Positions 1 to 64,000 of a DNA stretch of 64,000 bases are shown one piece after another. The stretch lies in contig OZ245366.1 of NCBI GenBank assembly GCA_965226585.1, positions 1,319,423 through 1,383,422 of the forward strand, in the 5' to 3' direction. Positions within the stretch are counted from its first letter, which is position 1, and the number at the start of each line of letters is the position of its first letter. Made by a program: the position numbers and the translations under genes. The DNA is from Thermodesulfobacteriota bacterium (GTDB taxonomy: Bacteria; Desulfobacterota_D; UBA1144; Nemesobacterales; Mycalebacteriaceae). Under the pieces are notes generated by a model that was not told where the DNA came from, did not search any database, and worked only from the letters and a program-made list of their open reading frames with translations.

Positions 1-3000
1 GGTTGATTCCCAACTCGTAGAAACATACTGAAACCTGCCGTCAACCATATATCTGTCCACTATTGTGGAGGCAAAAATGCCGCCCATAAATCTTGTTGCC
101 TCTCCGCTTGCGTCTGCCCTGCCTTCATCAGTCAGCACATCCATATCAAGGTTTGAGATTTCATAACCGCCTGCCACCGAAACAAGAATGCTGTTAAACG
201 GCGCGGATACGCCGCCGGTGAAGGTATAGACATCTTCGTCATAGTTAATCGCTGAAGAATAGCGGGTGTACCTTCCGCCCGATGTTGCCCACACGCAACC
301 AGTCCAGAAATCTCCGTCTATCTCATCACTTGCCGCAGAGCCGTAACCGCAACCGCTTGAAAGTTTTGTGGCAAAACTCCTGTCTGCGCGGTAAGCGGAC
401 TGGATGAGAGAATCATAGATATCCAAACTGGCATCTTTCAGCGACATTGCTGTCAAAAACAGGTTGCCGTCTCCATCTGTCTGAACACTTCCCCTTTCGC
501 CTATTTCCGCGTTTAGACGCTCTACAACCTCTTGCCTTTCTTCGCCGTCCGGCAAGTCGTCCGCTTCAAAAATTGTGTACTCCGTTATATGCGTTCCGGG
601 AACATCAACTCTGACTCTGAAACCTTCAATATCTTCCGCGCTTATCGTGCCTTCAAGGTTTATAAGCGGTTTGCCTGTCATCTCTTCAGGGTCTGCCGAG
701 ACAACAAGGGTTGAATTCGCGCCGAAGGTTATTTTGTCCAAGCCGTTAAAACCGCCCGCGCCGGCAAGAACTATTGTGCCTTCATTTATGAAATGGTCAT
801 CGCCTTCGCCAAAGTTAATGGTTGCCCGTTCCGGCTCCCGCTCAGGCGTGGCGGATGAAAGACGGAAACGGTTGCCGCCTCCTTCAGACGGGGTTGACTG
901 CGCCCCGTGCGCCGGAGCCGACTGCGAGGATGGCGGGGGTGATGATGATGGCGGAAGCCCCGTAACGGTGTCAGAACTATCGTGTATGACCGACCCCGCG
1001 CCGTTTATTGTGCCTCTGTTTTGGAAAATATCCGAGCCGGATCCCGTGTCAAAAGAGGTGATAATTGTGATAGTTCCCGTGTCTTCGTTATAGACTTCGT
1101 CATCGTCAGCGCCCATGCTGGCGTTTCCGATGAATGTGCCTTCGTTTGTGAAAATGTCATCGCCGTCTCCCGTGTCAAAAGAGCCGATAATTGTGAGAAG
1201 TCCCGTGTCTTTGTTGGTAAATGTGTCTCCGACATCGCTCAGAGTTACTTTTCCGACTATCGTTCCCCAGTTGTCAAGTCCAACGTCATTGTTGTCCCAC
1301 TCGTCTCCCACCTGCAAGGCGATTACGTTGTTCGCGGGGGTAACTATGCAGTTGCGGTTCTCATCTATCACACCGCCGCACAGAAGAGCGCCCTCAAAAA
1401 TCCGCAGCAAACTCTGATAACGGGCATACGAGCCGCTTCTCAAAGATACCGCCACAGAGTTCATCCCGGACGCAGACACATTCGCGCCGTTGTACATATG
1501 GAGTTCCGCCTCGCTTTCGCCAACATTCGGGTCATCATCTTTCTCTTCAATCAGGATGGTTGTGCTGTCCGCTCCGGTTGTGTACACATCTGCGGCGTTT
1601 ACGTTCACGACGCCAATCCTGTCATACGAATTAATATTTACCGCCACACTCCGCGCGCCGTTTGTGAATACACGCGCCCCGCTGTCAATCGAAATGGTTG
1701 ATCCGAATCCGTAGAACCCGTCCACCACCGCCATTGCGTGGCTGTCATTGGCTGTTGTGTACACTTGCGACCCGCCGGACACTCTTGTGTAGGTAACTCC
1801 CACCCTGCCTCCGATAAGTATCGCGTTGCTTTTCGCGCCGTTCGCGAACACTCTGGAATTGCCGTGAACCACAATATTTCCAAATGCCTCCGTTTCTATG
1901 AATATGCCGTTGCCCGTTTTTGTGGTGAACACGCTTGATGACTGGTTGACAATTACTTGCAGTTCATCGTTGAACCCGCCGTCAATACTGTTCGCATAGA
2001 TTGCGACGCTTCCCGCGCCGTTTGCCCACACATGAGACTGATTACCGACAGTTATGAACTGGCTCCTCAAAATAGCATTGCCATAGACTGAGCGCGCGCC
2101 GTCTCCTTCCGTCCACACTTGCGACTTGTCGTTAATCGTAATGTTGGAGTGCTGTGCCGCGCGGGAGTTCATGAATATCGCGCCCGTTCTCGCGCCGTTT
2201 GCCCACACTTTTGAGCCGTTTGTAACTGTCCACTCCGTACTCCGGCTCCGGTCGCCCCCGGAATGCGCTTGCGACACCGCCGTTGCTCTGCTTTGTCCTG
2301 TTGACCACATATTTGAGCCGTTGATTTCAATTCCCATAAACCGGTGGGATTCTGCCAACAGCGCGCTTCCGTCTTGTCCCGTTGCCCAAACATTTGAGCC
2401 GTTGGCAACCGAAACATAAGAATCGCTTGTTAAGGATGTTGTTGTTTTCGTTCTTATGCCGCTTCCGCCTCTGCCCGTAGTTCTGATGTTTGAACCGCTG
2501 ACGACAACATTGCCTCCTCCCGCTCCAAGCATATTCATAAAGACTGCCGAGGAACGTGCAGGCGTGGAAGTTCGTGTGGAGTTTTCAAAGATGTCTGAAT
2601 CGCTAATTTCCACATAAGCTCTGCCGGCCGTTGTCCGCGCCCTGATGGCGTTTGAGTCCCGTGTTGCGTCCGTCCATATCTTTGAGGAATTGACCTTCAC
2701 AACAATCGCGTTGTCTCCGGTTTCCGTGTTTGACGAGAAGGCGAAAATTGCCGAACTTGCGGTTTCATTTGCCCATATATTTGAGCCGTTGATGCTGACC
2801 GCAACACTGCCGCCTCCGGCATTGGCGACAACCGCATTTGACCTGCCTCCGCCCGCCCATATATCCGAGCCGTTTATCTCAATGTCTATATTCTCGCTGT
2901 CGCCCCCGCTGCTGATATGAGCGGCGTTCACGTCTTCGGCTACCGACGCTCTGCCCGCGCCTATTTGCGAGTTGTGAATGGCAACAAACATTGCCGCAGG

Positions 3001-6000
3001 GGTCGCCGTTTCCGCCCACAGCGCGTTTGCTCTCGCGCCGTTTGCCCGCACCTTCAGGTTGCGGAGTTCAATATCCGGGCTGTCTGTCCTGACAGTGTTA
3101 ACGCTGTCACCGGCAGACCATATTTCCATCGTCTCGCCTTCCGCCGCGCTGATTGAGAGCGAGCCGCCGCCGCTTTCAGACCATATTGCCGAACTGCCCG
3201 CGCCGTTTGCCCAAATCTTTGAGGAAACCCCCGTATCGTAGGAAACATCGCCGCCCGCGCTGCTTTTCAAGACAATCGTGTTGCCGTCCGCGCCTTGCGT
3301 CCAAGCCCGTTTCGCGTTGAAGTAGTTGTTGATTTCCACAGCCGCGCCCGTCTGGTGGTCAAGCGAAAACACCGTTCCCCTCAAGCCTTCTGTCGATACT
3401 TCATTCTGGTTTCTGATATTCATTCGGAATGTCCGCACGGTGTCGTCAATCATGTTTGCCGCGCCGCCGCTTGTCACCGTTGTCGCGAACACGGTCGCGT
3501 CATCCTCTCCCATGCGGAAAGATGTGTTTGTGGAATCAACAGATATCCGCGTGCCGGAACTGTCCGTTAATTTGAAAAACTCTCCCGTTGAGTTTGCCAG
3601 TATGACAGCCGAGTTGTGCAGTTGAACGCCTATGTCGCCTCTTTGCGCGTTGAGGGTGAACGCCGCGCTGTCTGCGCCGTTGACCAAAATGGTAACGCCG
3701 TTGAAGTTCGCCTGAATCTTGTTGCCGCCGCCCTTAACCTGAATTGTCTCTCCGCCGAAAGCGGTTGAGTTATCACCCTCCGTCCAAACGGTTGAGTCGT
3801 GTACATCCATAAAAGATGTGCCGCCCGCTTCGGTGATAAGGAACAACGGCGCCGAGTTTGCCCCGTTTGCCCATACTTTTGACCCTCTCACTTCTATGTC
3901 GGTTTTTCCGTATAAGTATGTGTAGCCGTTGACGGCAACTGAATTATGTCCTTCAGTCCATACATCCGAGGCGGTTACGGTTACAAGCCCGTTGCCCGTT
4001 TCACTTTCGCTGAAAGCGTTAATTGCCGCCGAATGGCTTCCGTTTGCCCAAACTTTTGATTTGTCCAGATTTACAATCGCGTGTCCTTCCCTGCCAGCAT
4101 CAATGTCCTCAACGGTTTGCACGGCTACGCCGGATGAGTTATCTCCTTCCGCCCAAATGTTCACGCGGACGGCGTTCACAATTCCATTCCCGCCTTCAAG
4201 CGCGGCAACATAGACGGCGTTGGACTCATTGCCGCCGGTTGATATGTCCATAACGCTCAAATCTACAAATGTGCGTCCTCCCGGTATTGCCGGGGTTCCG
4301 GGGTTTGTGCAGTACACTTCTCTCCCGTTCGGAAATACAACGCAGAGATATCGCCATCCGTCTATCGCCGGAACACCCCCGCCGTCTTGAATGGCAACCG
4401 AGAGTCCGGTGGAGTTGCGCCCGCTTGTCCGTATGTTTGAACTTGTGAAACTTGCATTGGCGTGTCCTCTGAATTGAGAGTGCACGATAACCGCCGTTGA
4501 ATCCGCGCCCGCTGTTGTAATGTCTGTGCCGTTTATTTCCGCAGAGGCAAGTGAGATGCCCCTTGACGCTCTTATCTCAAGCCCCGTTGAAAAGCGTTTT
4601 GCCGTCCGCACGGTTGAATCGTCAATGCCTACAAATACCACCGAGTTTGTGCCTGAACTGTTCGGTAATTTTGTGGCGTCCGCATAAATTGCCTTGGAAC
4701 TTATTTCGTTTGCCCACACATCGGAGTCTTTCACAAAGAGAGCCGCATTTCCGCCCAGATCTGCGGTTACGGTAATTGCCGTTGATATTGTGTCTTCCGT
4801 CCACACATTCGCCCCTGTCGCGTTCACTGTGGCGTTTGCCCCGCCGTATGAGGTTACGTTTATGCCGCGTGAGCGGCTTCCCCATGCGGAGATATTTGAG
4901 CCGCTGATGTTTATGGCGGCGTTTCCAAAAAATGCGTCTGCGGAAATCGCACTCGCGCCAAGTCCGCCCGCCCGTATATTCGCGCTCACCGCATTTATAA
5001 GCAGTTCCACGCCCGCCTCGTAAGACGATATCGCGGTTGACACGCTTCCGTTAGCCCACACGCTCGCCCCGTTCACATCAACCGTAATTTCAGTTGTGTC
5101 CGCCGTCCGCTTTTCCGCCTTGATTGCCGCGCCGCCGTCTCCTGAATGAATCCAAACATTCGCCCCGCCGGACACTTCCACCGTTTCCGCGACTATTGTT
5201 ACACCTCCCACTCCGTTAGCCCACACATCCGAGCCGTTGACTGTTGCCGTTGTCGCAAGCACGGTTACGCCGTTTGAGTTGTTAGTCCAAACTTTCGCCC
5301 CGCCCACAATATCCACCGTTGTTGCCACCGTGATTACCGCGCCTGTGTTGATTGCCCCTTCCGCCCAAACTTCAGAGTTGTTGATTGTCGCAGATGTCGC
5401 TTTTATGGCGTTGCTGTCTGATATGCCGTTAGTCCAAACTTTTGCCTCGTTGCTTATCATCACGGTTTCCGCCGTGATGGTTTCGCTTGTGTTGCCTTCC
5501 GTCCACACATTCGCGCCGTTGACTGTTACCGTTACCGCCCTCACCGCGTTGCTTGTGTCGCCGTTTGCCCACACATTCGCGCCGTTCCATATATTTGCGG
5601 TTGTCGCCCTGATTGCATCGCTTGTCGCGCCTTCCGTCCATATATCCGAGCCGTTTGCCGTTACCGTTTCCGCTGACACCGCGTTACTCGCGGCTCCGTT
5701 TGCCCACACTTTCAAGTCGTGAACGGTTGCCGAGCCGCCGGATAAAGAAGAAGCGTTTATGGTTGAACCGCCCGCGCCGATTGTCCAAATCTCTCCCATT
5801 CCGTCTTCAGAAACGATGGTTACAGTTTCCGAAGTTCCCGCCTCAACCGCCGCTGAGCCATCGCCGTTTGCCCAAACCTTTCCGCCGCCGCTCACATTGA
5901 CCGTTGCCGCAATTATCGTGTCGCTTGTGTTGTCTTCCGTCCAAATCTGCGCGCCGTTGACTGTTGCCGTTGCGGTGAAAATCGCGCGGGCTTGCTGTCC

Positions 6001-9000
6001 GTTTGCAAACACTTTTAAGTCATGAACCGTTACGCTTGTTGCCGCGTTCACGGTTGAAGCCCCGATACCGCTTGACCAAATTTCTCCCATCCCGTCTTCA
6101 GAAACGATGGTTACAGTTTCCGAAGTTCCGGCGCGAACCGCCGAGGAAGAGGGTCCCGTCTCGCCAACCCAAATTTTTCCGCCGCCCGAAACGTTGACCG
6201 TCTGCGCGGTTACCGCGTTGCTTGTCGCGCCGTTGCTCCAAACCTGCGCGCCGTTGTAGATGTTCACATCTGTCGCGTCAATGGCTGTGCTTCTTTCTTT
6301 GTCAGCCCACACACTCGCGCCGCCGTCAACTGTTGCCGTTGCCGCCGAAACCGTCCGGCTTGCCGCGCCGTTAGACCATACTTTCAAACCGTCATTGATA
6401 TAAGCCGCCGCCGTTGCTTTCACCGTTGAAACGCCGTCAACTGTTGTCCAAACCTCTCCGTCTCCGTCTGCTGATATGATGTTGACCGTTCCCGAACCGC
6501 CCGCAGAAACCGCCGAACTGTCCGCGCCTTCCGCCCAAACCTTTCCGCCGCCCGATACATTCACCGTGCCCGCAACTACCGAGTTGCTTGCCGAGCCGTT
6601 TGCCCACACTTTCGCGCCGTTCCAGATGTTTGCGGTTGTCGCGTCAATGGTTCTGCCGCCTTGTCCTTCACTCCATACTTGAGTGCCTGTGCCGTTGACT
6701 GTCGCGCTTGCCGCCTTAACTGTGTTGCTGTCTGAGCCGTTTGCCCACACTTTCAAGCCGTCATTGATGTAAGCCGCCGTTGTTGCTTTTACCGTTGAAA
6801 CGCCGCCAACTGTTGTCCAAATCTCTCCGTCTCCGTCTTCAGAGACGATGTTGACCGTTCCCGAAGTTCCCGCAGAAACGGCTGAACTTCTCACGCCGTT
6901 TGTCCAAACTTTTCCGTCTTTTGAAATATTTGCCGTTTCCGCGACTATCGCGTTACTGCCCGTGCCGTTAGCCCAAACCTTCGCGCCGTTCCAGATGTTC
7001 ACGGTTGGCGCGACTATGGTGTCGGATGAGCCGCCTTCCGTTGTCCAGACATCCGTGTTGTTGACTGTCGCGCTTGTTCCCGCCGTAACCGCCCGGCTTG
7101 CCGCGCCGTTTGCCCAAACTTTCACGCCGTCATTGATGTAAGCCGCAGTTGCCGCTGTTACTGTTGAAACTCCGGAGATTGTCCAAATCTCTCCCGTTCC
7201 GTCTTCAGAGATGATATTTGCCGTTCCCGAAGTTCCCGAAGAGACGGCTGAACTTCCCGCGCCGTTTGCCCATACCTTGCCACCGTTTGAAACGTTCAAA
7301 GTTTCAGCGACTACCGTGTTGCTTGTTACGCCGTTAGACCACACTTTCGCGCCGTTCCAGATGTTTGCCGTGCCTGTTGCGATTATGGTGTCGCTTGTGT
7401 CTCCGTTTGACCACACTTCCGTTGCTGAGCCGTTGATTGTTACGGTTGCCGCCGTAACCGCCTGACTTCCCGCGCCGTTAGACCATACTTTCAAGCCGTG
7501 AATGCCTGCCGTTGTTGTTGCCTTTACCGTTGAACTTTCCGAAGCGTTAGACCACACTTCTCCCTTTCCGTCTTCTGATACGACCGTAACCCCTCCGCCG
7601 GTTTTCGCTGAAATTGCCGAACTTCCGGAAGCGTTAGACCACACTTTCGCGTCATTTGAAAAGTTGACTGTTTCCGCAACTATGGAGTTGCTTGTGTTGC
7701 CTTCCGTCCAGACTTCAGAGCCGTTGACCACAACAGTTGTTGCTGAAATGGCGTTGGCTGTCGCTCCGGTAGCCCGCACTTTTGAACCATTCCACACATT
7801 CACCGCGCCAGTTGTTGTTGAGATTGTGGCGGCTCCCGTTTTGTTCGTCCACACATCCGCGCCGCTGACATCAACATCACCAGTCGCCAAAATCGCGTAG
7901 TTCGAACCGTTGCCGCCAATATCTGCGTCCACAACATTCACCGTTGACGCATTAATTGCCGCAAATCCGCCGTTCGTCCAGACGGAAAGACCGTCCGCTT
8001 CTCCCGCCACTACTGACAGGGTTCCCGTGCCCGTGGTTGACGCTTCAATGGCAATACTTCCGGCTTTATCCGCAAAGATAGCCGAACCGCCGTTTCCGCC
8101 TATGTTTATGTCTCCGCTTGTGGATGTTGCTATGACGCCGTTTCCACCTTCAGTGGATCCGCCGCCTCTTCCATAAACGACTCCGTTCGCGAGAGCGAGG
8201 TCAATGTTTCCGCTAACCGTGTTGGCTATGATGCCGTCTTTACCAACTATGCAGGAAACGGCGTTCGCAATTGTTATGTCTATGTTTCCCGCGCCTCCCG
8301 TGTCTGCCGCCAAGCCGTGAGAGTCTCCCACGGATGAGGCGAAGATTGCCGCGCCGTTTATAAGTTCAACTGTTATGTCTCCGCCGCCTGTGGATGTGAG
8401 TGTCGCGCCTCTTGTGTCTCTAACTGTGTATTCCTTGCCTGTGCCGCTTCTGGCTCCATACAGGTGGATTGCCGAATACATCCCCTCAAATGAAAGTTCA
8501 ATATCTCCGCCTGCTGTGTTTGCTATAAGACCGTTTGTGCCTTGCCTGTCTGAAACGATTATTCCCTGATTGGAGAAGTCCGCGACCACGTTTCCGCTTG
8601 TGGATGTTGCTATAATCCCGTTTCCGCCGGTTCCCCCGATTTTAACTCTTGAGGTGTTGTGAACGCCTATATTCACATCGCCCGTTCCGGCTGTGATGGT
8701 AGCAGGGTTGTTAGGAGCGTCTGGGTCGGTTTCCCCGATTCTAACTCTTGAGGTGCTGATGGTAACAACGTTTCCGCCGGTTCCGTTTTTGGCGGTAAAA
8801 GAGCCGTCATCGGTTTGGAAGGCAGCGGCAGTCGCGCCGCCGATAACTATTGTATCTCCGCCCGTTTGGGTTGTTGCGACATTTGCACCGTAAGAGGTAA
8901 GGGTGGCAGACCCTCTGGCGGATTTGACTGTAACAGCGGGAACATCCGTAACCACGGAACGCGCGCCGCCTGAGATGTTAAGCGCGGCGTCTGTTGCGGA

Positions 9001-9125
9001 AGTACAGTCAATTGCGGTTGCGGCAACCGGTGTTACATCGCCGCAACTCGTTTGCGCATGGGAGTTTTGCGGCGCAAAAGCAAATAAAATTGCGAACAGA
9101 AAGGTGATGGTTAATTTTCTGTGCA
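1..9125 (-). CDS. Giant autotransporter-like surface protein, paralog A. It is partial: the 3' end runs off the window, so the protein is longer than 3040 aa. It appears chimeric, with a class-I N-terminal passenger fused to an E-like passenger and β-domain.
   Basis: The start codon is the complement of 9123-9125, and the N-terminus reads MHRKLTITFLFAILFAFAP...AQ like paralogs D, F and G. No in-frame stop-bounded minus ORF is listed down to position 1, which I read as an open frame running to the window edge. Plus-strand shadow ORFs at 7502..7900 and 6848..7141 match the shadows of D and G. Nucleotides 1..~3280 align almost base-for-base with 31241..~34480 in paralog E. Confidence 0.8.
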
Positions 9126-9270
9126 TAAGGGTTCCCGTATTAGGGATAATTCAACAGCAAAACTCGGCGTTGTTAGACCGGTTATGGCGCGGGATTATAC
9201 CCATACAGACTATATTGTTGGGGTTTTCTGTCAAATGGGGAGAGGGGTAGAAAAGGGGTTTTTTTCCGTC

Positions 9271-9291
9271 ATTCCGTGCTTGACACGGAAT
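9271..9291. repeat. Solitary repeat-derived hairpin (attccgtg-cttga-cacggaat) in the A–B intergenic spacer, 7 nt past the paralog B stop codon.
   Basis: A perfect 8-bp stem with a 5-nt loop, the same hairpin module found in the 113-bp array units. On the plus strand it is preceded by GGGG-T7. Confidence 0.5.
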
Positions 9292-9297
9292 CCGGTA

Positions 9298-12200
9298 TTA
9301 AAACGCTAATCCAACTCTCGCGCTAAACACCTGCGTTAGCGTATCCAGCCCCGGCGTTACTCCGCCGTCATAGTCAATCCGCACATTAAAACCCTTATAC
9401 GGCAACACAAACTCAGCCCCGGCGCCGTAATTAACCATTATCCTCTCAAGCGAACCGGTTACCTTGAACAAATCTCCGCCGCTTGTCCTCGCGCTCCACT
9501 GCGTTTCAGGGTCTGTAATGTGCGCGTCCGCTCCCAAACTCATCCAGATATTTACCGTCTCTCCCGCAGGAACATACGCCGTTACGGACGGGCTTATAAC
9601 CAAATATGTCTTCCCCGCCCCGCCAACGGTAAGGGCGGAATCTTCCAAAGCCGTCTCGCGGAAACCGTCAGCGGATACCTTTGTAACTCCCGCCTCAACT
9701 CTGGGGACAACCATAAACACACCGCCGGGAAATATCGGCATCTCCCCGCCCACAGCCGCAGACCATGTGGCTACATCCGTTTCCGCCCCGTGCTTCCCGT
9801 TATCGCCTCTTATCAGACTTTCCCCCCTTAACGCCGCAGATTCCCATGTCGCTCTGGCAAACTGCGTTCTCACATCCGTGATAATTCCGCTCCAAAACTC
9901 ACTCGCCACCGAAATACCCGCCATAAACCTCTCGCCGCCCGCGCTTGTGTCTGCTCCGGCGTCAAAGTCCGATGTCTCATATCCCGCCGCAACCGATACG
10001 ATGGATTTTCCGGCAGGCACGGTAAAACCGCCCGTGAATACGTGGGCATCTTCACTGTATTCGGAAGTGGCGGTGTGCCGCGTGAATCTGCCGTCCGCCG
10101 CCGCCCACAGACAGCCGCCCCGCAGGTCTTGCGTTTCCGTCTCATCGCCGCCGCCGTAGCAACCGCCGCGCAGTTTTTCTGAAAATGCGTTGTCCGCGTA
10201 GTAGGCGGATTGAATCATGGCGTCATAGTTTCTCAGGTAATCGTATGGACGGAGGTTGGAAAGGGTAATGAAGATGTTGCCGATTTCATCCATCCGGGCA
10301 GACGCATTCCGTTCAAGCCCATCGCTTACTATGTTGAAAATTGCCTGTCTTTCATCTTCGCTGTCCACCAGAATTTCTTCCCTGAATAACAGAAACTCTC
10401 CCGAAAGTCTCTCAGGGTTGGCAAATCTTGCGCTGAAACCTTCAATGTCCGCCTCAGCTATCTCGTCTTCAACGTTTATGAGCGATCTGCCCACCATCTC
10501 GACAGGGTCTGCGGTTATAAGAAGGAGTGAGTTTTCGCCGAAGGTTATTTTCTCCAAACCCGCAAAGCCCTCGCCTCCGATAACCATTGTGCCGTTGTTT
10601 ATGAAATAGTCATCGCCGCCGCCAAAGTTTATTGGTATCCCCGTGCCGTTTATTATGCCGTCATTTCTGAAAGTGTCTTCGCCGGTTCCCGTGTCAAAAG
10701 AGCCGGCCATTGTGATAACTCCCGTGTCTTTGTTGGTAATTCTGTCGTGGTAATCGCTCAGTTTCACATCTCCGACTATCGTTCCCGCGTTTTCCAGAAT
10801 GGAGTGGTAGTCTGCGGGGTCGTCATCCGCATTTCCGTCATCCCTTATCCGCACCGCCGCCGCGCCCGCCGCGCCGGTTATAAGACAGTTGCGTCCCGCG
10901 TCTATCACACCTGAGCACACAAGGCCGTCTTCAAAAACTTTCATAATGGTTTTGTAATATGCCGCTCTGCCGCTTCTCAAAAATACCGCCGTAGAGTTCT
11001 GTCCGTCTGCCGATACATTCGCGCCGCCGGATATGTAGAGTTCCATCTTGCCCCCGCCGGAACTCCTTGCTCTTTCCGCAAGCATTATGGCCGCGCTGTC
11101 CACTCCGGTTGCATAGACACCCGCGCCGCCTGATATGTTCGCAATGGCGTCTCTGTTATATGCGTTGATATTTATAGCCGCGCTTCTCGCGCCGTTAGAG
11201 AAAACACGCGAACCGCCGTCAACATAAACGTATGACCTCGCGCCGGCAAAACCGTCTGTTATTGCTATTGCGTTGCTGTCTGCTCCGGTTGTGTACACTT
11301 GCGACCTTCCGGACACTCTCATGTGGGAATCCCCGATTCCGAAGCCAATAAATATCGCGTTGCTTTTCGCGCCGTTTGTCCAAACTCTGGAACCGTCGTG
11401 AACCACTATGTTGGCGAATGCCTCCGTATCTACGGCTATGGCGTTGCTCATTTCGTCTGTGGTGAAAACCCTTGACGAGCCGTTGACAATCACCCGCGCG
11501 AAATCGTCAATTCCGCCGTCCGCGCTGTTTGCGTAGATTGCCGTGCTTCCCGCGCCGTTTGCCCACACACGGGAATGACTGTGGACTTCTATGTATTGAT
11601 TTCTTTCAGATGCGTTTCCGTAGATTGAGTATGCCGAGTCTCCCTCCGTCCACACTTCCGACCCGCCGGAAATGATAATGCCCGACCCCGGCGCTCTTTG
11701 AGAGTTCATGTATATCGCGCCCGTTCCCGCGCCGTTTGCCCAAACCTTTGAGCCGTTTGCAACCACCCACTCCGCTCGCGCCCCCGTCCAGCTTCCCGCG
11801 CTGTGATGCGAGTTTGACTCAGCCGCCGCTCTGCCTTCTCCAACAGACCACACATTTGAGCCGCTGATTGTAATTCCTATAAATCTGTGCGAGTTCACGA
11901 AAATCGCGCTTCCTTCCGTGCCGTTTGCCCACACATTTGAGCCGTTGGCAATCGTAAGAGTTGTGTCCTGTCTTATGGCTCCCGCGCTCTCCGCCCTTAT
12001 GGTTTTGCTGTTAATTCCTCCCGACCAGATGTTTGAACCGCTTGCGACAAAACCAATTCCTCCCTGTCCGGTTGAGTTCATCATCACCGCCGCAGAACGC
12101 GCCTGAAAAGAGAGTCTGGAATCTTCAAAGACGGTGGAGTCTCGTATTTCCACATAGATTTTGCCGGCGCCCGTTGTTTGCGCCCTGATGACGTTTGAGT

Positions 12201-13122
12201 CTCGTCCCGCGTTTTGCCCTGACCAAACCCTTGACGATTGGACCTTCACAACAACCGCGTTGGTTCCGGAGTCTGAGTTTGCGGAGGTGGCGAAGATTGC
12301 CGAACTTGCAGACTGGTTTGCCCATATCTCAGAGCCTTTGACATCAACCGCAACACTGCCGGTTCCGGGGTTGGCGGCAATCGCGCTTGAGTTAGTTCCG
12401 TCCGTCCATATTTTTGAGCCGTTTATTTCAATGTTTATATTTTCGCTGTCGCCCGCGCTGGTGATATGAACGGTGTTCAACCATCTGCTGAATACCGGCT
12501 TGCCCGCGCCCAGTTGAGAGTTGTGAATGGCAACGGATATTGGCGAGGGTGTTGCCGTTTCCACCCACAGCGCGCCCGCTCTGTTGCCGCTTGCCCGCGC
12601 TTTCAGGTTGCGGAGTTCAACATCCGGGCTGTCTGTTCTGATAGTGTTGACGCCCGGTTGAGAAGTCCATATTTCCATTGTTTCGCCATCCGCCGCGCTG
12701 ACAGAGAGCGAGCCACCGCCGCTTTCAGACCATATAGCCGAACTGCCCGCGCCGTTAGCCCATATTTTTGATGAGATTCCTGCGCGGTAGGAAACGCCGC
12801 CGCCCGCGCTTTTCAAGACAACCGTGTTGCTTTGCGCGCCGTTAGTCCAGATATCTGTGGCGTTAATGGTTAGAAGCAGGTTAGCGGTTTGATTTTCGTT
12901 GGAAGCGTTAACGGCGGTTGACTGGCTTCCGTTTGCCCACACTTTCAAGTTGGCGAGTGTGGTTGTTGCCGTTGCGTTGAATGTTGAGACGCTGTTATCC
13001 ACCGTCCACAATTCTCCGTCTTTTGAGAAAGCCGCAACATCTATTGACTGTGCGTAAGAGGGAGGCGGTGAGAAAGCAAACAGGATTCCGAGTATGGAAA
13101 GCAGGGTTAGGGTTTTACGCAT
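9298..13122 (-). CDS. Autotransporter-like outer-membrane protein, paralog B, 1274 aa.
   Basis: Signal peptide MRKTLTLLSILGILFAFSPPPSYAQ. The passenger carries VWANG/VWTNG/VWSGQ repeats. A conserved linker (RGGCYGGGDETETQDLRGGCLWAAADGRFTRHT) precedes a C-terminal β-barrel ending ...TQVFSARVGLAF. Confidence 0.85.
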   Translation of the reverse strand: MRKTLTLLSILGILFAFSPPPSYAQSIDVAAFSKDGELWTVDNSVSTFNATATTTLANLKVWANGSQSTAVNASNENQTANLLLTINATDIWTNGAQSNTVVLKSAGGGVSYRAGISSKIWANGAGSSAIWSESGGGSLSVSAADGETMEIWTSQPGVNTIRTDSPDVELRNLKARASGNRAGALWVETATPSPISVAIHNSQLGAGKPVFSRWLNTVHITSAGDSENINIEINGSKIWTDGTNSSAIAANPGTGSVAVDVKGSEIWANQSASSAIFATSANSDSGTNAVVVKVQSSRVWSGQNAGRDSNVIRAQTTGAGKIYVEIRDSTVFEDSRLSFQARSAAVMMNSTGQGGIGFVASGSNIWSGGINSKTIRAESAGAIRQDTTLTIANGSNVWANGTEGSAIFVNSHRFIGITISGSNVWSVGEGRAAAESNSHHSAGSWTGARAEWVVANGSKVWANGAGTGAIYMNSQRAPGSGIIISGGSEVWTEGDSAYSIYGNASERNQYIEVHSHSRVWANGAGSTAIYANSADGGIDDFARVIVNGSSRVFTTDEMSNAIAVDTEAFANIVVHDGSRVWTNGAKSNAIFIGFGIGDSHMRVSGRSQVYTTGADSNAIAITDGFAGARSYVYVDGGSRVFSNGARSAAININAYNRDAIANISGGAGVYATGVDSAAIMLAERARSSGGGKMELYISGGANVSADGQNSTAVFLRSGRAAYYKTIMKVFEDGLVCSGVIDAGRNCLITGAAGAAAVRIRDDGNADDDPADYHSILENAGTIVGDVKLSDYHDRITNKDTGVITMAGSFDTGTGEDTFRNDGIINGTGIPINFGGGDDYFINNGTMVIGGEGFAGLEKITFGENSLLLITADPVEMVGRSLINVEDEIAEADIEGFSARFANPERLSGEFLLFREEILVDSEDERQAIFNIVSDGLERNASARMDEIGNIFITLSNLRPYDYLRNYDAMIQSAYYADNAFSEKLRGGCYGGGDETETQDLRGGCLWAAADGRFTRHTATSEYSEDAHVFTGGFTVPAGKSIVSVAAGYETSDFDAGADTSAGGERFMAGISVASEFWSGIITDVRTQFARATWESAALRGESLIRGDNGKHGAETDVATWSAAVGGEMPIFPGGVFMVVPRVEAGVTKVSADGFRETALEDSALTVGGAGKTYLVISPSVTAYVPAGETVNIWMSLGADAHITDPETQWSARTSGGDLFKVTGSLERIMVNYGAGAEFVLPYKGFNVRIDYDGGVTPGLDTLTQVFSARVGLAF

Positions 13123-13195
13123 AACGGCACGGTGAGGTGTCTTGATTTGGTGAAGTATATTTGCGTAGAGGGTAGATGTCCACTAAGACGGGGCA

Positions 13196-13221
13196 GGTGT
13201 CCAATAAAGGTGTCCAATAAA
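13196..13221. promoter_or_regulatory. Tandem 13-bp direct repeat, ggtgtccaataaa ×2, upstream of paralog B. It may be a regulator-binding site.
   Basis: A perfect direct repeat ~75 bp upstream of the B start codon, between B and repeat array 1. Confidence 0.25.
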
Positions 13222-13226
13222 ACGGA

Positions 13227-13870
13227 ATGCCTTCCCCGTCATTCCGTTGCCTTTCCCGTCATTCCTGCGAAAGCAGGAATCCAGTATTGGTTAACCAGTT
13301 GAATACTGGATTCCGTGTCAAGCACGGAATGACGGGATGGGGAAAAACACGGAATGACACACTTTCCCGTCATTCCTGCGGAAGCAGGAATCCAGTATTG
13401 ATTAACCAGTTGAATACTGGATTCCGTGTCAAGCACGGAATGACGGGATGGGGAAAAAAGCACGGAATGACACACTTTCCCGTCATTCCTGCGGAAGCAG
13501 GAATCCAGTATTGGTTAACCAGTTGAATACTGGATTCCGTGTCAAGCACGGAATGACGGGATGGGGAAAAAAGCACGGAATGACACACTTTCCCGTCATT
13601 CCTGCGGAAGCAGGAATCCAGTATTGGTTAACCAGTTGAATACTGGATTCCGTGTCAGGCACGGAATGACGGGAAGGGGAAAAAGCGCGGAATGACACAC
13701 TTTCCCGTCATTCCTGCGAAAGCAGGAATCCAGTATTGGTTAACCAGTTGAATACTGGATTCCGTGTCAGGCACGGAATGACGGAAAGGGGAAAAGGCAC
13801 GGAATGACGGGAGTGTAGAAGCGTCATTCCGTTGCCTCCTCCGTCATTCCTGCGAAAGCAGGAATCCAGT
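13227..13870. repeat. Tandem array 1 of the ~113-bp palindromic repeat, ~5.5 units, NIME-like.
   Basis: The motif cacggaatgacacactttcccgtcattcctgc recurs at 13348, 13461 and 13574 (period 113). Each unit carries three nested hairpins: ATTCCTGCGGAAGCAGGAAT, ccagtatt-ggttaacc-agttgaatactgg and attccgtg-tcaag-cacggaat. There are no unique spacers. Confidence 0.9.
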
Positions 13871-13883
13871 ATTATTTAACCCG

Positions 13884-14174
13884 ATGGACAAAAATCCCGC
13901 AGTCTACATAATGGCGAGCAAGCGAAACGGAACACTTTACACAGGTGTAACCAGCAACCTGCCCGCCCGCGCTTGGGAGCATAAGAACAGCGCGACAGAA
14001 GGTTTTACAGACAAATACAGTGTCCACCTGCTTGTGTACTTTGAAGTGCACGAGGATATGAATTCAGCAATTGAACGCGAGAAGCAGATAAAGCAATGGA
14101 AACGCCAATGGAAATTGGAACTTATAGAGAAAGACAACCCTGAATGGAAAGATTTGTATGAGGATATTGTTTGA
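13884..14174 (+). CDS. GIY-YIG nuclease superfamily protein, 96 aa, of the UPF0213/YhbQ-like small stand-alone GIY-YIG type.
   Basis: The N-terminus reads AVYIMASKRNGTLYTGVTSNLPARAWEHK..., matching the GIY-(10-11)-YTG...R...EH pattern of the GIY-YIG catalytic domain. It is the only plus-strand gene in the island. It is inserted in the loop of a repeat-unit palindrome. Confidence 0.75.
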   Translation: MDKNPAVYIMASKRNGTLYTGVTSNLPARAWEHKNSATEGFTDKYSVHLLVYFEVHEDMNSAIEREKQIKQWKRQWKLELIEKDNPEWKDLYEDIV

Positions 14175-14920
14175 GTAGGGGTTTCGCCAGTTGAATACTG
14201 GATTCCGTGTCAGGCACGGAATGACGGGAAGGGGAAAAGGCACGGAATGACACACTTTCCCGTCATTCCTGCGGAAGCAGGAATCCAGTATTGGTTAACC
14301 AGTTGAATACTGGATTCCGTGTCAGGCACGGAATGACGGGATGGGGAAAAAGGCACGGAATGACGGGAGTGGAGAAGCGTCATTCCGTTGCCTCCTCCGT
14401 CATTCCTGCGGAAGCAGGAATCCAGTATTGGTTAGCCAGCTGAATACTGGATTCCGTGTCAGGCACGGAATGACGGGAAGGGGAAAAGGCACGGAATGAC
14501 ACTCTTTCCCGTCATTCCTGCGGAAGCAGGAATCCAGTATTAGTTAGCCAGTTGAATACTGGATTCCGTGTCAGGCACGGAATGACGGGAAGGGGAAGAA
14601 GGCACGGAATGACACTCTTTCCCGTCATTCCTGCGAAAGCAGGAATCCAGTATTAGTTAACCAGTTGAATACTGGATTCCGTGTCAGGCACGGAATGACG
14701 GGAAGGAGAAAAGGCACGGAATGACACACTTCCCCGTCATTCCTGCGGAAGCAGGAATCCAGTATTGGTTAGCCAGTTGAATACTGGATTCCGTGTCAGG
14801 CACGGAATGACGGAAAGGGGAAAAAGGCACGGAATGACGGAAAAAAAACAATCAACGGAATGACGGAATGGTGGAAAGCACGGAATGACGGGAAGGGGAA
14901 AAGGCACGGAATTACAGGTC
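14175..14920. repeat. Tandem array 2 of the ~113-bp palindromic repeat, ~6 units plus a degenerate A-rich tail.
   Basis: ccag(t/c)tgaatactgg recurs at ~14190, 14302, 14440, 14551, 14662 and 14774. The array sits directly downstream of the paralog C stop codon. Confidence 0.9.
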
Positions 14921-17900
14921 TTAAAACCTGTAATTAACTCCGCCTCTGAACTGTTGCACAAAAGTATCAACCGAAGAACTAACCCCGCCGCCATATTCAA
15001 CACTCACATTAAACTTCTCATAAGGGCTGTATTCAAAACCCGCCCCGTAGGTGAACATCACCCTGTCCATTGTGCCGTCAACGGGAACATTATCCCTCTC
15101 AAGCCTTCCTTCAATCTCAGATTCAGGGTTAAGCACTTGTATATCCGCCCCTGTTCTTATCCACATATTTATTGTCTCATTGAGAGGACTCCGCGCCTCT
15201 ATTGACGGACTCACGTACACAAGCAACTCGCTTATCTCATCTACCCCAAAGGCATCCATCGCCGCATCCGCCGCACCTGTTCCTGTTGTAAGCGAAGTCT
15301 CATTAAACTTATCCGCCGTTATTTGAGATGCTCCAACCGCCACACGGGGGAAGAAAGCGAACTCTCCCATTAAGAACGGTCTTGCCGCGCCTATCTCGCC
15401 GCCGAATACCGTTGCGTCCACATCCGCCGAGTAACTGTTACCCGCCGTTCTGGTCGCTTCCCAACTCGTTGACCCGTAACGCAGGTTGCCGTCAAGCACA
15501 AACTCATCAACCAACGCCTCGGCAAATATACCGCCCATGAACCTTGTTGCATCTCCGCTTGCTTTGCCCAGTCCTCTCGTGTCCGCCGCAGTCTCTGTTT
15601 CTGAACTCGCGTCTATGTCCGATATCTCATATCCGCCCGCGATAGAAACAAGCACTCCGCTAAATGGCGCGGAAAAACCGCCGGTGAAGGAATAAACATC
15701 CTCGTCATATTGTATCGCCGATGTGTGCCTTGTGTATCTTCCGCCCGATGTTGCCCATACGCATCCGCCAGTCCAAAACTCTCCTTCTATCTCATCACTC
15801 GCCGCTCCGCTGATTCCGCATCCTCTTGCCAACTTGTCAGCAAAGTTTCTGTCTGAACGGTAGGCGGACTGTATCAATGCGTCATATACATCCAAACTTG
15901 TGTCTTTGTGCGATGTTGCTCTTAAAAACAGGTTGCCGTTTTCGTCTGTCTCAACAGTTATTCTTTCGCCGATTTCCGCGCTCAGGCGGTCTGCAACTTC
16001 CTGCCTTTCTTCGCCTTCCGGCAGGGCTTCCGCTTCAAAAATTGTGTATTCCGTTACATGCGCGCCGGGAACTTCAACTTCAACATTGAAACCCTCAACA
16101 TCTTCGGCGGTTATCGTCCCCTCAAGGTCTATCAGCGGGTCGCCCGCAACGCTTTCAGGGTCTGCCGTGATAACAAGGGTTGAGTTTGCGCCGAAAGATA
16201 TCTTCTCAAGCCCGTTAATCGTTTCCCCGCCACTTATTACCAAAGTTCCGTTGACTGTCAGAGTGTCTCCATCGCTATCTCCAAAGTTCAGAGAACCGCC
16301 GCCCGATTTCTCCGGCTCCGTTTCCACAAACTCAGCGGTTCCCGCAGAACCGAGACGGAAACGCCCGTCTCCGCCGGATGATGCGGAACGCCTGCTGCTG
16401 GTGGTAATATTCGTGCCTTCATACGTTCCGCCTGCGGCTATGGTAACACTTGCGCCGCCCACAACAGCAGATGTGTCTATGTCGCCATACACCTTGCCGG
16501 TGGCGTTAATCGTAACTATTCTGTTATCGTAACCAAGGGTTCCTGACCACCCCTTCGCGCCCGCAGACATTTTTATCGCCTTGCCGCCCGTTACGTTCAC
16601 GGTTCCGTCCACCCAAACAAAAGCCCCGCCGTTTGCCGTGCTCGCGGAAATCCCGATTCCCGAAGTCGCACCCGCCGCCCCTTTCGCGTACACCGCCGAA
16701 CCTTCATCAATAATTACATTTGCATATCCGGTATCAGCCCTCGCTATTATCGCCTTCCCGCCGGTTCCGCTCGCGTTCACAAGCGTTCTGCCTCCTAATC
16801 TTACTGTCGCCTCTATGTCATGCACACTTACGGCAGATGCCCCTGTTTGGGGGTTCGTCCTCGGCGCGCCGGTTGTTGTGGCGTTCAGCCCTTCAGCCTG
16901 TCCGCCCGGGAGGCTGATAACATGTGTAACATCCGAACTTGACGAATGATAAGAGTTGACAGTCGCGTCCGCCCCGGCCGATTCTGCCACGGCATACTTG
17001 CTTTGGGTTCCGTTTGCGTAACGCACTGCGGGAGTTCCTCCGCTTGGTGTGCGGAAAATAATATCCACCCGGGCATTTGCGCTGCTTGAGGATGCGTGGG
17101 CGGCGGTACTGCGGTTGTCGCCGTTCACGAATAAAATGCCGCTCGTCTCAATACTTGCGTTTCCGCCTGCGCTAGCCCGTATCGCCGTGCTTCCAATGCC
17201 CTCCGTATAGACAGCCGTGCTGTGACTTGCCTGTCTGATTAAAACATTTCCCGACCCGCTCACTCCGTACAGGGCGTGGCTTTGCTTCTGCACCGCCCAC
17301 ACTTTTGCCTGTCCTGAAACGGTAATGGCAACATCTCCGCTTCCGCTTGATACGCCACTAAACGCGGATGACCTGTCAGGGATGACTGACAGCCGAGAAT
17401 CTCCGCTCATTGAAAAAGATATATCTCCGTTTCTCGTCTCCGCGACAATTGCGTCTGCAAGGAAATGACCGCGCATAGCTACCTGAGAGGTGCCGCCAAG
17501 CGCAATATTTATGTCTCCGTCCGCGCTGTTCGCGTGTATGGCTCTGGCGGCGGTTCCGTATTGCGGGAATCCGGCTATCACCTGCGCGCCGCCCTGCAAA
17601 CTGACGGTTGTGGAGCCGTTGCGGGTTTGCAGTCTGACGGTATTGGTATTCGACTGCCCTGAGGAAACATACGCCGAATCCGGATTCTCTAACGGCGCGT
17701 CTGCCGCCGCCGCCGCGCCGTTGACATAAAGCCCTATGGCACCGTCCACCGATGTCGCTTTTATGGTGTCGCCACTCCCGCCGGTAACGACTCGCGACTT
17801 GTCGGAAATGATTATTTTTGTTTCTCCGTTACCCACTTGCGACACGACACCGCTTCCTACCGCCTCTATACGGGAATCGCCAACCAGAGTAATTTCCGTT

Positions 17901-20900
17901 CTTTCTGTTGAGCCGCTTGCGTCAACACTCAGCACGGAGGCTCCGCTTGTTTCTGTGGCGATGCTGGAGTTTGCAAGATAGACCCTAACTCCAAGTTCAG
18001 TTCCCTGTGTTCCCGCTACGTATGAAGAGCTTACGTGAACCGCGCTTCCCGCTCCGGCGACCGCCGTCAGCGGAGAATTGACTATATCAAGCGTTGCCGT
18101 GCCTTTGTCAGCCCGAACCTGCGCGGCGCGTCCGCCGGCGGATTTAATAGTTGAGCTGTTGACGATGACATGCACGCCTCCAACCACTCTTGTTCCCACA
18201 GCCGAAATTCCGCTTGACCCCGCAACCGCCATGACGGTTGAATCATTCACCGCCAAAACTACCGCCGGCAAGTCCGCTGTTCCGCCGGGGCCCGCTCCGG
18301 CGTCAACGGCGTCAACGGCATTTGCTCCCGCGCCGTTTAACGCGATAAACGAGTCGATTACATTCACTGCTCCAACAATTCCTCCAACCGCCGGGTTGCC
18401 CGCGTGCGCCGACCATACCTTGGACCCGCTTATGTGCACAGTCGCCCCTTTGACGGCTGTGCCCGTGCCTGATGTGCCCGTTGCCCAAACCTCCGAGCCG
18501 TTAGTTATGCTCACGCCGCCAGCCGTGGTGATGCCTTCTCTTACCGCCCACACCTTTGAGCCGTTAACGGTTACATCTCCGCCGGTCTGGATTTTGATGG
18601 CATTGCCGGCCGCGCCGTTTGCGCCAACTACCGCGCCGTTGACCACATTCACCGCGCTACCCGTTTGAATCGTGATTGACTCGGCGCCTTCGCTCCAAAC
18701 GCTGACGCCGTTTAAGTCAAAACCCTCACTGAAAGAAGTGATGACAAAGGTTCCCGCGCCGTTAGACCAAACTTTTGAGCCGTCTGTTATGGTCAGCGAT
18801 GTCCTTCCCGTTTCGGGAATTACAGGGTTCACGGGGCTGTCTCCCGTTGACCACACATTTGAGCCGCTTATGCTGATGTCTGCTCCTGTTATCGCGCTTT
18901 TTGCCGCTCCATGCGTCCAAACGTTTGACCCGTTAAACACTTTCACCGTTCCGGTTGCCACAATTCCGCCGCCGCCGGTCGCGCTGTTTGCCCCCGCAGT
19001 CGCGCCGCTCAGAAGTACGTCTTGCGCCGTAATCGCGTTGCTGTCCGCTCCTTCAGCCCACACAGACGCGCCGTTGAGTGTTACGGTTCCGGTTGCGGTT
19101 GTGGCAAGGGCGTCTGTTGTCGCGCCGTTAGCCCACAGCTTTATGCCGTGAATTGTTACTTCCGTTGTTATTCCCGCAGTTGAAGCACTGTCTGCCGTTG
19201 TCCAAACTTCTCCCGCTCCGTCTCTTGATTCAATGGTGAGCGTTCCCGAAGTCGCATTAATCGCAGAACTGCTCGCGCCTTCCGCCCAAACCTTTGAGCC
19301 GCCGTAAATTTCGAATAATGAGGCAACCACAACCGCGTTGCTGTTATCGCCTTCCGTCCAAATTTGCGAACCGCTTCTGATTGTCGCGTTTTCGGTTACG
19401 GCAAGGGCGTTTGTTGTCGCGCCGTTTGCCCACACTTTTGCTTGCCGAATAAATGCTCTGTCCGCCCTCAGGGTTAAAGCCCCATCACCGGTTGTCCAAA
19501 TCTCTCCCGTTCCGGCAATGGCAAGCCCTCCGCCGCTTCCCGCGGAAACCGCCCGACTTCCCGCGCCGTTTGCCCAGACCTTGCCGCCGGCGGTAATTAT
19601 TAGTGAGTTGGCGATAATCGTGTTGGCGTTATTGCCTTCCGTCCAAACTTCCGAGGAGTACACTCTCGCGGAATCCGAAACTACCGCATCAGACCTGAAG
19701 CCGCCCGTCCACACCTTGACGCTGTTCTGAATGCCCACAGTTGTTGCCTTTATCGCGTTACTGATTGGGCCGTTTGCCCACACATTCGCGCCGTTCCAAA
19801 TATTGACGGTTGGCGCAAGGATGGTGTTGGATTGGCCGCCTATTGTCCACACATTCGCGCCAATGACTGTTACGGGTGCTGATGTTGCCTTAACTGCGTT
19901 GCTTCTCGAGCCGTTTGCCCACACATTTGCGCCGTTCCAAATATTGACAAGTGCCGCAACGATAGTTTCGGAACCTTGGCCGCCTATTGTCCACACATTC
20001 GCGCCATTGACTGTTACGACAGCTCCCGCCGTAACCGCCTGACTTCTCGAGCCGTTTGCCCAAACTTTCAGGTCATTGATGACCGCCGTTCTTACCGCTT
20101 TCACTGCTACAGTCGAGGATCCTTTAACCCATATCTCTCCCGTTCCGTCTTCAGATTCTATGGTAACCGAGTCCGAACTTCCCGAAACAACGGCGATTCC
20201 GCTGGATGAGCTTGCCCAAACCTTTCCACCGCTTGAAACATTCACCGTGTCCGAGACTATCGTGTTGGAGTTAAAGCGGTTTCCCGTCCAAACTTCCGAG
20301 TTATCGACCAGCACGGCTGTAGCCAAAATCGCGTCGCTTCTGGCTCCGTCACTCCAAACCTTCGCGCCGTTCCAAAGGCTCACAGTTTTTGCCTGTATCG
20401 TACCGGCGTCTGATTTGTTAGACCATATTTGCGCCGATGAGACCTTTAAGGCGTCCGTTGATATGACTGCCAGTTTGCCGTCGCTCGTCCATATATCAAG
20501 TTCTGATATTAGCGCGCCGTCCGGTGTGGCGCTGATAATGTTGACGGCGTAACTGTTAAAGCTGAGTGAGTAGATTTCGCCCGCTGAGGCGTTGCCGGAG
20601 ATGGTAACGCTTCCGCTGTTGGTTTGAACCGCCAGAGCCGCCCCCCCGCCTGCGGAGTATCTTTCCAGCGCGATTTTTGAATTGTTGCCCACCCAAACGG
20701 TGGTGGATGTGTTCACGCCTTTGAATTCAACGGTATTCACGCCATTGCCGCCTGACACGCTAATGTCGCCTGAGGTAACAAGCATATTGTCTGTTATTAC
20801 CGCGGCTATATTTCCCCGTTCTATATTTACGCTAATCACCGTGCTTTCGTCTGAGTTTATAACGTCCGGTTCTCCGTCTCTTGAGCGGATATCCAAATCA

Positions 20901-21334
20901 AGGTTTGTAATGGTACTGGTGTTTGTAATGATACCGGTGTTTGTGTTTGGGTCTCTTACGTAGGTAATTGGGTCTCTTGCGTAGGTAATGTTGAAATTAA
21001 TTCCGTCTCCTCCGATTAGCGGAACGGGTTTTGTGCCTTCAATGATGAAGGGGCGGATAGTCTTTGTGGTGGATGAAATAACCCCGCGTGTGCGACTTTT
21101 AAATATGACTTTTACAGGGGTAGTCACCTCCGGAGACGTGAAGGTTGTCGTTGAGGAATCTGTCGCGGGAAAAATTGTGGAAATTATCACCACGGAAGGA
21201 TCGTTCGTGGTTACGTAACTTGTGTTGGAATAAAATGTATTGGAATAAGATACTGTCTGGGAATAAGATACGCCCGGCACGATGAGGGTGCATAAAAGAG
21301 CAAAAAGAACGAGTGCGAACGAGCGTTTACGCAT
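14921..21334 (-). CDS. Giant autotransporter-like surface protein, paralog C, 2137 aa.
   Basis: Signal peptide MRKRSFALVLFALLCTLIVPGVSYSQ. The passenger carries KVWANG/NVWTIG repeats. The C-terminal β-domain ends ...FRGGVNYRF. The 3'-most ~1.25 kb is nearly identical to the 3' end of D. It starts 26 bp after the D stop, so D–C look like an operon. Confidence 0.85.
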   Translation of the reverse strand: MRKRSFALVLFALLCTLIVPGVSYSQTVSYSNTFYSNTSYVTTNDPSVVIISTIFPATDSSTTTFTSPEVTTPVKVIFKSRTRGVISSTTKTIRPFIIEGTKPVPLIGGDGINFNITYARDPITYVRDPNTNTGIITNTSTITNLDLDIRSRDGEPDVINSDESTVISVNIERGNIAAVITDNMLVTSGDISVSGGNGVNTVEFKGVNTSTTVWVGNNSKIALERYSAGGGAALAVQTNSGSVTISGNASAGEIYSLSFNSYAVNIISATPDGALISELDIWTSDGKLAVISTDALKVSSAQIWSNKSDAGTIQAKTVSLWNGAKVWSDGARSDAILATAVLVDNSEVWTGNRFNSNTIVSDTVNVSSGGKVWASSSSGIAVVSGSSDSVTIESEDGTGEIWVKGSSTVAVKAVRTAVINDLKVWANGSRSQAVTAGAVVTVNGANVWTIGGQGSETIVAALVNIWNGANVWANGSRSNAVKATSAPVTVIGANVWTIGGQSNTILAPTVNIWNGANVWANGPISNAIKATTVGIQNSVKVWTGGFRSDAVVSDSARVYSSEVWTEGNNANTIIANSLIITAGGKVWANGAGSRAVSAGSGGGLAIAGTGEIWTTGDGALTLRADRAFIRQAKVWANGATTNALAVTENATIRSGSQIWTEGDNSNAVVVASLFEIYGGSKVWAEGASSSAINATSGTLTIESRDGAGEVWTTADSASTAGITTEVTIHGIKLWANGATTDALATTATGTVTLNGASVWAEGADSNAITAQDVLLSGATAGANSATGGGGIVATGTVKVFNGSNVWTHGAAKSAITGADISISGSNVWSTGDSPVNPVIPETGRTSLTITDGSKVWSNGAGTFVITSFSEGFDLNGVSVWSEGAESITIQTGSAVNVVNGAVVGANGAAGNAIKIQTGGDVTVNGSKVWAVREGITTAGGVSITNGSEVWATGTSGTGTAVKGATVHISGSKVWSAHAGNPAVGGIVGAVNVIDSFIALNGAGANAVDAVDAGAGPGGTADLPAVVLAVNDSTVMAVAGSSGISAVGTRVVGGVHVIVNSSTIKSAGGRAAQVRADKGTATLDIVNSPLTAVAGAGSAVHVSSSYVAGTQGTELGVRVYLANSSIATETSGASVLSVDASGSTERTEITLVGDSRIEAVGSGVVSQVGNGETKIIISDKSRVVTGGSGDTIKATSVDGAIGLYVNGAAAAADAPLENPDSAYVSSGQSNTNTVRLQTRNGSTTVSLQGGAQVIAGFPQYGTAARAIHANSADGDINIALGGTSQVAMRGHFLADAIVAETRNGDISFSMSGDSRLSVIPDRSSAFSGVSSGSGDVAITVSGQAKVWAVQKQSHALYGVSGSGNVLIRQASHSTAVYTEGIGSTAIRASAGGNASIETSGILFVNGDNRSTAAHASSSSANARVDIIFRTPSGGTPAVRYANGTQSKYAVAESAGADATVNSYHSSSSDVTHVISLPGGQAEGLNATTTGAPRTNPQTGASAVSVHDIEATVRLGGRTLVNASGTGGKAIIARADTGYANVIIDEGSAVYAKGAAGATSGIGISASTANGGAFVWVDGTVNVTGGKAIKMSAGAKGWSGTLGYDNRIVTINATGKVYGDIDTSAVVGGASVTIAAGGTYEGTNITTSSRRSASSGGDGRFRLGSAGTAEFVETEPEKSGGGSLNFGDSDGDTLTVNGTLVISGGETINGLEKISFGANSTLVITADPESVAGDPLIDLEGTITAEDVEGFNVEVEVPGAHVTEYTIFEAEALPEGEERQEVADRLSAEIGERITVETDENGNLFLRATSHKDTSLDVYDALIQSAYRSDRNFADKLARGCGISGAASDEIEGEFWTGGCVWATSGGRYTRHTSAIQYDEDVYSFTGGFSAPFSGVLVSIAGGYEISDIDASSETETAADTRGLGKASGDATRFMGGIFAEALVDEFVLDGNLRYGSTSWEATRTAGNSYSADVDATVFGGEIGAARPFLMGEFAFFPRVAVGASQITADKFNETSLTTGTGAADAAMDAFGVDEISELLVYVSPSIEARSPLNETINMWIRTGADIQVLNPESEIEGRLERDNVPVDGTMDRVMFTYGAGFEYSPYEKFNVSVEYGGGVSSSVDTFVQQFRGGVNYRF

Positions 21335-21360
21335 TGATAAAAACTCAGAACTACGGGGTA

Positions 21361-24300
21361 TTAGAACCTGTAATTAACTCCGCCCCTGAACTGTTGAATA
21401 AAAGTATCCACCGAAGAACTAAACCCGCCGCCATACTCAACACTCACATTAAACTTCTCGTAAGGGCTGTATTCTAAACCCGCCCCGTAGGTGAACATCA
21501 CCCTGTCCATTGTGCCGTCCACGGGAACATTATCCCTCTCAAGCCTTCCCTCAATCTCCGACTCAGGGTTAAGCACCTGTATATCCGCCCCTGTTTTTAT
21601 CCACATGTTTATCGTCTCATTGAGAGGAGTCCGCGCCTCTATTGACGGACTCACATACACAAGAAACTCACTTATCTCATCTACCCCAAAAGCGTCCATC
21701 GCCGCGTCTGCGTCCAAAGTGTTGTCTGCGTTTCTCGCAAGCGAAGTCTCATTAAACTTATCCGCCGTTATTTGCGATGCTCCAACCGCCACACGGGGGA
21801 AGAGAGCAAACTCTCCCATTAAAAACGGCCTTGACGCGCCTATCTCACCGCCAAATACCGTTGCGTCCACATCCGCCCGGTAACTGTTGCCCGCCGTTCT
21901 TGTCGCTTCCCAACTCGTTGACCCGTAACGCAGGTTGCCGTCAAGAACAAACTCATCAACCAACGCCTCGGCAAATATGCCGCCCATGAACCTTGTTGCG
22001 TCTCCGCTTGCTTTGCCCAGTCCTCTTGTGTCCGCCGCAGTCTCTGTTTCCGAACTCGCGTCTATGTTTGATACCTCATATCCGCCCGCGATGGAAACAA
22101 GCACTCCGCTGAACGGGGCTGATACTCCGCCGGTGAAGGAATAAACATCCTCGTCATACTCTATCGCCGATGTGTGCCTTGTGTATCTTCCGCCCGATGT
22201 TGCCCATACACATCCGCCAGTCCAAAACTCTCCGGAAATCTCATCACTCGCCGCTCCGCTGATTCCGCATCCTCGCGCCAACTTGTCGGCAAAGTTTCTG
22301 TCTGAACGATAGGCGGACTGTATCAGCGCGTCATATACATCCAAACTTGTGTCTTTGTGCGATGTTGCTCTTAAAAGCAGGTTGCCGTTTTCGTCTGTCT
22401 CAACACTTACCCTTTCGCCGGTTTCCGCGCTCAGGCGGTCTGCAAACTCTTGCATTTCCTCGCCTTCGGGCAGGTCATCCGCTTCAAAAATTGTGTACTC
22501 CGTTACATGCGCGCCGGGAACTTCAACTTCAACATTGAAACCCTCAACATCAGAGGCGGTTATCGTCCCCTCAAGGTTTATCAGCGGGTCGCCCGCCACG
22601 CTTTCAGGGTCTGCCGTGATAACAAGAGTCGCGCCTTCGCCGAACTTTATACTCTCAAGCCCGGTAAATCCGTCCGCGCCCTCAATCACTGTTGTGCCGT
22701 TGCTTATGAAGCGGTCATTACCGCCTTCGCCAAAGTCTATGCTCGCTTGAGTGTCCGCAGGAGCGGGGTCTATTGCAGAAAGACTGAAACGCGCCCCGCC
22801 GCCTGATGCCGGTGAAGATTGCGCCCCGGATGAAAGACGGAAACGTCCGGTTCCGCCGGCAGACGGAGTGGTTTCCGCATTCTCTAACATGAAAGAACCC
22901 ACAGTAAGCGTTGAACCCGTTTCAGTCGTAACGGTGTCTCCATCGCCCGCGCCGAGGTCAAGATTGCCCGTAAGCGTAAATGTGGAACCGCTCTTAATGG
23001 TAATCTCGTCATCACCGCCTCCGGTGTCTCCCGAACCCGTGAAATCTCCCTCGTTGTCGAAGGTATCCGCGCCATCGGCAAGTTCTATTCTGCCGGTTAT
23101 GTTGCCGTCTGCGTGGGTTGTTATAGTTATCCCCGCAGTGCTTTCGGAATCAATTGAAAAGTGAACCGCGTTCACAGCCGCCGTCTCCGTGCAGGCTGTG
23201 CCTGAAAGCACACCGCCGCAAACTATCGCGCCATTTCCAACTTGAAGTTGCTGACCAAGCGTTGCCGCGACTATCTTTACCGTGTTTCCGCCCGAACTGT
23301 TTGACCACACTCTCGCGTCTTCAAGGTTAATACCCGAAAGCCATGTGTAGATGGCTGAAGATGAAAGCCCCTCAGCCCATACTTCCGCCTTTACTCCAGC
23401 CGGTGCGGAGAGCTCAACTGTCGTTGGGGTGCCCAGATCTTCCGGCGGGAATGTAATACGCTGTCCCCTGTCGGAAGAGTTATGGGAAGAGCGAGGGACA
23501 GAGGAAGAGGAAGCTGCGGCAACCCTTCTTATGCTTATGGTGGCGGTGTCTGCGCCGTTTGACCATATCTGCGCTCCGGTTTCAAGCGAAACCAGTCCGC
23601 TTACCGTCTCTATCCTGACAGCGCCGGACTCAGTCCCTTCAGACCAAACCTGTTTCGGGTCAAAGTAAGTGCCCACTGCCGCCGGGTTGGTTGAAGAATG
23701 CGTGAAGTCAAAGGCAACCGCGTTGTCTCCGGTTGTCCAAACCTTGTTTATCTCTGTTATCCCTATGTTGGATTTGCCTGAAATCGTAAAGTCTCTAATT
23801 TTTACTGTCGCGCTTGATGTTTCAACACTTGCTGAGAACAGAGGTCCGGTTACGGAATCTCCCGACCTGAACGATGAGTTGGTTGATGTAACGGTTATGT
23901 CGTCATCTGAACCTGCTATTTTGAGTATCTCGCCGTCTTGAGAGTTGATGCCGACCACCGAGTTGTGAACCGTAAGTCCCACGGCGGAGCCCGCGCTCGC
24001 CGTCAAATCAAACACCACAGAGTTTTCGCCCTCCACCCAAACTTCCGCTCCGTCGTCTATGTTGATGGCAATGGGACCCCCTGCCGAGTCTGCTTCAAAC
24101 ACAGTGGAATTGGCTCCGTTTGTCCATGCCTGTGATGCGTTAAACCACGTAACGGTTGACACTTTTACCGCCGAAGAGTTGATTCCGGTTGTCCAAACCT
24201 GTCCGCCGCCGGAAGCATTCAAAATTGCTGAAACTATCGCGTTGCTTGACGCTCCGCCGCTCCACACTTTCGCGCCATTGACTGTTACGGCGGTTGTTGC

Positions 24301-27300
24301 CGTAACCGCATTGCTTGTGTCGCCGTTAGCCCAAACATTCGCGCCGTTCCAAATGTTCACAGTCGGAGCAACGATGGTGTCGGTTGCGCCGCCTTCCGTC
24401 CAGACCTGAGTGTCCGTGCTGTTGACTGTTGCGGCTGTTGTCGCCGAAACCGCCTGACTTCCCGCGCCGTTTGCCCACACTTTTACGCCGTCATTGATAT
24501 ATGCCGTTGTTCCTTTTACTGTCGGAACGCCGTCAACTGTTGTCCAAACCTCTCCCGTTGCGTCATCCGCCACTACGTTGACCGTTCCCGAAGCTCCCGC
24601 AGAAACCGCAGAACTGCCCGTGCCTTCCGCCCAAACCTTTCCTTCGTTTGAAACATTCAAAGTTGCCGTAACTATAGAACTGCTTGTCGCCCCGTTGCTC
24701 CACACTTTCGCGCCATTGACTGTTACGGAGGTTGTTGCCGTAACTGTGTTGCTTGTTACGCCGTTTGACCAAACATCTGCGCCGTTCCAAATGCTGACAG
24801 TTGGCGCAACTATGGTGTCGGTTGTGTTGCCTTCCGTCCAGACCTGAGTGCCCGTACTGTTGACTGTTGCTGTTGTTCTCGCCGAAACCGCCTGACTTCC
24901 CGCGCCGTTTGCCCACACTTTCACACCGTCATTGATAAATGCCGATGATGCGTCTTTTACTGTTGAAACGCCGTCAACTGTTGTCCAAACCTGTCCGTCT
25001 CCGTCTGCTGATACGATGTTGGCATTTATTCTGCTTCTCGCCGCAACCGCCGAACTTGTCGCGCCTTCCGCCCAAACCTTTCCACCGCCGGAAATATTCA
25101 AAGTTGCGGCAACTATCGTGTTGCTTGTCGCGCCGTTGCTCCACACATTCGCGTTATTGACTGTTACGGTGGTTGTTGCCCTAACCGCGTTACTTGTTAC
25201 GCCGTTTGACCACACATTCGCGCCGTTCCAAATATTGGTACGCGAAGCCGATACGGCGTCGCTTGTGTCGCCTTCCGCCCAGACCTGAGTGCCTGTGCCG
25301 TTGACTGTTGCTGCTACAGACGGTAGTGCTGACGTCGTTACCGACGCAACCGCCGCACTGCCCGCGCCGTTTGCCCACACTTTCACGCCGTCATTAATAA
25401 ATACCTCTGCTCCTTCTACTGTGTGAACTCCGCCAACCGTTGTCCAAACCTGTCCCGTTGCGTCATCCGCCACTATGTTGACCGTTCCCGAAGTTCCCGC
25501 AGCAACCGCCCCGCTTTCCGTGCCTACCGCCCAAACCTTTCCTTCATTTGAAACATTCAAAGTTGCCGTAACTACCGTGTTGCTTGATGCTCCGTTGCTC
25601 CAAACCTGCGCGTCATTAACTGTTACGGTTGTTGCCGCAACCGCTCTGCTTGTTACGCCGTTTGCCCAAACATCTGCTTTGTTCCAGATATTGACGGTTG
25701 TCGCAAGGATGGTGTCGGCTGTGCCGCCTTCGCTTGTCCAGACTTGGGTGCCCATGCCGTTGACTGTTGCCGTTGTCGCCGCAACCGCCTGACTTCCCGC
25801 TCCGTTTGCCCAAACTTTTACGCCGTCATTGATATGTGCCGTTGTCGCTTTTACTGTCGGAACGCCGCCAACCGTTGTCCAAACCTGTCCCGTTGCGTCA
25901 TCCGCCACTATGTTGACCGTCCCTGAAGTTCCCGCAGAAACCGCAGAACTTGTCGTGCCTTCCGCCCAAACCTTTCCTTCATTTGAAACATTCAAAGTTT
26001 CCGTAACTATAGAGTTGCTTGTCGCCCCGTTGCTCCACACTTTCGCGTTATTAACTGTTACAGAAGTTGTTGCCGTAACCGCATTGCTTGTTACGCCGTT
26101 TGCCCATACATCTGCGCCGTTCCAAATGCTGACAGTTGGAGCAACGATGGTGTCGGTTGTGTTGCCTTCCGTCCAGACCTGAGTGTCTGTACTGTTGACT
26201 GTTGCCGTTGTCGCCGCAACCGCCTGACTTTCCGCTCCGTTTGCCCATACTTTTACGCCGTCATTGATATATGCCGTTGTCGCTTTTACTGTTGAAACGC
26301 CGCCAACCGTTGTCCAAACCTGTCCCGTTGCGTCATCCGCCACTATGTTGACCGTCCCTGAAGTTCCCGCAGAAACCGCAGAACTTGTCGCGCCTTCCGC
26401 CCAAACCTTTCCTTCATTTGAAACATTCAAAGTTTCCGTAACTATAGAGTTGCTTGTCGCTCCGTTGCTCCACACTTTCGCGCCATTGACTGTTACGGTT
26501 GTTGCCGTAACTGTGTTGCTTGTTACGCCGTTTGCCCAAACATCTGCTTCGTTCCAAATGTTCACAGTTGTCGCAACTATGGTGTCGGCTGTGCCGCCTT
26601 CGCTTGTCCAGACCTGAGTGCCCGTGCCGTTGACTGTTGCCGTTGTCGCCGAAGCCGCCTGACTTCCCGCTCCATTTGCCCACACTTTCACGCCGTCATT
26701 GATATATGCCGTTGTCGCTTTTACTGTCGGAACGCCGCCAACCGTTGTCCAAACCTGTCCCGTTGCGTCATCCGCCACTATGTTGACCGTTCCCGAAGCT
26801 CCCGCAGAAACCGCAGAACTTGTCGCGCCTTCCGCCCAAACCTTTCCTTCGTTTGAAACATTCAAAGTTGCCGTAACTACCGTGTTGCTTGTCGCTCCGT
26901 TGCTCCACACTTTCGCGCCATTGACTGTTACGGAGGTTGTTGCCGTAACTGCGTTGCTTGTTACGCCGTTTGCCCAAACATCTGCGCCGTTCCAAATGTT
27001 CACAGTTGGCGCAACGATGGTGTCGGTTGTGTTGCCTTCCGTCCAGACCTGAGTGTCCGTACTGTTGACTGTTGCCGTTGTTCTCGCCGCAACCGCCTGA
27101 CTTCCCGCTCCGTTTGCCCACACTTTCACGCCGTCATTGATATATGCTAATGATGCTCCTCCTACTGTTGAAACACCGTTAACTGTTGTCCAAACCTGTC
27201 CGTCTCCGTCTGCTGATACGATGTTGGCCGTTATGCTACCTCTCGCATAAACCGCAGAACTGCCCGTGCCTTCCGCCCAAACCTTTCCACCGCCGGAAAT

Positions 27301-29568
27301 ATTCAAAGTTGTCGTAATTACCGTGTTGCTTGTCGCCCCGTTGCTCCACACATTCGCGTCATTAACTGTTACGGTGGCTGTTGCCCTAACCGCATTGCTT
27401 GTGTCGCCGTTAGCCCAAACATTCGCGCCGTTCCAAATGTTGACGGTTGACGCCCCGGAGATGGTGACGGTTGTGTCGCCTTCCGTCCAGACCTGAGTGC
27501 CTGCGCCGTTGACTGTTGCTGTTGTTACCTCAACCGCCCGAGTTCTCGCCCCGTTTGCCCAAACTTTCACACCGTCATTGATATACGCCGTTGTCGCTAC
27601 TACTGTCGGAAAGCCGCCAACCGCCCAAACCTCTCCCGTTGCGTCATCCGCCACTATGTTGACCGTTCCCGAACTTCCCGCAGAAACCGCCGCACTGCCC
27701 GTGCCGTTTGCCCAAACCTTTCCCTGGTTTGAAACATTCAAAGTTTCTGTAACTACCGTGTTGCTTGTCGCTCCGCTGCTCCACACTTTCGCGCCATTGA
27801 CTGTTACGGTTGTTGCCTTAACCGCATTGCTTGTCGCGCCGTTTGACCAAACATTCGCTTCGTTCCAAATGTTCACAGTTGTCGCAACTATGGTGTCGGC
27901 TGTGCCGCCTTCGCTTGTCCAGACTTGGGTGCCCATGCCGTTGACTGTTGCTGTTGTCGCCGAAACCGCCTGACTTCCCGCTCCGTTTGCCCAAACTTTT
28001 ACGCCGTCATTGATATATGCCGTTGTCGCTTTTACTGTTGAAGCGCCGCCAACCGTTGTCCAAACCTCTCCCGTTGCGTCATCCGCCACTATGTTGACCG
28101 TTCCTGAATCTCCCGCAGAAACCGCAGAACTTCCCGCGCCGTTTGCCCAAACCTTTCCACCGTTTGAAACATTCAAAGTTTCCGTAACTATAGAGTTGCT
28201 TGTGTCGCCTTCCGTCCACACTTCAGAGCCGTTGACCACAACAGTTGTTGCTGAAATGGCGTTGGCTGTCGCTCCGGTAGCCCGCACTTTTGAGGCGTTC
28301 CACACATTCACCGCGCCAGTTGTTGAGATTGTGGTGGCTTCCGTTTTGTTCGTCCATACATCCGCGCCGCTGACATCAACATCACCGGTCGCCAAAATCG
28401 CGAAATCCGAACCATTGCCGCCGACATCTGCGCCCACAATATTCACCGTTGACGCATTAATTGCCGCAAATCCGCCTTCCGTCCAGACGGAAAGACCGTC
28501 CGCTTCTCCCGCCACTACTGACAGGGTTCCCGTGGTTGAAGCTTCAATGGCAATACTTCCGGCTCCATCCGCAAAGATAACTGAACCGCCGTTTCCGCCT
28601 ATGTTTATGTCTCCGCCGCTTGTGGATGTTGCTATAATGCCGTTCCCGCCTGTGAGGGTTGAGCCTTTTCCGCCTCTTCCATAGACGACTCCGTTCGTGA
28701 GAGCGAGGTCAATGTTTCCGCTAACCGTGTTGGCTATGATGCCGTCTTTACCAAGTATGCAGGCGGTGTCGTTCATAAGTACCATGCTTATGGATCCCGT
28801 GCCTGCGGTGGATGCCGCCAAGCCGTAAGACTCTCCCACGGATGAGGCGATTATTGCCGCGCTGTCTATAAGTTCAACTGTTATGTCTCCGCTTGCGGAT
28901 GTGAGTGTCGCGCCTCTGGTGTCTTCAACTGTGTCTTCCTTGCCTGTGCCGCTTCTGGCTCCATACAGGTGGATTGCCGAATATATCCCGCTAAATGAAA
29001 GTTCAATATCTCCGCCTACTGTGTTTGCTATAAGACCGTTTGTGCCTTGTTTGTCTGAAACGATTATTCCCTGATTGGAGAAGTCCGCGACCACTTTTCC
29101 GCCTGTGGATGTTGCTATAATGCCGTTTCCGCCGGTTCCCCCGATTTTAACTTCTGTGACGTTGTGAATGTCTATATCCACATTGCCCGTTCCGGCTGTG
29201 ATGGTAACAACGTTTCCATCGCTTCCGCCTTTGGTGGTGGACGACTTATCATCGGTTCGGAAGGTAGCGTCAATCGCGCCGCCGATAACTACTGTGTCTC
29301 CACCTGTTTGGGTTGTTGTGATAGTTGAGTTGTAAGAGGTAAGGGTGGCAGACCCTGTGGTGGAGTTGACTGTAACAACGGGGTTGTCCGTAACAGAGTC
29401 AGGCACCCCGCCTGAGATGTTAAGCGCGGCGTCTCCTGTTGTGGAGGTACAATCAAACGCGGTTGCGGTTGTTGGGGTTACATCGCCGCAATCTGTTTGT
29501 GCATAAGCGGGCGGCGCAAAAGCAAATAGAACTGCGAACATAGAGATGATGGTTAATTTTCTGTGCAT
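21361..29568 (-). CDS. Giant autotransporter-like surface protein, paralog D, 2735 aa, with at least 8 tandem 145-aa super-repeats.
   Basis: Signal peptide MHRKLTIISMFAVLFAFAPPAYAQ. There is a 435-bp periodicity across ~24400–28000; the motif cgccgtcattgatatatgccgttgtcgcttttactgt recurs at 26256 and 26691. The barrel ends VNYRF. Confidence 0.9.
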   Translation of the reverse strand: MHRKLTIISMFAVLFAFAPPAYAQTDCGDVTPTTATAFDCTSTTGDAALNISGGVPDSVTDNPVVTVNSTTGSATLTSYNSTITTTQTGGDTVVIGGAIDATFRTDDKSSTTKGGSDGNVVTITAGTGNVDIDIHNVTEVKIGGTGGNGIIATSTGGKVVADFSNQGIIVSDKQGTNGLIANTVGGDIELSFSGIYSAIHLYGARSGTGKEDTVEDTRGATLTSASGDITVELIDSAAIIASSVGESYGLAASTAGTGSISMVLMNDTACILGKDGIIANTVSGNIDLALTNGVVYGRGGKGSTLTGGNGIIATSTSGGDINIGGNGGSVIFADGAGSIAIEASTTGTLSVVAGEADGLSVWTEGGFAAINASTVNIVGADVGGNGSDFAILATGDVDVSGADVWTNKTEATTISTTGAVNVWNASKVRATGATANAISATTVVVNGSEVWTEGDTSNSIVTETLNVSNGGKVWANGAGSSAVSAGDSGTVNIVADDATGEVWTTVGGASTVKATTAYINDGVKVWANGAGSQAVSATTATVNGMGTQVWTSEGGTADTIVATTVNIWNEANVWSNGATSNAVKATTVTVNGAKVWSSGATSNTVVTETLNVSNQGKVWANGTGSAAVSAGSSGTVNIVADDATGEVWAVGGFPTVVATTAYINDGVKVWANGARTRAVEVTTATVNGAGTQVWTEGDTTVTISGASTVNIWNGANVWANGDTSNAVRATATVTVNDANVWSNGATSNTVITTTLNISGGGKVWAEGTGSSAVYARGSITANIVSADGDGQVWTTVNGVSTVGGASLAYINDGVKVWANGAGSQAVAARTTATVNSTDTQVWTEGNTTDTIVAPTVNIWNGADVWANGVTSNAVTATTSVTVNGAKVWSNGATSNTVVTATLNVSNEGKVWAEGATSSAVSAGASGTVNIVADDATGQVWTTVGGVPTVKATTAYINDGVKVWANGAGSQAASATTATVNGTGTQVWTSEGGTADTIVATTVNIWNEADVWANGVTSNTVTATTVTVNGAKVWSNGATSNSIVTETLNVSNEGKVWAEGATSSAVSAGTSGTVNIVADDATGQVWTTVGGVSTVKATTAYINDGVKVWANGAESQAVAATTATVNSTDTQVWTEGNTTDTIVAPTVSIWNGADVWANGVTSNAVTATTSVTVNNAKVWSNGATSNSIVTETLNVSNEGKVWAEGTTSSAVSAGTSGTVNIVADDATGQVWTTVGGVPTVKATTAHINDGVKVWANGAGSQAVAATTATVNGMGTQVWTSEGGTADTILATTVNIWNKADVWANGVTSRAVAATTVTVNDAQVWSNGASSNTVVTATLNVSNEGKVWAVGTESGAVAAGTSGTVNIVADDATGQVWTTVGGVHTVEGAEVFINDGVKVWANGAGSAAVASVTTSALPSVAATVNGTGTQVWAEGDTSDAVSASRTNIWNGANVWSNGVTSNAVRATTTVTVNNANVWSNGATSNTIVAATLNISGGGKVWAEGATSSAVAARSRINANIVSADGDGQVWTTVDGVSTVKDASSAFINDGVKVWANGAGSQAVSARTTATVNSTGTQVWTEGNTTDTIVAPTVSIWNGADVWSNGVTSNTVTATTSVTVNGAKVWSNGATSSSIVTATLNVSNEGKVWAEGTGSSAVSAGASGTVNVVADDATGEVWTTVDGVPTVKGTTAYINDGVKVWANGAGSQAVSATTAATVNSTDTQVWTEGGATDTIVAPTVNIWNGANVWANGDTSNAVTATTAVTVNGAKVWSGGASSNAIVSAILNASGGGQVWTTGINSSAVKVSTVTWFNASQAWTNGANSTVFEADSAGGPIAINIDDGAEVWVEGENSVVFDLTASAGSAVGLTVHNSVVGINSQDGEILKIAGSDDDITVTSTNSSFRSGDSVTGPLFSASVETSSATVKIRDFTISGKSNIGITEINKVWTTGDNAVAFDFTHSSTNPAAVGTYFDPKQVWSEGTESGAVRIETVSGLVSLETGAQIWSNGADTATISIRRVAAASSSSVPRSSHNSSDRGQRITFPPEDLGTPTTVELSAPAGVKAEVWAEGLSSSAIYTWLSGINLEDARVWSNSSGGNTVKIVAATLGQQLQVGNGAIVCGGVLSGTACTETAAVNAVHFSIDSESTAGITITTHADGNITGRIELADGADTFDNEGDFTGSGDTGGGDDEITIKSGSTFTLTGNLDLGAGDGDTVTTETGSTLTVGSFMLENAETTPSAGGTGRFRLSSGAQSSPASGGGARFSLSAIDPAPADTQASIDFGEGGNDRFISNGTTVIEGADGFTGLESIKFGEGATLVITADPESVAGDPLINLEGTITASDVEGFNVEVEVPGAHVTEYTIFEADDLPEGEEMQEFADRLSAETGERVSVETDENGNLLLRATSHKDTSLDVYDALIQSAYRSDRNFADKLARGCGISGAASDEISGEFWTGGCVWATSGGRYTRHTSAIEYDEDVYSFTGGVSAPFSGVLVSIAGGYEVSNIDASSETETAADTRGLGKASGDATRFMGGIFAEALVDEFVLDGNLRYGSTSWEATRTAGNSYRADVDATVFGGEIGASRPFLMGEFALFPRVAVGASQITADKFNETSLARNADNTLDADAAMDAFGVDEISEFLVYVSPSIEARTPLNETINMWIKTGADIQVLNPESEIEGRLERDNVPVDGTMDRVMFTYGAGLEYSPYEKFNVSVEYGGGFSSSVDTFIQQFRGGVNYRF
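24400..28000. repeat. Intragenic tandem repeat in paralog D with a 435-bp unit (145 aa = ~7 VWxNG mini-repeats), at least 8 near-identical copies.
   Basis: The shadow ORFs at 24494, 24932, 25829, 26264 and 26699 are near-identical and spaced at multiples of ~435 bp. Direct sequence recurrence confirms the period. Confidence 0.8.
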
Positions 29569-29614
29569 AAGGGTTCCCCTCGGAGGGTTAAATTGGATTG
29601 ACTAATCTTCGGAA

Positions 29615-29643
29615 AAGATATAGTTCAACGGAAGTTGTGTCAA
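29615..29643 (-). promoter_or_regulatory. Putative σ70-type promoter for paralog D: -35 TTGACA at 29638-29643, a 17-nt spacer, and -10 TATCTT at 29615-29620 on the minus strand, followed by a GAGGGG Shine-Dalgarno before the ATG.
   Basis: The minus strand reads ...ctcTTGACAcaacttccgttgaactaTATCTTttcc. The whole ~120-bp leader is conserved upstream of paralog G at 49765-49900. Confidence 0.45.
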
Positions 29644-29689
29644 GAGTTGAAAAGGGAGACAGGAAAAAAATTTTTCATTCCTGCGGAGG

Positions 29690-30700
29690 CAGGAATCCGG
29701 CATTGGTTTAGCCGGTTGAATACCAGTTGAATACTGGATTCCGTGTCAGGCACGGAATGACGGGAGGGGGAAAAAGGCACGGAATGGCACACTTTCCCGT
29801 CATTCCTGCGGAAGCAGGAATCCAGTATTGGTTAGCCAGCTGAATACTGGATTCCGTGTCAGGCACGGAATGACGGGATGGGGAAAAAGGCACGGAATGG
29901 CACACTTTCCCGTCATTCCTGCGAAAGCAGGAATCCAGTATTGGTTTAGCCATGTTGAATACTGGATTCCGTGTCAGGCACGGAATGACGGAAAGGAAAA
30001 AAGGCGCGGAATGACACACTTTCCCGTCATTCCTGCGAAAGCAGGAATCCAGTATTGGTTAGCCAGTTGAATACTGGATTCCGTGTCAAGCACGGAATGA
30101 CGGGATGGGGAAAAAGGCACGGAATGGCACACTTTCCCGTCATTCCTGCGGAAGCAGGAATCCAGTATTGGTTTAGCCCAGTTGAATACTGGATTCCGTG
30201 TCAGGCACGGAATGACGGGATGGGGAAAAAGGCACGGAATGACACACTTTCCCGTCATTCCTGCGGAAGCAGGAATCCAGTATTGGTTAGCCAACTGAAT
30301 ACTGGATTCCGTGTCAGGCACGGAATGACGGGAGGGGAAAAAGGCACGGAATGACACACTTTCCCGTCATTCCTGCGGAAGCAGGAATCCAGTATTGGTT
30401 AGCCAGCTGAATACTGGATTCCGTGTCAGGCACGGAATGACGGGATGGGGAAAAAGGCACGGAATGGCACTTCCCCGTCATTCCTGCGGAAGCAGGAATC
30501 CAGTATTGGTTAACCAGTTGAATACTGGATTCCGTGTCAGGCACGGAATGACGGGATGGGGAAAAAGGCACGGAATGGCACACTTTCCCGTCATTCCTGC
30601 GGAAGCAGGAATCCAGTATTGGTTAACCAGTTGAATACTGGATTCCGTGTCAAGCACGGAATGACGGAAAGGAAAAAAAGGCACGGAATGACGGGATGGG
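29690..30700. repeat. Tandem array 3 of the ~113-bp palindromic repeat, ~9 units, lying between the E stop and the D promoter.
   Basis: ccag(t/c)tgaatactgg recurs every ~113 bp at 29730, 29838, 29953, 30065, 30180, 30293, 30406, 30519 and 30632. The loop varies between ggttaacc, ggttagcc and ggtttagcc. Confidence 0.9.
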
Positions 30701-33700
30701 TCAAAAACTGTAATTAACCCCGCCTCTGAACTCTTGCACAAAAGTATCAAAACTCGCGCTCATTCCGCCATCGTAATCAATCCTTACACTCAATTCCCGC
30801 AGAGGAGCATAAGGCGTGTATTCAAAACCCGCGCCGTAGTTGAACATTATCCGGTCCTGCCCGCCGCTTCGGGGAACATTACCGTCAGCAAGAGTCGCCT
30901 CAAGTTCCGCCTCAGGGTTCAAGATGTGTATGTCCGCACCTGCGCGAATTCTCATATTTACCGTCTCACTCAAAGGCGAACGCGCCTCAAATGACGGACT
31001 TACATATACCAGTATCTCGCTTGTGTCTTTTACTTTGAAAGCGTCAGCTATTGCCTCAGGAGTGTTTGTTAAGGAAGTCTCATCAAACGCCCCCGCTGTT
31101 ACATAAGACGCTCCAATCTCTATACGGGGAAACAACGCAAAAGTGCCGGACAAAAACGGCATTGCCGCGCCAAGCGCGCCGCCGAATACTGTTGCGTTTG
31201 TGTCCGCAGTGTAACGGTTATCTCCCGCAGTGCGGGTTGATTCCCAACTCGTAGAAACATACTGAAACCTGCCGTCAACCATGTATCTGTCCACTATTGT
31301 GGAAGCGAAAATGCCGCCCATAAATCTTGTTGCCTCTCCGCTTGCGTCTGCTCTGCCTTCATCAGTCATCACATCCATATCAAGGTTTGATATTTCATAA
31401 CCGCCAGCCACCGAAACAAGAATGCTGTTAAACGGCGCGGAAACGCCGCCGGTGAAGGTATAGACATCTTCGTCATAGTTAATCGCTGAAGAATAACGTG
31501 TGTACCTTCCGCCCGATGTTGCCCACACGCAACCAGTCCAGAAATCTCCGTCTATTTCATCACTTGCCGCAGAGCCGTAACCGCAACCGCTTGAAAGTTT
31601 TGTGGCAAAACTCCTGTCTGCGCGGTAAGCGGATTGTATGAGAGAATCATAAATATCTAAACTGGCATCTTTCAGCGACATTGCCGTCAGGAAAAGGTTG
31701 CCGTCTCCATCAGTCTGAACACTTCCCCTTTCGCCTATTCCCGCATTCAGACGCTCTACAACTTCCTGCCTTTCTTCGCCTTCGGGCAGGTCGTCCGCTT
31801 CAAAAATTGTGTATTCCGTTATATGCGCTCCGGGAACATCAACTTCAACATTGAAACCTTTTACATCTTCCGCAGTTATCTCGCCTTCAATATCTATGAG
31901 CGGTTTGCCTGTCATCTCTTCGGGGTCTGCCAAGACAACAAGGGTTGAATTTTCTCCAAAGGTTATTTTTTCCAGTCCCGCAAATCCGCCTGTGTCTTGA
32001 ATTACGATTGTGCCTTCGTTTATGAAATGGTCATCGCCATCGCCAAAGTTAATGGTTGCCCGTTCCGGCTCCCGCTCAGGCGCGGCGGCGGATAGGCGGA
32101 AGCGGCTGTCGCCGCTTGCTGACCCCTCCCCCGTCATTCCTGCCTCCCCCGTCATTCCTGCGGAAGCAGGAATCCAGTATTGGTTAGCCAGTTGAATACT
32201 GGATTCCGTGTCAGGCACGGAATGACGGGAGGGCGCGGAATGACGGGAAGGGGAGGATGCGGAATGACGGGAAGGCGCGGACGAATGACGGGCGGGCGTA
32301 GAAAGCCCCTCAACTTCGTCATCGTCACCGTATATGACCATACCCGCGCCGTTTATTATGCCGGAGTTCTCGACAATATCATCGCCGTCTCCCGTGTCAA
32401 AATCGCCGGTAAGCGTCATAACTCCCGTTTCTTCGTTGTAGAGTTCGTCATTGCCATCGCCCATGGTGCCGCTTCCGGTGAATATGCCTCTGTTCTCGAA
32501 AAAGTCATCGCCGTCTCCCATGTCAAAAGAGCCGCCGGTAGTTGTGATAACTCCCGATTCTTTGTTGCTAACAATATCGTGAGAATCGCTCAGTTGAATA
32601 TTTCCGACTATCGTTCCCATATTGTTCAGAGTAGCGTGTAAGTCCTTCCTACCTAAACTGCTCCCGTCATCGTCTAAACGCAAGGCATCCACCCTGTTCG
32701 CGGCTGTAACCACACACTCGTTACGAAATTCCACGCCGCCGCACAAAAGACCGCCCTCATAAATTTCCACAACAGTTCCCTGATAAGACGAACTGCCGCT
32801 TCTCAAATATGCCGCCACAGAGTTCATCCCGGAGGCATACACACTCGCGCTTCTGTGGATGTAGAGTGTTGCATTGCCCGTGCCGCTGGAAGATTCTCCC
32901 TTGGAAAGCAGGATGGTTGTGCTGTCCGCTCCGGTTGTGTACACACGCGATTCGGCTATGTTCGCAACAGAAGCTCTCTTGGGCGCGTTAATATTCACCG
33001 CCACACTGTTCACACCATTTGTGAACACACCAGACGAACTGCTAATAGAAACAGTTGAGTTCGCGCTTTCCGCGCTCCCTTCCCCTATCCATATCGCGTG
33101 GCTGTCATTTGCCGCCGTGTACACCCGCGCCCCGGCGGATACTTGTATGTAGGAATCCCCGGTAGTGCTGTTAAAAGATATGGCGTTGCTTTCCGCCCCG
33201 TTCGCAAACACTCTGGAAAAATCGTGAACCGTTATATGTCCAACCGCCTCCGTATCTACGATTATGGCACTGCCCGCTTTTGTGGTGAACACGGTTGATG
33301 ACTGGTTGACTATTATTTGCGTTTTATCGTTGTTTATTCTGTCGTCAAGGTAGCTCAAATAAGGACGCTCTTCCAGACCGTTTGCGTAGATTGCCGCGCT
33401 TCCCGCGCCGTTTGCCCACACATGAGACTGATTACCGACAGTTATAAGTTGGTCTCTGCTACTAACATTGCCGTAGATTGTGCGCGACCCGTCTCCCTGC
33501 GACCACACGTTTGAGCCGTTGATTTCAATTCCCACAAACCGGTGGGAATCCCCCCACAGCGCGCGTCCGTCTTGCCCCGTTGCCCAAACCCTTGAGCCGT
33601 TGGCAATCACAATATAAGAATCGGTTGTTAATGATGATGTTGTCTTTGTCCTTATGCCGTATCCGTCTCTGCCCGTAGTTTTGATGTTTGAACCGCTGAC

Positions 33701-34600
33701 AACAACATTGCCTCCTCCCGCTCCCAGCATATTCATAAAGACTGCCGATGAACGTGTAGGCGAGGTAGTTCGTGTGGAATTTTCAAAGATGTCTGAATCG
33801 CTAATTTCCACATAGGTTCTGCCAGCCCCCGTTGTCCGCGTCCTGATGGTGTTTGAGTCCCGGCTTGAACTTCGTTCGCCAGTCCACATTTTTGACGAGC
33901 TGACCTTCAAGGTAATCGCGTTGGCTCCGGCGTCTGAGTTTGACGAGAAGGCAAAAATTGCCGAACTGTCGGACTTTCCCGCCCATATTGTTGAGCCGTT
34001 TATGCTGACCGCAACACTGCCGCCTCCGGCATTGGCAACAACCGCGTTTGAGTCCGCCCCGTCCGCCCATATATGCGAGCCGTTTATTTCAATGTCTATA
34101 TTCTCGCTGTCGCCCGCGCTGCTGAAATGAGCGATGTTCGCATATCTGGGTACTATGCGCGCGCCTATTTGCGAGTTGTGAATGGCAACAGACATTGCCG
34201 CAGGGGTCGCCGTTTCCGCCCACACCGCGCCCGCTCTCTGTCCGCCGTTTGCCCACACATTCAGGTTGCGGAGTTCAAGCGCGGGGCTGTCTGTCCTGAT
34301 AGTGTTGACACTGCCGCCAACAGACCATATTTCCATCGTCTCGCCTTCCGCCGCGAGGATTGAGAGTTTGTCGGCGCCTTCAGACCATATTGCCGAACTG
34401 CTCGCCCCGCTTGCCCATATTTTTGAGGGACCCCGCACGATGAAAGAAACATTGCCGCCCGTGCTTTCCAAGCCAATCGTTATGCTTTGCGCGTAAGAGT
34501 CGCCCGGCGCGGGGAGGGCGAAAAGAAGAGCCAACAGAATAATGGCGATTGATTTTTTAGGCATTTTTTCAGTTGGCGCACAATGTTTTTTGTCCGTCAT
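30701..34600 (-). CDS. Autotransporter-like outer-membrane protein, paralog E, 1299 aa, with an in-frame insertion derived from the intergenic repeat.
   Basis: Signal peptide ...KKSIAIILLALLFALPAPGDSYAQ. The barrel ends ...EFRGGVNYSF. Bases 32120-32300 are a copy of the intergenic repeat, translated in frame as ...SRHSVPDTESSIQLANQYWIPASAGMTGE.... Confidence 0.85.
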   Translation of the reverse strand: MTDKKHCAPTEKMPKKSIAIILLALLFALPAPGDSYAQSITIGLESTGGNVSFIVRGPSKIWASGASSSAIWSEGADKLSILAAEGETMEIWSVGGSVNTIRTDSPALELRNLNVWANGGQRAGAVWAETATPAAMSVAIHNSQIGARIVPRYANIAHFSSAGDSENIDIEINGSHIWADGADSNAVVANAGGGSVAVSINGSTIWAGKSDSSAIFAFSSNSDAGANAITLKVSSSKMWTGERSSSRDSNTIRTRTTGAGRTYVEISDSDIFENSTRTTSPTRSSAVFMNMLGAGGGNVVVSGSNIKTTGRDGYGIRTKTTSSLTTDSYIVIANGSRVWATGQDGRALWGDSHRFVGIEINGSNVWSQGDGSRTIYGNVSSRDQLITVGNQSHVWANGAGSAAIYANGLEERPYLSYLDDRINNDKTQIIVNQSSTVFTTKAGSAIIVDTEAVGHITVHDFSRVFANGAESNAISFNSTTGDSYIQVSAGARVYTAANDSHAIWIGEGSAESANSTVSISSSSGVFTNGVNSVAVNINAPKRASVANIAESRVYTTGADSTTILLSKGESSSGTGNATLYIHRSASVYASGMNSVAAYLRSGSSSYQGTVVEIYEGGLLCGGVEFRNECVVTAANRVDALRLDDDGSSLGRKDLHATLNNMGTIVGNIQLSDSHDIVSNKESGVITTTGGSFDMGDGDDFFENRGIFTGSGTMGDGNDELYNEETGVMTLTGDFDTGDGDDIVENSGIINGAGMVIYGDDDEVEGLSTPARHSSAPSRHSASSPSRHSAPSRHSVPDTESSIQLANQYWIPASAGMTGEAGMTGEGSASGDSRFRLSAAAPEREPERATINFGDGDDHFINEGTIVIQDTGGFAGLEKITFGENSTLVVLADPEEMTGKPLIDIEGEITAEDVKGFNVEVDVPGAHITEYTIFEADDLPEGEERQEVVERLNAGIGERGSVQTDGDGNLFLTAMSLKDASLDIYDSLIQSAYRADRSFATKLSSGCGYGSAASDEIDGDFWTGCVWATSGGRYTRYSSAINYDEDVYTFTGGVSAPFNSILVSVAGGYEISNLDMDVMTDEGRADASGEATRFMGGIFASTIVDRYMVDGRFQYVSTSWESTRTAGDNRYTADTNATVFGGALGAAMPFLSGTFALFPRIEIGASYVTAGAFDETSLTNTPEAIADAFKVKDTSEILVYVSPSFEARSPLSETVNMRIRAGADIHILNPEAELEATLADGNVPRSGGQDRIMFNYGAGFEYTPYAPLRELSVRIDYDGGMSASFDTFVQEFRGGVNYSF
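32120..32300. mobile_element. Intergenic-type palindromic repeat element inserted in frame inside paralog E, in the passenger/β-domain linker. It behaves like a Rickettsia RPE or a MITE.
   Basis: The coding sequence contains ccccgtcattcctgcggaagcaggaatccagtattggttagccagttgaatactggattccgtgtcaggcacggaatgacggg. The equivalent site in paralog A (window ~860-960) has no insertion. Confidence 0.8.
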
Positions 34601-34662
34601 TCCAATACTGGATTCCTGCTTCCGCAGGAATGACGGGAAAAGGCAATGGAATGACAGGGCAC

Positions 34663-37600
34663 CTAAAACGCCAATCCAAATCTTGCGCTGAACCTTTGTG
34701 TCAATGTATCAAGCCCCGCGCCAACACCTCCGCCATACTCAACCCGCAAACTGACACCGCTTCCGGGCGTAACCTCAAGCCCCGCGCCGTATTTAACCAT
34801 CACCCGCTCAAAATTGCCGTCAGCAAAAACAGGGTCGGGGTCTGCGGGGGTGCTTTCGGGGGAACCGCCGCTCCACTTTGTTTCAGGGTCTGTAATGTGC
34901 GCTTCCGCTCCCAAACTCATCCAAATATTTACCGAATCCCCCGCCGGAGCATACGCCTTTACGGACGGGCTTATGACTAAATATGTCTCCCCCGCCTTGT
35001 CAACCGAAATGGCGGAATCTCCCGCGCTTTTCTCACCGAAACTGTCAGCAGACACCCGTGTAACCGCCGCTTCAACTCTGGGGACAACCATAAACACGCC
35101 GCCGGGAACAATCGGCATTTCCGCCCCCACAGCCGCAGACCATGTTGATATGTCGGTTTTCGCGTTGTAGAAAGCGGACGACCTTACCGCAGTTGACTCC
35201 CATACCGCTTTGGCAAACTGCGTTCTCGCGTCCGTAATAATTCCGTCCCAAATCTCACCCGCCACCGCGATACCCGCCATAAACCGCTCGGCAACGGCGT
35301 TTGTGTCCGCCCCGATTTCAAAATCCGATGTCTCATATCCCGCCGCTATTGAAATGGCGGACTTTCCGGAGGGTATTGTGAAACCGCCTGAAAATACATA
35401 AGCGTCTTCGCCGTATTTGGCGTTGTCTGCGTTTTGGCGTGTGTATCTGCCGTCTGTGTCCGCCCACACACAGCCGCCGCTCAAGTCCTGAGTTTCCGCC
35501 CCGCCGCCGCCGTAGCAACCGCCGCGCAGTTTTTCAGAGAAGGCATTGTCCGCATAATAGGCGGATTGCAGTATCGCGTCATAGTTTCGCAGGTAATCCA
35601 TGTGTTCCCGTGTTACAAGGGTGATGAATATATTGCCGTCCGCAGACATCCGGGCGTTTTCGCCTTCGCCGAGCCCTTCTCTTATCATGCCGAGAATGGC
35701 TTGCCTTTCCGCTTCGCCATCGGGAATGGCGTTTTCGCTGAACATGGCGAATTCGGCGGAATGTCTTGCGGGGTTGTCAAACTCTATGCTTATGCCTTTT
35801 ATGTCTTCCGCCGTTATCTCGCCTTCAAGGTTGATGAGGGGTTTGTCGTTCATTTCCCCGGGGCTTGCGGAGACAACAAGGGTTGAGTTTTCGCCGAAAG
35901 TTATTGTGTCCAGTCCGTTAAAGCCGCCCGCGCTTGTGATGGTTATTGTGCCGTTGTTTATAAAGTGGTCTGTGCCGGAGCCGAAGTCTATACCCGTGGT
36001 TGGCGCGGGTGGAGGCGAGGCGGAAAGGCGGAAACGGCTGTCGCCGCTTGCTGACGGGGTAATACTGGATTCCGTGTCAGGCACGGAATGACGGGAGGGG
36101 GAGGATGCGGATGCGATACGCATGGAGCCGCCGCCGTCTCCCTCTGTTGATACCGTGCCTCCAAGTATTTGCGAGCTGTCATAGGTTACGCTCGCGCCGT
36201 CTTTGTTGACGAAAGTGTCATCACCGGCTCCCATGTCAAAATCTCCGGTGAGGGTGAAGGTTCCTTTGTTTTCAACTCTGTCATCGCCGCCGCCGGTTGT
36301 GCCGCTTCCGGTGAATGTGCCGTTGTTGTAGAAAACATCGCGGGTTTCTGAAAGCGAAATTTTCCCCACGATACTGCCGCCGGTGGATCTGGTTGTTATC
36401 TTTGTGCTGGCGGTCGCCCCGTCTGCCGTCTCAAAACGCACGGCGTACACATCCGCGCCGCCCTCGGTGCAGGTTGCTCCCGCAAATACGCCGCCGCACA
36501 CGGTCGCGTCTCTGGCAACGGTTAGAGCCATTGAGCCGTTGATGTTTTTGAAAGACACCGCCGAACTGTTTGAGCCGTTCACCCACGCCTTTGAGCCGGC
36601 CGAGGCTAACTCAAAATCCACATATCCGTCCACATCCGCTTTCACCGCCGTGCTGTTCGCCTCCTCAGCCCAGAAAGTTGATACGCCGTTTGATATAAAG
36701 ATTATGTTTGTCCCCTCAATCGCGGAAAACGCCGCGCTGTTCACGCCCTTTGTGAAAATCTCAGAAACAGCCGGGACCCCGTCCGCTTGAGTGAGGGAAA
36801 TCAGAGTCGTGCTGTTCACGCCGCCAGTTACAAGCGGAACCTCATCTGTTTGGGAGTAGGAAATCAGAATCGCGCTGTTCACGCCGTTAATCCCAATCGC
36901 CGTGCTGTCCGCCCCTTCCGTCCACACCTTCGCGCCACTTACAGCCGCCGTCAGTGTCAACCCCGAAACCGAAATCGCCGTGCTGTTCGCGCCGTTCGTG
37001 AAAACGGACGAACCCATATACATAGCCCCTTCACCGCCGATGGACATACGCACCGCCGTGCTGTTTGCCCCTTCCGTGTAAATGCTTGAGTTTTGACTGA
37101 GAGTCGCGCTTACAAAACTGCCGAATTCCGAAGATGAGACCGAAACTGCCGTGCTGTCCGCGCCGTTTGTGAAAACCGTTCCGCCGTACCAAATGTCCAC
37201 TCTTGCCGTTCCGCTATCCGTTTCCGCCAGAATCGCCGCCCCGTTATCCCCGTCTGTCCACACAGTCGCGTAGTCCGGGAAAAACCGCCAAAAAAGCCCC
37301 TGCCCGTCTATGGGGAAGTTTATTACAACTTGCGCGTTTCCTTCACCAGACCGCGCCTTTGCCGCCGAACTGTCCGCGCCGTTTGCCCATACTTCGGCGG
37401 TAACGGTGTAACCGAGAATATTGATGAACGCGTTTTCGTCCCCCGCCACATCAATAGTCGCGGTGTTATCGCCTTCCGACCACACTGTTGCGAATGTGCT
37501 GACAATCGCATTGGCATCTCCCGCGTCCGCCCTTGCGTGGATAACGGGGGAGTTGGGCGCGTTTGTCCACACCTGCCCCACAGAACCGCTGAGCGTTATG

Positions 37601-40407
37601 TTTCCCCGCGCGCTTTTTGCCCTTATTGCGGGGCTGTTATCGCCGTCCGTCCAAATGCTGATTCCAAAGGATATTTCTATGTCTCCCGATACGCTGTTTG
37701 CCGTTATTATCGGGCTGTCCGCTCCGTTTGCAGATGCGATTGCGGCGTTTATGAATATGTCTCCGCTTCCGCTGTTTGCCACTATCGCGGAGGTGCCCGC
37801 GCCATTTGCCCGGACTTCGCCGCTGCTAATGAGGTCGCCAAATCTGCTTGTTTCAGCAAGAATGTCCAGAACAGTTTTGCCGCTTCCGCCTTCCAGAGAG
37901 ATGGCTCTGCCGCCGGGTGTGTCCGCCCGGACGATGGCGTTATCAATCTGAACGGTTATGCCGCCGCTTTGCGATCTTGCCTCAATCGCTGAACTTCCCG
38001 CGCCGTTTGCCCACACACTCGCGCCGTCATTGATATAGACCGTTGTTCCTTTTACTGTTGAAGAGCTGTCACCTGTTGTCCAAACCTGTCCACCGCCGGA
38101 AATATTCAAAGTTGCCGTAACTATCGCGCTGCTTGTCGCCCCGTTGCTCCACACTTTCGCGCCATTGACTGTTACGGAGGTTGTTGCCGTAACTGTGTTG
38201 CTTGTGTCGCCGCTAGACCACACATTCGCGCCGTTCCAGATATTGACAACCGGAGCCACTACGGTGTCGCTTGTGCCGCCTTCCGTCCAGACTTGAGTGT
38301 TTGTACTGTTGACTTCTGCTCTTATTCTCGCAGTAACCACCTGACTTCCCGCTCCGTTTGCCCAAACTTTCACGCCGTCATTGATATATGCCAGTGCTCC
38401 GTCTTTTACTGTTTGAACGCCGCCAACTGTTGTCCAAACCTCTCCGTCGCCATCCGCTGATGTGATGTTGGCAATTATTCTGCTTCTCGCCGCAACCGCC
38501 GAACTGCCCGCGCCTTCCGCCCAAACCTTTCCACCGCCGGAAATATTCAAAGTTTCCATAACTATTGCGTTGCTTGTAGCGCCGTTGCTCCAGACATTCG
38601 CGCCATTGACTGTTACGAAGGTTATTGCCCTAATCGCGTTGCTTGTGTCGCCGTTAGCCCAAACATTCGCGCCGTTCCAAATATTGGCAATCTGACCACC
38701 ATCTATGGTGGTTCCTGTGTCGCCTTCCGTCCAGACCTGAGTGCCTGTGCCGTTGACTGTTGCTGCTACAGCCGGTACTCCTGGCATCGTTATCACCGCA
38801 ACCGCCAAACTTCCCGCGCCGTTTGCCCACACTTTCACGCCGTCATTAATAAGTACCTCTGTTCCTTCTACTGTGTGAACTCCGGTGAGCGTTGTCCAAA
38901 CCTGTCCCGTTGCGTCATCCGCCACTATGTTGACCGTTCCCGAAACTCCCGCAGAAAGCGCCTGACTTCTCGCGCCGTTTGCCCAAACTTTTCCACCGCC
39001 GGAAACATTCAAAGTTTCCGTAACTATAGAGTTGCTTGTGTCGCCTTCCGTCCACACTTCAGAGCCGTTGACCACAACAGTTGTTGCTGAAATGGCGTTG
39101 GCTGTCGCTCCGGTAGCACGCACTTTTGAGGCGTTCCACACATTCACCGCGCCAGTTGTTGCTGAGATTGTGGCGGCTCCCGTTTTGTTCGTCCACACAT
39201 CCGCGCCGCTGACATCAACATCACCGGTCGCCAAAATCGCGAAATCCGAATCATTGCCGCCAATATCTGCGCCCACAACATTCACCGTTGACGCATTAAT
39301 TGCCGCAAATCCGCCTTCCGTCCAGACGGAAAGACCGTTATCTTCTCCCGCCACTACTGACAGGATTCCCGTGGTTGACGCTTCAATGGCAATACTTCCG
39401 GCTTCATCCGCCCACAAAACTGAACCGCCGTTTCCGCCTATGTTTATGTCTCCGCCGCTTGTGGATGTTGCTATAATGCCGTTTCCACCTTCACGGGTCT
39501 CGCCCTTTCCGCCTCTCCCATAGACGACTCCGTTTGCGAGAGCGAGGTCAATATTTCCGCTAACCGTGTTGGCTATGATGCCGTCTTTACCGACTATACA
39601 GGAGACGGCGTTCGCAACTGTTATGTCTATGCCTGCCGAACCTCCCGTTTCTGCCGCCAAACCGTAAGAGGCTCCCACGGATGAGGCGATTATTGCCGCG
39701 CTGTCTGTAATTTCAACTGTTATGGCGCCGCTTGTGGATGTGAGTGTCGCGCCTCTTGTGTCTGAAAGTTCGTCCCGCTTTGCCCTATAGGTAATCATGT
39801 GAATGAACGTATTTTCGCCTGCAAGCGTAAGGTCAATGCTTCCGCTTGTTGTGTTTGCTATAAGGCCGTTCGTGCCGTTTTGATCTGAAAGGAGTAATCC
39901 GCCAGTGGATAAGTTCACGTTCACGCTTCCGCTTGCGGATGTTGCTATAATGCCGTTTCCGCCGGTTCCCCCGATTTTAACTCTTGAGATGTTGTGAATG
40001 TCTATATCCACATCGCCCGTTCCGGCTGTGATGGTAACAACGTTTCCATCGCTTCCGCTTTTGGTGGTGTACGACTCATCATCGGTTCGGAAGGTAGCGT
40101 CAGTCGCGCCGCCGATAACTACTGTGTCTCCGCCTGTTTGGGTTGTTGTAACATTTGCACCGTAAGAGGTAAGGGTGGCAGACCCTGCGGTGGAGTTGAC
40201 TGTAACAACGGGGTTGTTCGTAACCACGGAAGGCACACCTGCTGAGATGTTAAGCGCGGCGTCTTCTGTTGCGGAGGTACAATCAATTGCGGTTGCGGTT
40301 GCCGGGTTCACATCGCCGCAACTCGTTTGCGCATGGGAGTCTTGCGGCGCAAAAGCAAATAGAATTGCGAACAAAAAGATGAGGGTTAGTTTTCTATTAT
40401 TGGGCAT
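34663..40407 (-). CDS. Giant autotransporter-like surface protein, paralog F, 1914 aa.
   Basis: Signal peptide MPNNRKLTLIFLFAILFAFAPQDSHAQ. It has a class-I N-terminal passenger. A half repeat element sits at 36058-36110. The β-domain is B-type and ends ...RFSARFGLAF. It starts 12 bp after the G stop. Confidence 0.85.
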   Translation of the reverse strand: MPNNRKLTLIFLFAILFAFAPQDSHAQTSCGDVNPATATAIDCTSATEDAALNISAGVPSVVTNNPVVTVNSTAGSATLTSYGANVTTTQTGGDTVVIGGATDATFRTDDESYTTKSGSDGNVVTITAGTGDVDIDIHNISRVKIGGTGGNGIIATSASGSVNVNLSTGGLLLSDQNGTNGLIANTTSGSIDLTLAGENTFIHMITYRAKRDELSDTRGATLTSTSGAITVEITDSAAIIASSVGASYGLAAETGGSAGIDITVANAVSCIVGKDGIIANTVSGNIDLALANGVVYGRGGKGETREGGNGIIATSTSGGDINIGGNGGSVLWADEAGSIAIEASTTGILSVVAGEDNGLSVWTEGGFAAINASTVNVVGADIGGNDSDFAILATGDVDVSGADVWTNKTGAATISATTGAVNVWNASKVRATGATANAISATTVVVNGSEVWTEGDTSNSIVTETLNVSGGGKVWANGARSQALSAGVSGTVNIVADDATGQVWTTLTGVHTVEGTEVLINDGVKVWANGAGSLAVAVITMPGVPAVAATVNGTGTQVWTEGDTGTTIDGGQIANIWNGANVWANGDTSNAIRAITFVTVNGANVWSNGATSNAIVMETLNISGGGKVWAEGAGSSAVAARSRIIANITSADGDGEVWTTVGGVQTVKDGALAYINDGVKVWANGAGSQVVTARIRAEVNSTNTQVWTEGGTSDTVVAPVVNIWNGANVWSSGDTSNTVTATTSVTVNGAKVWSNGATSSAIVTATLNISGGGQVWTTGDSSSTVKGTTVYINDGASVWANGAGSSAIEARSQSGGITVQIDNAIVRADTPGGRAISLEGGSGKTVLDILAETSRFGDLISSGEVRANGAGTSAIVANSGSGDIFINAAIASANGADSPIITANSVSGDIEISFGISIWTDGDNSPAIRAKSARGNITLSGSVGQVWTNAPNSPVIHARADAGDANAIVSTFATVWSEGDNTATIDVAGDENAFINILGYTVTAEVWANGADSSAAKARSGEGNAQVVINFPIDGQGLFWRFFPDYATVWTDGDNGAAILAETDSGTARVDIWYGGTVFTNGADSTAVSVSSSEFGSFVSATLSQNSSIYTEGANSTAVRMSIGGEGAMYMGSSVFTNGANSTAISVSGLTLTAAVSGAKVWTEGADSTAIGINGVNSAILISYSQTDEVPLVTGGVNSTTLISLTQADGVPAVSEIFTKGVNSAAFSAIEGTNIIFISNGVSTFWAEEANSTAVKADVDGYVDFELASAGSKAWVNGSNSSAVSFKNINGSMALTVARDATVCGGVFAGATCTEGGADVYAVRFETADGATASTKITTRSTGGSIVGKISLSETRDVFYNNGTFTGSGTTGGGDDRVENKGTFTLTGDFDMGAGDDTFVNKDGASVTYDSSQILGGTVSTEGDGGGSMRIASASSPSRHSVPDTESSITPSASGDSRFRLSASPPPAPTTGIDFGSGTDHFINNGTITITSAGGFNGLDTITFGENSTLVVSASPGEMNDKPLINLEGEITAEDIKGISIEFDNPARHSAEFAMFSENAIPDGEAERQAILGMIREGLGEGENARMSADGNIFITLVTREHMDYLRNYDAILQSAYYADNAFSEKLRGGCYGGGGAETQDLSGGCVWADTDGRYTRQNADNAKYGEDAYVFSGGFTIPSGKSAISIAAGYETSDFEIGADTNAVAERFMAGIAVAGEIWDGIITDARTQFAKAVWESTAVRSSAFYNAKTDISTWSAAVGAEMPIVPGGVFMVVPRVEAAVTRVSADSFGEKSAGDSAISVDKAGETYLVISPSVKAYAPAGDSVNIWMSLGAEAHITDPETKWSGGSPESTPADPDPVFADGNFERVMVKYGAGLEVTPGSGVSLRVEYGGGVGAGLDTLTQRFSARFGLAF
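36058..36110. repeat. Half copy of the palindromic repeat element, in frame within paralog F.
   Basis: The sequence aatactggattccgtgtcaggcacggaatgacgggagg encodes ...SRHSVPDTESSI.... It lies at the same linker position as the full insertions in E and H. Confidence 0.7.
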
Positions 40408-40419
40408 AACTTGGAGTTG

Positions 40420-43400
40420 TTAGAACGCCACGTTAAGCCTGCCGGTTACGGCGTGGGTAACTGTGTCAAATCCCGCGCTCGCGCCGCCATCGTAGTTCAG
40501 GGTGAAGGTTACGCTCTCAGTAGGTGTTATCTCCGCGCCGGCTCCTACTTTTATGTTTATCCGCTCAAGTGTGCCGGTTGTGTTCACAGGCTCGTCATCA
40601 CCTATTGTCGCCTTAATGTCTGACTCAGGGTTGAGTATGTGCGCGTCAACTCCAAGAGTCGCGCTCAAAGTCAATGTGTCGTTAGAGGAGTAAAGCGCGC
40701 TGACTGACGGAGTCGCGTATATGAGAATGTCGTCAAACTGATTTACGGTTAGTTTGTTGTCCTCTTCACCAGTGTTTGTTGTGTCAGTACCTTGACCAAG
40801 GAAGCTTTCCACAAACTGTTCCGTCTCAATGTATGTTATGCCCGTCTCAATCCTCGGTATGACCGTGAACTCACCGTAATCAAACGACATCTCCGCTCCG
40901 GCGGCTCCGCCGTAGGTTCTCGCGTCTGTTTTCGCGCCAAATCTGCCGTCAAACCTGCTGTCGTCGTTGGGGTCAGTAGGGGTGGTGTTGACATCAATCG
41001 TCTTCATATCCGTTCTTGAAGAAGACCAGTCGCCCTGAGCGAACTCAAACCGTCCGTCTATCTGAACCTTTTCAAATATCGTTTTGGAAGCGAACAGTCC
41101 GAACATGAACCTTTCAAAGTCCGCATCCGCAACTCCGCCGCTGTTTTCTTCAGTTACGTCAAACGATGACGCCTCGTATCCAAATCCGAGAGATGTCGCT
41201 ATACCCGCAAACGGCATTGAAACACCGCCAACAAATGAGTAGGCAGTCTCGTCAAACTCAAAGTCCGGCGAGTGGCGGGTGAACCTTCCGCCGGAAAGCG
41301 CCCATACGCATCCGCCGCTCACAACTCCCTCTCCGTCAACAGACGCTCCGCCGCCGCATCCTTTACGCAGATGAGAACCAAAGTATCTGTCTGAGTAGTA
41401 CGCAGACTGAATAAGGGCGTCATATACCTGCAAGTTCAATTCGTTATTCGCGGCAAGTGTGACAAACCCATTTTCATCCGCTCCCAACCGCTCATAAATC
41501 TCAGCCGGATTCTCAGGCAGGTCTTCAGAGGCGAAAATCACGTATTCGCCGTGATTCAGCCCGGCTCCGAGTCTGATGTTAAAGTCTTCGGGAAGGTCCT
41601 CGGCGGTTATTGTGCCTTCAATGTCTATAAGCGGTTTGTCCGCCATCTCGCCGGAACTCGCCGAGACAACAAGAGTCGCGCCTTCGCCGAACTTTATACT
41701 CTCAAGCCCGGTAAATCCGTCCGCGCCCTCAATCACTGTTGTGCCGTTGCTTATGAAGCGGTCATTACCGCCTTCGCCAAAGTCTATGCTCGCGTGTGTG
41801 TCCTCAGAAGCGGGGTCTATTGCAGAAAGACTGAAACGCGCCCCGCCGCCTGATGCCGGTGAAGATTGCGCCCCGGATGAAAGACGGAAACGTCCGGTTC
41901 CGCCGGCAGACGGAGTGGTTTCCGCATTCTCAAACATGAAAGAACCCACAGTAAGCGTTGAACCCGTTTCAGTCGTAACGGTGTCTCCATCGCCCGCGCC
42001 GAGGTCAAGGTTGCCCGTAAGCGTGAATGTGGAACCGCTCTTAATGGTAATCGTGTCGTTACCGCCTCCGGTGTCTCCCGAACCCGTGAAATCTCCCTCG
42101 TTGATGAAGGTATCCGCGCCACCGGCAAGTTGTATTCTGCCGGTTATGTTGCCGTCTGAGTGGGTTGTTATTCCTATCCCCGCAGTGCTTCCGGAATCAA
42201 TTGAAAAGTGAACCGCATTCACAGCCGCCGTCTCCGTGCAGGTTGTGCCTGAAAGCACACCGCCGCAAACTATCGCGCCATTTCCAACTTGAAGTTGCTG
42301 ATCAAGCGCTGCCGCGACTATCTTTACCGTGTTTCCGCCCGAACTGTTTGACCACACTCTCGCATCTTCAAGAACAAGACCCGAAAGCCATGTGTGGATG
42401 GCTGAAGATGAAAGCCCCTCAGCCCATACTTGCGCCGTTTCTCCGTCCGGTGCGGAGAACTTAACTTCCGTTGGGGCGCCCACATCTACCGTCGGGAATC
42501 CGGAGAAATGCTGTATCCTGTTGGAAGAGTCATGGGAAGAAGAGCGAGGGACAGAAGAGGAAGCCGCGGCAACCCTTCTTACGCTTATGGTGGCGGTGTC
42601 TGAGCCGTTTGACCATATCTGCGCTCCGGTTTCAAGCGAAACCTCTCCGCTTACCGTCTCTATCCTGATAGCGCCGGAATCAACCCCTTCAGACCAAACC
42701 TGTCTTGGGTCAAAGTAAGTGCCCACTGCCGCCGGGTCGGCTGAAGAATGCGCGAAGTCAAAGGCAACCGCGTTTTCTCCGGTTGTCCAAACCCTGTCTA
42801 TCTCTGTTATCCCTATGTTGGATTTGCCTGAAATCGTAAAGTCTCTAATTTTTACTGTCGCGTCTGATGTTTCAACACTTGCTGAGAACAGAGGTCCAGT
42901 TACGGAATCTCCCGACCTGAACGATGAGTTGGTTGATGTAACGGTTATGTCGTCATCTGAACCTGCTATTTTGAGTATCTCGCCGTCTTGAGAATTGATG
43001 CCGACCACCGAGTTGTGAACCGCAAGTTCCACGCCGTAGCCCGCGCCCGCCGTCAAATCAAACACCACAGAGTTGTCGCCCTCCACCCAAACTTCCGTTC
43101 CGTTGTCTATGTTGATGACAATGGGACCCTCTCCCGCGTCTGCTTCAAACACAGTGGAATTGGCTCCGTTTGTCCACGCCTGTGATGCGTCAAACCGCGT
43201 AATTGCCGTTGAAAACTGAGTTTCGGTATTTTCCCCGTCAACGGTTGACAGTTTTACCGCCGAAGAGTTGGCTCCGGTTGTCCAAATTGCGGCTCCCTCT
43301 CTCACACTCAGGGTTGAAATGCCGCCGTCCATTGTTGAAACATCAGCCGCTACGGAGTTGAGTCCGCGGGCAGAAACATTCGCGCCGTTCACCACTTCCG

Positions 43401-46400
43401 CAGAAGTTACACCGCTGTCAACAACCAGACGGGTTTCGCCCAGTTCAATGCCGAAGAGAACTGATAACGTAGTTGAGTTTTCAATTTTTAAGTTGAAGGT
43501 GCCGTTGGCTTCAAGGTCAAACAAGTCGGTTCCGTTAAACCGCGCGAGACCTGTGATAGCATCCTCTCCGAGTGTCTCGCCCGCGTGTTCCGTGAGAAGG
43601 GAGATTGCCGCCGAGTTTACTCCCATGGCTGTAACATTTGAGCCGTTGACGCTCACAAACGGGCTTCCGCCCAGTTCGGCATGAGCGAATATGCCTTTAG
43701 AGTCGGCTCCCAGGGCAATTATGTCTGTTCCGTTTGCTATTTCCGCGCTCGCGTTTCCGCCGTTGTATGTTGCCACCTCAACCGCCGTGCCTTCGCCGAG
43801 CGTTACAGTTACCGTGGAACTGTTGATGTGCAGGTTGGTAATGCCTCTGTCCGCCGCGCGCGCGTCCGTCAGGTTTGCCACCAGAGACGCATTTGTCGCC
43901 CTCTTTGTGGCGGAAGCGTAGATTGCCGTTGCTCCCGCGCTGTTTGAAAACACATTTGAGTCTCTCACCGTCATGTCGGCAACTCCGCCGCTTTCGCTGT
44001 TCACGCTGATTGCCGTGGGGGAAAAGTCATCCGCGTCTCCCGCCCATACATTTGAGTCGGTAACGTTGACAGTGGAAACACCGTTCCAGAAGGCGATTGT
44101 GCTGATGGCGATGGGGTTATATCCACTTGCCGCAGGAGTTGGCGTGTAGAACGCCGATACATTTGAAGACACCACATCCATTCCGATTGCTCCGTCAAGC
44201 GTATACGCAGAAATTGCCGCTGAGCCGTCTCCCGCGCTGTTAGTCCACACATTTGAACTGGCTATATCAATGTCAGCGGTTGTGCCCGCTTCGTAAAATG
44301 AAATTGTTGTCGCGCCGGGTCCGTTAGTCCAAACATCCGAGCCTCTCAAATTAAGGAGTATTTCCGTGCTGTCCGCATCCAGTTGGACAAGGGCGATTGC
44401 CTCGCTGTCTCCCAAAGTTGTTTCAGCCCACAATTCCGTGCCGTTGCTGATATCCGCCGATTGCGTTTCAACCGTTACGCTTCCCCCAAGGGATTGCGTC
44501 CATATTTTCGCGCCGTTGGCTTGCAGGAGTGGCGAGATAACCGCTCTGCCGCCCGCGCCGTTAGCCCACACCTGCGCATCCGCCTCAACGGTTACCAGTT
44601 GGTCGCTCACTATCGCGGCGCTTATTTCGCCTTCTGTTGTAAAAGTTAAAAGCCCGTCACTCGCAAAGTCTGCCACGGTGCCGGTTACGTCCGCTTCCGC
44701 CCACACTTGAGTGCCCGCGCCGTTGACGGTTACGACTGTTGTAGCCCTAACCGCGTTGCTTGCCGCTCCGTTTGCCCAAACTTTCGCGCCGTTCCAAATG
44801 CTGATAGCTGCAGACGCTATGGTGTCGGTTGTGTTGCCTTCCGTCCAGACCTGAGTGTCCGTGCCGTTGACTGTCGCGCTTGATCCCGCAGAAACCGCCC
44901 GGCTTTCCGCGCCGTTTGCCCAAACTTTCACGCCGTCATTGATATATGCCGCTGTTGCTTTTACTGTTCGCGCGCCGCCGAGTGTTGTCCAAATCTGTCC
45001 CGTTGCGTCATCCGCCACGATGCTGACCGTTCCGGAAGCTCCCGCAGAAACCGCCGAACTGGTGCTCGCCCCGCTTGCCCAAACCTTTCCTTCGTTTGAA
45101 ACATTCAAAGTTGCCGTAACTATTGCGTTGCTTGTCGCCCCGTTGCTCCAGACACTTGCGCCATTGACAGTTACAGAGGTTGTTGCCGAAGCCGCGTTGC
45201 TTGTCGCTCCGTTTGCCCAAACCTTCGCGCTGTTCCAGATAGTAACAGTCGGAGCCGTTATGGTGTCGGTTGTGTCGCCTTCCGTCCACACTTCAGTTTC
45301 CGCGCTGTTGACTGTTACGGTTGTTGCCGAAGCCGCCCGGCTTCCCGTGCCATTTGCCCAAACTTTCACGCCGTCATTAATATATGCCGTTGTCGCTTTT
45401 ACTGTTGAAACGCCGCCAACTGTTGTCCAAACTTCTCCGCCGCCATCCACTGATATGATGTTGACCGTTGTTCCGTCTTTCGCCGCAACCGCCGAACTGT
45501 CCACTCCGTTTGCCCAAACCCTTCCGCCGCCCGAAACATTTACCGTTGCGGCAACTATCGTGTTGGCGTCAGATCCCTGCGTTGTCCAAACCTCAGAGTT
45601 GTCAACCAAAACGGTTGTCCCTTCAACCGCGTTGCTTGTTGAGCCGTTTGCCCAAACCTTCGCCCTGTTCCAGATGTTCACAGTTGGAGCCTTGATGGTG
45701 TCGGTTGTGTCGCCTTCCGTCCACACTTCAGTGCGAAAGCTGTTGACTGTTGCTATTGTTGTAGCCGAAACCGCCTGACTTCCCGTGCCGTTTGCCCAAA
45801 CTTTCACACCGTCATTAATATATGCCGTTGTCGCTTTTACTGTTTGAACGCCGCCAACCGTTGTCCAAACCTTTCCCGTTGCGTCATCCGCCACTATGTT
45901 GACCGTTCCCGAAACTCCCGCAGAAACCGCAGAACTGCCCGTGCCTTCCGCCCAAACCTTTCCTTCATTTGAAACATTCAAAGTTGCCGTAACTACCGTG
46001 TTGCTTGTCGCCCCGTTGCTCCACACTTTCGCGTTATTGACTGTTACGGAGGTTGTTGCCGTAACTGTGTTGCTTGTTACGCCGTTTGCCCAAACATCTG
46101 CTTCGTTCCAAATGTTCACAGTTGGCGCAACGATGGTGTCGGTTGTGTTGCCTTCCGTCCAGACTTGGGTGTTTGTGCTATTGACTGTTGCTGTTGTTGT
46201 AGCCGAAACCGCCTGACTTCCCGCGCCGTTTGCCCACACTTTCACGCCGTCATTAATATATGCCGTTGCTCCTTTTACTGTCTGAACGCCGCCAACTGTT
46301 GTCCAAACCTGTCCGTCTCCATCTGTTGATACGATGTTGACCGTTCCCGTTCTCGCCGCAACCGCCGAACTTGTCGTGCCGTTAGCCCAGACCTTTCCGC

Positions 46401-49400
46401 CGCCGGAAACATTCACCGTGCCTGCGACTATCGCGTTGCTTGCGGTTGCCGTTGTCTCCGTCCAAACTTCAGAGTTGTTGACTGCCACGGTTGCCGAGAC
46501 AATCGCGTTGCTTGTTGCTCCGTTAGACCATATCTTGGATTCGTTGAAAATATCCGCATGACTGCCGGTTGCGTATATTGTGCTTGCGCCCGCGCCTTGC
46601 GACCACACCTGCGAGCCGTTGACGGTTATCCCGCCTCCGCCCTGAGTTATGCTAATGGCTCTGCCGCTCACACCGTTAGACCAAACTTTCGCTTCGTTTT
46701 CTATAGCCACACTCGCGCCTAATGTTGTTTGAATTGCGCTGCTAACCGCGCCGCTTCTGCTTCCTTCTTCCCACACTTCCGCATTGTTGACTTTTATGGA
46801 TGACCCGCTTCCGGTCGCGGCAAGGGTTTCGCTTCTTCCTCCGTTAGACCAAACTTTCGCTTCGTTTTCTACGAACATCTCGCGGTTGTCTCTTACAAAT
46901 ATTGTTTGCGAGTCATCACTTAGCGTCCACACTTTCGTGCTACTGCCGTTGACTCTTACACTTGCGCCGCCGCGCCCTTGAATTGCTTTACTGCCTGAGC
47001 CGTTAGTCCACACTGAGCCGCCATACACATTCACTATGCCGCGACTGCCCGTCGCAACGATTGCGTCACCGGCAGGTCCCTCCGCCCAAACCTCTGTGCC
47101 GCTGCCGTTGACTGTTACGGTTCTGGCGTTAATGGTTTCCGTTGTTCCGCCGCCGTTAGACCAGACTTTTGAACTGCCGTACACACCAACTGTTCCTGCG
47201 GCTGAAATAATTGTCTGAGAGCCGCCGCCAATCGTCCACACACTTGACGCGCCGTTGACCGTTACGGCTGTTGCCGCCGCAACTGCGTTGCTTCCCGCGC
47301 CGTTTGCCCACACGCTTACGCCGTCATTAATATATGCCGTTGTTCCTTTTACTGTTGAAACGCCGCCAACCATTGTCCAAATCTCTCCGTCTCCGTCTCT
47401 TGATATGATGTTGACCGTTGTGCCGTCTTTCGCCGCAACCGCCGAACTGTCCACTCCGTTTGCCCAAACCTTTCCGCCGCCCGAAACATTTACCGTCGCG
47501 GCAACTATCGTGTTGGCGTCAATTCCCTGCGTTGTCCAAACCTCAGAGTTGTCAACCAAAACGGTTGTCCCTTCAACGGCGTTGCTTGTTGAGCCGTTTG
47601 CCCAAACCTTCGCTCTGTTCCAAATGTTCACAGTTGGAGCCTGTATCGTGTCGCTGTCGCTGCCTTCCGTCCACACTTGCGCGCCGTTGACTGTTGCCGT
47701 TGCCGCCGTAACCGCCTGACTTGCTGAGCCGTTTGCCCACACTTTCAGGTCGTTGATTTCCGCCGTTGTTGTTGCTTTTACTGTCGGAACTCCTCTGAGC
47801 GTTGTCCAAATCTCTCCCGTTCCGTCTGCTGATACGATGGTAACCCCTCCGCCCGTTTCCGCAGAAACCGCCGAACTGTCTGTGCCGCTTGCCCATACCT
47901 TGCCCAGATTTGAAACGTTGACTGTTGTGCCAACTATCGCGTTGCTTGTGGCTCCGTTAGCCCAAACGTGGGTGTCTGTGCCGTTGACTATAACGGTTGC
48001 CGCCTTTACCGTGTTGCTTGTCGCTCCGTTTGACCACACTTTCGCGCCGTTCCAGATGTTTGCCGTGCCTGTTGCAACTATGGTGTTGCTTGTGTCGCCG
48101 TTTGCCCACACTTCCGCTGTGCCGTTGATTGTTACGGTTGCCGCCGTAACCGCCTGACTTGTTACGCCGTTAGACCACACTTTCAAGCCGTGAATGCCTG
48201 CCGTTGTTGTTGCCTTTACCGTTGAACTTCCCGAAGCGTTAGACCACACTTCTCCCTTCCCGTCTCTTGATACGACCGTAACCCCTCCGCCGGCTTTCGC
48301 TGAAATTGCCGAACTTCCGGAAGCGTTAGACCACACTTTCGCGTCATTTGAAGCGTTGACCGTGTCGGCAACTATAGAGTTGCTTGTGCCGCCCGTTGTC
48401 CACACTTCAGAGCCGTTGACCACAACAGTTGTTGCTGAAATGGCGTTGGCTGTCGCTCCGGTAGCCCGCACTTTTGAGGCGTTCCACACATTCGCGCCAG
48501 CTGCTGAGATTGTGGTGGCTCCCGTTTTGTTCGTCCACACATCCGCGCCGCTGACATCAACATCACCGGTCGCCAAAATCGCGAAATCCGAACCGTTGCC
48601 GCCAATATCTGCGTCCACAACATTCACCGTTGACGCATTAATTGCCGCAAATCCGCCTTCCGTCCAGACGGAAAGACCGTTATCTTGTCCCGCCACTACT
48701 GACAGGGTTCCCGTGCCCGTGGTTGACGCTTCAATGGCAATACTTCCGGCTCCATCCGCCCACAAAACTGAACCGCCGTTTCCGCCTATGTTTATGTCTC
48801 CGCCGCTTGTGGATTTTGCTATAATGCCGTTCCCGCCTGTGGGGATTGAGCCTTTTCCGCCTCTTCCATAGACGATTCCGTTTGCGAGAGCAAGGTTAAT
48901 ATCTCCGATAGCCGTGCTGGCTATGATGCCGTCTTTACCAACTATGCAGGCGGTGTCGTTCGCAAGTACCATGCTTATGGATCCCGTGCCTCCGGTGGTT
49001 GCCGCCAAGCCGTAAGAGTTTCCTACGGATGAGGCAACTATTGCCGCGCTGTTTGTAATTTCAACTGTTATGGCTCCGCCTGCGGATGTGAGTGTCGCGC
49101 CTCTTGTGTCTAAAAGTTCGTCCCGCCTTGTCGAGTCCCGCGTTGCCGCATTGATAACCATGTGGATGTACGATTTTTCGTCTGCAAGCGTAAAGTCAAT
49201 ATCTCCGCTTGTTGTGTTTGCTATCAGGCCGTTCGTGCCGCTTTGATCCGAAAAGATTAATCCCTTAGTGGAGATGTCCACGTCCACTTTTCCGACTGTG
49301 GATGTTGCTATAATGCCGTTTCCGCCGGTTCCCCCGATTTTAACTCTTGTGGTGTTGTGAATATCTACATTCACAACGCCCGTTCCGGCTGTGATGGTAG

Positions 49401-49764
49401 CAACGTTTCCATCGCTTCCGTTTTTGACGGTGAACGAGCCGTTATCGCCTCTGAAGGTAGCGTCAGTCGCGCCGCCGATAACTACTGCGTCTCCGTCTGT
49501 CCGGGTTGTTGTGGTTGTTGCATTGGAAGAGGTAAGGTTGGCAGACCCTGTGGCGGAGTTGACTGTAACAACGGGACCATCCGTAACCACGGAAGGCAAA
49601 CCGTCTGTGATGTTAAGCGTGGCGTCTCCTGTTGTGGAAGTACAATCAATTGCGGTTGCGGTATCCGGGTTCACATCGCCGCAAGTCCTTTGCGCATGGG
49701 AGTTTTGCGGCGCAAAAGCAAATAGAATTGCGAACAGAGAGATAATGGTTAATTTTCTGTGCAT
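40420..49764 (-). CDS. Giant autotransporter-like surface protein, paralog G, 3114 aa.
   Basis: Signal peptide MHRKLTIISLFAILFAFAPQNSHAQ. It has 435-bp super-repeats across ~44700-48200. The linker at 41680-42400 is nearly identical to D 22620-23340. The β-domain is distinct and ends ...VTGRLNVAF. Confidence 0.9.
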   Translation of the reverse strand: MHRKLTIISLFAILFAFAPQNSHAQRTCGDVNPDTATAIDCTSTTGDATLNITDGLPSVVTDGPVVTVNSATGSANLTSSNATTTTTRTDGDAVVIGGATDATFRGDNGSFTVKNGSDGNVATITAGTGVVNVDIHNTTRVKIGGTGGNGIIATSTVGKVDVDISTKGLIFSDQSGTNGLIANTTSGDIDFTLADEKSYIHMVINAATRDSTRRDELLDTRGATLTSAGGAITVEITNSAAIVASSVGNSYGLAATTGGTGSISMVLANDTACIVGKDGIIASTAIGDINLALANGIVYGRGGKGSIPTGGNGIIAKSTSGGDINIGGNGGSVLWADGAGSIAIEASTTGTGTLSVVAGQDNGLSVWTEGGFAAINASTVNVVDADIGGNGSDFAILATGDVDVSGADVWTNKTGATTISAAGANVWNASKVRATGATANAISATTVVVNGSEVWTTGGTSNSIVADTVNASNDAKVWSNASGSSAISAKAGGGVTVVSRDGKGEVWSNASGSSTVKATTTAGIHGLKVWSNGVTSQAVTAATVTINGTAEVWANGDTSNTIVATGTANIWNGAKVWSNGATSNTVKAATVIVNGTDTHVWANGATSNAIVGTTVNVSNLGKVWASGTDSSAVSAETGGGVTIVSADGTGEIWTTLRGVPTVKATTTAEINDLKVWANGSASQAVTAATATVNGAQVWTEGSDSDTIQAPTVNIWNRAKVWANGSTSNAVEGTTVLVDNSEVWTTQGIDANTIVAATVNVSGGGKVWANGVDSSAVAAKDGTTVNIISRDGDGEIWTMVGGVSTVKGTTAYINDGVSVWANGAGSNAVAAATAVTVNGASSVWTIGGGSQTIISAAGTVGVYGSSKVWSNGGGTTETINARTVTVNGSGTEVWAEGPAGDAIVATGSRGIVNVYGGSVWTNGSGSKAIQGRGGASVRVNGSSTKVWTLSDDSQTIFVRDNREMFVENEAKVWSNGGRSETLAATGSGSSIKVNNAEVWEEGSRSGAVSSAIQTTLGASVAIENEAKVWSNGVSGRAISITQGGGGITVNGSQVWSQGAGASTIYATGSHADIFNESKIWSNGATSNAIVSATVAVNNSEVWTETTATASNAIVAGTVNVSGGGKVWANGTTSSAVAARTGTVNIVSTDGDGQVWTTVGGVQTVKGATAYINDGVKVWANGAGSQAVSATTTATVNSTNTQVWTEGNTTDTIVAPTVNIWNEADVWANGVTSNTVTATTSVTVNNAKVWSNGATSNTVVTATLNVSNEGKVWAEGTGSSAVSAGVSGTVNIVADDATGKVWTTVGGVQTVKATTAYINDGVKVWANGTGSQAVSATTIATVNSFRTEVWTEGDTTDTIKAPTVNIWNRAKVWANGSTSNAVEGTTVLVDNSEVWTTQGSDANTIVAATVNVSGGGRVWANGVDSSAVAAKDGTTVNIISVDGGGEVWTTVGGVSTVKATTAYINDGVKVWANGTGSRAASATTVTVNSAETEVWTEGDTTDTITAPTVTIWNSAKVWANGATSNAASATTSVTVNGASVWSNGATSNAIVTATLNVSNEGKVWASGASTSSAVSAGASGTVSIVADDATGQIWTTLGGARTVKATAAYINDGVKVWANGAESRAVSAGSSATVNGTDTQVWTEGNTTDTIASAAISIWNGAKVWANGAASNAVRATTVVTVNGAGTQVWAEADVTGTVADFASDGLLTFTTEGEISAAIVSDQLVTVEADAQVWANGAGGRAVISPLLQANGAKIWTQSLGGSVTVETQSADISNGTELWAETTLGDSEAIALVQLDADSTEILLNLRGSDVWTNGPGATTISFYEAGTTADIDIASSNVWTNSAGDGSAAISAYTLDGAIGMDVVSSNVSAFYTPTPAASGYNPIAISTIAFWNGVSTVNVTDSNVWAGDADDFSPTAISVNSESGGVADMTVRDSNVFSNSAGATAIYASATKRATNASLVANLTDARAADRGITNLHINSSTVTVTLGEGTAVEVATYNGGNASAEIANGTDIIALGADSKGIFAHAELGGSPFVSVNGSNVTAMGVNSAAISLLTEHAGETLGEDAITGLARFNGTDLFDLEANGTFNLKIENSTTLSVLFGIELGETRLVVDSGVTSAEVVNGANVSARGLNSVAADVSTMDGGISTLSVREGAAIWTTGANSSAVKLSTVDGENTETQFSTAITRFDASQAWTNGANSTVFEADAGEGPIVINIDNGTEVWVEGDNSVVFDLTAGAGYGVELAVHNSVVGINSQDGEILKIAGSDDDITVTSTNSSFRSGDSVTGPLFSASVETSDATVKIRDFTISGKSNIGITEIDRVWTTGENAVAFDFAHSSADPAAVGTYFDPRQVWSEGVDSGAIRIETVSGEVSLETGAQIWSNGSDTATISVRRVAAASSSVPRSSSHDSSNRIQHFSGFPTVDVGAPTEVKFSAPDGETAQVWAEGLSSSAIHTWLSGLVLEDARVWSNSSGGNTVKIVAAALDQQLQVGNGAIVCGGVLSGTTCTETAAVNAVHFSIDSGSTAGIGITTHSDGNITGRIQLAGGADTFINEGDFTGSGDTGGGNDTITIKSGSTFTLTGNLDLGAGDGDTVTTETGSTLTVGSFMFENAETTPSAGGTGRFRLSSGAQSSPASGGGARFSLSAIDPASEDTHASIDFGEGGNDRFISNGTTVIEGADGFTGLESIKFGEGATLVVSASSGEMADKPLIDIEGTITAEDLPEDFNIRLGAGLNHGEYVIFASEDLPENPAEIYERLGADENGFVTLAANNELNLQVYDALIQSAYYSDRYFGSHLRKGCGGGASVDGEGVVSGGCVWALSGGRFTRHSPDFEFDETAYSFVGGVSMPFAGIATSLGFGYEASSFDVTEENSGGVADADFERFMFGLFASKTIFEKVQIDGRFEFAQGDWSSSRTDMKTIDVNTTPTDPNDDSRFDGRFGAKTDARTYGGAAGAEMSFDYGEFTVIPRIETGITYIETEQFVESFLGQGTDTTNTGEEDNKLTVNQFDDILIYATPSVSALYSSNDTLTLSATLGVDAHILNPESDIKATIGDDEPVNTTGTLERINIKVGAGAEITPTESVTFTLNYDGGASAGFDTVTHAVTGRLNVAF

Positions 49765-49807
49765 TAAGGGTTCCCTAGAGGGGTAACTGGGTTAACTAAT
49801 CTTGGAG

Positions 49808-49836
49808 AATGTATAGTTGAACGGGGGTTGTGTCAA
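49808..49836 (-). promoter_or_regulatory. Putative σ70-type promoter for paralog G: -35 TTGACA at 49831-49836, a 17-nt spacer, and -10 TACATT at 49808-49813, with a G8 homopolymer at 49846-49853 just upstream.
   Basis: This is a homolog of the D leader. The minus strand reads cTTGACAcaacccccgttcaactaTACATTctcc. D carries gggagaca where G has the G8 tract. Confidence 0.4.
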
Positions 49837-49879
49837 GAATTAAAAGGGGGGGGCAGGAAAAAATTTTCACTCCTGCGGA

Positions 49880-50450
49880 GGCAAGAATCCGGTAGTTAGC
49901 CCAGTTGAATACTGGATTCCGTGTCAGGCACGGAATGACGGAAAGAAAAAAAGGCGCGGAATGGCACACTTTCCCGTCATTCCTGCGAAAGCAGGAATCC
50001 AGTATTGGTTAGCCCAGTTGAATACTGGATTCCGTGTCAGGCACGGAATGACGGAAAGGAAAAAGGCACGGAATGACACACTTTCCCGTCATTCCTGCGA
50101 AAGCAGGAATCCAGTATTGGTTAGCCCAGTTGAATACTGGATTCCGTGTCAGGCACGGAATGACGGGAAGGAAAAAGGCACGGAATGGCACACTTCCCCG
50201 TCATTCCTGCGGAAGCAGGAATCCAGTATTGGTTAGCCCAGCTGAATACTGGATTCCGTGTCAGGCACGGAATGACGGAAAGGGGAAAAAGGCACGGAAT
50301 GACGGGAAGGAAAAAAGGCACGGAATGGCACACTTCCCCGTCATTCCTGCGGAAGCAGGAATCCAGTATTGGTTAGCCAGCTGAATACTGGATTCCGTGT
50401 CAGGCACGGAATGACGGAAAGGAAAAAAGGCGCGGAATGACGGGATGGGG
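49880..50450. repeat. Tandem array 4 of the ~113-bp palindromic repeat, ~5 units, between the H stop and the G promoter.
   Basis: The unit recurs at 49897, 50017, 50127, 50237 and 50378. Confidence 0.9.
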
Positions 50451-53400
50451 TCAAAAACTGTAATTAACCCCGCCTCTGAACTCTTGCACAAAAGTATCAA
50501 AACTCGCGCTCATTCCGCCATCGTAGTCAATCCTTACACTCAATTCACGCAAGGGAGCATAAGGCGTGTACTCAAAACCCGCGCCGTAGTTGAACATTAT
50601 CCTGTCCTGCCCGCCGCTTCGGGGAACATTACCGCCATCAAGGGTCGCCTCAAGTTCCGCCTCAGGGTTCAAGATGTGTATATCCGCCCCCACGCGAATT
50701 CTCATATTTACCGTCTCACTCAAAGGTGAACGCGCCTCAAATGAGGGGCTTACATATACCAGTATCTCACTTGTGTCTTTTACCTTGAAAGCATCAGCCC
50801 TTGCCTCAGGAGTGTTTGTTAAGGAAGTCTCATCAAACGCCCCCGCTGTTACATAAGACGCTCCAATCTCTATACGGGGAAACAACGCAAAACTCCCCGA
50901 TAAAAACGGCATTGCCGCGCCAAGCGCGCCGCCGAATACTGTCGCGTTTGTATCCGCAGTGTATCTATTATCTCCCGCAGTGCGGGTTGACTCCCAACTT
51001 GTGGAAACATACTGAAACCTGCCGTCAACCATATATCTGTCAACTATTGTGGAGGCAAAAATGCCTCCCATAAATCTCGTTGCTTCTCCGCTTGCGTCTG
51101 CCCTGCCTTCATCGGTCATCACATCCATATCAAGGTTTGATATCTCATAACCGCCTGCCACCGAAACAAGAATGCTGTTAAACGGGGCTGATACTCCGCC
51201 GGTGAAGGTATAGACATCTTCATCATAGTTAATCGCTGAAGAATAACGTGTGTACCTTCCTCCCGATGTTGCCCATACGCATCCAGTCCAGAAATCTCCG
51301 GCTATCTCATCACTTGCCGCAGAGCCGTAACCGCAACCGCTTGAAAGTTTTGTGGCAAAACTCCTGTCTGCGCGGTAAGCGGATTGTATGAGAGAATCAT
51401 AAATATCCAGACTGGCGTCTTTCAGCGACATTGCCGTCAAAAACAGGTTGCCGTCTCCGTCTGTCTCAACACTCACTCTTTCACCCGCCGCCGCGCTCAG
51501 ACGCTCTACAACTTCCTGCCTTTCTTCGCCTTCGGGCAGGTCGTCCGCTTCAAAAATTGTGTACTCGTTTATATGCGTTCCGGGAACATCAACCCTGACT
51601 CTAAAACCTTCAATATCTTCCGCAGTTATCTCGCCTTCAATATCTATGAGCGGTTTGTCATTCATTTCTTCAGGGTCTGCCGAGACAACAAGGGTTGAAT
51701 TCGCGCCGAAAGTTATTTTGTCCAAGCCGTTAAAACCGCCCGCGCCGGCAAGAACTATTGTGCCTTCATTTATGAAATGGTCATCGCCTTCGCCAAAGTT
51801 AATGGTTGCCCGTTCCGGCTCCCGTTCAGGCGTGGAAGAAAGACGGAAACGGCTGTCGCCGCTTGCTGACCCCTCCCCCGTCATTCCTGCCTCCCCCGTC
51901 ATTCCTGCGGAAGCAGGAATCCAGTATTGATTAGCCAGTTGAATACTGGATTCCGTGTCAGGCACGGAATGACGGGAGGGCGCGGACGAATGACGGGAAG
52001 GGGAGGATGCGGAATGACGGGAGGGCGATGATTGCGCGCCTGAACTTGCCGGCGTAGGAGTAGTCGGTGTAGGCGTTATCGTGTGCGTGTCATCGCCTGC
52101 TACTGTGCCGCCGTCCAAATTCACAAAAGTGTCATCACCGGCTCCCATGTCAAAATCTCCGGTGAGGGTGAAGGTTCCCCTGTTGTTCACTACGTCATCA
52201 CCGGCTCCCATGCTGCCGCTTCCGGTGAATGAGCCGTTGTTTTCAAAAGTCTCCGCACGCCCGGAAGTCTGCAGAATTCCCGTTATGCTTCCCGCGTCCA
52301 AAGCAGTTCCCCCGGCGGTGGTTTCAGCCGCATGAGTTACAATCTTTATCACCCCTCCCGTACTGTCCGCCGCAATATCGCCCGCCGCAATTGTTACCGC
52401 GTTTCCGGCGGTCGCGTTCACAACCGAACCCGCGCTCACATCAACCGTTACAGCTCCGGTGGTGGTGGAAACAGAAATTGTATCGGCATCAGCCGCTACC
52501 GTGTGCGCGGCGGAAAACGGACGCATATAGACTTGCGCGTGTCCACTTGCGGTTGTCGCGATAATCGCCCTTCCACCCGCGCCGCCCGCTCTGACTGCGG
52601 CGCCGTCTCTTACATAGATAATGGATTGTCCCCCTCCGGTAACTCGCGCGTTAAGCCCGATTCCGCCCATGCCGTCTGCGGTTATCTCCCGCTTAATTCC
52701 CCCCGCATCATCCGCGCTTCCGTTACTCCATGCCGCGTTGATAATCGCGTGAGCATCCCGCGAGACGGCATCAACAACCGTGCTTCCCACGCCGTTTGCG
52801 AATATGCTGTTTCCCGGACCCCCAAGCCAAATCTCTGAATTTTGCCTTAGTGAAACTGTTTCTATCACCTTACTGCCATCGCCGTTTGCGAATATCGCGC
52901 CGTTTGCGTGAACAATCGTCTTCTGAGCGTCCGTGTTTGCAAAGACTGTTTTACTGCGGTCGCCGTCAGACCACACTTCCGCGCCTGACTCAACGACAAA
53001 TGTCGTCGGTCTTCTGTTTCCCGACTGCATTCTTACAGTTGCGCTGTCCACGCCGTTTGTCCAGATTTTTGAGGTTCCCTCGGCACTGGCGCGCGCAGAG
53101 GCGTCTTTGGCGTGAACACGCAGACCTATGCTTGAATCCCCATGCGCGAACACCTGCGCGGAGCCTATAACCCGAACATTCATATCTCCGTGCCTTTGGT
53201 TGATGTCGTGTCTGGCAAGGGGTCCCGGGTCGGAGGAAGCGAAAATGGCGTTACTGTTCCCCTCCGTTACTCCAACGCTTGCCGTGTCAGAGATTGTTAT
53301 TATTGACGGGGCTTGGAGACCTATTGCCCTGATTGCCGTGCTTCCCGCGCCGTTTGCGCGCACTGTTGCCCTGCCGCGTATGTTGGCAATAACTCCATCC

Positions 53401-55868
53401 ATGACATGTGGACTCACGGCTAACCCGCCCGCGTTAATGGCGTAACTGCCGTCTCCCACCGAAAAAATTTCTGCGTCATCCTTGATGTCCAGAACCGTTT
53501 TTGTTGAACTCGCACCGCGTGTCGGGCTACTCGGGTTAAATCCCGCATTCGCTCTAATTGCGGTTGATGAATCGCCGTATGAATACACTTTTGAGTGTCC
53601 GTTGATTATGATGGAAGGGGGTTTTTCAGCACCTTCCACCGATATCGCCGCGCTCCGGACGCCGCTGGAGTGGATTTGCGGGGAATCCCCACCTCTGCCG
53701 ATATACATTCTAAGTGTTCCCTGAGTACCGCTTATAAAGTTGACCGCCGCGCTTCTGTCCCCTACTGAGAAAACTTCCACGCTGTCATAAATTCTCAACT
53801 CCGCGGTTCCTGCCTGAGAGTTAATCCTAACCCCGCTTCCGTCCGCGCCGTTTGCCCACACTTTCGCGCTATCCATTAAGGTTATGAGTTGAAAGGTGGT
53901 GCCGCCTGAATCCATAAGCAGTCCTGTTCCCCCGCCGTTGGTGAAAACCCGGGAAGAGTCGAAAATACGAGCATTTACCCACTTTGTTGATGTTCCGGCT
54001 CCGCGAACGCGCGCGGCATATCCACTGCCGAGTGTATAGACTTGCGAACTTCCTTGTATATCAAGGCGCGCCCTTGCTTTGCTGTAAATATCCAAGCCGT
54101 CTGTTCCCGCTCCGTCCGCCGTTACTTTTGCGGAGCCCTTCACATTGAACCAGATTTCCCCGTCGGTTGACCTTGTGTTGTCCACTAAAGCCGCAATTCC
54201 GCCGTCTCCGTTAGCGGAAAGCACCGATGAGCCGTCCAAGCTGACAACAATTTTGCCCTGTGACGGATTGATAAGAAGTCCGCGACCTCCGCTCCGTCCG
54301 CTTACTTCCGCGCTGCCGCTCATTTCAAATGTTTTTGTCCCGCCTGTGTCTTGACTCAAATCAACCGCGATTCCGCCGCCGTTTGCCGTTACCCGCGAGT
54401 CGCCTGAAACCACAACACGCCCCAATCCCCTGACTGCCGTGCCGGTCGCGCCTTGTGTCCACACCCGCGCCTTGCCTGAAATATCCACCCTTCCGGTTGT
54501 TGTTATCGCGTTGCTGTCTGCGCCGTTAGCCCATATTTTCGCGCCGCCTGAAACGGCTACTGTTCCAGTCGCCCTTACGGTTGAAGCCTCATCTGCGGCT
54601 GTCCAAATCCCTCCCGTTTCGTCAAGTGTGATTGTTAAGGTTCCCGCAGTTTTGGCATTGATGGCGACACCGCCCCTGCCGTTGGCATAGATTACTGAAC
54701 CGGTGTCTCCGGTGATGTTTATGTCGCCGTTTATTGATGTTGCATCAACACCTATCCCGGCTTGGTCAGCTATGGAAGTACTAATTCCGTAGGCTTCCGT
54801 ATAGGCTGAATTCAGTTGACCTCTTCCCCTTCCCTCAATTAGCCCACTTGAGAGTGTAATATCAATATCTCCGTCAACCGTGTTTGCTATAACTCCGTTT
54901 CTGCCGACTATGGTGGATACACCGTTCAACAAATTTATCTCTATGCTTCCGGCACCTCCGGTAACCGCCGCCAAACCGTAGGAGTCTCCCACGGATGAAG
55001 CCACGATTTCCGCCTGATCCGTCAGGTTGACCGTTATGTCGCCGCTTGCGCTTGTGGCTGTCGCGGCTTTGGTGTCAGACGCCAAATCCCGCATTCCGCC
55101 CACATAAGAATAGATTCCCGAATAGATGCCCAAAAACGAAAGTTCAATGTCTCCGGCTTGCGTCTCCATCTCAATGCCTTTTGTCTCGCCCGCCACTCTA
55201 AAGTCGTAGTCATAAATCTCAACCTTCTCTACTTCAATCACTGTGCCGGTCAAAATATTATAAGGAACTTGCACGCCGTCTCTGATTGTAGAATGCTCAT
55301 ATATGGGTATAGGCAGTATGTCAGCCGCATCCGGCAGTGGGTACACCTCAATTCTGCTTTTTCCGCTGAACTCCGCCACCGCTTTCCCGCTCTGGCTTGA
55401 TATGTAAATGCCGTTGCCGGTGCCAACTCCGTCAATGTTAATAACTGAACCGTTGTGAATCCCCACCACCGCGTCTCCGGTGCCGGCTTTTACAACGGCA
55501 ACGGTGCCTCTTCTTCCGTCTTTGTCTGCGCGCGCCGCGCCGTCAAGTATAAAGGTCGCGCCCCGCGCACCGCCAACATCTATGGTGGAACCGCCGGTTG
55601 CGGTTGTTTTTATAACCGAGCCGGTTGCGGAAAAAGCGGCGTCCGCTCCCGCCGCTGTGGTGTTGACCGTAACGGCGGTTGCGTCTGTAACTTTAGTTGG
55701 TGAACCGTCTGTGATTGTTAATGTGGCATCTCCCGATGATTTGGTACAGGAAAGAGCGCCGCCCGCGGGCGTTACCGCGCCGCAGTCTGCCTGAGCATAC
55801 GATTGATGGTGTGGTGTAAAAGCGAATAAAAGGGCGAGCAGAGAAAAGACTGTTAGTTGTTTGCGCAT
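50451..55868 (-). CDS. Large autotransporter-like protein, paralog H, 1805 aa, with a divergent passenger, an E-type β-domain and an in-frame repeat insertion.
   Basis: Signal peptide MRKQLTVFSLLALLFAFTPHHQSYAQ. The passenger largely lacks the VWANG periodicity. Bases 50451-~51850 are ≈ E 30701-~32100. The repeat element lies at 51870-52030. The protein ends VNYSF. Confidence 0.85.
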   Translation of the reverse strand: MRKQLTVFSLLALLFAFTPHHQSYAQADCGAVTPAGGALSCTKSSGDATLTITDGSPTKVTDATAVTVNTTAAGADAAFSATGSVIKTTATGGSTIDVGGARGATFILDGAARADKDGRRGTVAVVKAGTGDAVVGIHNGSVINIDGVGTGNGIYISSQSGKAVAEFSGKSRIEVYPLPDAADILPIPIYEHSTIRDGVQVPYNILTGTVIEVEKVEIYDYDFRVAGETKGIEMETQAGDIELSFLGIYSGIYSYVGGMRDLASDTKAATATSASGDITVNLTDQAEIVASSVGDSYGLAAVTGGAGSIEINLLNGVSTIVGRNGVIANTVDGDIDITLSSGLIEGRGRGQLNSAYTEAYGISTSIADQAGIGVDATSINGDINITGDTGSVIYANGRGGVAINAKTAGTLTITLDETGGIWTAADEASTVRATGTVAVSGGAKIWANGADSNAITTTGRVDISGKARVWTQGATGTAVRGLGRVVVSGDSRVTANGGGIAVDLSQDTGGTKTFEMSGSAEVSGRSGGRGLLINPSQGKIVVSLDGSSVLSANGDGGIAALVDNTRSTDGEIWFNVKGSAKVTADGAGTDGLDIYSKARARLDIQGSSQVYTLGSGYAARVRGAGTSTKWVNARIFDSSRVFTNGGGTGLLMDSGGTTFQLITLMDSAKVWANGADGSGVRINSQAGTAELRIYDSVEVFSVGDRSAAVNFISGTQGTLRMYIGRGGDSPQIHSSGVRSAAISVEGAEKPPSIIINGHSKVYSYGDSSTAIRANAGFNPSSPTRGASSTKTVLDIKDDAEIFSVGDGSYAINAGGLAVSPHVMDGVIANIRGRATVRANGAGSTAIRAIGLQAPSIITISDTASVGVTEGNSNAIFASSDPGPLARHDINQRHGDMNVRVIGSAQVFAHGDSSIGLRVHAKDASARASAEGTSKIWTNGVDSATVRMQSGNRRPTTFVVESGAEVWSDGDRSKTVFANTDAQKTIVHANGAIFANGDGSKVIETVSLRQNSEIWLGGPGNSIFANGVGSTVVDAVSRDAHAIINAAWSNGSADDAGGIKREITADGMGGIGLNARVTGGGQSIIYVRDGAAVRAGGAGGRAIIATTASGHAQVYMRPFSAAHTVAADADTISVSTTTGAVTVDVSAGSVVNATAGNAVTIAAGDIAADSTGGVIKIVTHAAETTAGGTALDAGSITGILQTSGRAETFENNGSFTGSGSMGAGDDVVNNRGTFTLTGDFDMGAGDDTFVNLDGGTVAGDDTHTITPTPTTPTPASSGAQSSPSRHSASSPSRHSSAPSRHSVPDTESSIQLANQYWIPASAGMTGEAGMTGEGSASGDSRFRLSSTPEREPERATINFGEGDDHFINEGTIVLAGAGGFNGLDKITFGANSTLVVSADPEEMNDKPLIDIEGEITAEDIEGFRVRVDVPGTHINEYTIFEADDLPEGEERQEVVERLSAAAGERVSVETDGDGNLFLTAMSLKDASLDIYDSLIQSAYRADRSFATKLSSGCGYGSAASDEIAGDFWTGCVWATSGGRYTRYSSAINYDEDVYTFTGGVSAPFNSILVSVAGGYEISNLDMDVMTDEGRADASGEATRFMGGIFASTIVDRYMVDGRFQYVSTSWESTRTAGDNRYTADTNATVFGGALGAAMPFLSGSFALFPRIEIGASYVTAGAFDETSLTNTPEARADAFKVKDTSEILVYVSPSFEARSPLSETVNMRIRVGADIHILNPEAELEATLDGGNVPRSGGQDRIMFNYGAGFEYTPYAPLRELSVRIDYDGGMSASFDTFVQEFRGGVNYSF
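51870..52030. mobile_element. Intergenic-type palindromic repeat element inserted in frame inside paralog H.
   Basis: The coding sequence contains cccgtcattcctgcggaagcaggaatccagtattgattagccagttgaatactggattccgtgtcaggcacggaatgacggg, encoding ...PSRHSVPDTESSIQLANQYWIPASAGMTGE.... Confidence 0.8.
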
Positions 55869-55912
55869 GGTTTATCTTGCGGGATTAAACTGTTTGGTTA
55901 GTTACGGCGGGA

Positions 55913-55941
55913 AATCTAAATGTAAATTGGCTTGTTTTCAA
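55913..55941 (-). promoter_or_regulatory. Putative σ70 promoter for paralog H: -35 TTGAAA at 55936-55941, a 17-nt spacer, and -10 TAGATT at 55913-55918. It overlaps the fmt stop codon.
   Basis: The minus strand reads gTTGAAAacaagccaatttacattTAGATTtcc, ending ~45 nt upstream of the H ATG. Confidence 0.4.
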
Positions 55942-56849
55942 CCAACCTTTTCTCCCGCCTCCACTTTCACCCCTCTGAGAAAATCCCCCGCAGGCATGGA
56001 TTTTCTGCCTTCAAGTTGCAACTCCTCCACCTCAATCGCGCCTTCTCCGGCGGCAATAATCAGCCGGTCGCGGCAAATGAGAACCTCTCCGGGCTTTCCG
56101 CTTCCGCCCGACAAAACGGCGCGCTTTATCTTTAGCATCTTTCCGCCCAAAACGGTGAACGCGCCGGGCCACGGAAATGTTCCCCTTATCAAATTGCGTA
56201 TCTCCTCAGGCGGTTTTGCCCAGTCTATCCTTCCGTCCTCTTTTTTCAGAACAGGGGCGTATGTCGCAAGCGAATCATCTTGCGGCTCAGGGCGGGCGGT
56301 TCCGCTTTCCACGGATGAAAGAGTCTCAGCCATAAGCCGCGCCCCCTCTCCCGCAAGACGGCGCGCCAGTTGCTCAGAGTTTTCATCATCGCCAATCGCA
56401 ACCTCTCTTTTCAGCAGAATATCGCCCGAATCCAGTTTGTCGTTTATCAGCATTGTTGTAACGCCGGTTTTCCTGTCGCCCGCCATCACGGCGCGGTTTA
56501 TCGGAGACGCGCCCCGGTAGCGCGGAAGCAGAGAGGCGTGAAGGTTGATAAACCTTCCGGGCGCAGTCGCAAGAAGGTCGCGGGGAATAATTTTTCCGTA
56601 GGCAACAACACAAACCGCATCGGGCTTTATCCGCTTAAACTCTTCGTTGAGTTCACCCGGAGATTCAGGCTGAAAAACGGGAATTGATAAATCCAGAGCA
56701 AGTTTTTTGACGGCGGAAGGCGACACGCGCCCTCCCCGCCCCGCAGGTTTGTCCGGCATTGAAACGACTGCGGAAACTTTGCGGTTTTCCGCAAGCAGAC
56801 GCAGAGAGACCGCCGCGAATTCCGGTGTTCCCATAAATATGATGTTCAT
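55938..56849 (-). CDS. fmt: Methionyl-tRNA formyltransferase.
   Basis: The 303-aa product reads MNIIFMGTPEFAAVSLRLL..., with a formyltransferase N-domain (HASLLPRYRGASPI) and the C-terminal Fmt domain. Confidence 0.9.
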   Translation of the reverse strand: MNIIFMGTPEFAAVSLRLLAENRKVSAVVSMPDKPAGRGGRVSPSAVKKLALDLSIPVFQPESPGELNEEFKRIKPDAVCVVAYGKIIPRDLLATAPGRFINLHASLLPRYRGASPINRAVMAGDRKTGVTTMLINDKLDSGDILLKREVAIGDDENSEQLARRLAGEGARLMAETLSSVESGTARPEPQDDSLATYAPVLKKEDGRIDWAKPPEEIRNLIRGTFPWPGAFTVLGGKMLKIKRAVLSGGSGKPGEVLICRDRLIIAAGEGAIEVEELQLEGRKSMPAGDFLRGVKVEAGEKVG

Positions 56850-56867
56850 ACGGCTTTCAAACGGCTT

Positions 56868-58640
56868 CTAAACTTCAACCTTTCTGAGCCCCAGTTCCGC
56901 CATCTGTTCGGAATCTATCTCTGACGGCGCGCCCGTGAGCGGGCAGGCTCCCTTCTGCGTTTTTGGAAACGCCGTAACCTCTCTTATCGTATTGCGCCCC
57001 GCAACCATCATCACAATTCTGTCAAGCCCCAAAGCCACGCCGCCGTGCGGAGGCGCGCCGTATTCAAGCGCCCTGAGGAAAAACCCGAACTGCTCATTCA
57101 CCGCGCCCGAATCCATTCCTATCGCCTTCAAAACGGTCTCCTGAAGCTCCTTTCTATGTATCCTGATACTGCCGCCGCCCAGTTCCACACCGTTCAAAAC
57201 TATGTCGTAAGCGCGTGAAAATGCTTCCAATGGATTAGTCTCTATCTTCTCCCCGCTTCCGGGGGCGGGAGCCGTGAACGGATGGTGAACCGCCTTGAGC
57301 CGCCCTCCGGGTTCACGCTCAAACATGGGGAAATTCTCAACCCACACAAACTTGTATTGCCCGTCTTTTATAAGCCCAAGCCGCCCGGCGGCGGAAATCC
57401 TGACGGCGGAAAGAACAGCGTTGACGGTCTCAGCGTCTCCCGCCCCGAAAAATATAAGCCCTTCGCCTTTGCCCGCAAGCCCCGTCTTTTCAAGCAGACT
57501 TGACTTTTCGGTCTCAGAGAGAAACTTTGCCACCGGAGACTGCCACTGCCCGTCTGCGGTTATCCGTATCCACGCAAGCCCTCCCGCGCCCATTGCTATC
57601 GCCTCTTCGGTCATCTCGTCTATGTCTTTGCGGGCAATGGCGGAAGAGTTTTCCGCAACCGCAAACGCCTTCACAATTCCGCCCTTTTTGAGAGCGGAGG
57701 AGAAAACCTTAAATTCCGAGTTTTCAAACACGGCGGACACATCGCGCAGTTCAAGGGCGAATCTCATGTCGGGATGGTCGTTTCCGTAACGTTCCATCGC
57801 GTCTGTATAGTCAATCCTCTCAAACGGCGTGTCCGCCGTTATCCCGCCCGCAGAGAAGCACTCTTTTATAAGCCCCTCCACAACGCCCATAATTTCCGCC
57901 TCGTCTGCAAACGCCATCTCCATATCTATCTGCGAAAACTCCGGCTGTCTGTCGGCGCGAAGGTCTTCATCTCTGAAACAGCGCGCCACCTGATAATAGC
58001 GGTTGAAGCCCGAAGCCATCAGTATCTGTTTTAGTATCTGGGGAGACTGCGGAAGGGCGTAGAACTGCCCCCCGGTTTGGCGGCAGGGAACAACAAAATC
58101 TCTCGCGCCTTCGGGAGTGGCTTTTGTCAGCAGAGGGGTTTCAATCTCAGCAAAACCGGATTTTTCAAGATAAGACCGCGCGGCGGAAACCACCTTGTGG
58201 CGCAAAACAATGGCGTCTTTCATCACGGGGCGGCGAAGGTCGAGAAACCTGTATTTCATCCTCACGGGCTCATCGGCGCGCGCCTCATTGTCAACCGGAA
58301 AAGGCAGTTCGGGGCAGGTATTGAACACTTCCGCGTCTGAGGCAACTATCTCTATCTCCCCGGTCGGCATGGATTCGTTCACCATCGCGGATTCCCTCGC
58401 CACAACCTTGCCCTTTACCGCTATCACCCATTCGCTTCTGAAACTGTCGGCAAGAGAGTGAGGTCCCCCTCTTGACGGGTCAAAAACCGCCTGCACAATG
58501 CCGCCGTGGTCGCGTATGTCTATGAATATCACCCCGCCGTGGTCGCGGCTTGACTGAACCCAGCCCATAACCGTAACCTCGCGCCCCTCATCGGAAGCGC
58601 GCAAATCGCCGCAAACATCTGTTCTTTTCCACTCTTTCAT
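56868..58640 (-). CDS. aspS: Aspartate--tRNA ligase.
   Basis: 590 aa. The N-terminus has an OB-fold anticodon-binding domain (VTVMGWVQSSRDHGGVIFIDIRD), followed by the class II core motifs (FRDEDLRADRQPEF..., GGGSIRIH, GLDR). Confidence 0.9.
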   Translation of the reverse strand: MKEWKRTDVCGDLRASDEGREVTVMGWVQSSRDHGGVIFIDIRDHGGIVQAVFDPSRGGPHSLADSFRSEWVIAVKGKVVARESAMVNESMPTGEIEIVASDAEVFNTCPELPFPVDNEARADEPVRMKYRFLDLRRPVMKDAIVLRHKVVSAARSYLEKSGFAEIETPLLTKATPEGARDFVVPCRQTGGQFYALPQSPQILKQILMASGFNRYYQVARCFRDEDLRADRQPEFSQIDMEMAFADEAEIMGVVEGLIKECFSAGGITADTPFERIDYTDAMERYGNDHPDMRFALELRDVSAVFENSEFKVFSSALKKGGIVKAFAVAENSSAIARKDIDEMTEEAIAMGAGGLAWIRITADGQWQSPVAKFLSETEKSSLLEKTGLAGKGEGLIFFGAGDAETVNAVLSAVRISAAGRLGLIKDGQYKFVWVENFPMFEREPGGRLKAVHHPFTAPAPGSGEKIETNPLEAFSRAYDIVLNGVELGGGSIRIHRKELQETVLKAIGMDSGAVNEQFGFFLRALEYGAPPHGGVALGLDRIVMMVAGRNTIREVTAFPKTQKGACPLTGAPSEIDSEQMAELGLRKVEV

Positions 58641-58652
58641 TGGATAACCGCC

Positions 58653-59336
58653 TTACGGATTTTTCTTTTTCTCTCCGGAGCCCGGAACACCGAACCTTCT
58701 TTCAAGTTCCCTGTCTATGTCGGACGGCGAAAGCCCCTGCTCCGCCAGCAGAACAAGGCAGTGAAACCAAAGGTCTGCCGTCTCAGACACAAGTTCCTCA
58801 GGGTCTGAATTTTTTGCCGCGATAACGGTTTCGCCCGCTTCTTCGGCTATTTTTCTCGCTATCCTGTCCGTTCCGCCCTCAAAAAGAGCGTTTGTGTACG
58901 AGCCCTCTTTCGGGTTCCGTTTTCTGTCTTCAACCGTGCGGAAAACCTTGCCGAGTGTCGCCATCGCGCCTTTTTCAAAAGCCGGAGCCAAACTTCTTTT
59001 GCCGTTACCGGCGGTGTAAAAACAGGTTTCCTCTCCCGTGTGGCACGAGGGTCCGGTCGGTTCCACAAGCACCAGAACACAGTCGCGGTCGCAGTCAAAC
59101 AGTATCTCTTTCACTTTTTGAAAATTGCCGGACTCTTCGCCCTTGTTCCACAGTTTTTTGCGCGAGCGGCTCCAGAAATGTGTTGTTCCGGTCTCGCGGG
59201 TTTTTTTAAGCGCGTCTTCATTTGCCCACGCCATCATAAGCACCCTTCCGTTTTCGCAGTCTTGCACTATCACGGGAACAAGCCCGTCATTTCCGAACTT
59301 TATTGTTTTTGTGTCCATTGCCGTCTTTCCAATCAA
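58653..59336 (-). CDS. hisIE: Bifunctional phosphoribosyl-AMP cyclohydrolase / phosphoribosyl-ATP pyrophosphatase. The true start may be the internal Met at ~59315.
   Basis: HisI-like N-terminal half (VPVIVQD...[10 protein letters not shown]...FWSRSR..LW.KGE.SG) and HisE-like C-terminal half ([27 protein letters not shown]...). Confidence 0.8.
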
Positions 59337-59344
59337 CGCGATTG

Positions 59345-59353
59345 TGCTATATT
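59345..59353 (+). promoter_or_regulatory. Possible extended -10 promoter (TGcTATATT) for rpoZ.
   Basis: The sequence gattgTGcTATATTacacg lies in the 63-bp divergent spacer between hisIE and rpoZ. The GGAGGGG Shine-Dalgarno follows at 59388-59394. Confidence 0.35.
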
Positions 59354-59399
59354 ACACGCACAAGCGGCTTATCAACAGTCGCGCCCGGAGGGGAAAAAA

Positions 59400-59701
59400 T
59401 GGCAAGAGTTACAATAGAAGACTGCATGGAGGTTGTGGGCAACAGGTTCGCGCTTTCCGTGGTGGCGATGAAAAGAGCCAAACAGATTGTTATGAAAAAA
59501 GCGGGAATTCTTGAAAAAGAGAAAAAACTCGCGGAAGTGGATACCGATGTCGCGGCAACCGATGAGATTCCGGCGGCTGAGGTTGTTGAGAGAAACATAG
59601 ACAAAAGTTCCGCCATTCAGGAAGAGCACAAACCCGTGCTGAGCGCTCTCAAGGAGATAGCGGAGAAAAACCTGAATTTTCACCGCCCGGACGGAAAATA
59701 G
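59400..59701 (+). CDS. rpoZ: DNA-directed RNA polymerase omega subunit.
   Basis: MARVTIEDCMEVVGNRFALSVVAMKRAKQI is the canonical RpoZ N-terminus. A GGAGGGG Shine-Dalgarno lies 6 nt upstream. The longer listed ORF from 59303 is an upstream extension of the open frame. Confidence 0.85.
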
Positions 59702-59726
59702 AGACTGATCCGCGCGCGCGCCGCCA

Positions 59727-61682
59727 ATGAGCTCCGCCCTTAAAATAGGAGTTGATGTCGGTGGCACTTTCACCGACATTGTTCTGTTTGACCGCAATGC
59801 GGTAAAAATCCATAAAATCCCGTCCACGCCCTCAGACCCTTCGGTTGCCGTTACCGAAGGCGTGATGTTCTTCACCGGAGGCAGTCCGCGGGGGGCGGAA
59901 GTTATTCACGGCACAACGGTCGCCACAAACACCCTTCTTGAAAGAAAAGGCGCGAAAACCGCCCTTGTAACAACACGCGGTTTTGAAGACGCAATAGAGA
60001 TAGGCAGACAAAACCGGGAAAAACTTTACGACCTTTTCTGGGAAAAAAGCCCCGGTCTTGTGCCTTCCCGCCTGCGTGTGGGGGTTGCGGAAAGAATGGA
60101 TTTCGGCGGCGCGGTTATTGAGAAACTTTCAAAAAAAGAAGCCGCGAGAATTGCCGGGAAGATAAAAAAACTTGGCGCGGAATCGGTTGCGGTCTGTTTT
60201 CTTCACTCCTACGCGAACCCGTCTCATGAGCAAGCCGCCGGAAAGGAACTTGAAAAACTGGGCATTCCCGTCTCCCTTTCGTCTGTTGTGTCTCCCGAAT
60301 TCAGGGAGTTTGAGCGGGCTTCCACAACCTCGGCAAACGCCTACCTTATTCCGAAAGTTTCAAACTACATAAAATCGCTTTCGTCATCCCTTGCGGGGGC
60401 AAAGGTGTCTATCGTGCAATCAAGCGGGGGCGTAACATCTCCCGAAAAAGTTGCGGCTGAACCCGTAAGAATAGCCACTTCGGGACCCGCCGCCGGTGTT
60501 GCCGGGGCTTTCAAGATAGCAAAACAGATGGGCGAAAAAAAGATTATCACCCTCGACATGGGCGGCACTTCAACAGACGTCTCAATATGTGACGGCGCGC
60601 CGGCGTTTTCATCGGGAGGCAATGTGGGGGGAATTCCGCTCAGAACCCCTTGCATAGACATCTCCACCGTGGGGGCGGGCGGCGGCTCCATAGCGCGGAT
60701 GGATTCGGGCGGAATTTTGAAAACCGGACCCCAAAGCGCGGGCGCGGAGCCCGGACCCGCCTGCTACGGAAAGGGGAAACTGCCAACCGTAACAGACGCG
60801 AATGTTGTTCTCGGAAGGATTGAGCCGTCCCGTTTTCTTGGCGGAAGAAAAAAGATATTCCCCGAAAAAGCGGTTGCCGCGATTGAAACGCTCAAAGGCG
60901 GAAAAAAAACAGACGCGCGCGAAAAGGCGGATGCGGTTGTGAGGGTGGTCAACTCGTCTATGGAGAGGCTGATAAGGGTGATGGCGGCGGAAAGGGGCGT
61001 TGACCCCAGAGAGTTTGCGCTGTTCGGATTCGGAGGCGCGGCGGGGCTTCACTGTTGCGACCTCGCCCTTGAAACCGGAATGGAAAAGGTGATATTCCCC
61101 GCCTGCCCCGCCGCCCTCTCCGCTCTCGGAATGTTGCTGTCAGACATTTACCGCGATTATGTAAAAAGCTGTTTCGCCCGCCTTCCGGGGCAAACGCGCC
61201 TGATAAAAAAAACGCTCGCAGAACTTGAAAAAACCGCCCGCAAAGAGCACGGCGGCGGAAAGGGAGAGGCGGAGGTTTTTGTTGACGCGAGATACGGGGG
61301 GCAGTCGCACGAGATAACCGTTCCGTTTTCAAGCGGAGCGGCGGATGATTTTCACCGCCTTCACAACAAAATGTTCGGCTACGCGATGAAAGACAGACCC
61401 GTTGAAACAACCGCCGCCCGCGTCCGCTTTCACGGCGAAAAAAGCCGGATACAACTTCCCGAAATCGCAAAGGGCGGAAAGAAACCGTCTGCCGGAAAAA
61501 AAGATATATGGACACTCGGCGGGTGGCGGAAATTCAAAGTGTACGAGCGCGGAGAGATAGGCGGCGGCTTCAGGTTTGACGGTCCCGCCCTTGTGCTTGA
61601 AGACAGCACCGTTTTGATGATAACGCCTGAATTTGCCTGCGAAACGGACAGGCGCGGAAACATAACCGGGAGAAGAAAATGA
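59727..61682 (+). CDS. Hydantoinase/oxoprolinase family protein, HyuA-like ATP-dependent.
   Basis: 651 aa. The N-terminus (IGVDVGGTFTDIVLFD) and an internal DMGGTSTDV are the hallmarks of the hydantoinase A / acetone carboxylase β ASKHA fold. Confidence 0.7.
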   Translation: MSSALKIGVDVGGTFTDIVLFDRNAVKIHKIPSTPSDPSVAVTEGVMFFTGGSPRGAEVIHGTTVATNTLLERKGAKTALVTTRGFEDAIEIGRQNREKLYDLFWEKSPGLVPSRLRVGVAERMDFGGAVIEKLSKKEAARIAGKIKKLGAESVAVCFLHSYANPSHEQAAGKELEKLGIPVSLSSVVSPEFREFERASTTSANAYLIPKVSNYIKSLSSSLAGAKVSIVQSSGGVTSPEKVAAEPVRIATSGPAAGVAGAFKIAKQMGEKKIITLDMGGTSTDVSICDGAPAFSSGGNVGGIPLRTPCIDISTVGAGGGSIARMDSGGILKTGPQSAGAEPGPACYGKGKLPTVTDANVVLGRIEPSRFLGGRKKIFPEKAVAAIETLKGGKKTDAREKADAVVRVVNSSMERLIRVMAAERGVDPREFALFGFGGAAGLHCCDLALETGMEKVIFPACPAALSALGMLLSDIYRDYVKSCFARLPGQTRLIKKTLAELEKTARKEHGGGKGEAEVFVDARYGGQSHEITVPFSSGAADDFHRLHNKMFGYAMKDRPVETTAARVRFHGEKSRIQLPEIAKGGKKPSAGKKDIWTLGGWRKFKVYERGEIGGGFRFDGPALVLEDSTVLMITPEFACETDRRGNITGRRK

Positions 61683-62275
61683 CCGGCGGACAAATGGACT
61701 CTCTGTTTATAGACGCGCTGGAAAAAAACATATCCGCCCAAACCCCGCGCGCGATTGAAATACCTGCGGACACGCTTCAGGCGGCGGTGATGGCAATCCT
61801 CAAAAACGGACGGGGCGGTGTGGAACTGTGCTTCATAAAACGCTCCGTTCACCCGCTTGACAGATTTTCGGGACACATGGCTTTTCCCGGCGGAACAAGG
61901 GAAACAAACGACCGCGACATACTCGCCACCGCCGTCAGGGAAACACGCGAGGAGATAGGGCTGGACATAGAAAAAAACGCGAGAATCGCGGGCAGGCTTG
62001 ATGACGAGATGCCCCGCCCGGCTCCGGCGGACAAAACGGGAAGGTCTTACGTTGTAACGCCTTTTGTGTGCGCCCTTACCGCAAGCGGGGCGGAAAAAGC
62101 GGCAACGCACGACAGGGGCGAAGTTGAGCGGGTGTTCTGGATGCCGGTGGATGAACTCAAGAAAACGGACGGCGGGTCTTCGTCACCTTCGTCACCTGAA
62201 TTTTTCTGCAGAGAGCAGAGGATATGGGGAATGACGGCGAGAATAGTGGACAACCTTCTTAAATTTCTGCCGTGA
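61679..62275 (+). CDS. Nudix hydrolase, CoA-pyrophosphatase-like.
   Basis: The Nudix box FPGGTRETNDRDILATAVRETREEIGL (GX5EX7REUXEEXGU) is present. The start overlaps the upstream stop as ATGA. Confidence 0.8.
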   Translation: MTGGQMDSLFIDALEKNISAQTPRAIEIPADTLQAAVMAILKNGRGGVELCFIKRSVHPLDRFSGHMAFPGGTRETNDRDILATAVRETREEIGLDIEKNARIAGRLDDEMPRPAPADKTGRSYVVTPFVCALTASGAEKAATHDRGEVERVFWMPVDELKKTDGGSSSPSSPEFFCREQRIWGMTARIVDNLLKFLP

Positions 62276-62357
62276 AAACCGCTCGCAAGTATTGGAACTG
62301 TCCGCCCGTGCGTATACAATCAAATGACATCAAAAAAAACCGCGTTTTGGAGGAACT

Positions 62358-62795
62358 ATGAGAGGCGTCAACAAAGTAACAATAATAGGAAACGTTGGAA
62401 GCGACCCTGAGATGAAGCACACCGCTTCGGGACAGGCGGTCGCCAATTTTTCAGTTGCCACAAACGAATCGTGGACAAACAAAGAGGGAGAAAAGCAGGA
62501 GAGAACCGAATGGCACAGAATTGTCGCCTGGGGCCGTCTTGCGGAGATATGCGGACAGTATCTGTCAAAAGGAACTCCCGTCTACCTTGAAGGCTCAATA
62601 CGCACAAGGTCATGGGAAGACAGAGACGGAAACACAAAATACACAACCGAGGTTCACGCAAAAGATATGCAGTTTCTCGGTTCCGCGCGTGATTCGGGCG
62701 GCGGCGCGGGCGGAGGGGCTGAAAAGTCTTCAGGCGAAAACAGCCCTCCCCTTGATATTCCCGAAAACAACATGGATGACGACATCCCGTTTTAG
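62358..62795 (+). CDS. ssb: Single-stranded DNA-binding protein.
   Basis: The OB-fold N-terminus reads [38 protein letters not shown] Gly-rich tail ends in the acidic DDDIPF. A GGAGG Shine-Dalgarno is present. Confidence 0.9.
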
Positions 62796-62828
62796 CGCGG
62801 GTGTTGTTGTTCCTGCCGGACTTTAGAA

Positions 62829-64000
62829 TTTGTCTTTATATGCCGTAATTCTGTGCGCGGGAAAGGGCTCCAGAATGGGAACGGAGCGTCAGAAGACGCT
62901 GTTTCCGGTTCTGGGAACACCTATGGCGGCGCACGTTGCGGCGGCTGTTGCCAAAACAAAACCTTCACTCACAGTCGCGGTTGTCGGGTTTGACTCGGAA
63001 CAAACCGCCGGAGAACTTTCGCGCTTCGGGGGACAGATGGAGTTTGCCGTTCAGAAAGAGCTTTCGGGAACGGGAAGCGCGCTTCGGGCGGCGTTTGAAA
63101 AAATCCCGTCATCACGGGGCGACCTGCTCGCGGTGAACGGCGATATGCCCGCCGTTACCGGCTCTCTGATAAAAAAACTTGTCTCAACCCACAAAAAAAC
63201 CGGCGCGGCTCTCTCGTTTGTAACGGCGGTTGTGGAAAACGCGGGCGGATACGGGCGAGTGGAGAGAGGAAGCGGCGGAGAGGTTGAGAGGATAGTTGAA
63301 CATTCTGACGCGAACGCGGAGCAGAAAAAAATCCGCGAAGTGAACGCCGGAATATACTGCTTCAAAATCCCCTTTGTAAAAAAAGCCCTCGCGGAATTGG
63401 GAAGAAAAAACTCTGCGGGCGAACACTACATAACAGACCTTGTTGAAGCCGCCCTGAGAGAAGGCAAAAAAGTTTCAACCGTCAGGGCGGCGGATTCCTG
63501 CGAGGTGGCGGGAGTGAACACGCCTGAGGAACTGGCGCAGGCGGCAAAGATTATGAGGGAGAGAACAAACGCCCGTCTTATGCGCGGCGGCGTGGTGATT
63601 CTCGACCCCGCGACCTGCCACATCTGCCCTGAAACAAAGATAGGAAAGGGAACCGTGGTACATCCGTGCTGTTTTATAAACCGCAGTGTTATCGGGGCAA
63701 ACTGCGTAATAGAGCCGTGCTCGCAGATAAAAAACAGCCGCCTTTCGGCGGATTGCCGTGTGGAGTTTTCATCCGTGCTTGACGGATGTTTTATGAGCCG
63801 GGGGGCACAGGCGGGCCCGTTCACAAGGATACGCCCCGAAACGGTTTTGAAGGAGAAAGCGAAAGCGGGTTCATTTGTTGAGATAAAAAAATCATCAATC
63901 GGACGCGGGTCAAAAGTGCCTCATCTTTCGTATGTTGGAGACACCCTTATAGGGGCGGAGGTCAACATAGGGGCGGGAACAATCACCTGCAATTATGACG
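62829..64000 (+). CDS. glmU: Bifunctional UDP-N-acetylglucosamine pyrophosphorylase / glucosamine-1-phosphate acetyltransferase. It is partial, continuing past the window end. A TTG start is inferred.
   Basis: The in-frame translation gives (L)SLYAVILCAGKGSRMGTERQKTLFPVLG...QKELSGTGSALRAA..., the uridyltransferase N-domain. LβH hexapeptide repeats follow, and the frame is open to 64000. It is not in the supplied ORF track because there is no stop. Confidence 0.75.

Follow-up and report, generated by a model that had tools for sequence, protein, structure and literature searches.

Positions 1-55868 of the window, that is, of the whole 64,000-nucleotide stretch of DNA analysed here, contain, on the minus strand, eight intact paralogous giant open reading frames that encode 1274 to 3219 aa. 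We consider it likely that they form a tandem cluster of lineage-restricted type Va autotransporters, which arose by tandem duplication followed by recombination between paralogs and which provides a variable surface repertoire. The genome of the host, an uncultured Thermodesulfobacteriota bacterium, is ~1.48 Mb in size, and the window comes from a 1.48-Mb contig. Eight further members lie elsewhere in this genome, and the sixteen genes together encode ~31,600 aa (~95 kb), or ~6% of the genome. For a streamlined genome this is a very large investment, and it suggests a surface in intimate contact with another party, be it host, partner cell, predator or phage. Recombination of modules is a known route to bacterial surface variation; the lineage and the protein family are new.

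Gene inventory and predicted architecture

The first gene of the island, H (50451..55868; 1805 aa; E/H-type barrel), adjoins fmt. The boundary of the island is marked by fmt and aspS (55938..58640, minus strand; TIGR00460 and NF001750), a flank of conserved housekeeping genes. The other seven genes are G (40420..49764; 3114 aa; class-I N-terminus, and the only gene with its barrel type), F (34663..40407; 1914 aa; class-I N-terminus and B/F-type barrel), E (30701..34600; 1299 aa; E/H-type barrel), D (21361..29568; 2735 aa; class-I N-terminus, and a chimera of G-like and C-like parts), C (14921..21334; 2137 aa; C/D-type barrel), B (9298..13122; 1274 aa; B/F-type barrel) and A (1..9126; class-I N-terminal module, long beta-solenoid passenger and E/H-type barrel). 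E resembles the C-terminal third of A; its translation probably begins at the second Met (34564), the start that its signal peptide requires. The C-terminal 177 aa of A lie past the window start; the full-length database entry P0014 (3219 aa) covers the part of A inside the window and has an intact barrel at its end (...GGVNYSF). A sigma-70-like promoter (TTGACA-17-TATCTT) precedes D at 29615..29643 on the minus strand, and a homologous promoter-like site precedes G at 49808-49836; the D promoter sequence was also found 5' of a class-I gene in a related metagenome-assembled genome (MAG). Within D, 9.1 copies of a 435-bp (145-aa) tandem repeat made of 23-24-aa Trp-containing coils occupy 24212..28203 (minus strand), and 3.9 copies of the same repeat are present in G at 44745-46442. 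Phase-variable homopolymers were considered and rejected: the only tracts are three of 7-8 nt, all of them outside 5' coding regions. An Rfam search of the whole window gave no match.

The same layout is predicted for each protein. A Sec signal peptide precedes a long passenger, a right-handed beta-solenoid whose 23-24-aa coils follow the pattern ...VWAxGxxSxAV...; after a variable linker comes the C-terminal unit. This unit would comprise an alpha-helix and, behind it, a 12-stranded barrel that inserts into the outer membrane and exports the passenger. By inspection, all eight proteins start with a signal-peptide-like sequence, in which a hydrophobic core separates a basic n-region from an A/S-x-A-like site (e.g. 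MRKTLTLLSILGILFAFSPPPSYA followed by Q), and a terminal Phe is visible in the paralog sequences. The barrel of B taken alone (C-terminal 315 aa) matched the whole of PF03797 (Autotransporter; profile positions 1-255 of 255) with E=2.7e-13 and 50.7 bits, the cut-off being 26. Among the three barrels scanned in isolation (B, C and G, hence all but the E/H type), PF03797 was missed by sequence in two; the C barrel matched PF13505 (OMP_b-brl) at 34.8 bits. Searched at full length against Pfam and NCBIfam, the proteins returned no match, including no passenger family. This blank, probably due to composition filtering, is misleading because the isolated barrel does match PF03797. A PDB sequence search with B returned nothing useful. 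The barrels fall into four types (A/E/H, C/D, B/F and G alone), all of which align, with a mean column identity of 58%.

Structural models extend these matches to the most divergent barrel. An AF2 model of the G barrel (pLDDT 76) matched EstA, AaaA, NalP, EspP and AIDA-I in Foldseek with E-values of 1e-16 to 1e-12 (EstA, 2.4e-16; NalP, TMt 0.87), and Hbp and BrkA were matched as well. In this model residues 2-37, immediately ahead of the first strand, are predicted to form a helix, whose motif YDAxIQSAYxxDxxF is conserved across all paralogs. The passenger of B was modelled by AF2 as a regular solenoid with three strands per coil (pLDDT 75-95 over ~880 residues); the barrel was poorly modelled in this full-length model. 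With the passenger, Foldseek returned pertactin (probability 0.97, TMt 0.54) and Vag8 (0.93), no match reaching an E-value <=0.001. AaaA was also among the best probabilities; its match spans only ~200 columns and probably falls in the barrel region. The PF03797 match of the B barrel and the structural matches of the G barrel thus bear out the initial annotation, which had called these genes autotransporters with eight intact signal peptides and barrels: all frames are intact, and the one barrel that lies outside the window, that of A, is intact in P0014. From this architecture we would expect the proteins to be secreted and displayed at the surface. The predicted plan of signal peptide, passenger, helix and 12-stranded barrel is that of classical type Va autotransporters (pertactin, Vag8, EspP, NalP, AIDA-I, EstA). 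In contrast to these, the passengers here have no Pfam or NCBIfam family, the proteins reach 3.2-3.8 kaa and the host is an uncultured Thermodesulfobacteriota rather than a proteobacterial pathogen. Since the passenger belongs to no described family, annotation pipelines label such genes 'hypothetical' or 'beta strand repeat-containing'.

Mosaicism and the breakpoint in paralog D

The class-I N-terminal module is common to A, D, F and G at 86-95% nucleotide identity, and these four genes carry four different barrel types, both as first described. Each of the shared blocks listed in the initial annotation was found close to where it had been placed, the D/G block being longer than claimed. C and D share 14917-16218 and 21357-22667 (91.3% nucleotide identity), D and G share 22555-24152 and 41602-43202 (92.8%), and E and H share 30140-32506 and 49867-52251 (87.9%), a block that reaches into the repeat array downstream. 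Across the whole A/E block (1-3280), which contains two large indels, identity is 72%, and only the last ~480 nt of the block are at 95-96%. Block identities therefore range over 72-93%, and the longest exact match between any two genes is 126 nt; with dS mostly at 0.24-0.32, the description of the blocks as multi-kb and near-identical does not hold. The youngest shared tract, D 22621..22962 against G 41668-42009 (minus strand), contains exact runs of 126, 123 and 77 nt. The nearly identical shadow-ORF peptides that had also been remarked on are indeed similar, but only because they are reverse translations of the shared N-terminal module; as genes they were rejected, being antisense translations of that module.

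Part of the block pattern is better read as tandem segmental duplication across gene boundaries. The segment 27064-32506 (5' end of D, array and 3' end of E) matches 47254-52251 (5' end of G, array and 3' end of H), and so spans two gene boundaries as well as the array. We infer that tandem segmental duplication or unequal crossing-over enlarged the cluster, the units involved crossing gene boundaries. Homologous recombination and gene conversion between paralogs would have remodelled it later, with crossovers concentrated at the conserved passenger/barrel junction and inside the shared N-terminal module.

A chimeric junction is seen in D: G-like from the class-I N-terminus to nt 22627, the gene resembles C in its barrel, between nt 22620 and the stop codon. 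The breakpoint (22620..22627, minus strand) falls within the conserved junction motif ...FGE..TLVV..., at a shared CTTGTT. Here D passes, within 7 nt, from 98-100% identity with G to 93-97% identity with C. Informative sites upstream of the breakpoint are 789 G-like and 40 C-like, and those downstream 28 G-like and 508 C-like (Fisher p=2e-283). The sharp transitions from identity to divergence that had been reported are thus resolved, at the D junction, to <=7 nt. In the A/D/F/G N-terminus, 243 informative sites define incompatible splits that occur in long runs, the number of adjacent incompatibilities being 67 where 152±7 would be expected (p<1e-4), and the best-matching paralog changes at a sub-kb scale along every gene. 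Across one window of 60 codons dS steps from 0.13-0.17 to >1. The D junction and the clustered incompatible splits in the N-terminal module together substantiate the proposal that these genes are mosaics made by recombination. Block similarity from selective constraint alone is ruled out by the synonymous sites and by the split incompatibility. The locus is a clean natural example of autotransporter anchor exchange between paralogs, with a breakpoint placed to within a few nucleotides.

Age of the exchanges, selection and differences between strains

The synonymous divergence within the C/D, E/H and A/E blocks is 0.24-0.32. For comparison, housekeeping genes of the source genome and of a conspecific MAG (GCA_051010995.1; 97-98% identity in the flanking housekeeping genes) differ by dS of 0.06-0.09. 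Most blocks are accordingly older than the split between conspecific strains, which runs counter to the view that they are freshly converted multi-kb tracts. The D/G block, with dS 0.056 and dN/dS 1.3, is by its synonymous sites the only young tract, about as old as the divergence from the conspecific MAG. Since the blocks are mostly old and the longest identical run is 126 nt, recombination is infrequent and does not amount to a rapid switch.

Selection differs between barrels and passengers. The barrels show dN/dS of 0.07-0.2 (about 0.1), indicating purifying selection; for the class-I N-terminal module the value is 0.6-0.95 and for passengers overall 0.6-1.3. Between H and its ortholog dN is 0.07, and for aspS, fmt and a hydantoinase it is 0.006-0.015. 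The high passenger dN/dS may reflect relaxed constraint instead of positive selection. The proteins combine barrels held by purifying selection with fast-evolving passengers under relaxed or diversifying selection. Among the E/H/A barrels, dS within the genome is 0.27-0.32 as against 0.41-0.48 to the E-type barrel of the other strain, as expected if some concerted evolution has taken place.

The conspecific MAG retains the boundary between fmt and H, and the H ortholog (P0009) holds the same position. In this strain a P0006-like passenger (90-97% aa identity) is fused to a P0015-type barrel instead (P0005 vs P0006), and P0003, from another assembly, unites three sources: its N-terminus is F-like (94%), its core P0004-like (99%) and its barrel of the A/E/H type (95-100%). 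The related strain also has two barrel-only ORFs, P0010 and P0011, with neither passenger nor signal peptide, which begin MSK[MF]VI[KE]EAGRFDGLDK, exactly at the junction motif, and have their own promoter-like leader. GCA_051010995.1 is a fragmented short-read MAG whose contigs break inside the giant genes, and some of its chimeras could be assembly errors; scattered differences between P0005 and P0018 across the junction, however, speak for two real copies. Module shuffling thus continued at the strain level. The initial annotation had held that identical block boundaries and gene content in all related genomes, together with a lack of minority recombinant reads, would count against ongoing variation; instead, module combinations differ between the strains, as P0005 and P0006 illustrate. 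Since two conspecific assemblies already differ in this way, the rate and mechanism of shuffling are directly testable.

An older origin of the whole pattern was weighed against these data. An ancient duplication followed by a few exchanges could have left a frozen mosaic, whose blocks persist by conservation of the barrels while no exchange goes on. The barrel dS in C/D, E/H and A/E/H amounts to three to five times the housekeeping divergence between strains, exact matches never exceed 126 nt, and both strains keep the fmt/H boundary and the H ortholog, all of which agrees with such a history. Against it, the D/G tract is as young as the strain split and comprises ~340 nt of almost identical sequence beside the breakpoint, the E/H/A barrels are closer to one another than to their counterpart in the other strain, and orthologous passengers bear different barrel types in two strains of ~97.5% identity. 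We therefore regard a frozen mosaic as unlikely.

Programmed antigenic variation, in which silent donors feed a single expression site by unidirectional conversion as in msp2, vlsE, pilE/pilS or tprK, is very improbable. The barrel-only P0010 and P0011, starting as they do at the junction motif, could be read as donor cassettes, but they possess a promoter-like leader of their own. Unlike in those systems, all eight genes of the window are full length: each begins with a start codon and encodes a signal peptide, and its barrel is under purifying selection; promoter-like sites lie 5' of D and G, and truncated or promoterless copies number zero within the 56 kb. The exchange tracts are moreover old and rare, their dS of 0.06-0.3 arguing against a high frequency. 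The intact frames, signal peptides and barrels likewise uphold the earlier reading of these loci as functional full-length genes and not silent cassettes. It is hardly credible that the mosaic genes are assembler chimeras of several paralogs or strains: although the source is itself a MAG, repeats of 80-140 nt are common to different loci and the related short-read MAG is visibly broken inside the giant genes, the window belongs to a 1.48-Mb contig, frames are intact over 1274-3219 codons, the family and its junction motif recur in independent assemblies, and D, at 3-7% divergence from C throughout the barrel and 0-10% from G, is identical to neither 'parent' and so is a distinct locus and not a splice of both.

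We therefore favor recombination between duplicated, functional paralogs, the outcome of which would be full-length, separately expressible genes that differ in N-terminal module, repeat core and barrel type. Diversification would then proceed on the timescale of populations and strains and not by a programmed switch. Judging from sequence, the most likely role of the family is that of a repertoire of variable surface adhesins or shields.

The family is rare. Only 25 matches at E<=1e-3 were obtained among 1.84 billion representatives, and a scan of GTDB species genomes and JGI metagenomes with the barrel profile found no relatives. A word-index protein search returned 4 proteins for the barrel profile and 0 for the D N-terminal module, both results being false negatives of the index on this composition, since known members are in the database, and carrying no weight as evidence of absence. 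The two nearest species are syntenic and have ordinary genes after fmt, without giant genes.

Related systems and the 113-bp hairpin element

The Pmp proteins of chlamydiae, whose genomes are reduced, are autotransporter adhesins with 9-21 paralogs (PMC2997323). As in that family, the present genes are large, clustered and account for a sizeable share of a small genome, with passengers built of short motifs and a presumed role in adhesion or variation. The window proteins nevertheless lack the repeats that define Pmp (GGA[ILV] 0-2 and FxxN 1-6 per protein) and give no Chlam_PMP Pfam match; their repeat is a 23-24-aa Trp-containing coil, and barrel types are swapped between paralogs. Gene conversion also takes place between the outer-membrane adhesin genes babA and babB of Helicobacter. 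Bartonella Vomp/BadA and CFA are recombining families of outer-membrane adhesins (PMC8859334, PMC9231624). The likeness to the Bartonella and Helicobacter families lies in recombination between tandem or dispersed paralogs within a genome, yielding chimeric adhesins with hypervariable passengers and conserved anchors. However, BadA/Vomp belong to the trimeric type Vc and Bab proteins fall outside the autotransporters, while here the membrane anchor module itself is exchanged and the exchanges look rarer (dS mostly 0.24-0.32).

The intergenic regions contain arrays of a 113-bp hairpin repeat. In the gap between B and C, a first half (13251..13873; TRF period 113, 5 copies, 97% matches) and a second half (14187..14912), which ends just past the C stop codon, enclose a stand-alone GIY-YIG nuclease gene on the plus strand (13884..14174; 96 aa; PF01541, E=7.8e-16). 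Another array lies between the E stop codon and the D promoter (29675..30700; 8.6 copies; RNA fold z=-11.5), its units bearing terminator-like hairpins in gene orientation, and a further one, located by TRF and element mapping, between the H stop codon and the G promoter (49867..50450). A metagenome scan with the second hairpin of the element gave no match, and a literature search on the organism and on the association of GIY-YIG with the repeat found nothing specific. That the element and the GIY-YIG gene are a selfish pair, with breaks at its copies driving the exchange of barrel and passenger modules, is a long shot. If it were so, the surface-protein family would undergo repeat-guided cassette shuffling, with the barrel-only ORFs as by-products or donors.

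Copies of the element are also found in frame within the genes. One occupies the passenger-to-barrel linker of E (32148..32230, plus strand), where it is translated as ...SRHSVPDTESSIQLANQYWIPASAGMTG...; element mapping placed another in the corresponding linker of H (51895-51977) and a partial one in that of F (36061-36102), and the element is present in translated form in several other family members. Rickettsia palindromic elements (RPE) are likewise hairpin repeats inserted in frame in coding sequence. Several Sca autotransporter paralogs occur in the reduced genomes of Rickettsia and Orientia (PMC6168176). The present host thus resembles Rickettsia in having autotransporter paralogs in a reduced genome and in tolerating a hairpin repeat in frame, a resemblance that does not imply an intracellular lifestyle. 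The two systems are unrelated in sequence. Unlike RPE, the element described here also forms 113-bp intergenic arrays and sits specifically in the passenger-to-barrel linker.

A single family of predicted autotransporters

Eight genes on the minus strand, A (1-9126, with its C-terminus past the window start), B (9298-13122, 1274 aa), C (14921-21334, 2137 aa), D (21361-29568, 2735 aa), E (30701-34600, 1299 aa), F (34663-40407, 1914 aa), G (40420-49764, 3114 aa) and H (50451-55868, 1805 aa), are followed in the window by fmt and aspS. All-against-all BLASTP placed their products in a single family, in which G, A, S, T and N are abundant and Phe is always the last residue. At full length, none matched Pfam or NCBIfam. 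The last 315 aa of B, when isolated, matched the complete profile of PF03797 (Autotransporter beta-domain; E=2.7e-13, 50.7 bits), which hmmscan of the whole proteins had missed. The isolated C-type barrel matched PF13505, and the isolated G-type barrel gave no match in the domain scan. The seven complete barrels aligned well (mean column identity 58%) and are of four types: E/H (98% aa identity), C/D, B/F and G. AlphaFold modelled the G-type domain with a long helix ahead of about 12 strands (pLDDT 76, pTM 0.74), and this model matched EstA (E=2.4e-16), AaaA, the NalP translocator (TMt 0.87), EspP, AIDA-I, Hbp and BrkA. In a model of B residues 75-1274, the passenger forms a regular solenoid with three strands per coil (pLDDT 75-95); the coils have a period of 23-24 aa and the pattern ..VWAxGxxSxAV... 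The top Foldseek probabilities for this model were the autotransporters AaaA, pertactin and Vag8, none with an E-value <=0.001, and the match to AaaA spanned only about 200 columns, probably in the barrel region. Pmp motifs were sought in A-H and were absent. Since the isolated domains and the models support it, the label of giant autotransporters given in the initial annotation is correct, and A-H are predicted to be classical autotransporters. Intact barrels had been claimed for all eight; seven are complete in the window, and the C-terminus of A, which lies beyond it, is intact in the full-length database copy P0014 (3219 aa).

In its longest form, the ORF of E begins within a partial copy of a hairpin element (34564-34600). 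A signal peptide is present only from the second Met (MPKKSIAIILL…) onward, which makes 34564 the probable real start. Antisense "shadow" ORFs of up to 307 aa lie on the plus strand opposite the passenger repeats (for example 44855-45778); their recurrence among paralogs is explained by the common sense sequence alone, and nothing supports them as genes.

Mosaic structure and age of the shared blocks

When D, G and C are aligned together, D has 98-100% identity with G as far down as nt 22620 and 93-97% identity with C at lower coordinates. Informative sites divide 789:40 on one side of this junction and 28:508 on the other (Fisher p=2e-283), and the switch lies between 22627 and 22620, at a CTTGTT common to the genes within the conserved junction motif ...FGE..TLVV.... 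In the class-I N-terminus, the module common to A, D, F and G, the three possible splits come in long runs, with 67 adjacent incompatibilities observed as against 152±7 in permutations (p<1e-4), and window painting showed that the nearest paralog switches every few hundred nucleotides. Together, these results uphold mosaicism by recombination. Part of the pattern appears to be segmental duplication across gene boundaries: 27064-32506 (5' end of D, array, 3' end of E) matches 47254-52251 (5' end of G, array, 3' end of H), which points to unequal crossing-over as the mode of cluster growth. A-H are a real and statistically robust mosaic family, and the cluster would have grown by unequal crossing-over, or tandem duplication, with occasional recombination.

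Most shared blocks are older than near-identity would imply. Self-BLASTN recovered the pairs listed in the initial annotation, at 91.3% identity for C/D (14917-16218 vs 21357-22667), 92.8% for D/G (22555-24152 vs 41602-43202), 87.9% for E/H (30140-32506 vs 49867-52251) and, for A/E, 91% in a first part (1-879 vs 31235-32113) and 84% in a second (2303-3292 vs 33501-34493); the A/E block claimed to span 3.3 kb is 72% identical over its whole length when aligned globally, with two large indels. Exact matches between any two genes reach at most 126 nt, and dS (Nei-Gojobori) is 0.24 for C/D, 0.32 for E/H and 0.27-0.31 when A is compared with E or H, so that near-identity over several kilobases and fresh conversion tracts were overstated. 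The sharp transitions to divergence do hold, dS being saturated outside the blocks and shifting within one 60-codon window. The only clearly young exchange is the D/G tract next to the breakpoint, where about 340 nt are almost identical. dN/dS is about 0.1-0.2 in the C/D, E/H and A vs E/H blocks, 0.6-0.95 in the class-I N-termini (dS 0.15-0.22) and 1.3 in the D/G block (dS 0.056). Barrels are strongly constrained and passengers are not; the barrels are conserved yet exchangeable, and the passengers evolve fast. Between H and its ortholog in the MAG GCA_051010995.1, the non-synonymous difference is ten times that of housekeeping genes.

Relatives and close strains

HMMER with B against 1.84 billion representatives found only 25 proteins at E<=1e-3, which cluster look-up assigned to four sources: the source genome, MAG GCA_051010995.1, one ENA contig and one Logan contig. 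A search with a barrel profile gave no hit in either the GTDB species genomes or the JGI metagenomes, and word-index homology searches did not recover known family members. As whole-protein domain scans are also blank, annotation pipelines will tend to miss the family. The kind of system is already known; the protein family and the lineage that hosts it are new. The source genome encodes 16 or more members of the family, about 31.6 kaa in all, which take up roughly 95 kb or 6% of its 1,484,247-bp contig. The two nearest species, both "Thermodesulfobacteriota bacterium" MAGs (AspS 76-77% identical; one chromosome 1.40 Mb), keep aspS-fmt synteny and have ordinary genes beyond fmt; the island is therefore lineage-specific.

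The aspS, fmt and hydantoinase genes of GCA_051010995.1 are 97-98% identical to the source in nucleotides (dS 0.06-0.09), which marks this MAG as conspecific. The order glmS...aspS-fmt-H is common to both, up to where the MAG contig stops within the H ortholog. P0005 of this MAG is 90-97% identical to P0006 of the source over about 1250 aa and then has a different barrel type; P0018 is another gene of this MAG with that barrel type, and its differences from P0005 are scattered across the junction, which indicates two real copies and not a mis-join. In P0003, from another assembly, the N-terminus is F-like, the core P0004-like and the barrel of the A/E/H type. By these comparisons, module combinations appear to differ among very close strains, the comparison assemblies being fragmented.

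Expression, hairpin arrays and a nuclease gene

Promoter-like sites (10/12 matches) lie upstream of D and G, and the related MAG has this sequence ahead of a class-I gene. Because the gaps from D to C and from G to F are just 26 and 12 nt, D-C and G-F are probably co-transcribed. Just upstream of the promoter-like -35 box of G is a G8 homopolymer (C8 in gene orientation; 49846-49853); its counterpart upstream of D is interrupted, that in the related MAG is C6, and an effect on expression is doubtful because the tract lies outside the spacer. No truncated or promoterless copy is present in the window, which argues, as the initial annotation had held, against an expression site served by silent cassettes. 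GCA_051010995.1 has two barrel-only ORFs with neither signal peptide nor passenger, the E-type P0010 (L081 10001-11317) and the C-type P0011 (L084 10001-10976). Both begin at the junction motif, with the start ATGTCTAAA, and are preceded by a single copy of the hairpin element and by a promoter-like leader that is conserved, TTGACC-17-TAGACT; deletion derivatives and donor cassettes are both possible readings of these ORFs.

The B/C, D/E and G/H gaps are filled by tandem arrays of 4 to 9 copies of this element, a 113-bp multi-hairpin repeat (13251-13873, 14187-14912, 29675-30700 and 49867-50450). The array RNA folds with z=-11.5, and within the units there are terminator-like hairpin-plus-T-run sites that face the same way as the genes. 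The element matched no Rfam family and was not found by exact pattern in JGI metagenomes; in the related MAG it lies upstream of family genes (L081 9845-9869, L082 9632-9656, L084 about 9850-9930). Translated copies (…SRHSVPDTESSIQLANQYWIPASAGMTG…) stand in frame in the passenger-to-barrel linker of E (32148-32230) and H (51895-51977), where 83 bp were detected and about 150 nt align, and partially in F (36061-36102), which brings to mind the palindromic elements that Rickettsia carries in frame. The translated element is also visible in P0005, P0006 and P0009, and P0003 and P0004 have peptides that look similar. A stand-alone GIY-YIG nuclease gene of 96 aa (13884-14174; PF01541, E=7.8e-16) lies exactly where the B/C array is split in two; it is on the plus strand, opposite in direction to the autotransporter genes. 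Element and nuclease might promote the exchanges; the breakpoint in D is not at an element copy. The nuclease gene may form a selfish nuclease-and-repeat pair with the 113-bp element.

Follow-up and report, generated by a model that had tools for sequence, protein, structure and literature searches.

A predicted Ssn-family GIY-YIG nuclease gene between convergent hairpin repeats in a tandem array of a Dadabacteria-like genome

Introduction

The founding enzyme of the Ssn family, SsnA of Neisseria meningitidis, is specific for single-stranded DNA (ssDNA), binds hairpins and nicks just 5′ of them (Chenal et al., 2025, Nat Commun, PMC11893778). The SsnA-like family (CDD cd10448) comprises single-domain GIY-YIG proteins of about 94-100 aa that lack any additional DNA-binding domain; its cleavage is strand-specific, falls a few nt 5′ of the hairpin and spares RNA. 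The NTS-ssnA-NTS architecture was published in the same work, the Ssn enzymes characterised there do not cut double-stranded DNA (dsDNA), and animal symbionts were found to be enriched among repeat-rich genomes (PMC11893778). A search of the literature on COG2827/YhbQ/UPF0213 and on GIY-YIG proteins with palindromic repeats yielded nothing relevant besides this paper.

The NIME arrays of Neisseria consist of diverse RS elements of 50-150 bp set off by dRS3 inverted repeats (ATTCCC-N8-GGGAAT). A role in promoting or modulating recombination has been proposed for them, and according to the 2007 paper they were unseen outside Neisseria (PMC1797815). RAYT, the nuclease of the REP system, is an HUH/Y1 transposase (Pfam Y1_Tnp, PF01797) that forms covalent intermediates and can rejoin DNA. 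TnpA of IS200/IS605 ('peel and paste') recognises subterminal hairpins in ssDNA and cleaves a short distance away, while GIY-YIG homing endonucleases of the I-TevI type have a separate DNA-binding domain, cut dsDNA and reside in introns, inteins or intergenic sites of phage genomes.

Here, a GIY-YIG gene amid hairpin repeats is described in a window of a Dadabacteria-like genome, the window being the whole stretch of 64,000 nucleotides that was analysed. The organism is apparently a symbiont of animals and is probably sponge-associated. The picture of a nuclease gene amid hairpins, drawn in a preliminary description of this DNA, is real and is largely explained by the published Ssn work.

Results

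The nuclease and its gene

The gene lies in a chromosomal intergenic array, with housekeeping genes close by. The gene and the elements on its two sides (SRM denotes a hairpin repeat) are:

13842-13869, + strand: SRM-A hairpin, upstream and in sense orientation, CGTCATTCCTGCGAAAGCAGGAATCCAG; matches the NTS consensus, with an 8-bp stem and a 4-nt loop
13870-13883, + strand: leader from SRM-A to the ATG, TATTATTTAACCCG; with G13869 it makes up the left copy of a direct repeat (13869-13883)
13884-14174, + strand: ssn gene for a 96-aa single-domain GIY-YIG nuclease (ORF, Pfam, homologue alignment, AF2)
14175-14197, + strand: trailer from the stop codon to SRM-B, GTAGGGGTTTCGCCAGTTGAATA; its bases 14175-14190 form the right copy of the direct repeat
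14198-14226, - strand: SRM-B hairpin, downstream and in antisense orientation; the minus strand reads CGTCATTCCGTGCCTGACACGGAATCCAG

The reading frame is intact from the ATG at 13884 to the TGA at 14172-14174. The sequence ccagtattatttaaccc (13866-13882) and a single g (13883) precede the ATG, and the stop codon is followed by gtaggggtttcg and then ccagttgaatactgg. The distance from the end of SRM-A to the ATG is 14 nt and that from the stop codon to the start of SRM-B is 23 nt. Read through into the start of SRM-B (CTGG, 14198-14201), the trailer gives TGAATACTGG, as it likewise does at L177, the locus of the closest homologue.

The only Pfam match of the 96-aa protein was to GIY-YIG (PF01541; E=7.8e-16, 58.6 bits, residues 6-78), and no NCBIfam model matched it. 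A single homologue was found in N. gonorrhoeae, a close relative of the species from which SsnA comes: a 94-aa ORF embedded among NTS repeats, which aligned with the window protein without gaps at 57% identity (E=5e-41). Its length equals that reported for N. meningitidis SsnA, of which it is probably the orthologue. In alignments of 41 and 50 homologues it was seen that Y8, Y19, R29, H33 and E66, all present in the window protein, are invariant or nearly so, and that every family-invariant residue is kept, including the C-terminal K-W-R-WK...N-P-W-DL motif; the GIY-YIG tyrosines and the metal-binding acidic residue are the positions that were mutated in the SsnA paper (PMC11893778). These comparisons support placement of the 96-aa ORF, as a probable new member, among the Ssn ssDNA nucleases, a family known since 2025.

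The AF2 model showed one compact GIY-YIG domain (pLDDT 92.6), and a fold search with this model returned GIY-YIG proteins only, the nearest solved structures being 1zg2, Slx1 and UvrC-N. The comparison with Slx1 and UvrC that had been proposed gave a confident GIY-YIG fold with both among the nearest structures; a sequence search of the PDB gave a single weak match, 1zg2 (E=0.26). We know of no solved structure for the Ssn family.

The GC content of the ORF is 44.7% vs 53.5% for the window, and ssn genes hold 40-46% GC regardless of host GC. One copy of the gene is present within the 64-kb window. The 1.48-Mb contig carries another gene call, P0121, that shares this leader, there read through as an N-terminal extension of the protein. 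Exact-protein look-ups returned no identical records for the window protein, P0001 or P0121, and the best match in a scan of genome contigs for homologues had 73% aa identity. The ssn gene runs antisense to the giant genes described below. Its expression is unproven, because neither a Shine-Dalgarno sequence nor, in a promoter scan, a convincing sigma-70 site was evident upstream of the ORF.

Hairpin repeats and arrays

The repeat unit is a doublet in which two hairpin repeats converge: A(+) CGTCATTCCTGCGRAAGCAGGAATCCAG and B(-) CGTCATTCCGTGCYTGACACGGAATCCAG. SRM-A matches the published 28-nt NTS consensus at 26/28 positions, and its mismatches, at positions 10 and 19, form one compensated pair. 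The exact 28-mer of SRM-B was found in more than 120 metagenome contigs, and at locus L134 SRM-B is the upstream SRM of an ssn homologue. An SRM scan of the window gave 59 matches vs a shuffle mean of 3.8; the 64 kb hold 55 SRM hairpins, in which A(+) and B(-) alternate strictly.

The published degenerate motif, HGTCWYN(0-2)YYVSBRHN(0-5)WNVSBRGN(0-2)RNCYNB, had no match in the window on either strand, because both stems (TGC/GCA and GTG/CAC, beyond the letters that it allows) fail at paired stem positions. The motif serves as a heuristic for searching and is not a definition; as it fails here, the published census would miss this genome. The hairpin stems vary among loci while complementarity is kept, although the count of covariation is partly circular, having been made on hairpins preselected for perfect stems. 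The repeats fold equally well on both strands, whether as DNA or as RNA, and are not a known RNA family: a scan of the whole window against Rfam at gathering thresholds gave no match. A tRNA-like cloverleaf or other structured RNA was considered for the unit and dropped, as two convergent SRMs explain the outer stem and the three inner hairpins.

A regular-expression census found 25 complete A(+)/B(-) doublets in the window, distributed over five places (no strand assigned):

13228-14912: first intergenic tandem array, period ~113 bp, 11 doublets, with the gene in the sixth (TRF, census, SRM scan)
29680-30700: second array of the same 113-bp unit, 8 complete doublets, upstream of the giant ORF 21361-29568
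32125-32283: single doublet (32151-32226) and SRM half-sites, in frame within the giant ORF 30701-34600
49867-50445: third array of the same 113-bp unit, 4 complete doublets, upstream of the giant ORF 40420-49764
51872-52028: single doublet (51898-51973) and SRM half-sites, in frame within the giant ORF 50451-55868

The figure of 25 tandem units in the preliminary description therefore holds as a total for the window but not for one array, the doublets being divided into 11, 8, 4 and 2 single ones inside ORFs. In each of these two giant surface-protein genes, the in-frame doublet falls at the domain boundary. The unit is repeated at 93-97% identity, its central 29-mer was matched 19 times in the window when up to 3 mismatches were allowed, vs 0 in shuffles, and the linkers between doublets in the first array carry a partial SRM-B half. 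The arrays separate giant secreted-protein paralogues of this Dadabacteria-like genome.

The spacer within the doublet measures 29-31 nt in 24 of the 25 cases (CCAGTATTGGTTARCCAGYTGAATACTGG and close variants) and 336 nt in the one that bears the gene. The ORF thus splits one repeat unit 1 nt past the left arm and loop of its central palindrome, as had been described; the right arm starts at 14187 and not at 14189, a 'cc' having been counted twice. The palindrome had also been put forward as the target of the enzyme, yet its arms (CCAGTATT / AATACTGG) turned out to be the 3′ extensions of the two convergent SRMs, and sequences of these arms also stand beside ssn in unrelated genomes (L012, L023, L177). 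Recognition by the enzyme is likely to involve the SRM hairpin on either side (GTCATTCC...GGAATCCAG) and not the palindrome between them.

Homologous loci

At homologue loci from many phyla, ssn lies 8-46 nt past a (+) hairpin and 0-50 nt ahead of a (-) hairpin. Under strict criteria, SRM(+) was present within 60 nt upstream at 18 of 49 loci, SRM(-) within 60 nt downstream at 15 and both at 11, while SRMs in the wrong orientation numbered 2 and 3 by the same criteria. In the published survey, 71% of homologues had at least one SRM nearby and 42% were flanked on both sides (PMC11893778). The module architecture and its conservation across phyla are directly supported by these counts. The layout is not universal, since the nearest flanking repeats in N. 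gonorrhoeae are (-) upstream and (+) downstream, the reverse of the window and most loci. L177 (80% aa identity) is similar to the window in spacing and trailer end, and L021 and L040 have the same TGC/GCA stem variant. Across distant phyla, ssn products share 70-80% aa identity, and the contexts of the gene are unrelated among genomes, often inside type I R-M or defence loci.

Two loci of one Paceibacterota MAG, L023 and L030, are highly similar, with long identical runs, over a stretch that begins with the first base of the left SRM and closes with the last base of the right one. Beyond this stretch their sequences are unrelated, which directly supports the discreteness of the module. Gene-less doublets also occur at L023, L026 and L008. 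Among 120 metagenome contigs with the exact SRM-B 28-mer, at least 67 hold it as part of a convergent doublet, and ssn lies close by in only 3.

Filled and empty units

Comparison of the filled unit with a neighbouring empty unit showed at least 95% identity in the flanks right up to the ORF. The imperfect 15/16-nt direct repeat that brackets the ORF (13869-13883, GTATTATTTAACCCG; 14175-14190, GTAGGGGTTTCGCCAG) matches the empty spacer at 11/15 and 12/15 positions, and its copies match each other at ~9/15; such a repeat is equally compatible with insertion and with deletion. A precise empty allele would have a single GTATTGGTTARCCAG. A metagenome scan for the filled/empty junction pattern GCAGGAATCCAGTATTNNTTARCC gave 0 matches, and this spacer pattern appears to be specific to the present lineage. 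Among plasmid records around the ssn genes of Rhizobium and Planktothrix, all close relatives were filled, so the comparison of alleles was uninformative.

Discussion

It is highly probable, in our judgement, that this is an ssn gene for a predicted site-specific ssDNA nuclease, standing in the canonical module (SRM in sense, leader, ssn, trailer, SRM in antisense), the 113-bp unit being the same module minus its gene, that is, a REPIN-like convergent doublet amplified into NIME-like intergenic arrays. The tie between gene and repeat that had been supposed from the locus is not incidental, the family being one for which biochemistry has shown recognition of hairpin repeats in ssDNA, but the position 'precisely in the loop' is simply the normal layout of the family.

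The resemblance to the Ssn/NTS-SRM system includes a single-domain GIY-YIG protein of ~95 aa, the repeat-gene-repeat layout, the hairpin frame CGTCATTCC...GGAATCCAG and dense repeat clusters beside genes for surface or secreted proteins. The differences are that the stems in the window fall outside the published motif, that the host belongs to a Dadabacteria-like lineage, and that two SRM types alternate here as strict convergent doublets in a 113-bp tandem array. The analogy with RAYT/REP made in the preliminary description is one that the discoverers of the family drew themselves (PMC11893778). Both systems have a single-copy nuclease gene between inverted hairpin repeats, recognition of hairpins in ssDNA, and repeats that occur as inverted doublets (REPINs) and clustered arrays (BIMEs). 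Unlike RAYT, the window protein is of the GIY-YIG type, with an unrelated fold and chemistry and no known joining activity; Pfam and the fold search returned GIY-YIG only and no Y1_Tnp, so the system is RAYT/REP-like and not a member.

With NIME the window shares intergenic arrays in which palindromes of the ATTCC-N-GGAAT type recur every ~50-150 bp, next to genes for variable surface proteins (PMC1797815). However, a single amplified unit takes the place of a mosaic of many RS families, and dRS3 is replaced by ATTCCT...AGGAAT and ATTCCG...CGGAAT in the palindromes ATTCCTGCGRAAGCAGGAAT and ATTCCGTGYCWRGCACGGAAT, making the arrays analogues of NIME and not members. In IS200/IS605, subterminal hairpins are likewise recognised in ssDNA, but there both act on one and the same strand, and the transposase is of the Y1 HUH type, whereas the hairpins here lie on opposite strands and the enzyme is GIY-YIG. 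Homing endonucleases of the I-TevI type have the GIY-YIG core in common with the window protein and are encoded by small genes that are often horizontally spread; at 96 aa, the window protein is a bare catalytic domain with a short conserved C-terminal helix region, encoded in a chromosomal intergenic array, and is not of that type.

In the proposed mechanism, every SRM would fold into a hairpin whenever the arrays become single-stranded, as during replication, transformation, conjugation or repair. As a homologue of N. meningitidis SsnA, the enzyme would bind the hairpin along with the conserved CGTCA tail on its 5′ side and nick that strand a few nucleotides 5′ of the hairpin, so that the + strand would be cut ahead of each SRM-A and the - strand ahead of each SRM-B. 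Around the surface-protein genes that the arrays flank, these nicks could modulate recombination or the uptake of DNA; they may also underlie the spread of doublets. It is by homology with SsnA that we infer cleavage activity, specificity and biological role in this organism, and recombination among surface-protein paralogues driven by the nuclease and its repeats would be plausible by analogy with the NTS/NIME arrays of Neisseria.

A further reading, raised as an idea by the authors of the family paper (PMC11893778), takes SRM-ssn-SRM as an active autonomous transposable element of the ssDNA type, mobilised by the GIY-YIG protein, with gene-less doublets as MITE- or REPIN-like derivatives and arrays built by transposition. 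It extends the explanation preferred here and does not exclude it, and we consider it possible but rather doubtful. The two copies in one genome stop discretely at the outer ends of their SRMs, which fits such an element, as do the pieces of leader and trailer retained in doublet spacers of the window and L023; however, the 113-bp period is rigid even through the linker and the arrays flank paralogous genes, and therefore slippage, unequal crossing-over and segmental duplication fit better than repeated independent insertions. The aa identity and uniform GC kept by the gene across distant phyla, its unrelated contexts (often type I R-M or defence loci) and the identical 28-nt SRM-B in so many unrelated metagenome contigs also agree with mobility. 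On the other hand, a filled/empty allele pair was not found in the plasmid records near the Rhizobium and Planktothrix genes, and a nuclease alone, devoid of strand-transfer or ligation activity, has no conserved partner gene adjoining it. The idea that these modules are still-active mobile elements that move by hairpin nicking, as a GIY-YIG counterpart of RAYT/REPIN, with the array as a record of gain or loss and the in-frame doublets reshuffling giant genes, is put forward equally tentatively.

It is improbable that the ORF moved on its own, by site-specific homing or transposition, into the loop of a central palindrome that was already there and is the enzyme's target. From ATG to TGA the ORF is exactly bracketed by the imperfect repeat of the spacer core, which resembles a target-site duplication, but other loci with a trailer of only 0-11 nt have no such duplication, GIY-YIG homing makes none, and the characterised Ssn enzymes spare dsDNA (PMC11893778). 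The two copies of the repeat are also far more diverged (~9/15) than the surrounding arms (>=95%), so that any insertion would not be recent. One filled site does stand beside 24 empty ones, yet deletion of the gene between short direct repeats would leave the same pattern. The GC content of the ORF, lower than that of the window and in the range that ssn genes keep whatever the host, and the second gene call with the same leader would suit an insertion, whereas the palindrome arms are 3′ extensions shared by both SRMs, beside ssn in other genomes too, and the unit duplicated at L023/L030 spans both SRMs and not the ORF alone. It is scarcely credible that an ordinary small host gene merely happens to sit in a repeat array: the copy in the window is single and no mobility genes are nearby, but oriented hairpin flanks recur at homologues in many phyla, the filled unit and the empty ones have flanks that correspond base for base, and the published flanking frequencies given above speak against coincidence.

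Understood as a canonical Ssn module with gene-less counterparts, the locus extends a system that was first characterised in 2025 to a genome that is Dadabacteria-like and probably sponge-associated. The published SRM motif misses real variants, namely both hairpins found here, one of which is a single compensated pair away from the NTS consensus. The question of whether the module is mobile gains three comparisons: exact module boundaries, widespread gene-less doublets, and one filled and 24 empty units side by side. Paired with their enzyme, the two hairpin variants would add a ready-made new specificity to the toolbox for cutting ssDNA that has been proposed around this family. Neisseria-like arrays flank, and twice lie inside, giant secreted-protein paralogues in an unrelated phylum, which supports a general link of such repeats with surface-gene variation.

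A hairpin doublet in the window contains the ssn gene

The window contains a single GIY-YIG gene, the ssn ORF, together with seven giant minus-strand ORFs (1274-3114 aa) that are paralogous to one another. The N-termini of the giant ORFs are signal-peptide-like and their C-termini end in Phe; none of the seven matched Pfam. The ssn ORF and three tandem arrays are located as follows:

13884-14174, plus strand: ssn ORF, 96 aa, GIY-YIG (Pfam PF01541, E=7.8e-16)
13228-14912: tandem array 1, intergenic between giant ORFs, period ~113 bp
29680-30700: tandem array 2, intergenic between giant ORFs, period ~113 bp
49867-50445: tandem array 3, intergenic between giant ORFs, period ~113 bp

A regex census returned 25 complete doublets. 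The preliminary description had given this total correctly, but the doublets do not form one tandem series, being distributed over the three arrays and two isolated copies. The spacer was 29-31 nt long in 24 doublets (CCAGTATTGGTTARCCAGYTGAATACTGG and close variants) and 336 nt long in the other, the sixth of the 11 doublets of its array, which holds the ssn ORF. On either side of the ORF, and as far as its ends, this filled unit aligned with an empty neighbour at ≥95%. Taken with the spacer census, this confirms that the nuclease gene splits one repeat unit; the coordinates first proposed were correct overall, except that the right arm begins at 14187, a difference of two bases.

A structural scan requiring a GTCWY anchor and, after it, a perfectly paired stem of ≥6 bp matched at 59 places in the window; dinucleotide shuffles averaged 3.8. 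Two sequence types accounted for 55 of the 59 matches:

SRM type A: CGTCATTCCTGCGRAAGCAGGAATCCAG, nearly always plus strand
SRM type B: CGTCATTCCGTGCYTGACACGGAATCCAG, nearly always minus strand

The two types alternate strictly, in convergent pairs. The long outer stem (CCCGTCATTCC/GGAATGACGGG) represents the paired 5′ tails of A and B, and the central palindrome reads, in order, CCAG (the end of A), TATT, a core of 8-10 nt, AATA and CTGG (the end of B). Each arm of the palindrome is therefore the 3′ extension of one hairpin repeat, the two repeats being convergent and their extensions mirror images. Outside the arrays, three SRM hairpins stand alone:

9267-9295, plus strand: just 3′ of ORF 9298-13122
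34608-34635, minus strand: in the 62-nt gap separating ORFs 30701-34600 and 34663-40407
36065-36093, minus strand: within ORF 34663-40407

Between doublets, the linker has an incomplete copy of the B half-site. In array 1 each unit holds one such partial half (13351-14743, minus strand), which pairs with the first part of the SRM-A that follows (GGAATGAC-N10-GTCATTCC), and a T-rich run following on the minus strand results in seven terminator-like sites, 3′ of the giant ORF 14921-21334 and 5′ of ORF 9298-13122. Eight such sites were found in total, against a shuffle mean of 2.5.

The gene and its repeats belong to the Ssn family

SsnA of N. meningitidis is a 94-aa single-domain GIY-YIG protein (CDD cd10448) whose binding is limited to ssDNA and to the NTS strand CGTCATTCCCGCGMAVGCGGGAATCYRG, and which cuts ~3 nt 5′ of the NTS (PMC11893778, Chenal et al. 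2025). NTS-like SRMs were reported near 71% of homologues and on both sides in 42%, and NTS clusters adjoin membrane or host-interaction genes; the authors likened NTS-ssnA-NTS to an insertion sequence and raised a RAYT/REP/BIME parallel and a domestication hypothesis (PMC11893778).

The SRM-A copy beside ssn matched the NTS consensus at 26 of 28 positions, and the mismatches (C10T and G19A) together make up a single base pair of the stem. One N. gonorrhoeae chromosome, catalogued with the plasmid records, has a single homologue, a 94-aa ORF among NTS repeats; the window protein showed 57% gapless identity to it (E=5e-41), and kept every invariant residue in alignments of 41 and 50 homologues. 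Its AlphaFold model (pLDDT 92.6) has a compact GIY-YIG fold, the nearest solved relatives being the UPF0213 protein 1zg2, Slx1 and the UvrC N-domain; no Ssn structure was found in the PDB. A literal search of the window with the published degenerate SRM motif gave no match, because both SRM stems contain letters that the motif disallows. The window hairpins are new SRM variants and would escape the published census.

SRM 5′ half-sites are duplicated in runs (e.g. GCGTCATTCCGTTGCCTCCTCCGTCATTCC) ahead of some doublets (13800-13842 and 14350-14398), and similar runs lie beside the ssn of an unrelated contig (L176:1120-1160 and 1540-1590). Such runs may have been left by nicking and repair where cleavage is predicted.

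A repeat-gene-repeat layout recurs across homologues

The homologue family is very large (>8000 proteins scored); the best 120 share 67-80% identity with the window protein, with Phycisphaerae, Gammaproteobacteria and Nitrospira among the groups named. The layout was examined at 49 loci, 47 from species-representative genomes of many phyla and two others, under strict criteria (sense hairpin ending ≤60 nt upstream of the start; antisense hairpin ≤60 nt downstream). A sense hairpin was present upstream at 18 loci, an antisense hairpin downstream at 15 and both at 11, compared with 2 and 3 for the wrong orientations; several more loci had visibly imperfect versions. The stem end typically lies 8-22 nt upstream (maximum 46) and 0-11 nt downstream (maximum 50) of the gene, the corresponding window values being 18 and 27 nt. 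Stems vary by locus yet stay complementary (CCCGCG, CCTGCG, CCGTG, ACCGGCG, TCTGAAC, TCTCAGC and others), a formal covariation count being partly circular since hairpins were chosen for perfect stems. The TGC/GCA stem variant of the window also occurs at homologue loci L021 and L040, and the upstream repeat at L134 is an exact SRM-B. At the gonococcal ssnA homologue (L173, 1360-1390 and 1780-1810) the nearest NTS copies face the other way, antisense on the upstream side and sense on the downstream side, which reverses the convergent layout in the window and most other loci.

At L177, the locus of the closest homologue among the matches listed (80% amino acid identity), the trailer is 25 nt long, and its end plus the first bases of the downstream hairpin read TGAATACTGG, as in the window. 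CCAGTAT(T) also follows the upstream hairpin 3′ at L012, L023 and L030. Because the arms recur at other ssn loci, they travel with ssn and are not a separate target. The family's canonical repeat-gene-repeat module accounts better for what had been described as precise insertion into a palindrome loop.

Gain or loss of the ORF and spread of the module

The ORF, exactly from ATG to TGA, lies between two imperfect direct-repeat copies of the spacer core:

13869-13883: left copy, GTATTATTTAACCCG, 11/15 against the empty spacer
14175-14190: right copy, GTAGGGGTTTCGCCAG, 12/15 against the empty spacer

GGTTTAGCCAG, a variant from array 2, agrees with the right copy at 10 of 11 positions. The repeat could be a target-site duplication, i.e. 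the product of insertion, or equally could be a substrate for slipped deletion, yielding the empty progenitor. The two copies diverge from each other far more than the surrounding arms do from their neighbours, suggesting an event that is not recent, unless the arms have been homogenised by conversion. The cluster data include another gene call on the 1.48-Mb contig of the window, P0121 (116 aa). It has an N-terminal extension that is a read-through of SRM-A and an identical leader, with a slightly different upstream linker, and is probably a second filled doublet.

L023 and L030 are two module copies in one Paceibacterota MAG. Their alignment, with long stretches of identical columns, extends from the T preceding the left GTCATT to the A following the right AATGAC; beyond these ends the copies are unrelated. 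Gene-less convergent doublets were found in L008 and in L023, where the spacer keeps leader-like and trailer-like ends, and short doublet arrays of two different SRM types surround ssn in L026. The exact 28-nt SRM-B occurred in >120 metagenome contigs; in at least 67 of 120 it was one half of a convergent doublet whose other half, 8-15 nt away, was a different SRM, and ssn was present in the flanking DNA examined in only 3 of 120. The GC content of ssn is 40-46% irrespective of that of the surrounding locus (44% to 59%), and its contexts are unrelated to one another, repeatedly falling within type I R-M or other defence loci. Module boundaries, gene-less doublets, GC content and varied contexts fit a horizontally spreading module with non-autonomous derivatives. 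A search for a filled/empty allele pair, covering plasmid records around the Rhizobium and Planktothrix ssn genes, found none, and mobility of the module is proposed as a hypothesis.

Close homologues in defence loci were located at:

L004/L005: 2336-3291
L176: 767-3003
L174 (Planktothrix plasmid): 1-4264

In type I R-M operons, ssn follows a short hsdS and adjoins RhuM/Bro-N; elsewhere ssn lies beside a ThsB-TIR gene or between MmeI and DISARM drmA. Longer inverted repeats such as CCTCGTAAAAAGTC ... GACTTTTTACGAGG enclose many of the metagenomic SRM doublets, or another GC-rich hairpin, CCCCGCCGCTTGCGGCGGG, adjoins them (contigs L055, L062, L068, L071, L086, L094 and others). This suggests composite repeat elements built around SRM doublets.

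In-frame doublets in giant genes and the host setting

Two giant paralogues contain a full A/B doublet and SRM half-sites in frame:

32120-32295: in ORF 30701-34600, minus strand
51865-52035: in ORF 50451-55868, minus strand

In both, the doublet encodes ...PSRHSVPDTESSIQLANQYWIPASAGMTGEAGMTGEGS... and lies at the exact border between a variable N-terminal part and a conserved C-terminal part of ~470 aa; alignment with the paralogue 14921-21334 (63% identity) starts only at the residue after the repeat. The in-frame doublets are reminiscent of Rickettsia palindromic elements in ORFs, or of a recombination junction. The arrays also resemble neisserial NIME arrays, both flanking variable surface-protein genes; NIME arrays were reported as unknown outside Neisseria as of 2007 (PMC1797815).

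No giant genes or SRMs were found in the syntenic hisIE-aspS-fmt neighbourhood of two relatives, implying that the giant-gene and array block is lineage-specific. A 279-aa Y1_Tnp (IS200/RAYT-type) gene lies ~9 kb from aspS in Candidatus Mycalebacterium zealandia and in an allied genome (L178/L179 75-914; L180 39-878), and no SRM was found in the 22-kb region with this gene. The window AspRS is 76% identical to that of Ca. Mycalebacterium zealandia, with other Dadabacteria next; Ca. Mycalebacterium is a Dadabacteria sponge symbiont. This affinity agrees with the enrichment of symbionts among repeat-rich genomes (PMC11893778).

The ssn locus belongs to a system already published in 2025. The initial proposal of a RAYT-like, hairpin-recognising nuclease tied to a repeat family is essentially correct, but corresponds to that system. 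Four modest additions are made to it: the SRM variants are new, the arrays are regular and built of strict A/B doublets, there is evidence that the module has discrete boundaries, and doublets occur in frame within giant genes. As a hypothesis, the repeats and the nuclease may have a role in recombination among the paralogues.

Follow-up and report, generated by a model that had tools for sequence, protein, structure and literature searches.

Tandem arrays of NTS-like hairpin doublets with a nested ssnA homologue at surface-protein gene borders

What are the tandem arrays of a 113-bp repeat that lie between giant genes in this bacterial DNA, and what might they do? In the window (the whole stretch of 64,000 nucleotides that was analysed), the original prediction had recognized 25 units in four arrays and had offered four roles for them, namely terminator or insulator activity, modulation of promoter distance, sRNA production and service as substrates for recombination. 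The reading preferred here, with a probability of about 0.7, is that the arrays consist of clustered hairpin motifs of the Ssn-related type (NTS-like repeats), accompanied by the gene of their cognate enzyme. The NTS and SRM repeats and the SsnA GIY-YIG single-strand nuclease are the subject of Chenal et al. 2025, Nat Commun 16:2388 (PMC11893778), where NTS, an extended dRS3, is the recognition site of SsnA. The locus is a further example of this repeat-plus-nuclease system of Neisseria and not a new kind of element.

Anatomy and distribution of the repeat unit

Tandem Repeats Finder, with a period of 112/113, delimits repeats at 13251-13808 (5.0 copies, 97% matches), 14397-14838 (3.9 copies), 29723-30690 (8.6 copies) and 49867-50303 (3.9 copies, continuing to 50445), the identity of the 113-bp unit in the arrays being 94-97%. 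The repeats are thus real, and ~25 array units of 111-115 bp each are counted from GTCATTCCTGCG anchors and two degenerate promoter-proximal units. The number of arrays was overstated, since the first two are a single array split by a 96-aa GIY-YIG ORF that lies in the central loop of one unit. This gene, a homologue of ssnA, is the only ORF embedded in the arrays, and its presence there was the main clue overlooked in the first reading of the DNA.

The 113-bp unit is an inverted doublet, in which hairpin A on the + strand (CGTC-ATTCCTGCGRAAGCAGGAAT-CCAG) is linked by a 21-nt loop to hairpin B on the - strand (CGTC-ATTCCGTGCYTGACACGGAAT-CCAG). It is followed by a purine-rich linker of 35 nt containing a third GTCATTCC half-box. 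Hairpin A occurs 26 times and hairpin B 29 times, with none expected by chance, and the 20-bp palindrome ATTCCTGCGRAAGCAGGAAT is found 27 times at ≤2 mismatches versus 0 in 100 shuffled sequences. As single-stranded DNA, the unit is predicted to form a long imperfect hairpin of -31 kcal/mol (z = -6.2 for the + strand and -6.5 for the - strand), with an inner stem of 13 bp and an outer stem of 12 bp, CCCGTCATTCC/GGAATGACGGG; a 12-bp long-range stem had been listed in the original prediction. It had also remarked that differences between units concentrate in the loop and in an A5-A8 tract. In the 78-nt core, 12/12 variable alignment columns fall in the three loops (hypergeometric P = 6e-8), and no change affects the stems and flanking boxes of the 24 copies. 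A second palindrome with a GTTAAC core had been listed as a unit feature; it is not a conserved one, since GGTTAACC is present in only 11/24 cores, the other 13/24 having GGTTAGCC or longer variants. Array-specific homogenization is not seen, core identity being 0.962 both within and between arrays.

Array 1 begins with its left part (13227..13842, + strand), made of two leading GTCATTCC half-boxes and 5 full units, the final one being a long variant of 136 bp. Then comes the unit that carries ssnA (13884..14174, +) in its central loop. Its left half is hairpin A, CGTCATTCCTGCGAAAGCAGGAATCCAG (13842..13869, +), which ends 14 nt before the ATG; the unit sequence picks up again at 14187, 12 nt past the ssnA stop codon, and includes hairpin B, CGTCATTCCGTGCCTGACACGGAATCCAG (14198..14226, -). 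Loop differences aside, the flanks of ssnA are the two halves of a unit. The right part of the array (14227..14920, +) comprises 5 full units and ~4 copies of a 26-bp sub-repeat (GGCACGGAATGAC plus a purine tract) that abuts the stop codon of gene C (14921). Array 2, at the E|D junction (29664..30700, +), consists of 1 degenerate promoter-proximal unit and 8 full units and abuts the E stop codon (30701). Array 3, at the H|G junction (49858..50450, +), has 1 degenerate and 4 full units, one of the latter being a 140-bp variant, and abuts the H stop codon (50451). Because one unit has ssnA in its loop, the others can be seen as gene-less copies of a hairpin(+)-ssnA-hairpin(-) cassette. Lacking the gene, each amounts to two inverted Ssn-related hairpins in the manner of a REPIN or BIME, and the comparison extends to MITEs.

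As originally proposed, the arrays have the stop codons of C, E and H on one side and, on the other, promoter-like sites that precede B and D. These sites are sigma-70-like matches on the - strand, TGGACA-17-TATACT (13154..13182), which separates array 1 from the B start, and TTGACA-17-TATCTT (29615..29643), which stands likewise between array 2 and the beginning of D. The claim that the repeats occur only at transcription-unit boundaries does not hold, given complete in-frame units in E and H and a half unit in F. The unit in ORF E (32125..32295, +; ...SRHSVPDTESSIQLANQYWIPASAGMTGEAGMTGEG...) comes with GTCATTCC sub-repeats, that in ORF H lies at 51872..52030 (+), with 50-60 unit-encoded residues in the E/H linker, and the half unit in ORF F is a hairpin B (36065..36093, -) located ~1.4 kb from the stop codon, a distance equal to that of the units in E and H. 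Gene pairs joined by short spacers had been described as devoid of repeats, but two such spacers contain them. In the F|E spacer, a mini-unit in inverted orientation (34595..34648, -) has hairpin A between GTCATTCC/GGAATGAC boxes; the listed ATG of E lies in one of these boxes, which makes Met13 (MPKK...) a likelier start of translation. Between B and A, a solo hairpin B in flipped orientation (9267..9295, +) stands directly after the B stop codon (9298).

Within the window, the hairpins cluster non-randomly near membrane/surface-protein genes. All 55 belong to the giant-gene cluster, from 9.2 kb of the window onward, with none in the 8 kb of housekeeping genes of the window and none in 23.6 kb of syntenic DNA from relatives (L128/L129). 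Pfam gave no match for the full-length giant proteins, and only C-terminal pieces of B, C and D gave any; with pieces of 333 aa, B matches PF03797 (3e-13) and C and D match PF13505, which are barrel domains. No tRNAs were found.

The nested nuclease gene and its hairpin motif

The 96-aa product of the nested gene is a single-domain GIY-YIG protein, as small as expected for the family (~94-100 aa), with PF01541 (residues 6-78, E 8e-16) as its sole Pfam match; searches of NCBIfam, PADLOC and PHROG gave none, and the sequence matches no solved structure. Pairwise BLASTP against a 94-aa orthologue of SsnA from Neisseria gonorrhoeae, itself assigned from its length, its Y6/Y17/E64 residues and its NTS flanks and used in place of the meningococcal protein, gives 57% identity over 92 aa without gaps (E 5e-41). 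A tblastn search with the 96-aa protein against the N. gonorrhoeae chromosome filed in PLSDB gives 1e-29. By way of this gonococcal orthologue, the protein falls below E < 1e-10, the operational criterion for SsnA homology (PMC11893778). Its residues Y8, Y19 and E66 align to Y6, Y17 and E64 of neisserial SsnA, the catalytic residues (Neisseria meningitidis numbering) that were mutated in the SsnA study (PMC11893778). Among 13 homologues, Y19, R29, H33 and E66 are invariant and Y8 is nearly so, and homologues from different phyla are 70-80% identical. As described above, ssnA has one hairpin on each side, and the same hairpin(+)-ssnA-hairpin(-) layout is seen in Winogradskyella (L113), in a Rickettsia endosymbiont (L045) and in a metagenomic locus (L125).

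The likeness of the palindrome to dRS3, which the original prediction had pointed out, is closer than it suggested. With its flanks, the palindrome (CGTCATTCCTGCGRAAGCAGGAATCCAG) is identical to the meningococcal NTS at 25-26 of 28 positions. Compared with the NTS consensus CGTCATTCCCGCGMAVGCGGGAATCYRG, the 26 copies of hairpin A have 2 mismatches (GAAA loop) or 3 (GGAA loop), with 0 sites expected, and two of these mismatches are paired (C10>T and G19>A), i.e. a compensatory change of a C:G to a T:A stem pair. The published NTS search allows ≤1 mismatch, and no hairpin A copy (0/26) qualifies under it. Likewise, the published SRM pattern HGTCWYN(0-2)YYVSBRHN(0-5)WNVSBRGN(0-2)RNCYNB has 0 matches in the window (simulation mean 0.38), because the T:A stem pair found here involves bases that it does not admit at these positions. 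The strict dRS3 motif ATTCCC-N8-GGGAAT also has 0 window matches, the motif here being ATTCCT-N8-AGGAAT; a relaxed pattern suited to the variant hairpin is CGTCATTCC-N8-12-GGAATCC.

The flanks are conserved, CGTC and CCAG being exact in 26/26 hairpin A and 28/29 hairpin B copies, with the solo hairpin B (9267-9295) ending in CCGG instead of CCAG. The GTC 5′ and the C 3′ of the palindrome are kept in every copy of both hairpins, and these flank positions are critical for cleavage and binding by the meningococcal SsnA (PMC11893778). That enzyme is inactive when the sequence of the palindrome is altered even if the hairpin is kept (PMC11893778). Since it needs the palindrome sequence, recognition by one Ssn of both the T:A variant and the differing stem of hairpin B is an assumption. 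The variant NTSvar of Neisseria wadsworthii was considered as the identity of the element and rejected, its published sequence CGTCATACTCGGGNNNNNCCCGAGTATC being different. A Neisseria origin of the DNA was rejected as well, for a single chance 12-mer is all that matches the DUS dialects, and the AspRS is near those of Ca. Mycalebacterium/Dadabacteria. The host is apparently related to Ca. Mycalebacterium (Dadabacteria) and would, if that affinity holds, live in a sponge-associated community. Exact matches to the Ssn of the window, to its 116-aa variant, to the AspRS and to P0136 were absent from the protein records.

Beyond this locus, a 25-mer of the motif occurs in >15 phyla among the matches listed. 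It is also present in Rickettsia genomes (L013, L020, L045, L067, L075). In other phyla, an inverted partner box lies ≤160 nt downstream of 64 of the 115 occurrences listed, versus 15/115 for the upstream control, and MAGs of Nitrospirota and Nitrospinota contain the A+B pair in its exact form; the composite unit had no match in metagenome scans. A Ssn homologue lies within 200 nt of the motif at 3/118 loci (among the matches listed), so that most copies of the motif lie apart from the gene, as they do in Neisseria.

Proposed function and alternative explanations

With paralogous sequence on either side, the E|D and H|G junctions differ in unit number (8.6 and 4.5, respectively), and the homologous junction of the MAG GCA_051010995.1 has only a 0.3-unit remnant (this being a short-read MAG, in which arrays are possibly under-represented). 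Unit number thus varies between paralogous junctions and between genomes. The in-frame unit marks the exact start (5′ edge) of the homology between E and H, nucleotide identity climbing there from ~0.47 to 0.77-0.98. In a related MAG, a stand-alone gene for the C-terminal module has a unit just upstream, flipped with respect to the in-frame unit of E and H, so that the E/H fusion is not a simple read-through of that arrangement. Together, ssnA in the array, the unit at the breakpoint and the variable unit number make recombination substrates the closest of the four roles first suggested.

Units were probably amplified head-to-tail via slippage or unequal exchange. For their function, a mechanism can be outlined by analogy with SsnA of N. 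meningitidis. Ssn would bind the folded hairpin with its oriented CGTC...C flanks, in single-stranded DNA only, and would cut a few nucleotides upstream of it. Because each unit has a site per strand, no unit would escape cutting in a single-stranded copy of the intergenic region, whether incoming DNA or an intermediate of recombination or replication supplies that copy. At the edges of surface-protein genes, these cuts may then determine where recombination tracts end. Cutting at these borders, with modulation of recombination, is the likely function by extrapolation from Neisseria, and it is on the same grounds that we infer cleavage of the hairpins by the Ssn encoded here and an effect of the arrays on recombination in the host.

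An alternative that deserves tentative consideration is that the units are purely selfish or neutral, REPIN- or MITE-like derivatives of a mobile ssnA cassette expanded by slippage without host benefit. Such derivatives would have settled in permissive intergenic DNA and been expanded there by replication slippage, and arrays could persist in this manner because slippage explains homogeneous tandems better than nuclease-driven spread. The hairpin-ssnA-hairpin layout argues for this view, as it resembles an insertion sequence (PMC11893778), and horizontal spread is suggested by the high identity of Ssn across unrelated phyla and by the presence of the 25-mer in so many phyla among the matches listed. 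In addition, a restriction-modification island has one cassette at the hsdS 3′ end, and P0121, with the same 96 residues and a different upstream sequence, suggests another copy in the same genome. However, the combination of invariant stems and boxes with variable loops indicates selection on the element (possibly for its own propagation), and the hairpins are confined to the surface-protein cluster, a bias of such repeats towards membrane-protein genes having been reported in Neisseria (PMC11893778). Moreover, target-site duplications are not seen and transposition activity has been shown for no Ssn.

It is somewhat more doubtful that the units are mainly terminators or insulators and 3′ mRNA-stabilizing structures between the giant genes, similar to REP or BIME in enterobacteria, with an incidental link to Ssn. 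On the - strand, which is the sense strand for all giant genes, each unit junction reads GGAATGAC-N10-GTCATTCC followed by T5-8, with a stem of 9 bp (~11 with a bulge), and two units are predicted to fold as RNA at -120 kcal/mol (z = -9.7). The arrays extend from the C, E and H stop codons to a point short of the promoter-like sites. A scan for terminator-like sites finds 7 (8 in all) at 13000-15100 versus 2.8 ± 1.5 in shuffled sequence, and 5 at 29450-30800 versus 1.3 ± 1.3, although counts in repeats are not independent events. The T-run lies 4-5 nt past the perfect stem, which has only 4 G-C pairs, and the sites would therefore be weak terminators. Furthermore, one terminator would suffice where 5-11 are present, and units do not keep one orientation with respect to transcription, those that occur singly in the MAG (L119, L121) being reversed relative to their flanking genes and free of the T-tract linker. 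This explanation also leaves aside the invariant CGTC...C flanks, the nested ssnA and the in-frame copies. With the Ssn-related clusters as the preferred reading, the terminator-like sense-strand hairpins may represent a secondary effect, and a terminator or insulator role as a side effect is plausible, with one predicted hairpin and T5-8 per unit on the gene-sense strand.

A more ambitious version of the Ssn reading, regarded as unlikely, sees surface proteins as assembled from cassettes under the guidance of Ssn, with the doublets at the junctions. Cuts at doublets would give defined single-strand ends, through which one shared C-terminal barrel module could be combined with unrelated passenger regions, and the unit would be kept as a translated linker. 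This would explain why E and H are homologous only from the in-frame unit onward, why the half unit of F has the same position as the units of E and H, the stand-alone module with a unit just upstream in the related MAG, and the arrays at every large gene boundary.

The two remaining roles of the original prediction fare worse. A phase-variation switch, in which gain or loss of units shifts promoter distance and changes the expression of B, D and G, accords with the unit numbers that differ between paralogous junctions and between genomes, but it is very improbable; the promoter-like -35/-10 pairs lie between array and start codon, wholly outside the arrays and 30-70 nt from the last unit, so that unit number cannot alter hexamer spacing, and the 113-bp unit is far longer than known contingency repeats. 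Hardly any weight is given to units that encode small structured RNAs or act as attachment sites for a dRS3-type phage recombinase, despite the strong predicted structure and the use of dRS3 in Neisseria as a target for filamentous-phage integration, since Rfam yields no family at its gathering score (generic miRNA-hairpin matches reach 17-30 bits versus thresholds of 39-150, with E up to 1), no promoter was found inside the unit, genes for a recombinase, a transposase or a prophage are missing next to the arrays and the strict dRS3 motif is absent.

Relation to known repeat systems

The locus places the Ssn/NTS system in an uncultured lineage of the Dadabacteria type with the same genomic logic, i.e. 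hairpin clusters at surface-protein genes. It offers a very clean picture, with ssnA in the loop of one doublet and ~24 gene-less doublets around it, and this layout supports a REPIN/RAYT-like relation of Ssn to its repeats. NIME-like arrays are not specific to Neisseria, and censuses of the motif probably undercount because published patterns miss the variant over one compensatory stem pair. The in-frame copies at the homology breakpoint provide a testable case for repeats in the modular evolution of secreted proteins.

Among short palindromic repeats, Rickettsia palindromic elements (RPE) can sit in frame inside protein-coding genes, and Correia elements, which have a TA target duplication and 26-bp terminal inverted repeats, give terminator or promoter signals beside genes. 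The repeats studied here are likewise short and palindromic, found in frame inside genes as RPE are, and next to genes with possible terminator signals as Correia elements are. They differ from both in sequence family and from Correia elements in the absence of the TA duplication and of the 26-bp terminal repeats. REP, BIME and REPIN elements are associated with RAYT transposases of the Y1 (HUH) IS200/IS605 type. Their analogy to Ssn repeats has been drawn (PMC11893778). The likeness extends here to the inverted doublets that fold into one long hairpin (REPIN), to tandem arrays of alternating orientation with short and long linkers (BIME-2), to an enzyme gene flanked by its own repeats (REP/RAYT) and to a location downstream of genes with terminator-like or mRNA-stabilizing potential (REP). 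In contrast, the enzyme is here a 96-aa GIY-YIG nuclease and not a Y1 (HUH) transposase, and there is no sequence similarity to REP.

NIMEs, the dRS3 plus RS arrays of Neisseria (Parkhill 2000; Bentley 2007, PMC1797815), had, according to Bentley et al. (PMC1797815), not been seen outside this genus. Like them, the present arrays consist of 20-bp inverted repeats with spacers of 50-150 bp beside surface-antigen genes, vary in length between genomes and have a proposed link to recombination of flanking genes. Unlike them, they do not contain the strict dRS3 motif, and their spacers are one repeated sequence where those of NIMEs form a mosaic of >100 RS families.

The closest relative is the NTS/SsnA system, for which experiments so far concern Neisseria and a few homologues in vitro. 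SsnA binds and cleaves site-specifically, in single-stranded DNA only, and the same is predicted for the present enzyme. Differences are the T:A stem pair in place of the C:G of NTS, with no match in the published NTS and SRM searches, the homogeneous tandem arrays of a fixed 113-bp A/B doublet with the gene in the loop of one doublet, and the three copies translated in frame, as against 2% of NTS inside genes in N. meningitidis. What the two systems have in common is a small single-domain GIY-YIG gene with oriented hairpin repeats on both sides, a nearly identical motif that keeps the CGTC and C flanks, and a clustering of the repeats beside surface-protein genes in a host that is apparently of a symbiont-type lineage.

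Architecture of the units and the embedded nuclease gene

The repeats of period 112–113 form four tandem tracts (Tandem Repeats Finder), at 13251–13808 (5.0 copies, 97% matches), 14397–14838 (3.9 copies), 29723–30690 (8.6 copies) and 49867–50303, continuing to 50445 (3.9 copies). The window has 27 copies of the 20-bp palindrome ATTCCTGCGRAAGCAGGAAT, versus 0 in shuffles, and 73 of the box CGTCATTCC, for an expectation of 0.7. Anchoring on GTCATTCCTGCG delimits 23 array units of 111–115 bp, with three long variants of 136–140 bp; with two degenerate units on the promoter-proximal side, there are 25 in all, the number given in the original prediction. The four arrays described there correspond to the four tracts, but the first two are a single array of ~11 units between the giant genes C and B, because a 96-aa ORF (13884–14174, + strand) occupies the central loop of one of its units. 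On the left, this ORF is flanked by the first half of a unit (13843–13881), and on the right, from 14187, by the second half. The ORF product matches a single family, the GIY-YIG catalytic domain (PF01541, E 8e-16).

Each unit comprises hairpin A (+ strand), a 21-nt loop, hairpin B (− strand) and a 35-nt purine-rich linker carrying a third GGAATGAC half-box. Hairpin B (CGTCATTCCGTGCYTGACACGGAATCCAG, 29 copies on the strand opposite to hairpin A) shares with hairpin A the CGTC...ATTCC / GGAAT-CCAG frame and differs in its inner stem. The 113-bp unit is an inverted doublet of Ssn-type hairpins, laid out as the pair bracketing the nuclease gene ssnA. The hairpins and long-range stem proposed earlier are recovered in the predicted fold of a single unit as ssDNA, where stems of 12 bp (outer) and 13 bp (inner) make up one long, imperfect hairpin (−31 kcal/mol; z −6.2 and −6.5 for the two strands). 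The proposed loop bias of variation is also borne out, since all 12 variable columns of the 78-nt core fall within the three loops (24 copies; P = 6e-8 under random column placement), stem and box positions being identical throughout. The 'second palindrome' GGTTAACC, found in 11 of 24 cores, is not a conserved unit feature.

Of the neisserial dRS3 copies, about half belong to the NTS, a 28-nt oriented hairpin (CGTCATTCCCGCGMAVGCGGGAATCYRG), and NTS-like Ssn-related motifs (SRM) flank ssnA, a 94-aa single-domain GIY-YIG gene, in many phyla (Chenal et al. 2025, PMC11893778). SsnA binds the NTS solely as ssDNA, on a single strand, and cuts a few nucleotides upstream; for the meningococcal enzyme, the GTC flank matters most for cleavage and the 3′ C for binding (PMC11893778). 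Both GTC and the 3′ C are among the invariant oriented flanks of the window hairpins. At 26 sites (0 expected), hairpin A departs from the NTS by 2–3 mismatches. A single stem pair, changed from C:G to T:A, accounts for two of them, and the third is in the loop. The window variant is matched neither by the strict dRS3 motif, nor by the published NTS search (≤1 mismatch), nor by the published degenerate SRM pattern. Two published sequence patterns miss the element because of the one compensatory stem pair, and the SRM pattern fails solely because T/A is forbidden there. Identity with the published NTSvar was rejected, the window element being different from it.

The reference for SsnA was a 94-aa ORF with Y6, Y17 and E64 located amid NTS copies in Neisseria gonorrhoeae NZ_CP119140.1 (a 2.17-Mb chromosome mis-filed as 'plasmid' in PLSDB), where NTS copies also occur as inverted doublets with 50–70-nt spacers. 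An ungapped alignment of 92 residues shows 57% identity between this ORF product and the window Ssn (E 5e-41); Y8, Y19 and E66 align with Y6, Y17 and E64 of the reference. Thirteen Ssn homologues from different phyla share 56–80% identity with the window protein, and Y19, R29, H33 and E66 are invariant among them. A 116-aa database protein (P0121) contains the same 96-aa Ssn with an N-terminal extension translated through a hairpin A whose upstream sequence is unlike window 13800–13884, suggesting that the host genome has two or more ssnA cassettes.

Distribution across phyla and host context

The 25-mer GTCATTCCTGCGRAAGCAGGAATCC, searched in one genome per species, was found at no fewer than 118 loci, at least. 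The hosts of the listed loci are Nitrospirota, Dehalococcoidia, Thermodesulfobacteriota, Planctomycetota, Bacteroidota, Rickettsia, Xanthomonadales, Patescibacteria and a Nanoarchaeota MAG; judged by these matches, the hairpin A repeat is not lineage-specific. Exact copies in the archaeal MAG (L006) and in two Patescibacteria MAGs (L085, L108) point either to horizontal spread on a very broad scale or to contamination during binning. The hairpin(+)–ssnA–hairpin(−) layout recurs in Winogradskyella (L113) and a Rickettsia endosymbiont (L045); a gammaproteobacterial MAG (L103) has it in degraded form. It is also present in a metagenomic locus (L125), where it sits within a type I restriction-modification island, at the 3′ end of hsdS. 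There (L125/L126, 2965–3335), a 78% identical Ssn homologue is bracketed by canonical NTS-like hairpins that lie 11 nt ahead of the start codon and immediately behind the stop codon; the island also carries a ThsB-TIR gene, and a defence-island context for Ssn cassettes could be possible.

Gene-less doublets are a general arrangement across phyla: an inverted partner box lies ≤160 nt downstream in 64 of the 115 listed motif occurrences in other phyla (median ~48 nt), versus only 15 of 115 in the upstream control, and the exact A+B pair is present in Nitrospirota and Nitrospinota MAGs. We infer that the ssnA cassette gave rise to the array units as gene-less derivatives, which would be related to it in the way that REPINs are to RAYT genes, or MITEs to insertion sequences. 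The units probably multiplied head to tail via slippage or unequal exchange. The direction from cassette to unit is only inferred, because insertion of ssnA into an existing unit would look identical.

The window AspRS shares 76% identity with its counterpart in Ca. Mycalebacterium zealandia and ~56% with those of other Ca. Dadabacteria, the lineage being Thermodesulfobacteriota, Ca. Dadabacteria. Relatives at 79% AspRS identity (L128, L129) share the order hydantoinase–rpoZ–hisIE–aspS–fmt with window 55938–62275, and their 23.6 kb hold neither giant genes nor the GTCATTCC box. Because they continue from fmt into nadK and a release-factor gene, the giant-gene cluster (at least 55 kb) is an accessory insertion or expansion beside fmt in this genome. 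All 55 hairpins of the window lie within this cluster and none in the 8 kb of housekeeping genes.

The giant genes and the placement of units

The giant ORFs are all on the − strand: B (9298–13122), C (14921–21334), D (21361–29568), E (30701–34600), F (34663–40407), G (40420–49764) and H (50451–55868). Repeats had been thought confined to transcription-unit boundaries; this does not hold, as units also lie inside E, H and partly F, and in short spacers. Complete units with GTCATTCC sub-repeats run in frame inside E (32125–32295) and H (51872–52030), a half unit inside F (36065–36093) has the same distance to the stop codon, a mini-unit occupies the spacer between F and E (34595–34648), and a solo hairpin lies 3′ of the B stop codon (9267–9295). 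The in-frame units of E and H encode ...SRHSVPDTESSIQLANQYWIPASAGMTGEAGMTGEG..., and the GTCATTCC sub-repeats, of period 24, encode an (A/S)PSRHS peptide repeat; in E, H and F the translated units form part of the linker ahead of the C-terminal barrel module. The first ATG of ORF E (34598–34600) falls within the GGAATGAC box of the mini-unit, and because a signal-peptide-like sequence begins at Met13 (MPKKSIAIILLALLFALPAP...), translation probably starts 36 nt further downstream.

The C-terminal 333 residues match the autotransporter beta-domain in B (PF03797, 3e-13) and an outer-membrane barrel domain in C and D (PF13505), and no Pfam model in E and G. The designation of these genes as autotransporters is thus directly supported for B only, 'autotransporter-like' being fair for the set. 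A search of 5.8 billion proteins gave only 4 homologues for the C-terminal region of E; this surface-protein family is therefore very rare. Long tandem repeats of 141, 369 and 435–438 bp are found within the giant genes at 6342–7365, 19769–20069, 24212–28203, 44745–46442 and 47931–48191, the largest being in D, where a 435-bp repeat is present 9.1 times. A 13-bp direct repeat, AGGTGTCCAATAA (2.1 copies, 13195–13221), just upstream of the promoter-like site of B (−35-like TGGACA, 13177–13182), could be a putative regulator binding site; it is absent upstream of D and G. An inverted repeat, ACAGGT-CTTAAA-ACCTGT (14912–14929), spans the C stop codon at the array edge.

Function of the doublets and relation to known systems

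That the arrays and ssnA represent the Ssn/SRM system, in identity and general mode of action, is the most likely reading, with a probability of 0.7. The embedded nuclease would recognise the hairpins in single-stranded form; as each unit has one site on either strand, single-stranded copies of the boundaries would be cut repeatedly, and recombination across surface-protein gene borders would be delimited or reduced. In Neisseria, NTS cluster around membrane-protein genes, deletion of ssnA raises transformation with NTS-containing DNA about five-fold, and the recombination effect at NTS-flanked DNA was demonstrated in N. meningitidis (PMC11893778). By analogy, this Ssn may act on the window hairpins and affect recombination in its host.

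Two further explanations are compatible with the Ssn/SRM reading. Purely selfish persistence of the units is possible, though it is not the favoured account. Somewhat less probable is a role as terminator or insulator. In the sense orientation of the giant genes, every unit junction reads GGAATGAC-N10-GTCATTCC followed by T5-8, which is terminator-like in the scan, and such sites exceed shuffles both in the array 1 region (8, of which 7 on the sense strand, versus 2.8) and in the region of the array between E and D (5 versus 1.3).

A use of the doublets as Ssn-defined junctions, by which passenger regions would be shuffled onto a shared barrel module, is considered improbable. Concerning recombination, E and H, aligned from their 3′ ends, are unrelated (~0.47 identity) up to the in-frame unit; exactly there, nucleotide identity jumps to 0.77–0.98, remaining mostly ~0.9 to the stop, with a few windows falling to 0.67. 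The closest relatives of this module (93% identity) are in GCA_051010995.1, a MAG labelled Thermodesulfobacteriota, where it is a stand-alone 438-aa gene (L119, 10001–11317) with its own promoter-like region and a single intergenic unit just upstream (L119, 9823–9930; L121, 9850–9930). That unit is flipped relative to those in E and H, whose history is therefore not a simple read-through fusion.

The junctions between E and D and between H and G are paralogous on both sides (~0.9 identity for the 3′ ends of E and H; 0.65–0.95, mostly 0.75–0.95, for the upstream regions and 5′ ends of D and G). Because they differ in units (8.6 versus 4.5), and the homologous junction of GCA_051010995.1 (133 nt) holds only a 0.3-unit remnant, unit number evidently changes over evolutionary time, as far as these comparisons tell. 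Phase variation through promoter distance is nevertheless considered very unlikely; promoter-like hexamer pairs lie outside the repeats, in the stretches that separate the arrays from the B and D start codons. Hardly any weight is given to sRNA genes or phage attachment sites, and no Rfam family fits the units.

The window element belongs to the known NTS/SRM-Ssn system on five tested points: the protein has the same size and single GIY-YIG domain, it is homologous to neisserial SsnA, its catalytic residues are kept, hairpins flank ssnA on both sides, and they cluster at surface-protein genes. What stands out is the homogeneous tandem array of doublets, the nuclease gene nested in one of them, the translated copies at a module boundary and a host far from Neisseria. 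The arrays resemble NIME arrays in architecture but lack their defining sequence features; likewise, the system is built like BIMEs and REPIN-RAYT systems, without their defining sequence or enzyme features.

Follow-up and report, generated by a model that had tools for sequence, protein, structure and literature searches.

The open reading frames (ORFs) of three autotransporter paralogs (E, F, and H) in the 64,000-nucleotide stretch of DNA analyzed here (the window) contain an in-frame segment that is probably a copy of the locus's own hairpin repeat, now residing within coding sequence. As shown by comparing the paralogs with their homologues at the sequence level, the repeat entered a pre-existing Ser/Pro-rich linker (…SASS/TPSASGDSRFRLS…, with the slash marking the site) between the passenger and the translocator module. 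The features of the locus are listed in Table 1.

Table 1. Repeat copies, host-gene regions, and nuclease gene of the locus (window coordinates)
Feature	Position	Strand	Remarks
Repeat-derived in-frame segment, paralog E	32123–32296	minus	174 nt, 58 codons, PARHSSAPSRHSASSPSRHSAPSRHSVPDTESSIQLANQYWIPASAGMTGEAGMTGEG
Repeat-derived in-frame segment, paralog H	51870–52028	minus	159 nt, 53 codons
Single CGTC REP, paralog F	36061–36099	minus	39 nt, 13 codons, PSRHSVPDTESSI
Homologous linker of paralog A, REP-free	871–960	minus	contains native head-like ACC CCG TCT
Linker, autochaperone-like domain, α-helix, and 12-strand barrel of paralog E	30701–32104	minus	type Va autotransporter translocator
Intergenic array 1	13198–14912		∼113-nt units (L hairpin, spacer, R hairpin, spacer), B start to C stop
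Intergenic array 2	29655–30700		abuts E stop codon (30701–30703)
Intergenic array 3	49832–50445		last REP head ends at 50444, repeat-derived sequence to 50450
Solitary L-type REP, inverted	34602–34647		in 62-nt spacer from F stop to E annotated start
Solitary R-type REP, inverted	9263–9300		directly after and overlapping B stop codon
GIY-YIG nuclease gene, Ssn-like, single-domain	13884–14174	plus	96 aa, PF01541 match 7.8e-16

Two CGTC-tagged REP hairpins make up the element, a heterodimer in which the tails point toward each other and the intervening spacer has complementary ends. The L hairpin reads CGTC-ATTCCTGC-GRAA-GCAGGAAT-CCA and the R hairpin, on the other strand, CGTC-ATTCCGTG-CCTGA-CACGGAAT-CCA. 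As is typical of CGTC-tagged REPs, both have a stem of 8 bp that starts with AT, a short loop (GGAA or GAAA, 4 nt, in L; CCTGA, 5 nt, in R), and a characteristic tail (both units end with …GGAAT-CCAGTATT). The unpaired terminal CGTC is present in both units of all 25 full dimers, including those of E and H, which read (C)CGTC-ATTCC…, and F reads CGTC-ATTCCGTG…. Altogether, we counted 27 L and 29 R hairpins in the window, with 25 arranged as dimers. Three arrays sit between the tandem autotransporter paralogs and abut the stops of C, E, and H (array 1 ends about 2 nt short of the stop codon of C), and single units come after the stop of B and that of F. Within the window, the repeats are thus numerous, largely intergenic, and frequently arranged as inverted dimers near the 3′ ends of ORFs, as is usual for CGTC-tagged REPs. 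A terminator role of the solitary REPs was ruled out, as the A-run or T-run lies on the wrong side. No Rfam family reached the gathering score, and at E < 1 the matches were limited to spurious miRNA hairpins.

The segments in E and H each consist of a REP dimer core (32147–32229 and 51894–51976, respectively), a duplicated left head, and four (E) or three (H) right-head repeats. The 18-nt left head is doubled and encodes AGMTGE twice, whereas the 3–4 right-head repeats encode xPSRHS. The 83-nt core differs from the array consensus at 2 positions in E and 3 in H, compared with 0–4 among the array copies. These data bear out the first-pass annotation, which had recognized the array repeat inside both ORFs, and refine its spans to those given in Table 1. 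Paralog F had been described as carrying the right half of the element. Its copy does correspond to the right hairpin (35 of 35 nt are identical to the consensus), but it is a complete single REP unit and not a broken half. The reading frame is preserved, as had been noted: the host ORFs run uninterrupted from 30701 to 34600 (E, 1299 aa) and from 50451 to 55868 (H, 1805 aa), and the ∼50 residues said to be added amount to 58 codons in E and 53 in H. Of the three coding-strand frames, only one stays open across the element, and this is the frame used; the length of every extra head repeat is a multiple of 3. The predicted tryptic peptide of E and H would be HSVPDTESSIQLANQYWIPASAGMTGEAGMTGEGSASGDSR, and that of F would span HSVPDTESSITPSASGDSR. 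When 5.8 billion proteins were searched with the insert peptide, no candidate emerged.

The terminal motif GGAATGACGGG (≤1 mismatch) occurs 75 times against 1.8 expected, which excludes chance. Except for two single-mismatch hits, the occurrences are confined to the arrays, the three linker sites, the spacer between E and F, and the region just past the stop of B, and within ∼46 kb of paralog coding sequence the motif is found only at one homologous linker site. A locus this repetitive could be prone to misassembly that places array sequence into ORFs, yet such an artefact is hardly credible here. The three copies differ in context, each being bordered left and right by unique sequence, their lengths are multiples of three with open frames, E and H differ in the number of head repeats, and the flanks within the ORFs are GC-rich variants that do not occur in the arrays.

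The translocator region of E shares 90–100% identity with its counterparts in H and A. In the AF2 model of E, a helix (residues 279–303) is followed by barrel strands (324–598), and the top matches of the model in the PDB are EstA, NalP (TM 0.80–0.84 on target), EspP, AIDA-I, Hbp, and BrkA. Residues 59–146 of the model have a pLDDT of about 25, and the insert stretch lies in a linker upstream of the barrel that is predicted to be disordered. The paralogs possess signal peptides and end with a C-terminal F. Pfam and NCBIfam gave no match to the paralogs, even at E = 10 on the C-terminal part, and a sequence search of the PDB returned nothing useful. Although E itself does not match PF03797, the homologue P0002 does (5.6e-14).

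The site of entry becomes apparent from P0003, a close homologue that lies outside the window and is taken from one related MAG. Here, the unoccupied site reads GCG TCT TCC/ACC CCG TCA GCA AGC, and F is interrupted at this very position, after native TCC and before ACC CCG TCA, by a clean insert of 39 nt. The native ACC-CCG-TCA at the entry point mimics the repeat's own head, CCCGTCA. The C-terminal region of F is 63–67% identical to P0002 and P0003. Because P0003 has the empty site, the segment is an insertion and not an ancestral linker; together with the repeat termini on the copies, this upholds the earlier description of an intergenic palindromic repeat inserted in frame. In A and D, the insertion site carries TPS or a near variant, indicating that the site itself is ancestral. 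Paralog A lacks a copy, as had been stated, but is not simply E minus the insert, because it has its own 28–30-aa Ser/Pro-rich linker at the homologous place (…PPSSSPPPSSQSAPAHGAQSTPSEGGGN-RFRLS). The linker of P0002 is SASGHSTAPGGITPSASGDS.

Conversely, the segment could be an ancestral linker that was deleted in A, C, D, and G and partly in F, with the arrays derived from it or resembling it by chance. E, F, and H do share a 5′ junction motif (GCA TCC TCC CCY TCC CGT CAT TC), and P0002 has a vaguely similar SASGHSTAPGGI before TPSASGDS. However, both P0002 and P0003, the latter being the closest homologue outside the window, are without the segment, and the flanks of the F insert are contiguous in P0003. 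Furthermore, the in-ORF copies are 97–100% identical to array units, whereas their flanks are 72–80% identical to the homologues, and the same hairpin occurs in many phyla that do not have these genes. An ancestral linker is thus largely refuted, and we consider it extremely improbable. Capture by fusion of a passenger to a “repeat plus β-only” cassette, as found at another MAG locus (L095), was also rejected: the insert flanks are contiguous in the homologues, and at L095 the repeat is oriented the other way with respect to the gene. When metagenomes were scanned for further orthologues, a protein profile produced 179 pattern matches, of which none could be confirmed, and the centre of the element produced 0.

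Identity between E and H jumps from 45% to 95–98% at the edge of the insert, exactly at the outermost REP head, and continues downstream at 65–100% (mostly 90–100%). Two pairs of blocks are duplicated, 30140–32506 with 49867–52251 (87.9%) and 27064–30243 with 47254–50441 (80.4%). As shown by these alignments, the copies in E and H go back to one event, spread by a ∼5.4-kb segmental duplication or by gene conversion, and therefore do not count as independent insertions. Because the 5′ junction motif is common to E, F, and H, even F may not be independent. The 3′ junction of F is unlike that of E and H, so that a single ancestral insertion needs an extra step, whereas two events need site specificity. 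The series of presence, half-presence, and absence put forward by the first-pass annotation holds with these corrections. The annotation had further argued for an active or recently active mobile repeat; the insertion stands, whereas activity is suggested solely by the near-identity to the array copies.

A comparison of the A, E, F, and H linkers, proposed earlier as a way to find a target-site duplication, revealed no clear one, and none was unambiguous at the inserts of E, F, and H. The 7-nt direct repeat CCCGTCA that flanks the F insert belongs to the element's own head, and E and H are without it because the native ACCCC has been replaced there. Classical cut-and-paste with target-site duplication seems less likely. 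Instead, the segment was probably copied from the neighboring arrays, in a break-induced manner or guided by microhomology at the head-like site, with breaks probably supplied by hairpin extrusion and by Ssn cutting of single strands. The copy would have survived because it is neutral in a flexible linker. Ssn is not known to move repeats.

A gene for a candidate nuclease of this type, which the first-pass annotation had not recognized, lies within array 1, 18 kb from the in-ORF copy. The gene is part of a 313-nt insert (13874–14186) that divides a REP dimer in the middle, with the L hairpin (13843–13873) ending 10 nt upstream of the ATG and the R hairpin (14187–14228) beginning 13 nt past the stop. 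Judged by its sequence, the encoded protein is an Ssn-like candidate single-strand nuclease. Its size and the spacing of Tyr-8, Tyr-19, and Glu-66 match the mutated SsnA residues Tyr-6, Tyr-17, and Glu-64, and no relative was found in the PDB. Homologues in Nitrospira (about 76% identical; loci L107 and L108) are preceded by gCGTC-ATTCCTGC-gaaa-GCAGGAAT-CCAG and followed by an inverted copy. A tblastn search with the protein against 94 hairpin loci of other phyla gave one, non-adjacent hit.

The nested gene also evokes a REPIN-like transposition, in which an Ssn-type nuclease or another trans-acting enzyme would excise or copy single-stranded REPs and insert them beside a head-like target (CCCGTCA), independently in F (one REP) and in the ancestor of E and H (a dimer). 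A gene inside a REP dimer resembles RAYT between GTAG REPs, and the hypothesis has been raised before (PMC11893778). Both types of insert stand at the same codon beside head-like native sequence, single REPs also stand alone in intergenic DNA, and a 31-mer hairpin that is exactly conserved across many phyla, together with nuclease genes of roughly 75% identity, suggests a travelling pair. Nevertheless, we regard transposition as unlikely: strand transfer by Ssn is not known, GIY-YIG enzymes being hydrolytic nucleases, a regular target duplication is absent, and none of the 94 hairpins of other phyla lies deep inside a long ORF. Moreover, three copies at one homologous site of sequence-exchanging paralogs can be explained by descent and gene conversion without any site specificity.

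Apart from how the copy arose, the repeat might be kept in the ORF by selection, either as an Ssn cut site that divides passenger and translocator into independent recombination modules or as a very stable mRNA hairpin for ribosome pausing or processing at the boundary between the domains. The high identity of E and H starts exactly at the outermost head, and the cassettes of both are bracketed by stop-abutting repeats: array 2 abuts the stop of E and thus closes its translocator cassette (30701–32104), and array 3 lies directly before the stop of H (50451–50453) and does the same for the H cassette (50451–51851). In Neisseria, NTS cluster around surface-protein genes and are the sites at which SsnA trims single-stranded DNA undergoing recombination. 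The in-ORF copies keep all positions reported as critical (GTC before the stem, C after it), and the mRNA hairpin of E (−70 kcal/mol, z = −9.2) is more stable than that of an intergenic unit (−47). However, repeat-free A shows the same identity boundary, which may simply be a domain border, the single REP of F folds weakly (−9.9 kcal/mol, z = −1.75), and youth or conversion can explain the near-identity of the copies. A selected function thus appears rather improbable to us.

In its most specific form, which we also hold to be doubtful, the in-ORF repeats would be working Ssn sites. Incoming or replicative single-stranded DNA would be cut by the nuclease both exactly at the junction of passenger and translocator and in the post-stop arrays, so that the ∼1.4-kb cassette and the passenger would become separately exchangeable. 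If so, the repeats would serve as a programmed breakpoint where surface-protein paralogs shuffle domains, at the cost of a harmless disordered peptide. With repeats on both sides of the translocator cassettes and the nuclease gene nearby, the locus is suited to testing repeats as recombination boundaries in surface-protein genes. It also documents, in a very clean and datable case, the conversion of a hairpin repeat into protein sequence, with an empty, a single-unit, and a dimer plus amplified-head state at the same codon in one gene family, and it adds a deep-branching environmental lineage to those with an Ssn/NTS-type repeat system.

The phenomenon as such is known, because intragenic CGTC REPs, RPEs, and Ssn genes flanked by hairpins have already been described. 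The insert does not resemble a MITE, as E and H are without a target-site duplication and CCCGTCA in F is the element's own head. REPIN-RAYT systems and BIMEs share with the locus inverted REP doublets that form long hairpins, an enzyme gene flanked by REPs, and single-stranded DNA hairpins as substrate. They differ in carrying a GTAG tag and an HUH tyrosine transposase (IS200/IS605-like), whereas the tag here is CGTC and the putative GIY-YIG hydrolase is unrelated.

The closest parallel in layout is found in Neisseria. Ssn are small GIY-YIG nucleases that bind and cut NTS-type repeats in Neisseria, and SRM repeats in other bacteria (SRM-Ssn pairs), in a sequence-specific manner and on single-stranded DNA only; their published role is to restrict transforming DNA in single-stranded form (Chenal et al. 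2025, PMC11893778). As in the NTS-ssnA-NTS arrangement described there, a small single-domain GIY-YIG gene has hairpin repeats on both sides, and the hairpins are nearly alike (CGTCATTCCTGCGAAAGCAGGAATCCAG here against CGTCATTCCCGCGMAVGCGGGAATCYRG). The L unit with a GAAA loop has 2 differences from NTS, which constitute one compensatory stem pair (C:G to T:A) and exceed the published 1-mismatch limit, whereas R differs in stem and loop. The NTS string CGTCATTCCCGCGMAVGCGGGAATCYRG and the SRM pattern HGTCWYN(0-2)YYVSBRHN(0-5)WNVSBRGN(0-2)RNCYNB, both of which are search patterns and not definitions, gave 0 hits on either strand when no mismatches were allowed. Since the published pattern misses the variant found here, pattern-based surveys undercount such repeats. 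The critical positions of PMC11893778 are kept in all intergenic copies as well as in the three within ORFs. Neisseria NTS arrays also cluster around outer-membrane and surface-protein genes (PMC11893778, PMC1797815), but here three paralogs carry in-frame copies at a domain junction. Likewise, hairpins alternate with spacer repeats near variable surface-protein genes in NIME arrays (PMC1797815), as they do in the window. The hairpins themselves (ATTCCT-N8-AGGAAT and ATTCCG-N9-CGGAAT) do not match NIME/dRS3 (ATTCCCN8GGGAAT), whereas partner hairpins in other phyla fit dRS3.

By sequence, the repeats belong with the CGTC-tagged REPs, a superfamily that includes Rickettsia conorii RPE-4/-6 and Neisseria dRS3 and was surveyed in five phyla in 2013 (Di Nocera, De Gregorio & Rocco, PMC3733652). 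The published definition allows a stem of 8–9 bp, a loop of 4 nt in family 1 or 5 nt in families 2–4, TGTC or CCTC in place of the terminal CGTC, and a tail that is mostly CCA; families CGTC-1 and CGTC-2 are the nearest to the repeats described here. Both sets share the CGTC head, the 8-bp AT stem, the loops of 4 nt (L) and 5 nt (R), the CCA tail, inverted heterodimers, spacers with complementary ends, and copies right after stops. Intragenic single, dimer, and “grouped” copies occur in both; those published encode up to 43–82 residues in WIPAxAGMT/RHS… frames, and the peptides given for CGTC-1 REPs (WIPAFTGMT, WMPAFAGMT, and MPASAGMT) correspond in frame to the insert peptide (YWIPASAGMT…, SRHS…). 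In contrast, the survey did not include Thermodesulfobacteriota, to which the genome analyzed here appears similar, it found clusters to be rare save in Neisseria and Wolbachia, where we find ∼113-nt units in arrays of up to 1.7 kb, and it found no associated enzyme, where here one is nested in an array.

The earlier likening of the inserts to Rickettsia RPEs, as repeats tolerated inside proteins, is well founded, because the elements have the hallmarks of the CGTC-tagged REP superfamily. The link to named RPE families runs only through the encoded peptides, which are similar, and through the equivalence of RPE-6 and RPE-4 with CGTC-1 and CGTC-4 REPs (PMC3733652). RPE-1 is further away, being ∼150 bp long, of other sequence, and scattered over unrelated housekeeping genes, whereas the copies here occupy one linker site in a paralog family. 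RPE hosts are obligate intracellular, whereas the present organism is probably free-living and has large intergenic arrays adjoining the genes. Like RPEs, which are translated as part of functional genes, the repeats described here are palindromic and stand in frame in otherwise intact genes with repeat-free homologues, at a place compatible with the fold of the host protein.

The eight large paralogous ORFs of the window (A–H; window G+C, 53.5%) all lie on the minus strand. Pfam and NCBIfam searches with the paralog proteins recognized no family. All seven paralogs with a complete C terminus in the window (B–H) combine a signal peptide with a terminal F; paralog A also has a signal peptide, its C terminus lying outside the window. 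For the C-terminal 599 residues of E, AlphaFold predicts β-helix strands and a disordered stretch (residues 59–146, pLDDT about 25), plus a small domain, one long helix (residues 279–303), and a barrel of 12 strands. In the PDB, this model is closest to the autotransporter translocators EstA, NalP, EspP, AIDA-I, Hbp, and BrkA, and the homologue P0002 from outside the window matches PF03797 (5.6e-14). Judged by the modeled fold, A–H are type Va autotransporters. The passengers contain long tandem repeats of ~435–441 nt (~145 aa; nine copies in D), built on ~141-nt sub-repeats common to A, C, D, F, and G, for which Pfam returned no family. The SRFRLS linker motif is absent from B and present in the other paralogs.

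Features of the window, with positions and strand
Feature	Position	Strand	Remarks
Paralog A	1 to ~9150	-	truncated by window start
Paralog B	9298-13122	-	
Paralog C	14921-21334	-	
Paralog D	21361-29568	-	
Paralog E	30701-34600	-	
Paralog F	34663-40407	-	
Paralog G	40420-49764	-	
Paralog H	50451-55868	-	
Housekeeping genes fmt, aspS, hisIE, hydantoinase, NUDIX			beyond the paralogs
Passenger tandem repeats	5400-7800, 19100-20400, 24100-28400, 38000-39200, 44600-48500		
Tandem arrays 1, 2, 3	13198-14912, 29655-30700, 49832-50445		~113-nt unit
GIY-YIG gene	13884-14174	+	96 aa; catalytic domain match 7.8e-16
Repeat-derived stretch of E	32123-32296	-	174 nt, 58 codons, PARHSSAPSRHSASSPSRHSAPSRHSVPDTESSIQLANQYWIPASAGMTGEAGMTGEG
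Repeat-derived stretch of H	51870-52028	-	159 nt, 53 codons
Repeat-derived piece of F	36061-36099	-	39 nt, PSRHSVPDTESSI

Each unit of the three arrays consists of an 83-nt quasi-palindrome (TCCCGTCATTCCTGCGGAAGCAGGAATCCAGTATTGGTTAACCAGTTGAATACTGGATTCCGTGTCAGGCACGGAATGACGGG) and a ~30-nt spacer that repeats part of its right end. Array copies differ from the consensus at 0–4 positions (mean pairwise difference 3.1). Both halves, left (L) and right (R), feature an unpaired CGTC, an 8-bp stem starting from AT, and a CCA tail, with a loop of 4 nt in L and 5 nt in R. By sequence, all defining features of a CGTC-tagged REP are present, and the repeat belongs to this class. The terminal motif GGAATGACGGG (≤1 mismatch) occurs 75 times in the window against 1.8 expected, and is restricted to the arrays, three intragenic sites, the E–F spacer, and the stop of B. 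C, E, and H each have an array directly adjoining their stop codon. A solitary R-type REP (9263–9300) with an A-run after it begins at B's stop codon; a canonical terminator fits there in neither direction. The annotated ATG of E (34598–34600) falls within a REP head (GGAATGACGG), that of the solitary unit between F and E, and translation probably starts from the second Met (MPKKSIAIILLALLFALPAPG..., signal peptide).

As the first-pass annotation had proposed, the array element also lies within the ORFs of E and H, where the 83-nt cores show two and three differences from the consensus, respectively, within the range of the arrays. The F piece, taken for a half element, indeed matches the consensus right unit (35/35 positions identical); given the structure of each half, however, it is one whole REP and no broken half, and the E and H inserts are a REP dimer (L, spacer, R) plus extra heads. 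Paralog A carries no copy, as claimed, but its own Ser/Pro-rich linker occupies the homologous place. The gene family exhibits three states at one codon.

A collection of 5.8 billion proteins yielded only three homologues: P0001, a translocator-only protein of a Thermodesulfobacteriota MAG that is 93% identical to E, and P0002 and P0003, which show 67% and 63% identity to the C-terminal region of F. P0003 reads ...GCG TCT TCC | ACC CCG TCA GCA AGC GGC GAC AGC CGT TTC... (TSASS|TPSASGDSRF). In the codon alignment F matches this except for precisely 39 nt (CCCTCCCGTCATTCCGTGCCTGACACGGAATCCAGTATT) added between TCC and ACC CCG TCA, and A and D retain ACC/ACT CCG TCT here. Native sequence of H (GCG CAA TCA; cf. 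GCG CAG TCA in A) leads straight into the repeat and restarts at TCA GCA AGC, so that 53 repeat-derived codons take the place of "TP." Because P0003 presents the empty site and F and H the native flanks, the E/F/H segment is, on this alignment, an insertion into a pre-existing linker. That the segment is ancestral to all paralogs, which the first-pass annotation had named as the competing view, is highly improbable, as P0003 is empty.

The native ACCCCGTCA resembles the repeat's own end, CCCGTCA, and the alignment places the insertion at this head-like site. The 5′ junction motif GCA TCC TCC CCY TCC CGT CAT TC is common to E, F, and H. Comparing the linkers, as suggested earlier, set the boundaries but gave no target-site duplication: the 7-nt direct repeat CCCGTCA flanking the F insert belongs to the element and cannot count as one, with microhomology fitting equally well, and the native ACCCC is lost in E and H (3′ junction ...GACGGGGGAGGG|GTCAGCAAGC). 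An intergenic copy in a related MAG has the identical ending and the identical duplicated head, so the E/H 3′ end is element-derived. An assembly error as the origin of the inserts is highly improbable. The P0002 linker (residues ~455–480, ...SASGHSTAPGGITPSASGDSRFRLS) carries "GHS" plus Ile immediately before TPSAS (cf. ...SRHSVPDTESSITPSAS... in F) and may represent, in a ninth paralog, a single-REP insertion that has decayed.

Upstream of the insert, E is similar to A (60–80%) and not to H (about 45%). The alignment block with the 5′ edge of the insert shows 70% E–H identity, followed by 95–98% and then 65–100% (mostly 90–100%) as far as the stop codon. Positions 30140–32506 match 49867–52251 at 87.9%, and 27064–30243 match 47254–50441 at 80.4%. 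These paired blocks make the D 5′ part, array, E translocator, and repeat one tract with the G 5′ part, array, H translocator, and repeat (27064–32506 versus 47254–52251, ~5.4 kb; 80–88% overall, 90–100% in the translocator). Both inserts share an idiosyncratic 18-nt head duplication (AGMTGE twice), with right-head repeats numbering four in E and three in H, their lengths all multiples of three. By these sequence matches, the two inserts are one event, in which a single tract was segmentally duplicated or converted. Translocator sequences are homogenized among A, E, and H, those of C and D being about 69% identical to them. A locus of the related MAG (GCA_051010995.1) holds a translocator-only gene (10001–11317; 438 aa, about 90% nucleotide identity to E, H, and A). 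Before this gene lies an intergenic REP dimer (9815–9925) with the same duplicated left head but oriented oppositely to the gene; a partial REP and the start of an A-like gene come after it.

The core has one open frame per strand among its six, and E, F, and H use the open frame of their own strand; adding a second tandem 113-nt unit would shift into a closed frame. Flanking repeats measure 18–24 nt within ORFs versus 26 nt at array ends, the A/T runs of the array spacers become G/C in ORF copies, and the insert reaches 62% G+C versus 51–52% for arrays and gene. It lies within the stretch predicted to be disordered in E. On mRNA, the E copy can fold into a computed hairpin of −70 kcal/mol (z = −9.2), longer than that of the intergenic unit (−47) because the amplified heads pair together; those flanking the dimer (32130–32245, minus strand) are mutually complementary. 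The H hairpin reaches −57.5 kcal/mol, and the single unit of F folds weakly. The in-ORF copies probably persist through neutrality; a selected role as mRNA hairpin or recombination boundary is unlikely.

One dimer of array 1 is split exactly at its center by 313 nt (13874–14186) bearing the GIY-YIG ORF. Among about 8000 homologues scoring below 1e-10, the best (70–80% identical) come from Phycisphaerae, Gammaproteobacteria, Nitrospira, and others; an identical protein (P0004, 100%) shares a contig with P0002. In Nitrospira loci, gCGTC-ATTCCTGC-gaaa-GCAGGAAT-CCAG lies upstream of the nuclease gene and an inverted copy downstream, and gammaproteobacterial loci place the gene among ACTCCGGC hairpins of the 4-nt and 5-nt loop types. 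We propose that break-induced or microhomology-guided copying produced the in-ORF copy from the neighboring arrays, which share its orientation at a distance of 1.4 kb, with hairpin extrusion and cutting of single strands by the putative Ssn nuclease as the likely source of breaks. True Ssn-dependent transposition is unlikely, if somewhat less so than a selected role.

CGTC REPs form inverted heterodimers whose spacers have complementary ends, and are located near 3′ ends of ORFs; CGTC-1 corresponds to Neisseria dRS3 and Rickettsia conorii RPE-6, and CGTC-4 to RPE-4 (Di Nocera et al., PMC3733652). Intragenic copies, single, dimeric, or grouped, encode up to 43–82 residues, with peptides such as WIPAFTGMT, WMPAFAGMT, MPASAGMT, VIPAKAGI, and CHSRESGNP in the supplementary table (PMC3733652); YWIPASAGMT and SRHS of the window use the same frames. 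The 31-mer GTCATTCCTGCGRAAGCAGGAATCCAGTATT has exact matches in at least 94 contigs of many phyla (including Planctomycetota, Nitrospirota, Thermodesulfobacteriota, Poribacteria, and Dehalococcoidia); the matches listed also include Armatimonadota, WOR-3, Nitrospinota, Bacteroidota, Achromatium, and others. Among these, it is usually followed by a lineage-specific partner hairpin of dRS3 type and often lies within longer lineage-specific inverted repeats; none of the copies in the 94 contigs listed lies deep in a long ORF.

Chenal et al. (PMC11893778) described the nuclease–hairpin association in 2025. Ssn proteins (cd10448) act as site-specific nucleases on single-stranded DNA, and their genes are flanked by NTS/SRM hairpins (NTS, CGTCATTCCCGCGMAVGCGGGAATCYRG, contains dRS3); SsnA cleaves incoming single-stranded DNA near NTS, reducing its integration. 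NTS gather near membrane-protein genes, rarely intragenically (2% in N. meningitidis), and the NTS-ssnA-NTS layout was likened to RAYT/REP systems (PMC11893778). Array 1, with its gene in a split dimer, has this layout; Y8, Y19, and E66 of the predicted nuclease are spaced as the mutated SsnA residues Y6, Y17, and E64. The window holds >50 hairpins of NTS/SRM architecture that retain the GTC before and C after the stem critical in NTS (PMC11893778). Compared with Neisseria NTS, L differs by a compensatory stem pair and R by stem and loop; the published NTS and SRM strings have zero matches on either strand of the whole window, and surveys using them would overlook this variant. Precedents exist for in-frame palindromic repeats (RPEs; PMC10969869), for CGTC REPs within genes, and for hairpins flanking Ssn genes, whereas the host lineage, the hairpin variant escaping the published search pattern, the regular 113-nt tandem arrays between autotransporter paralogs, and the translated copies exactly at the passenger/translocator junction, bracketing an exchangeable translocator cassette, are new.
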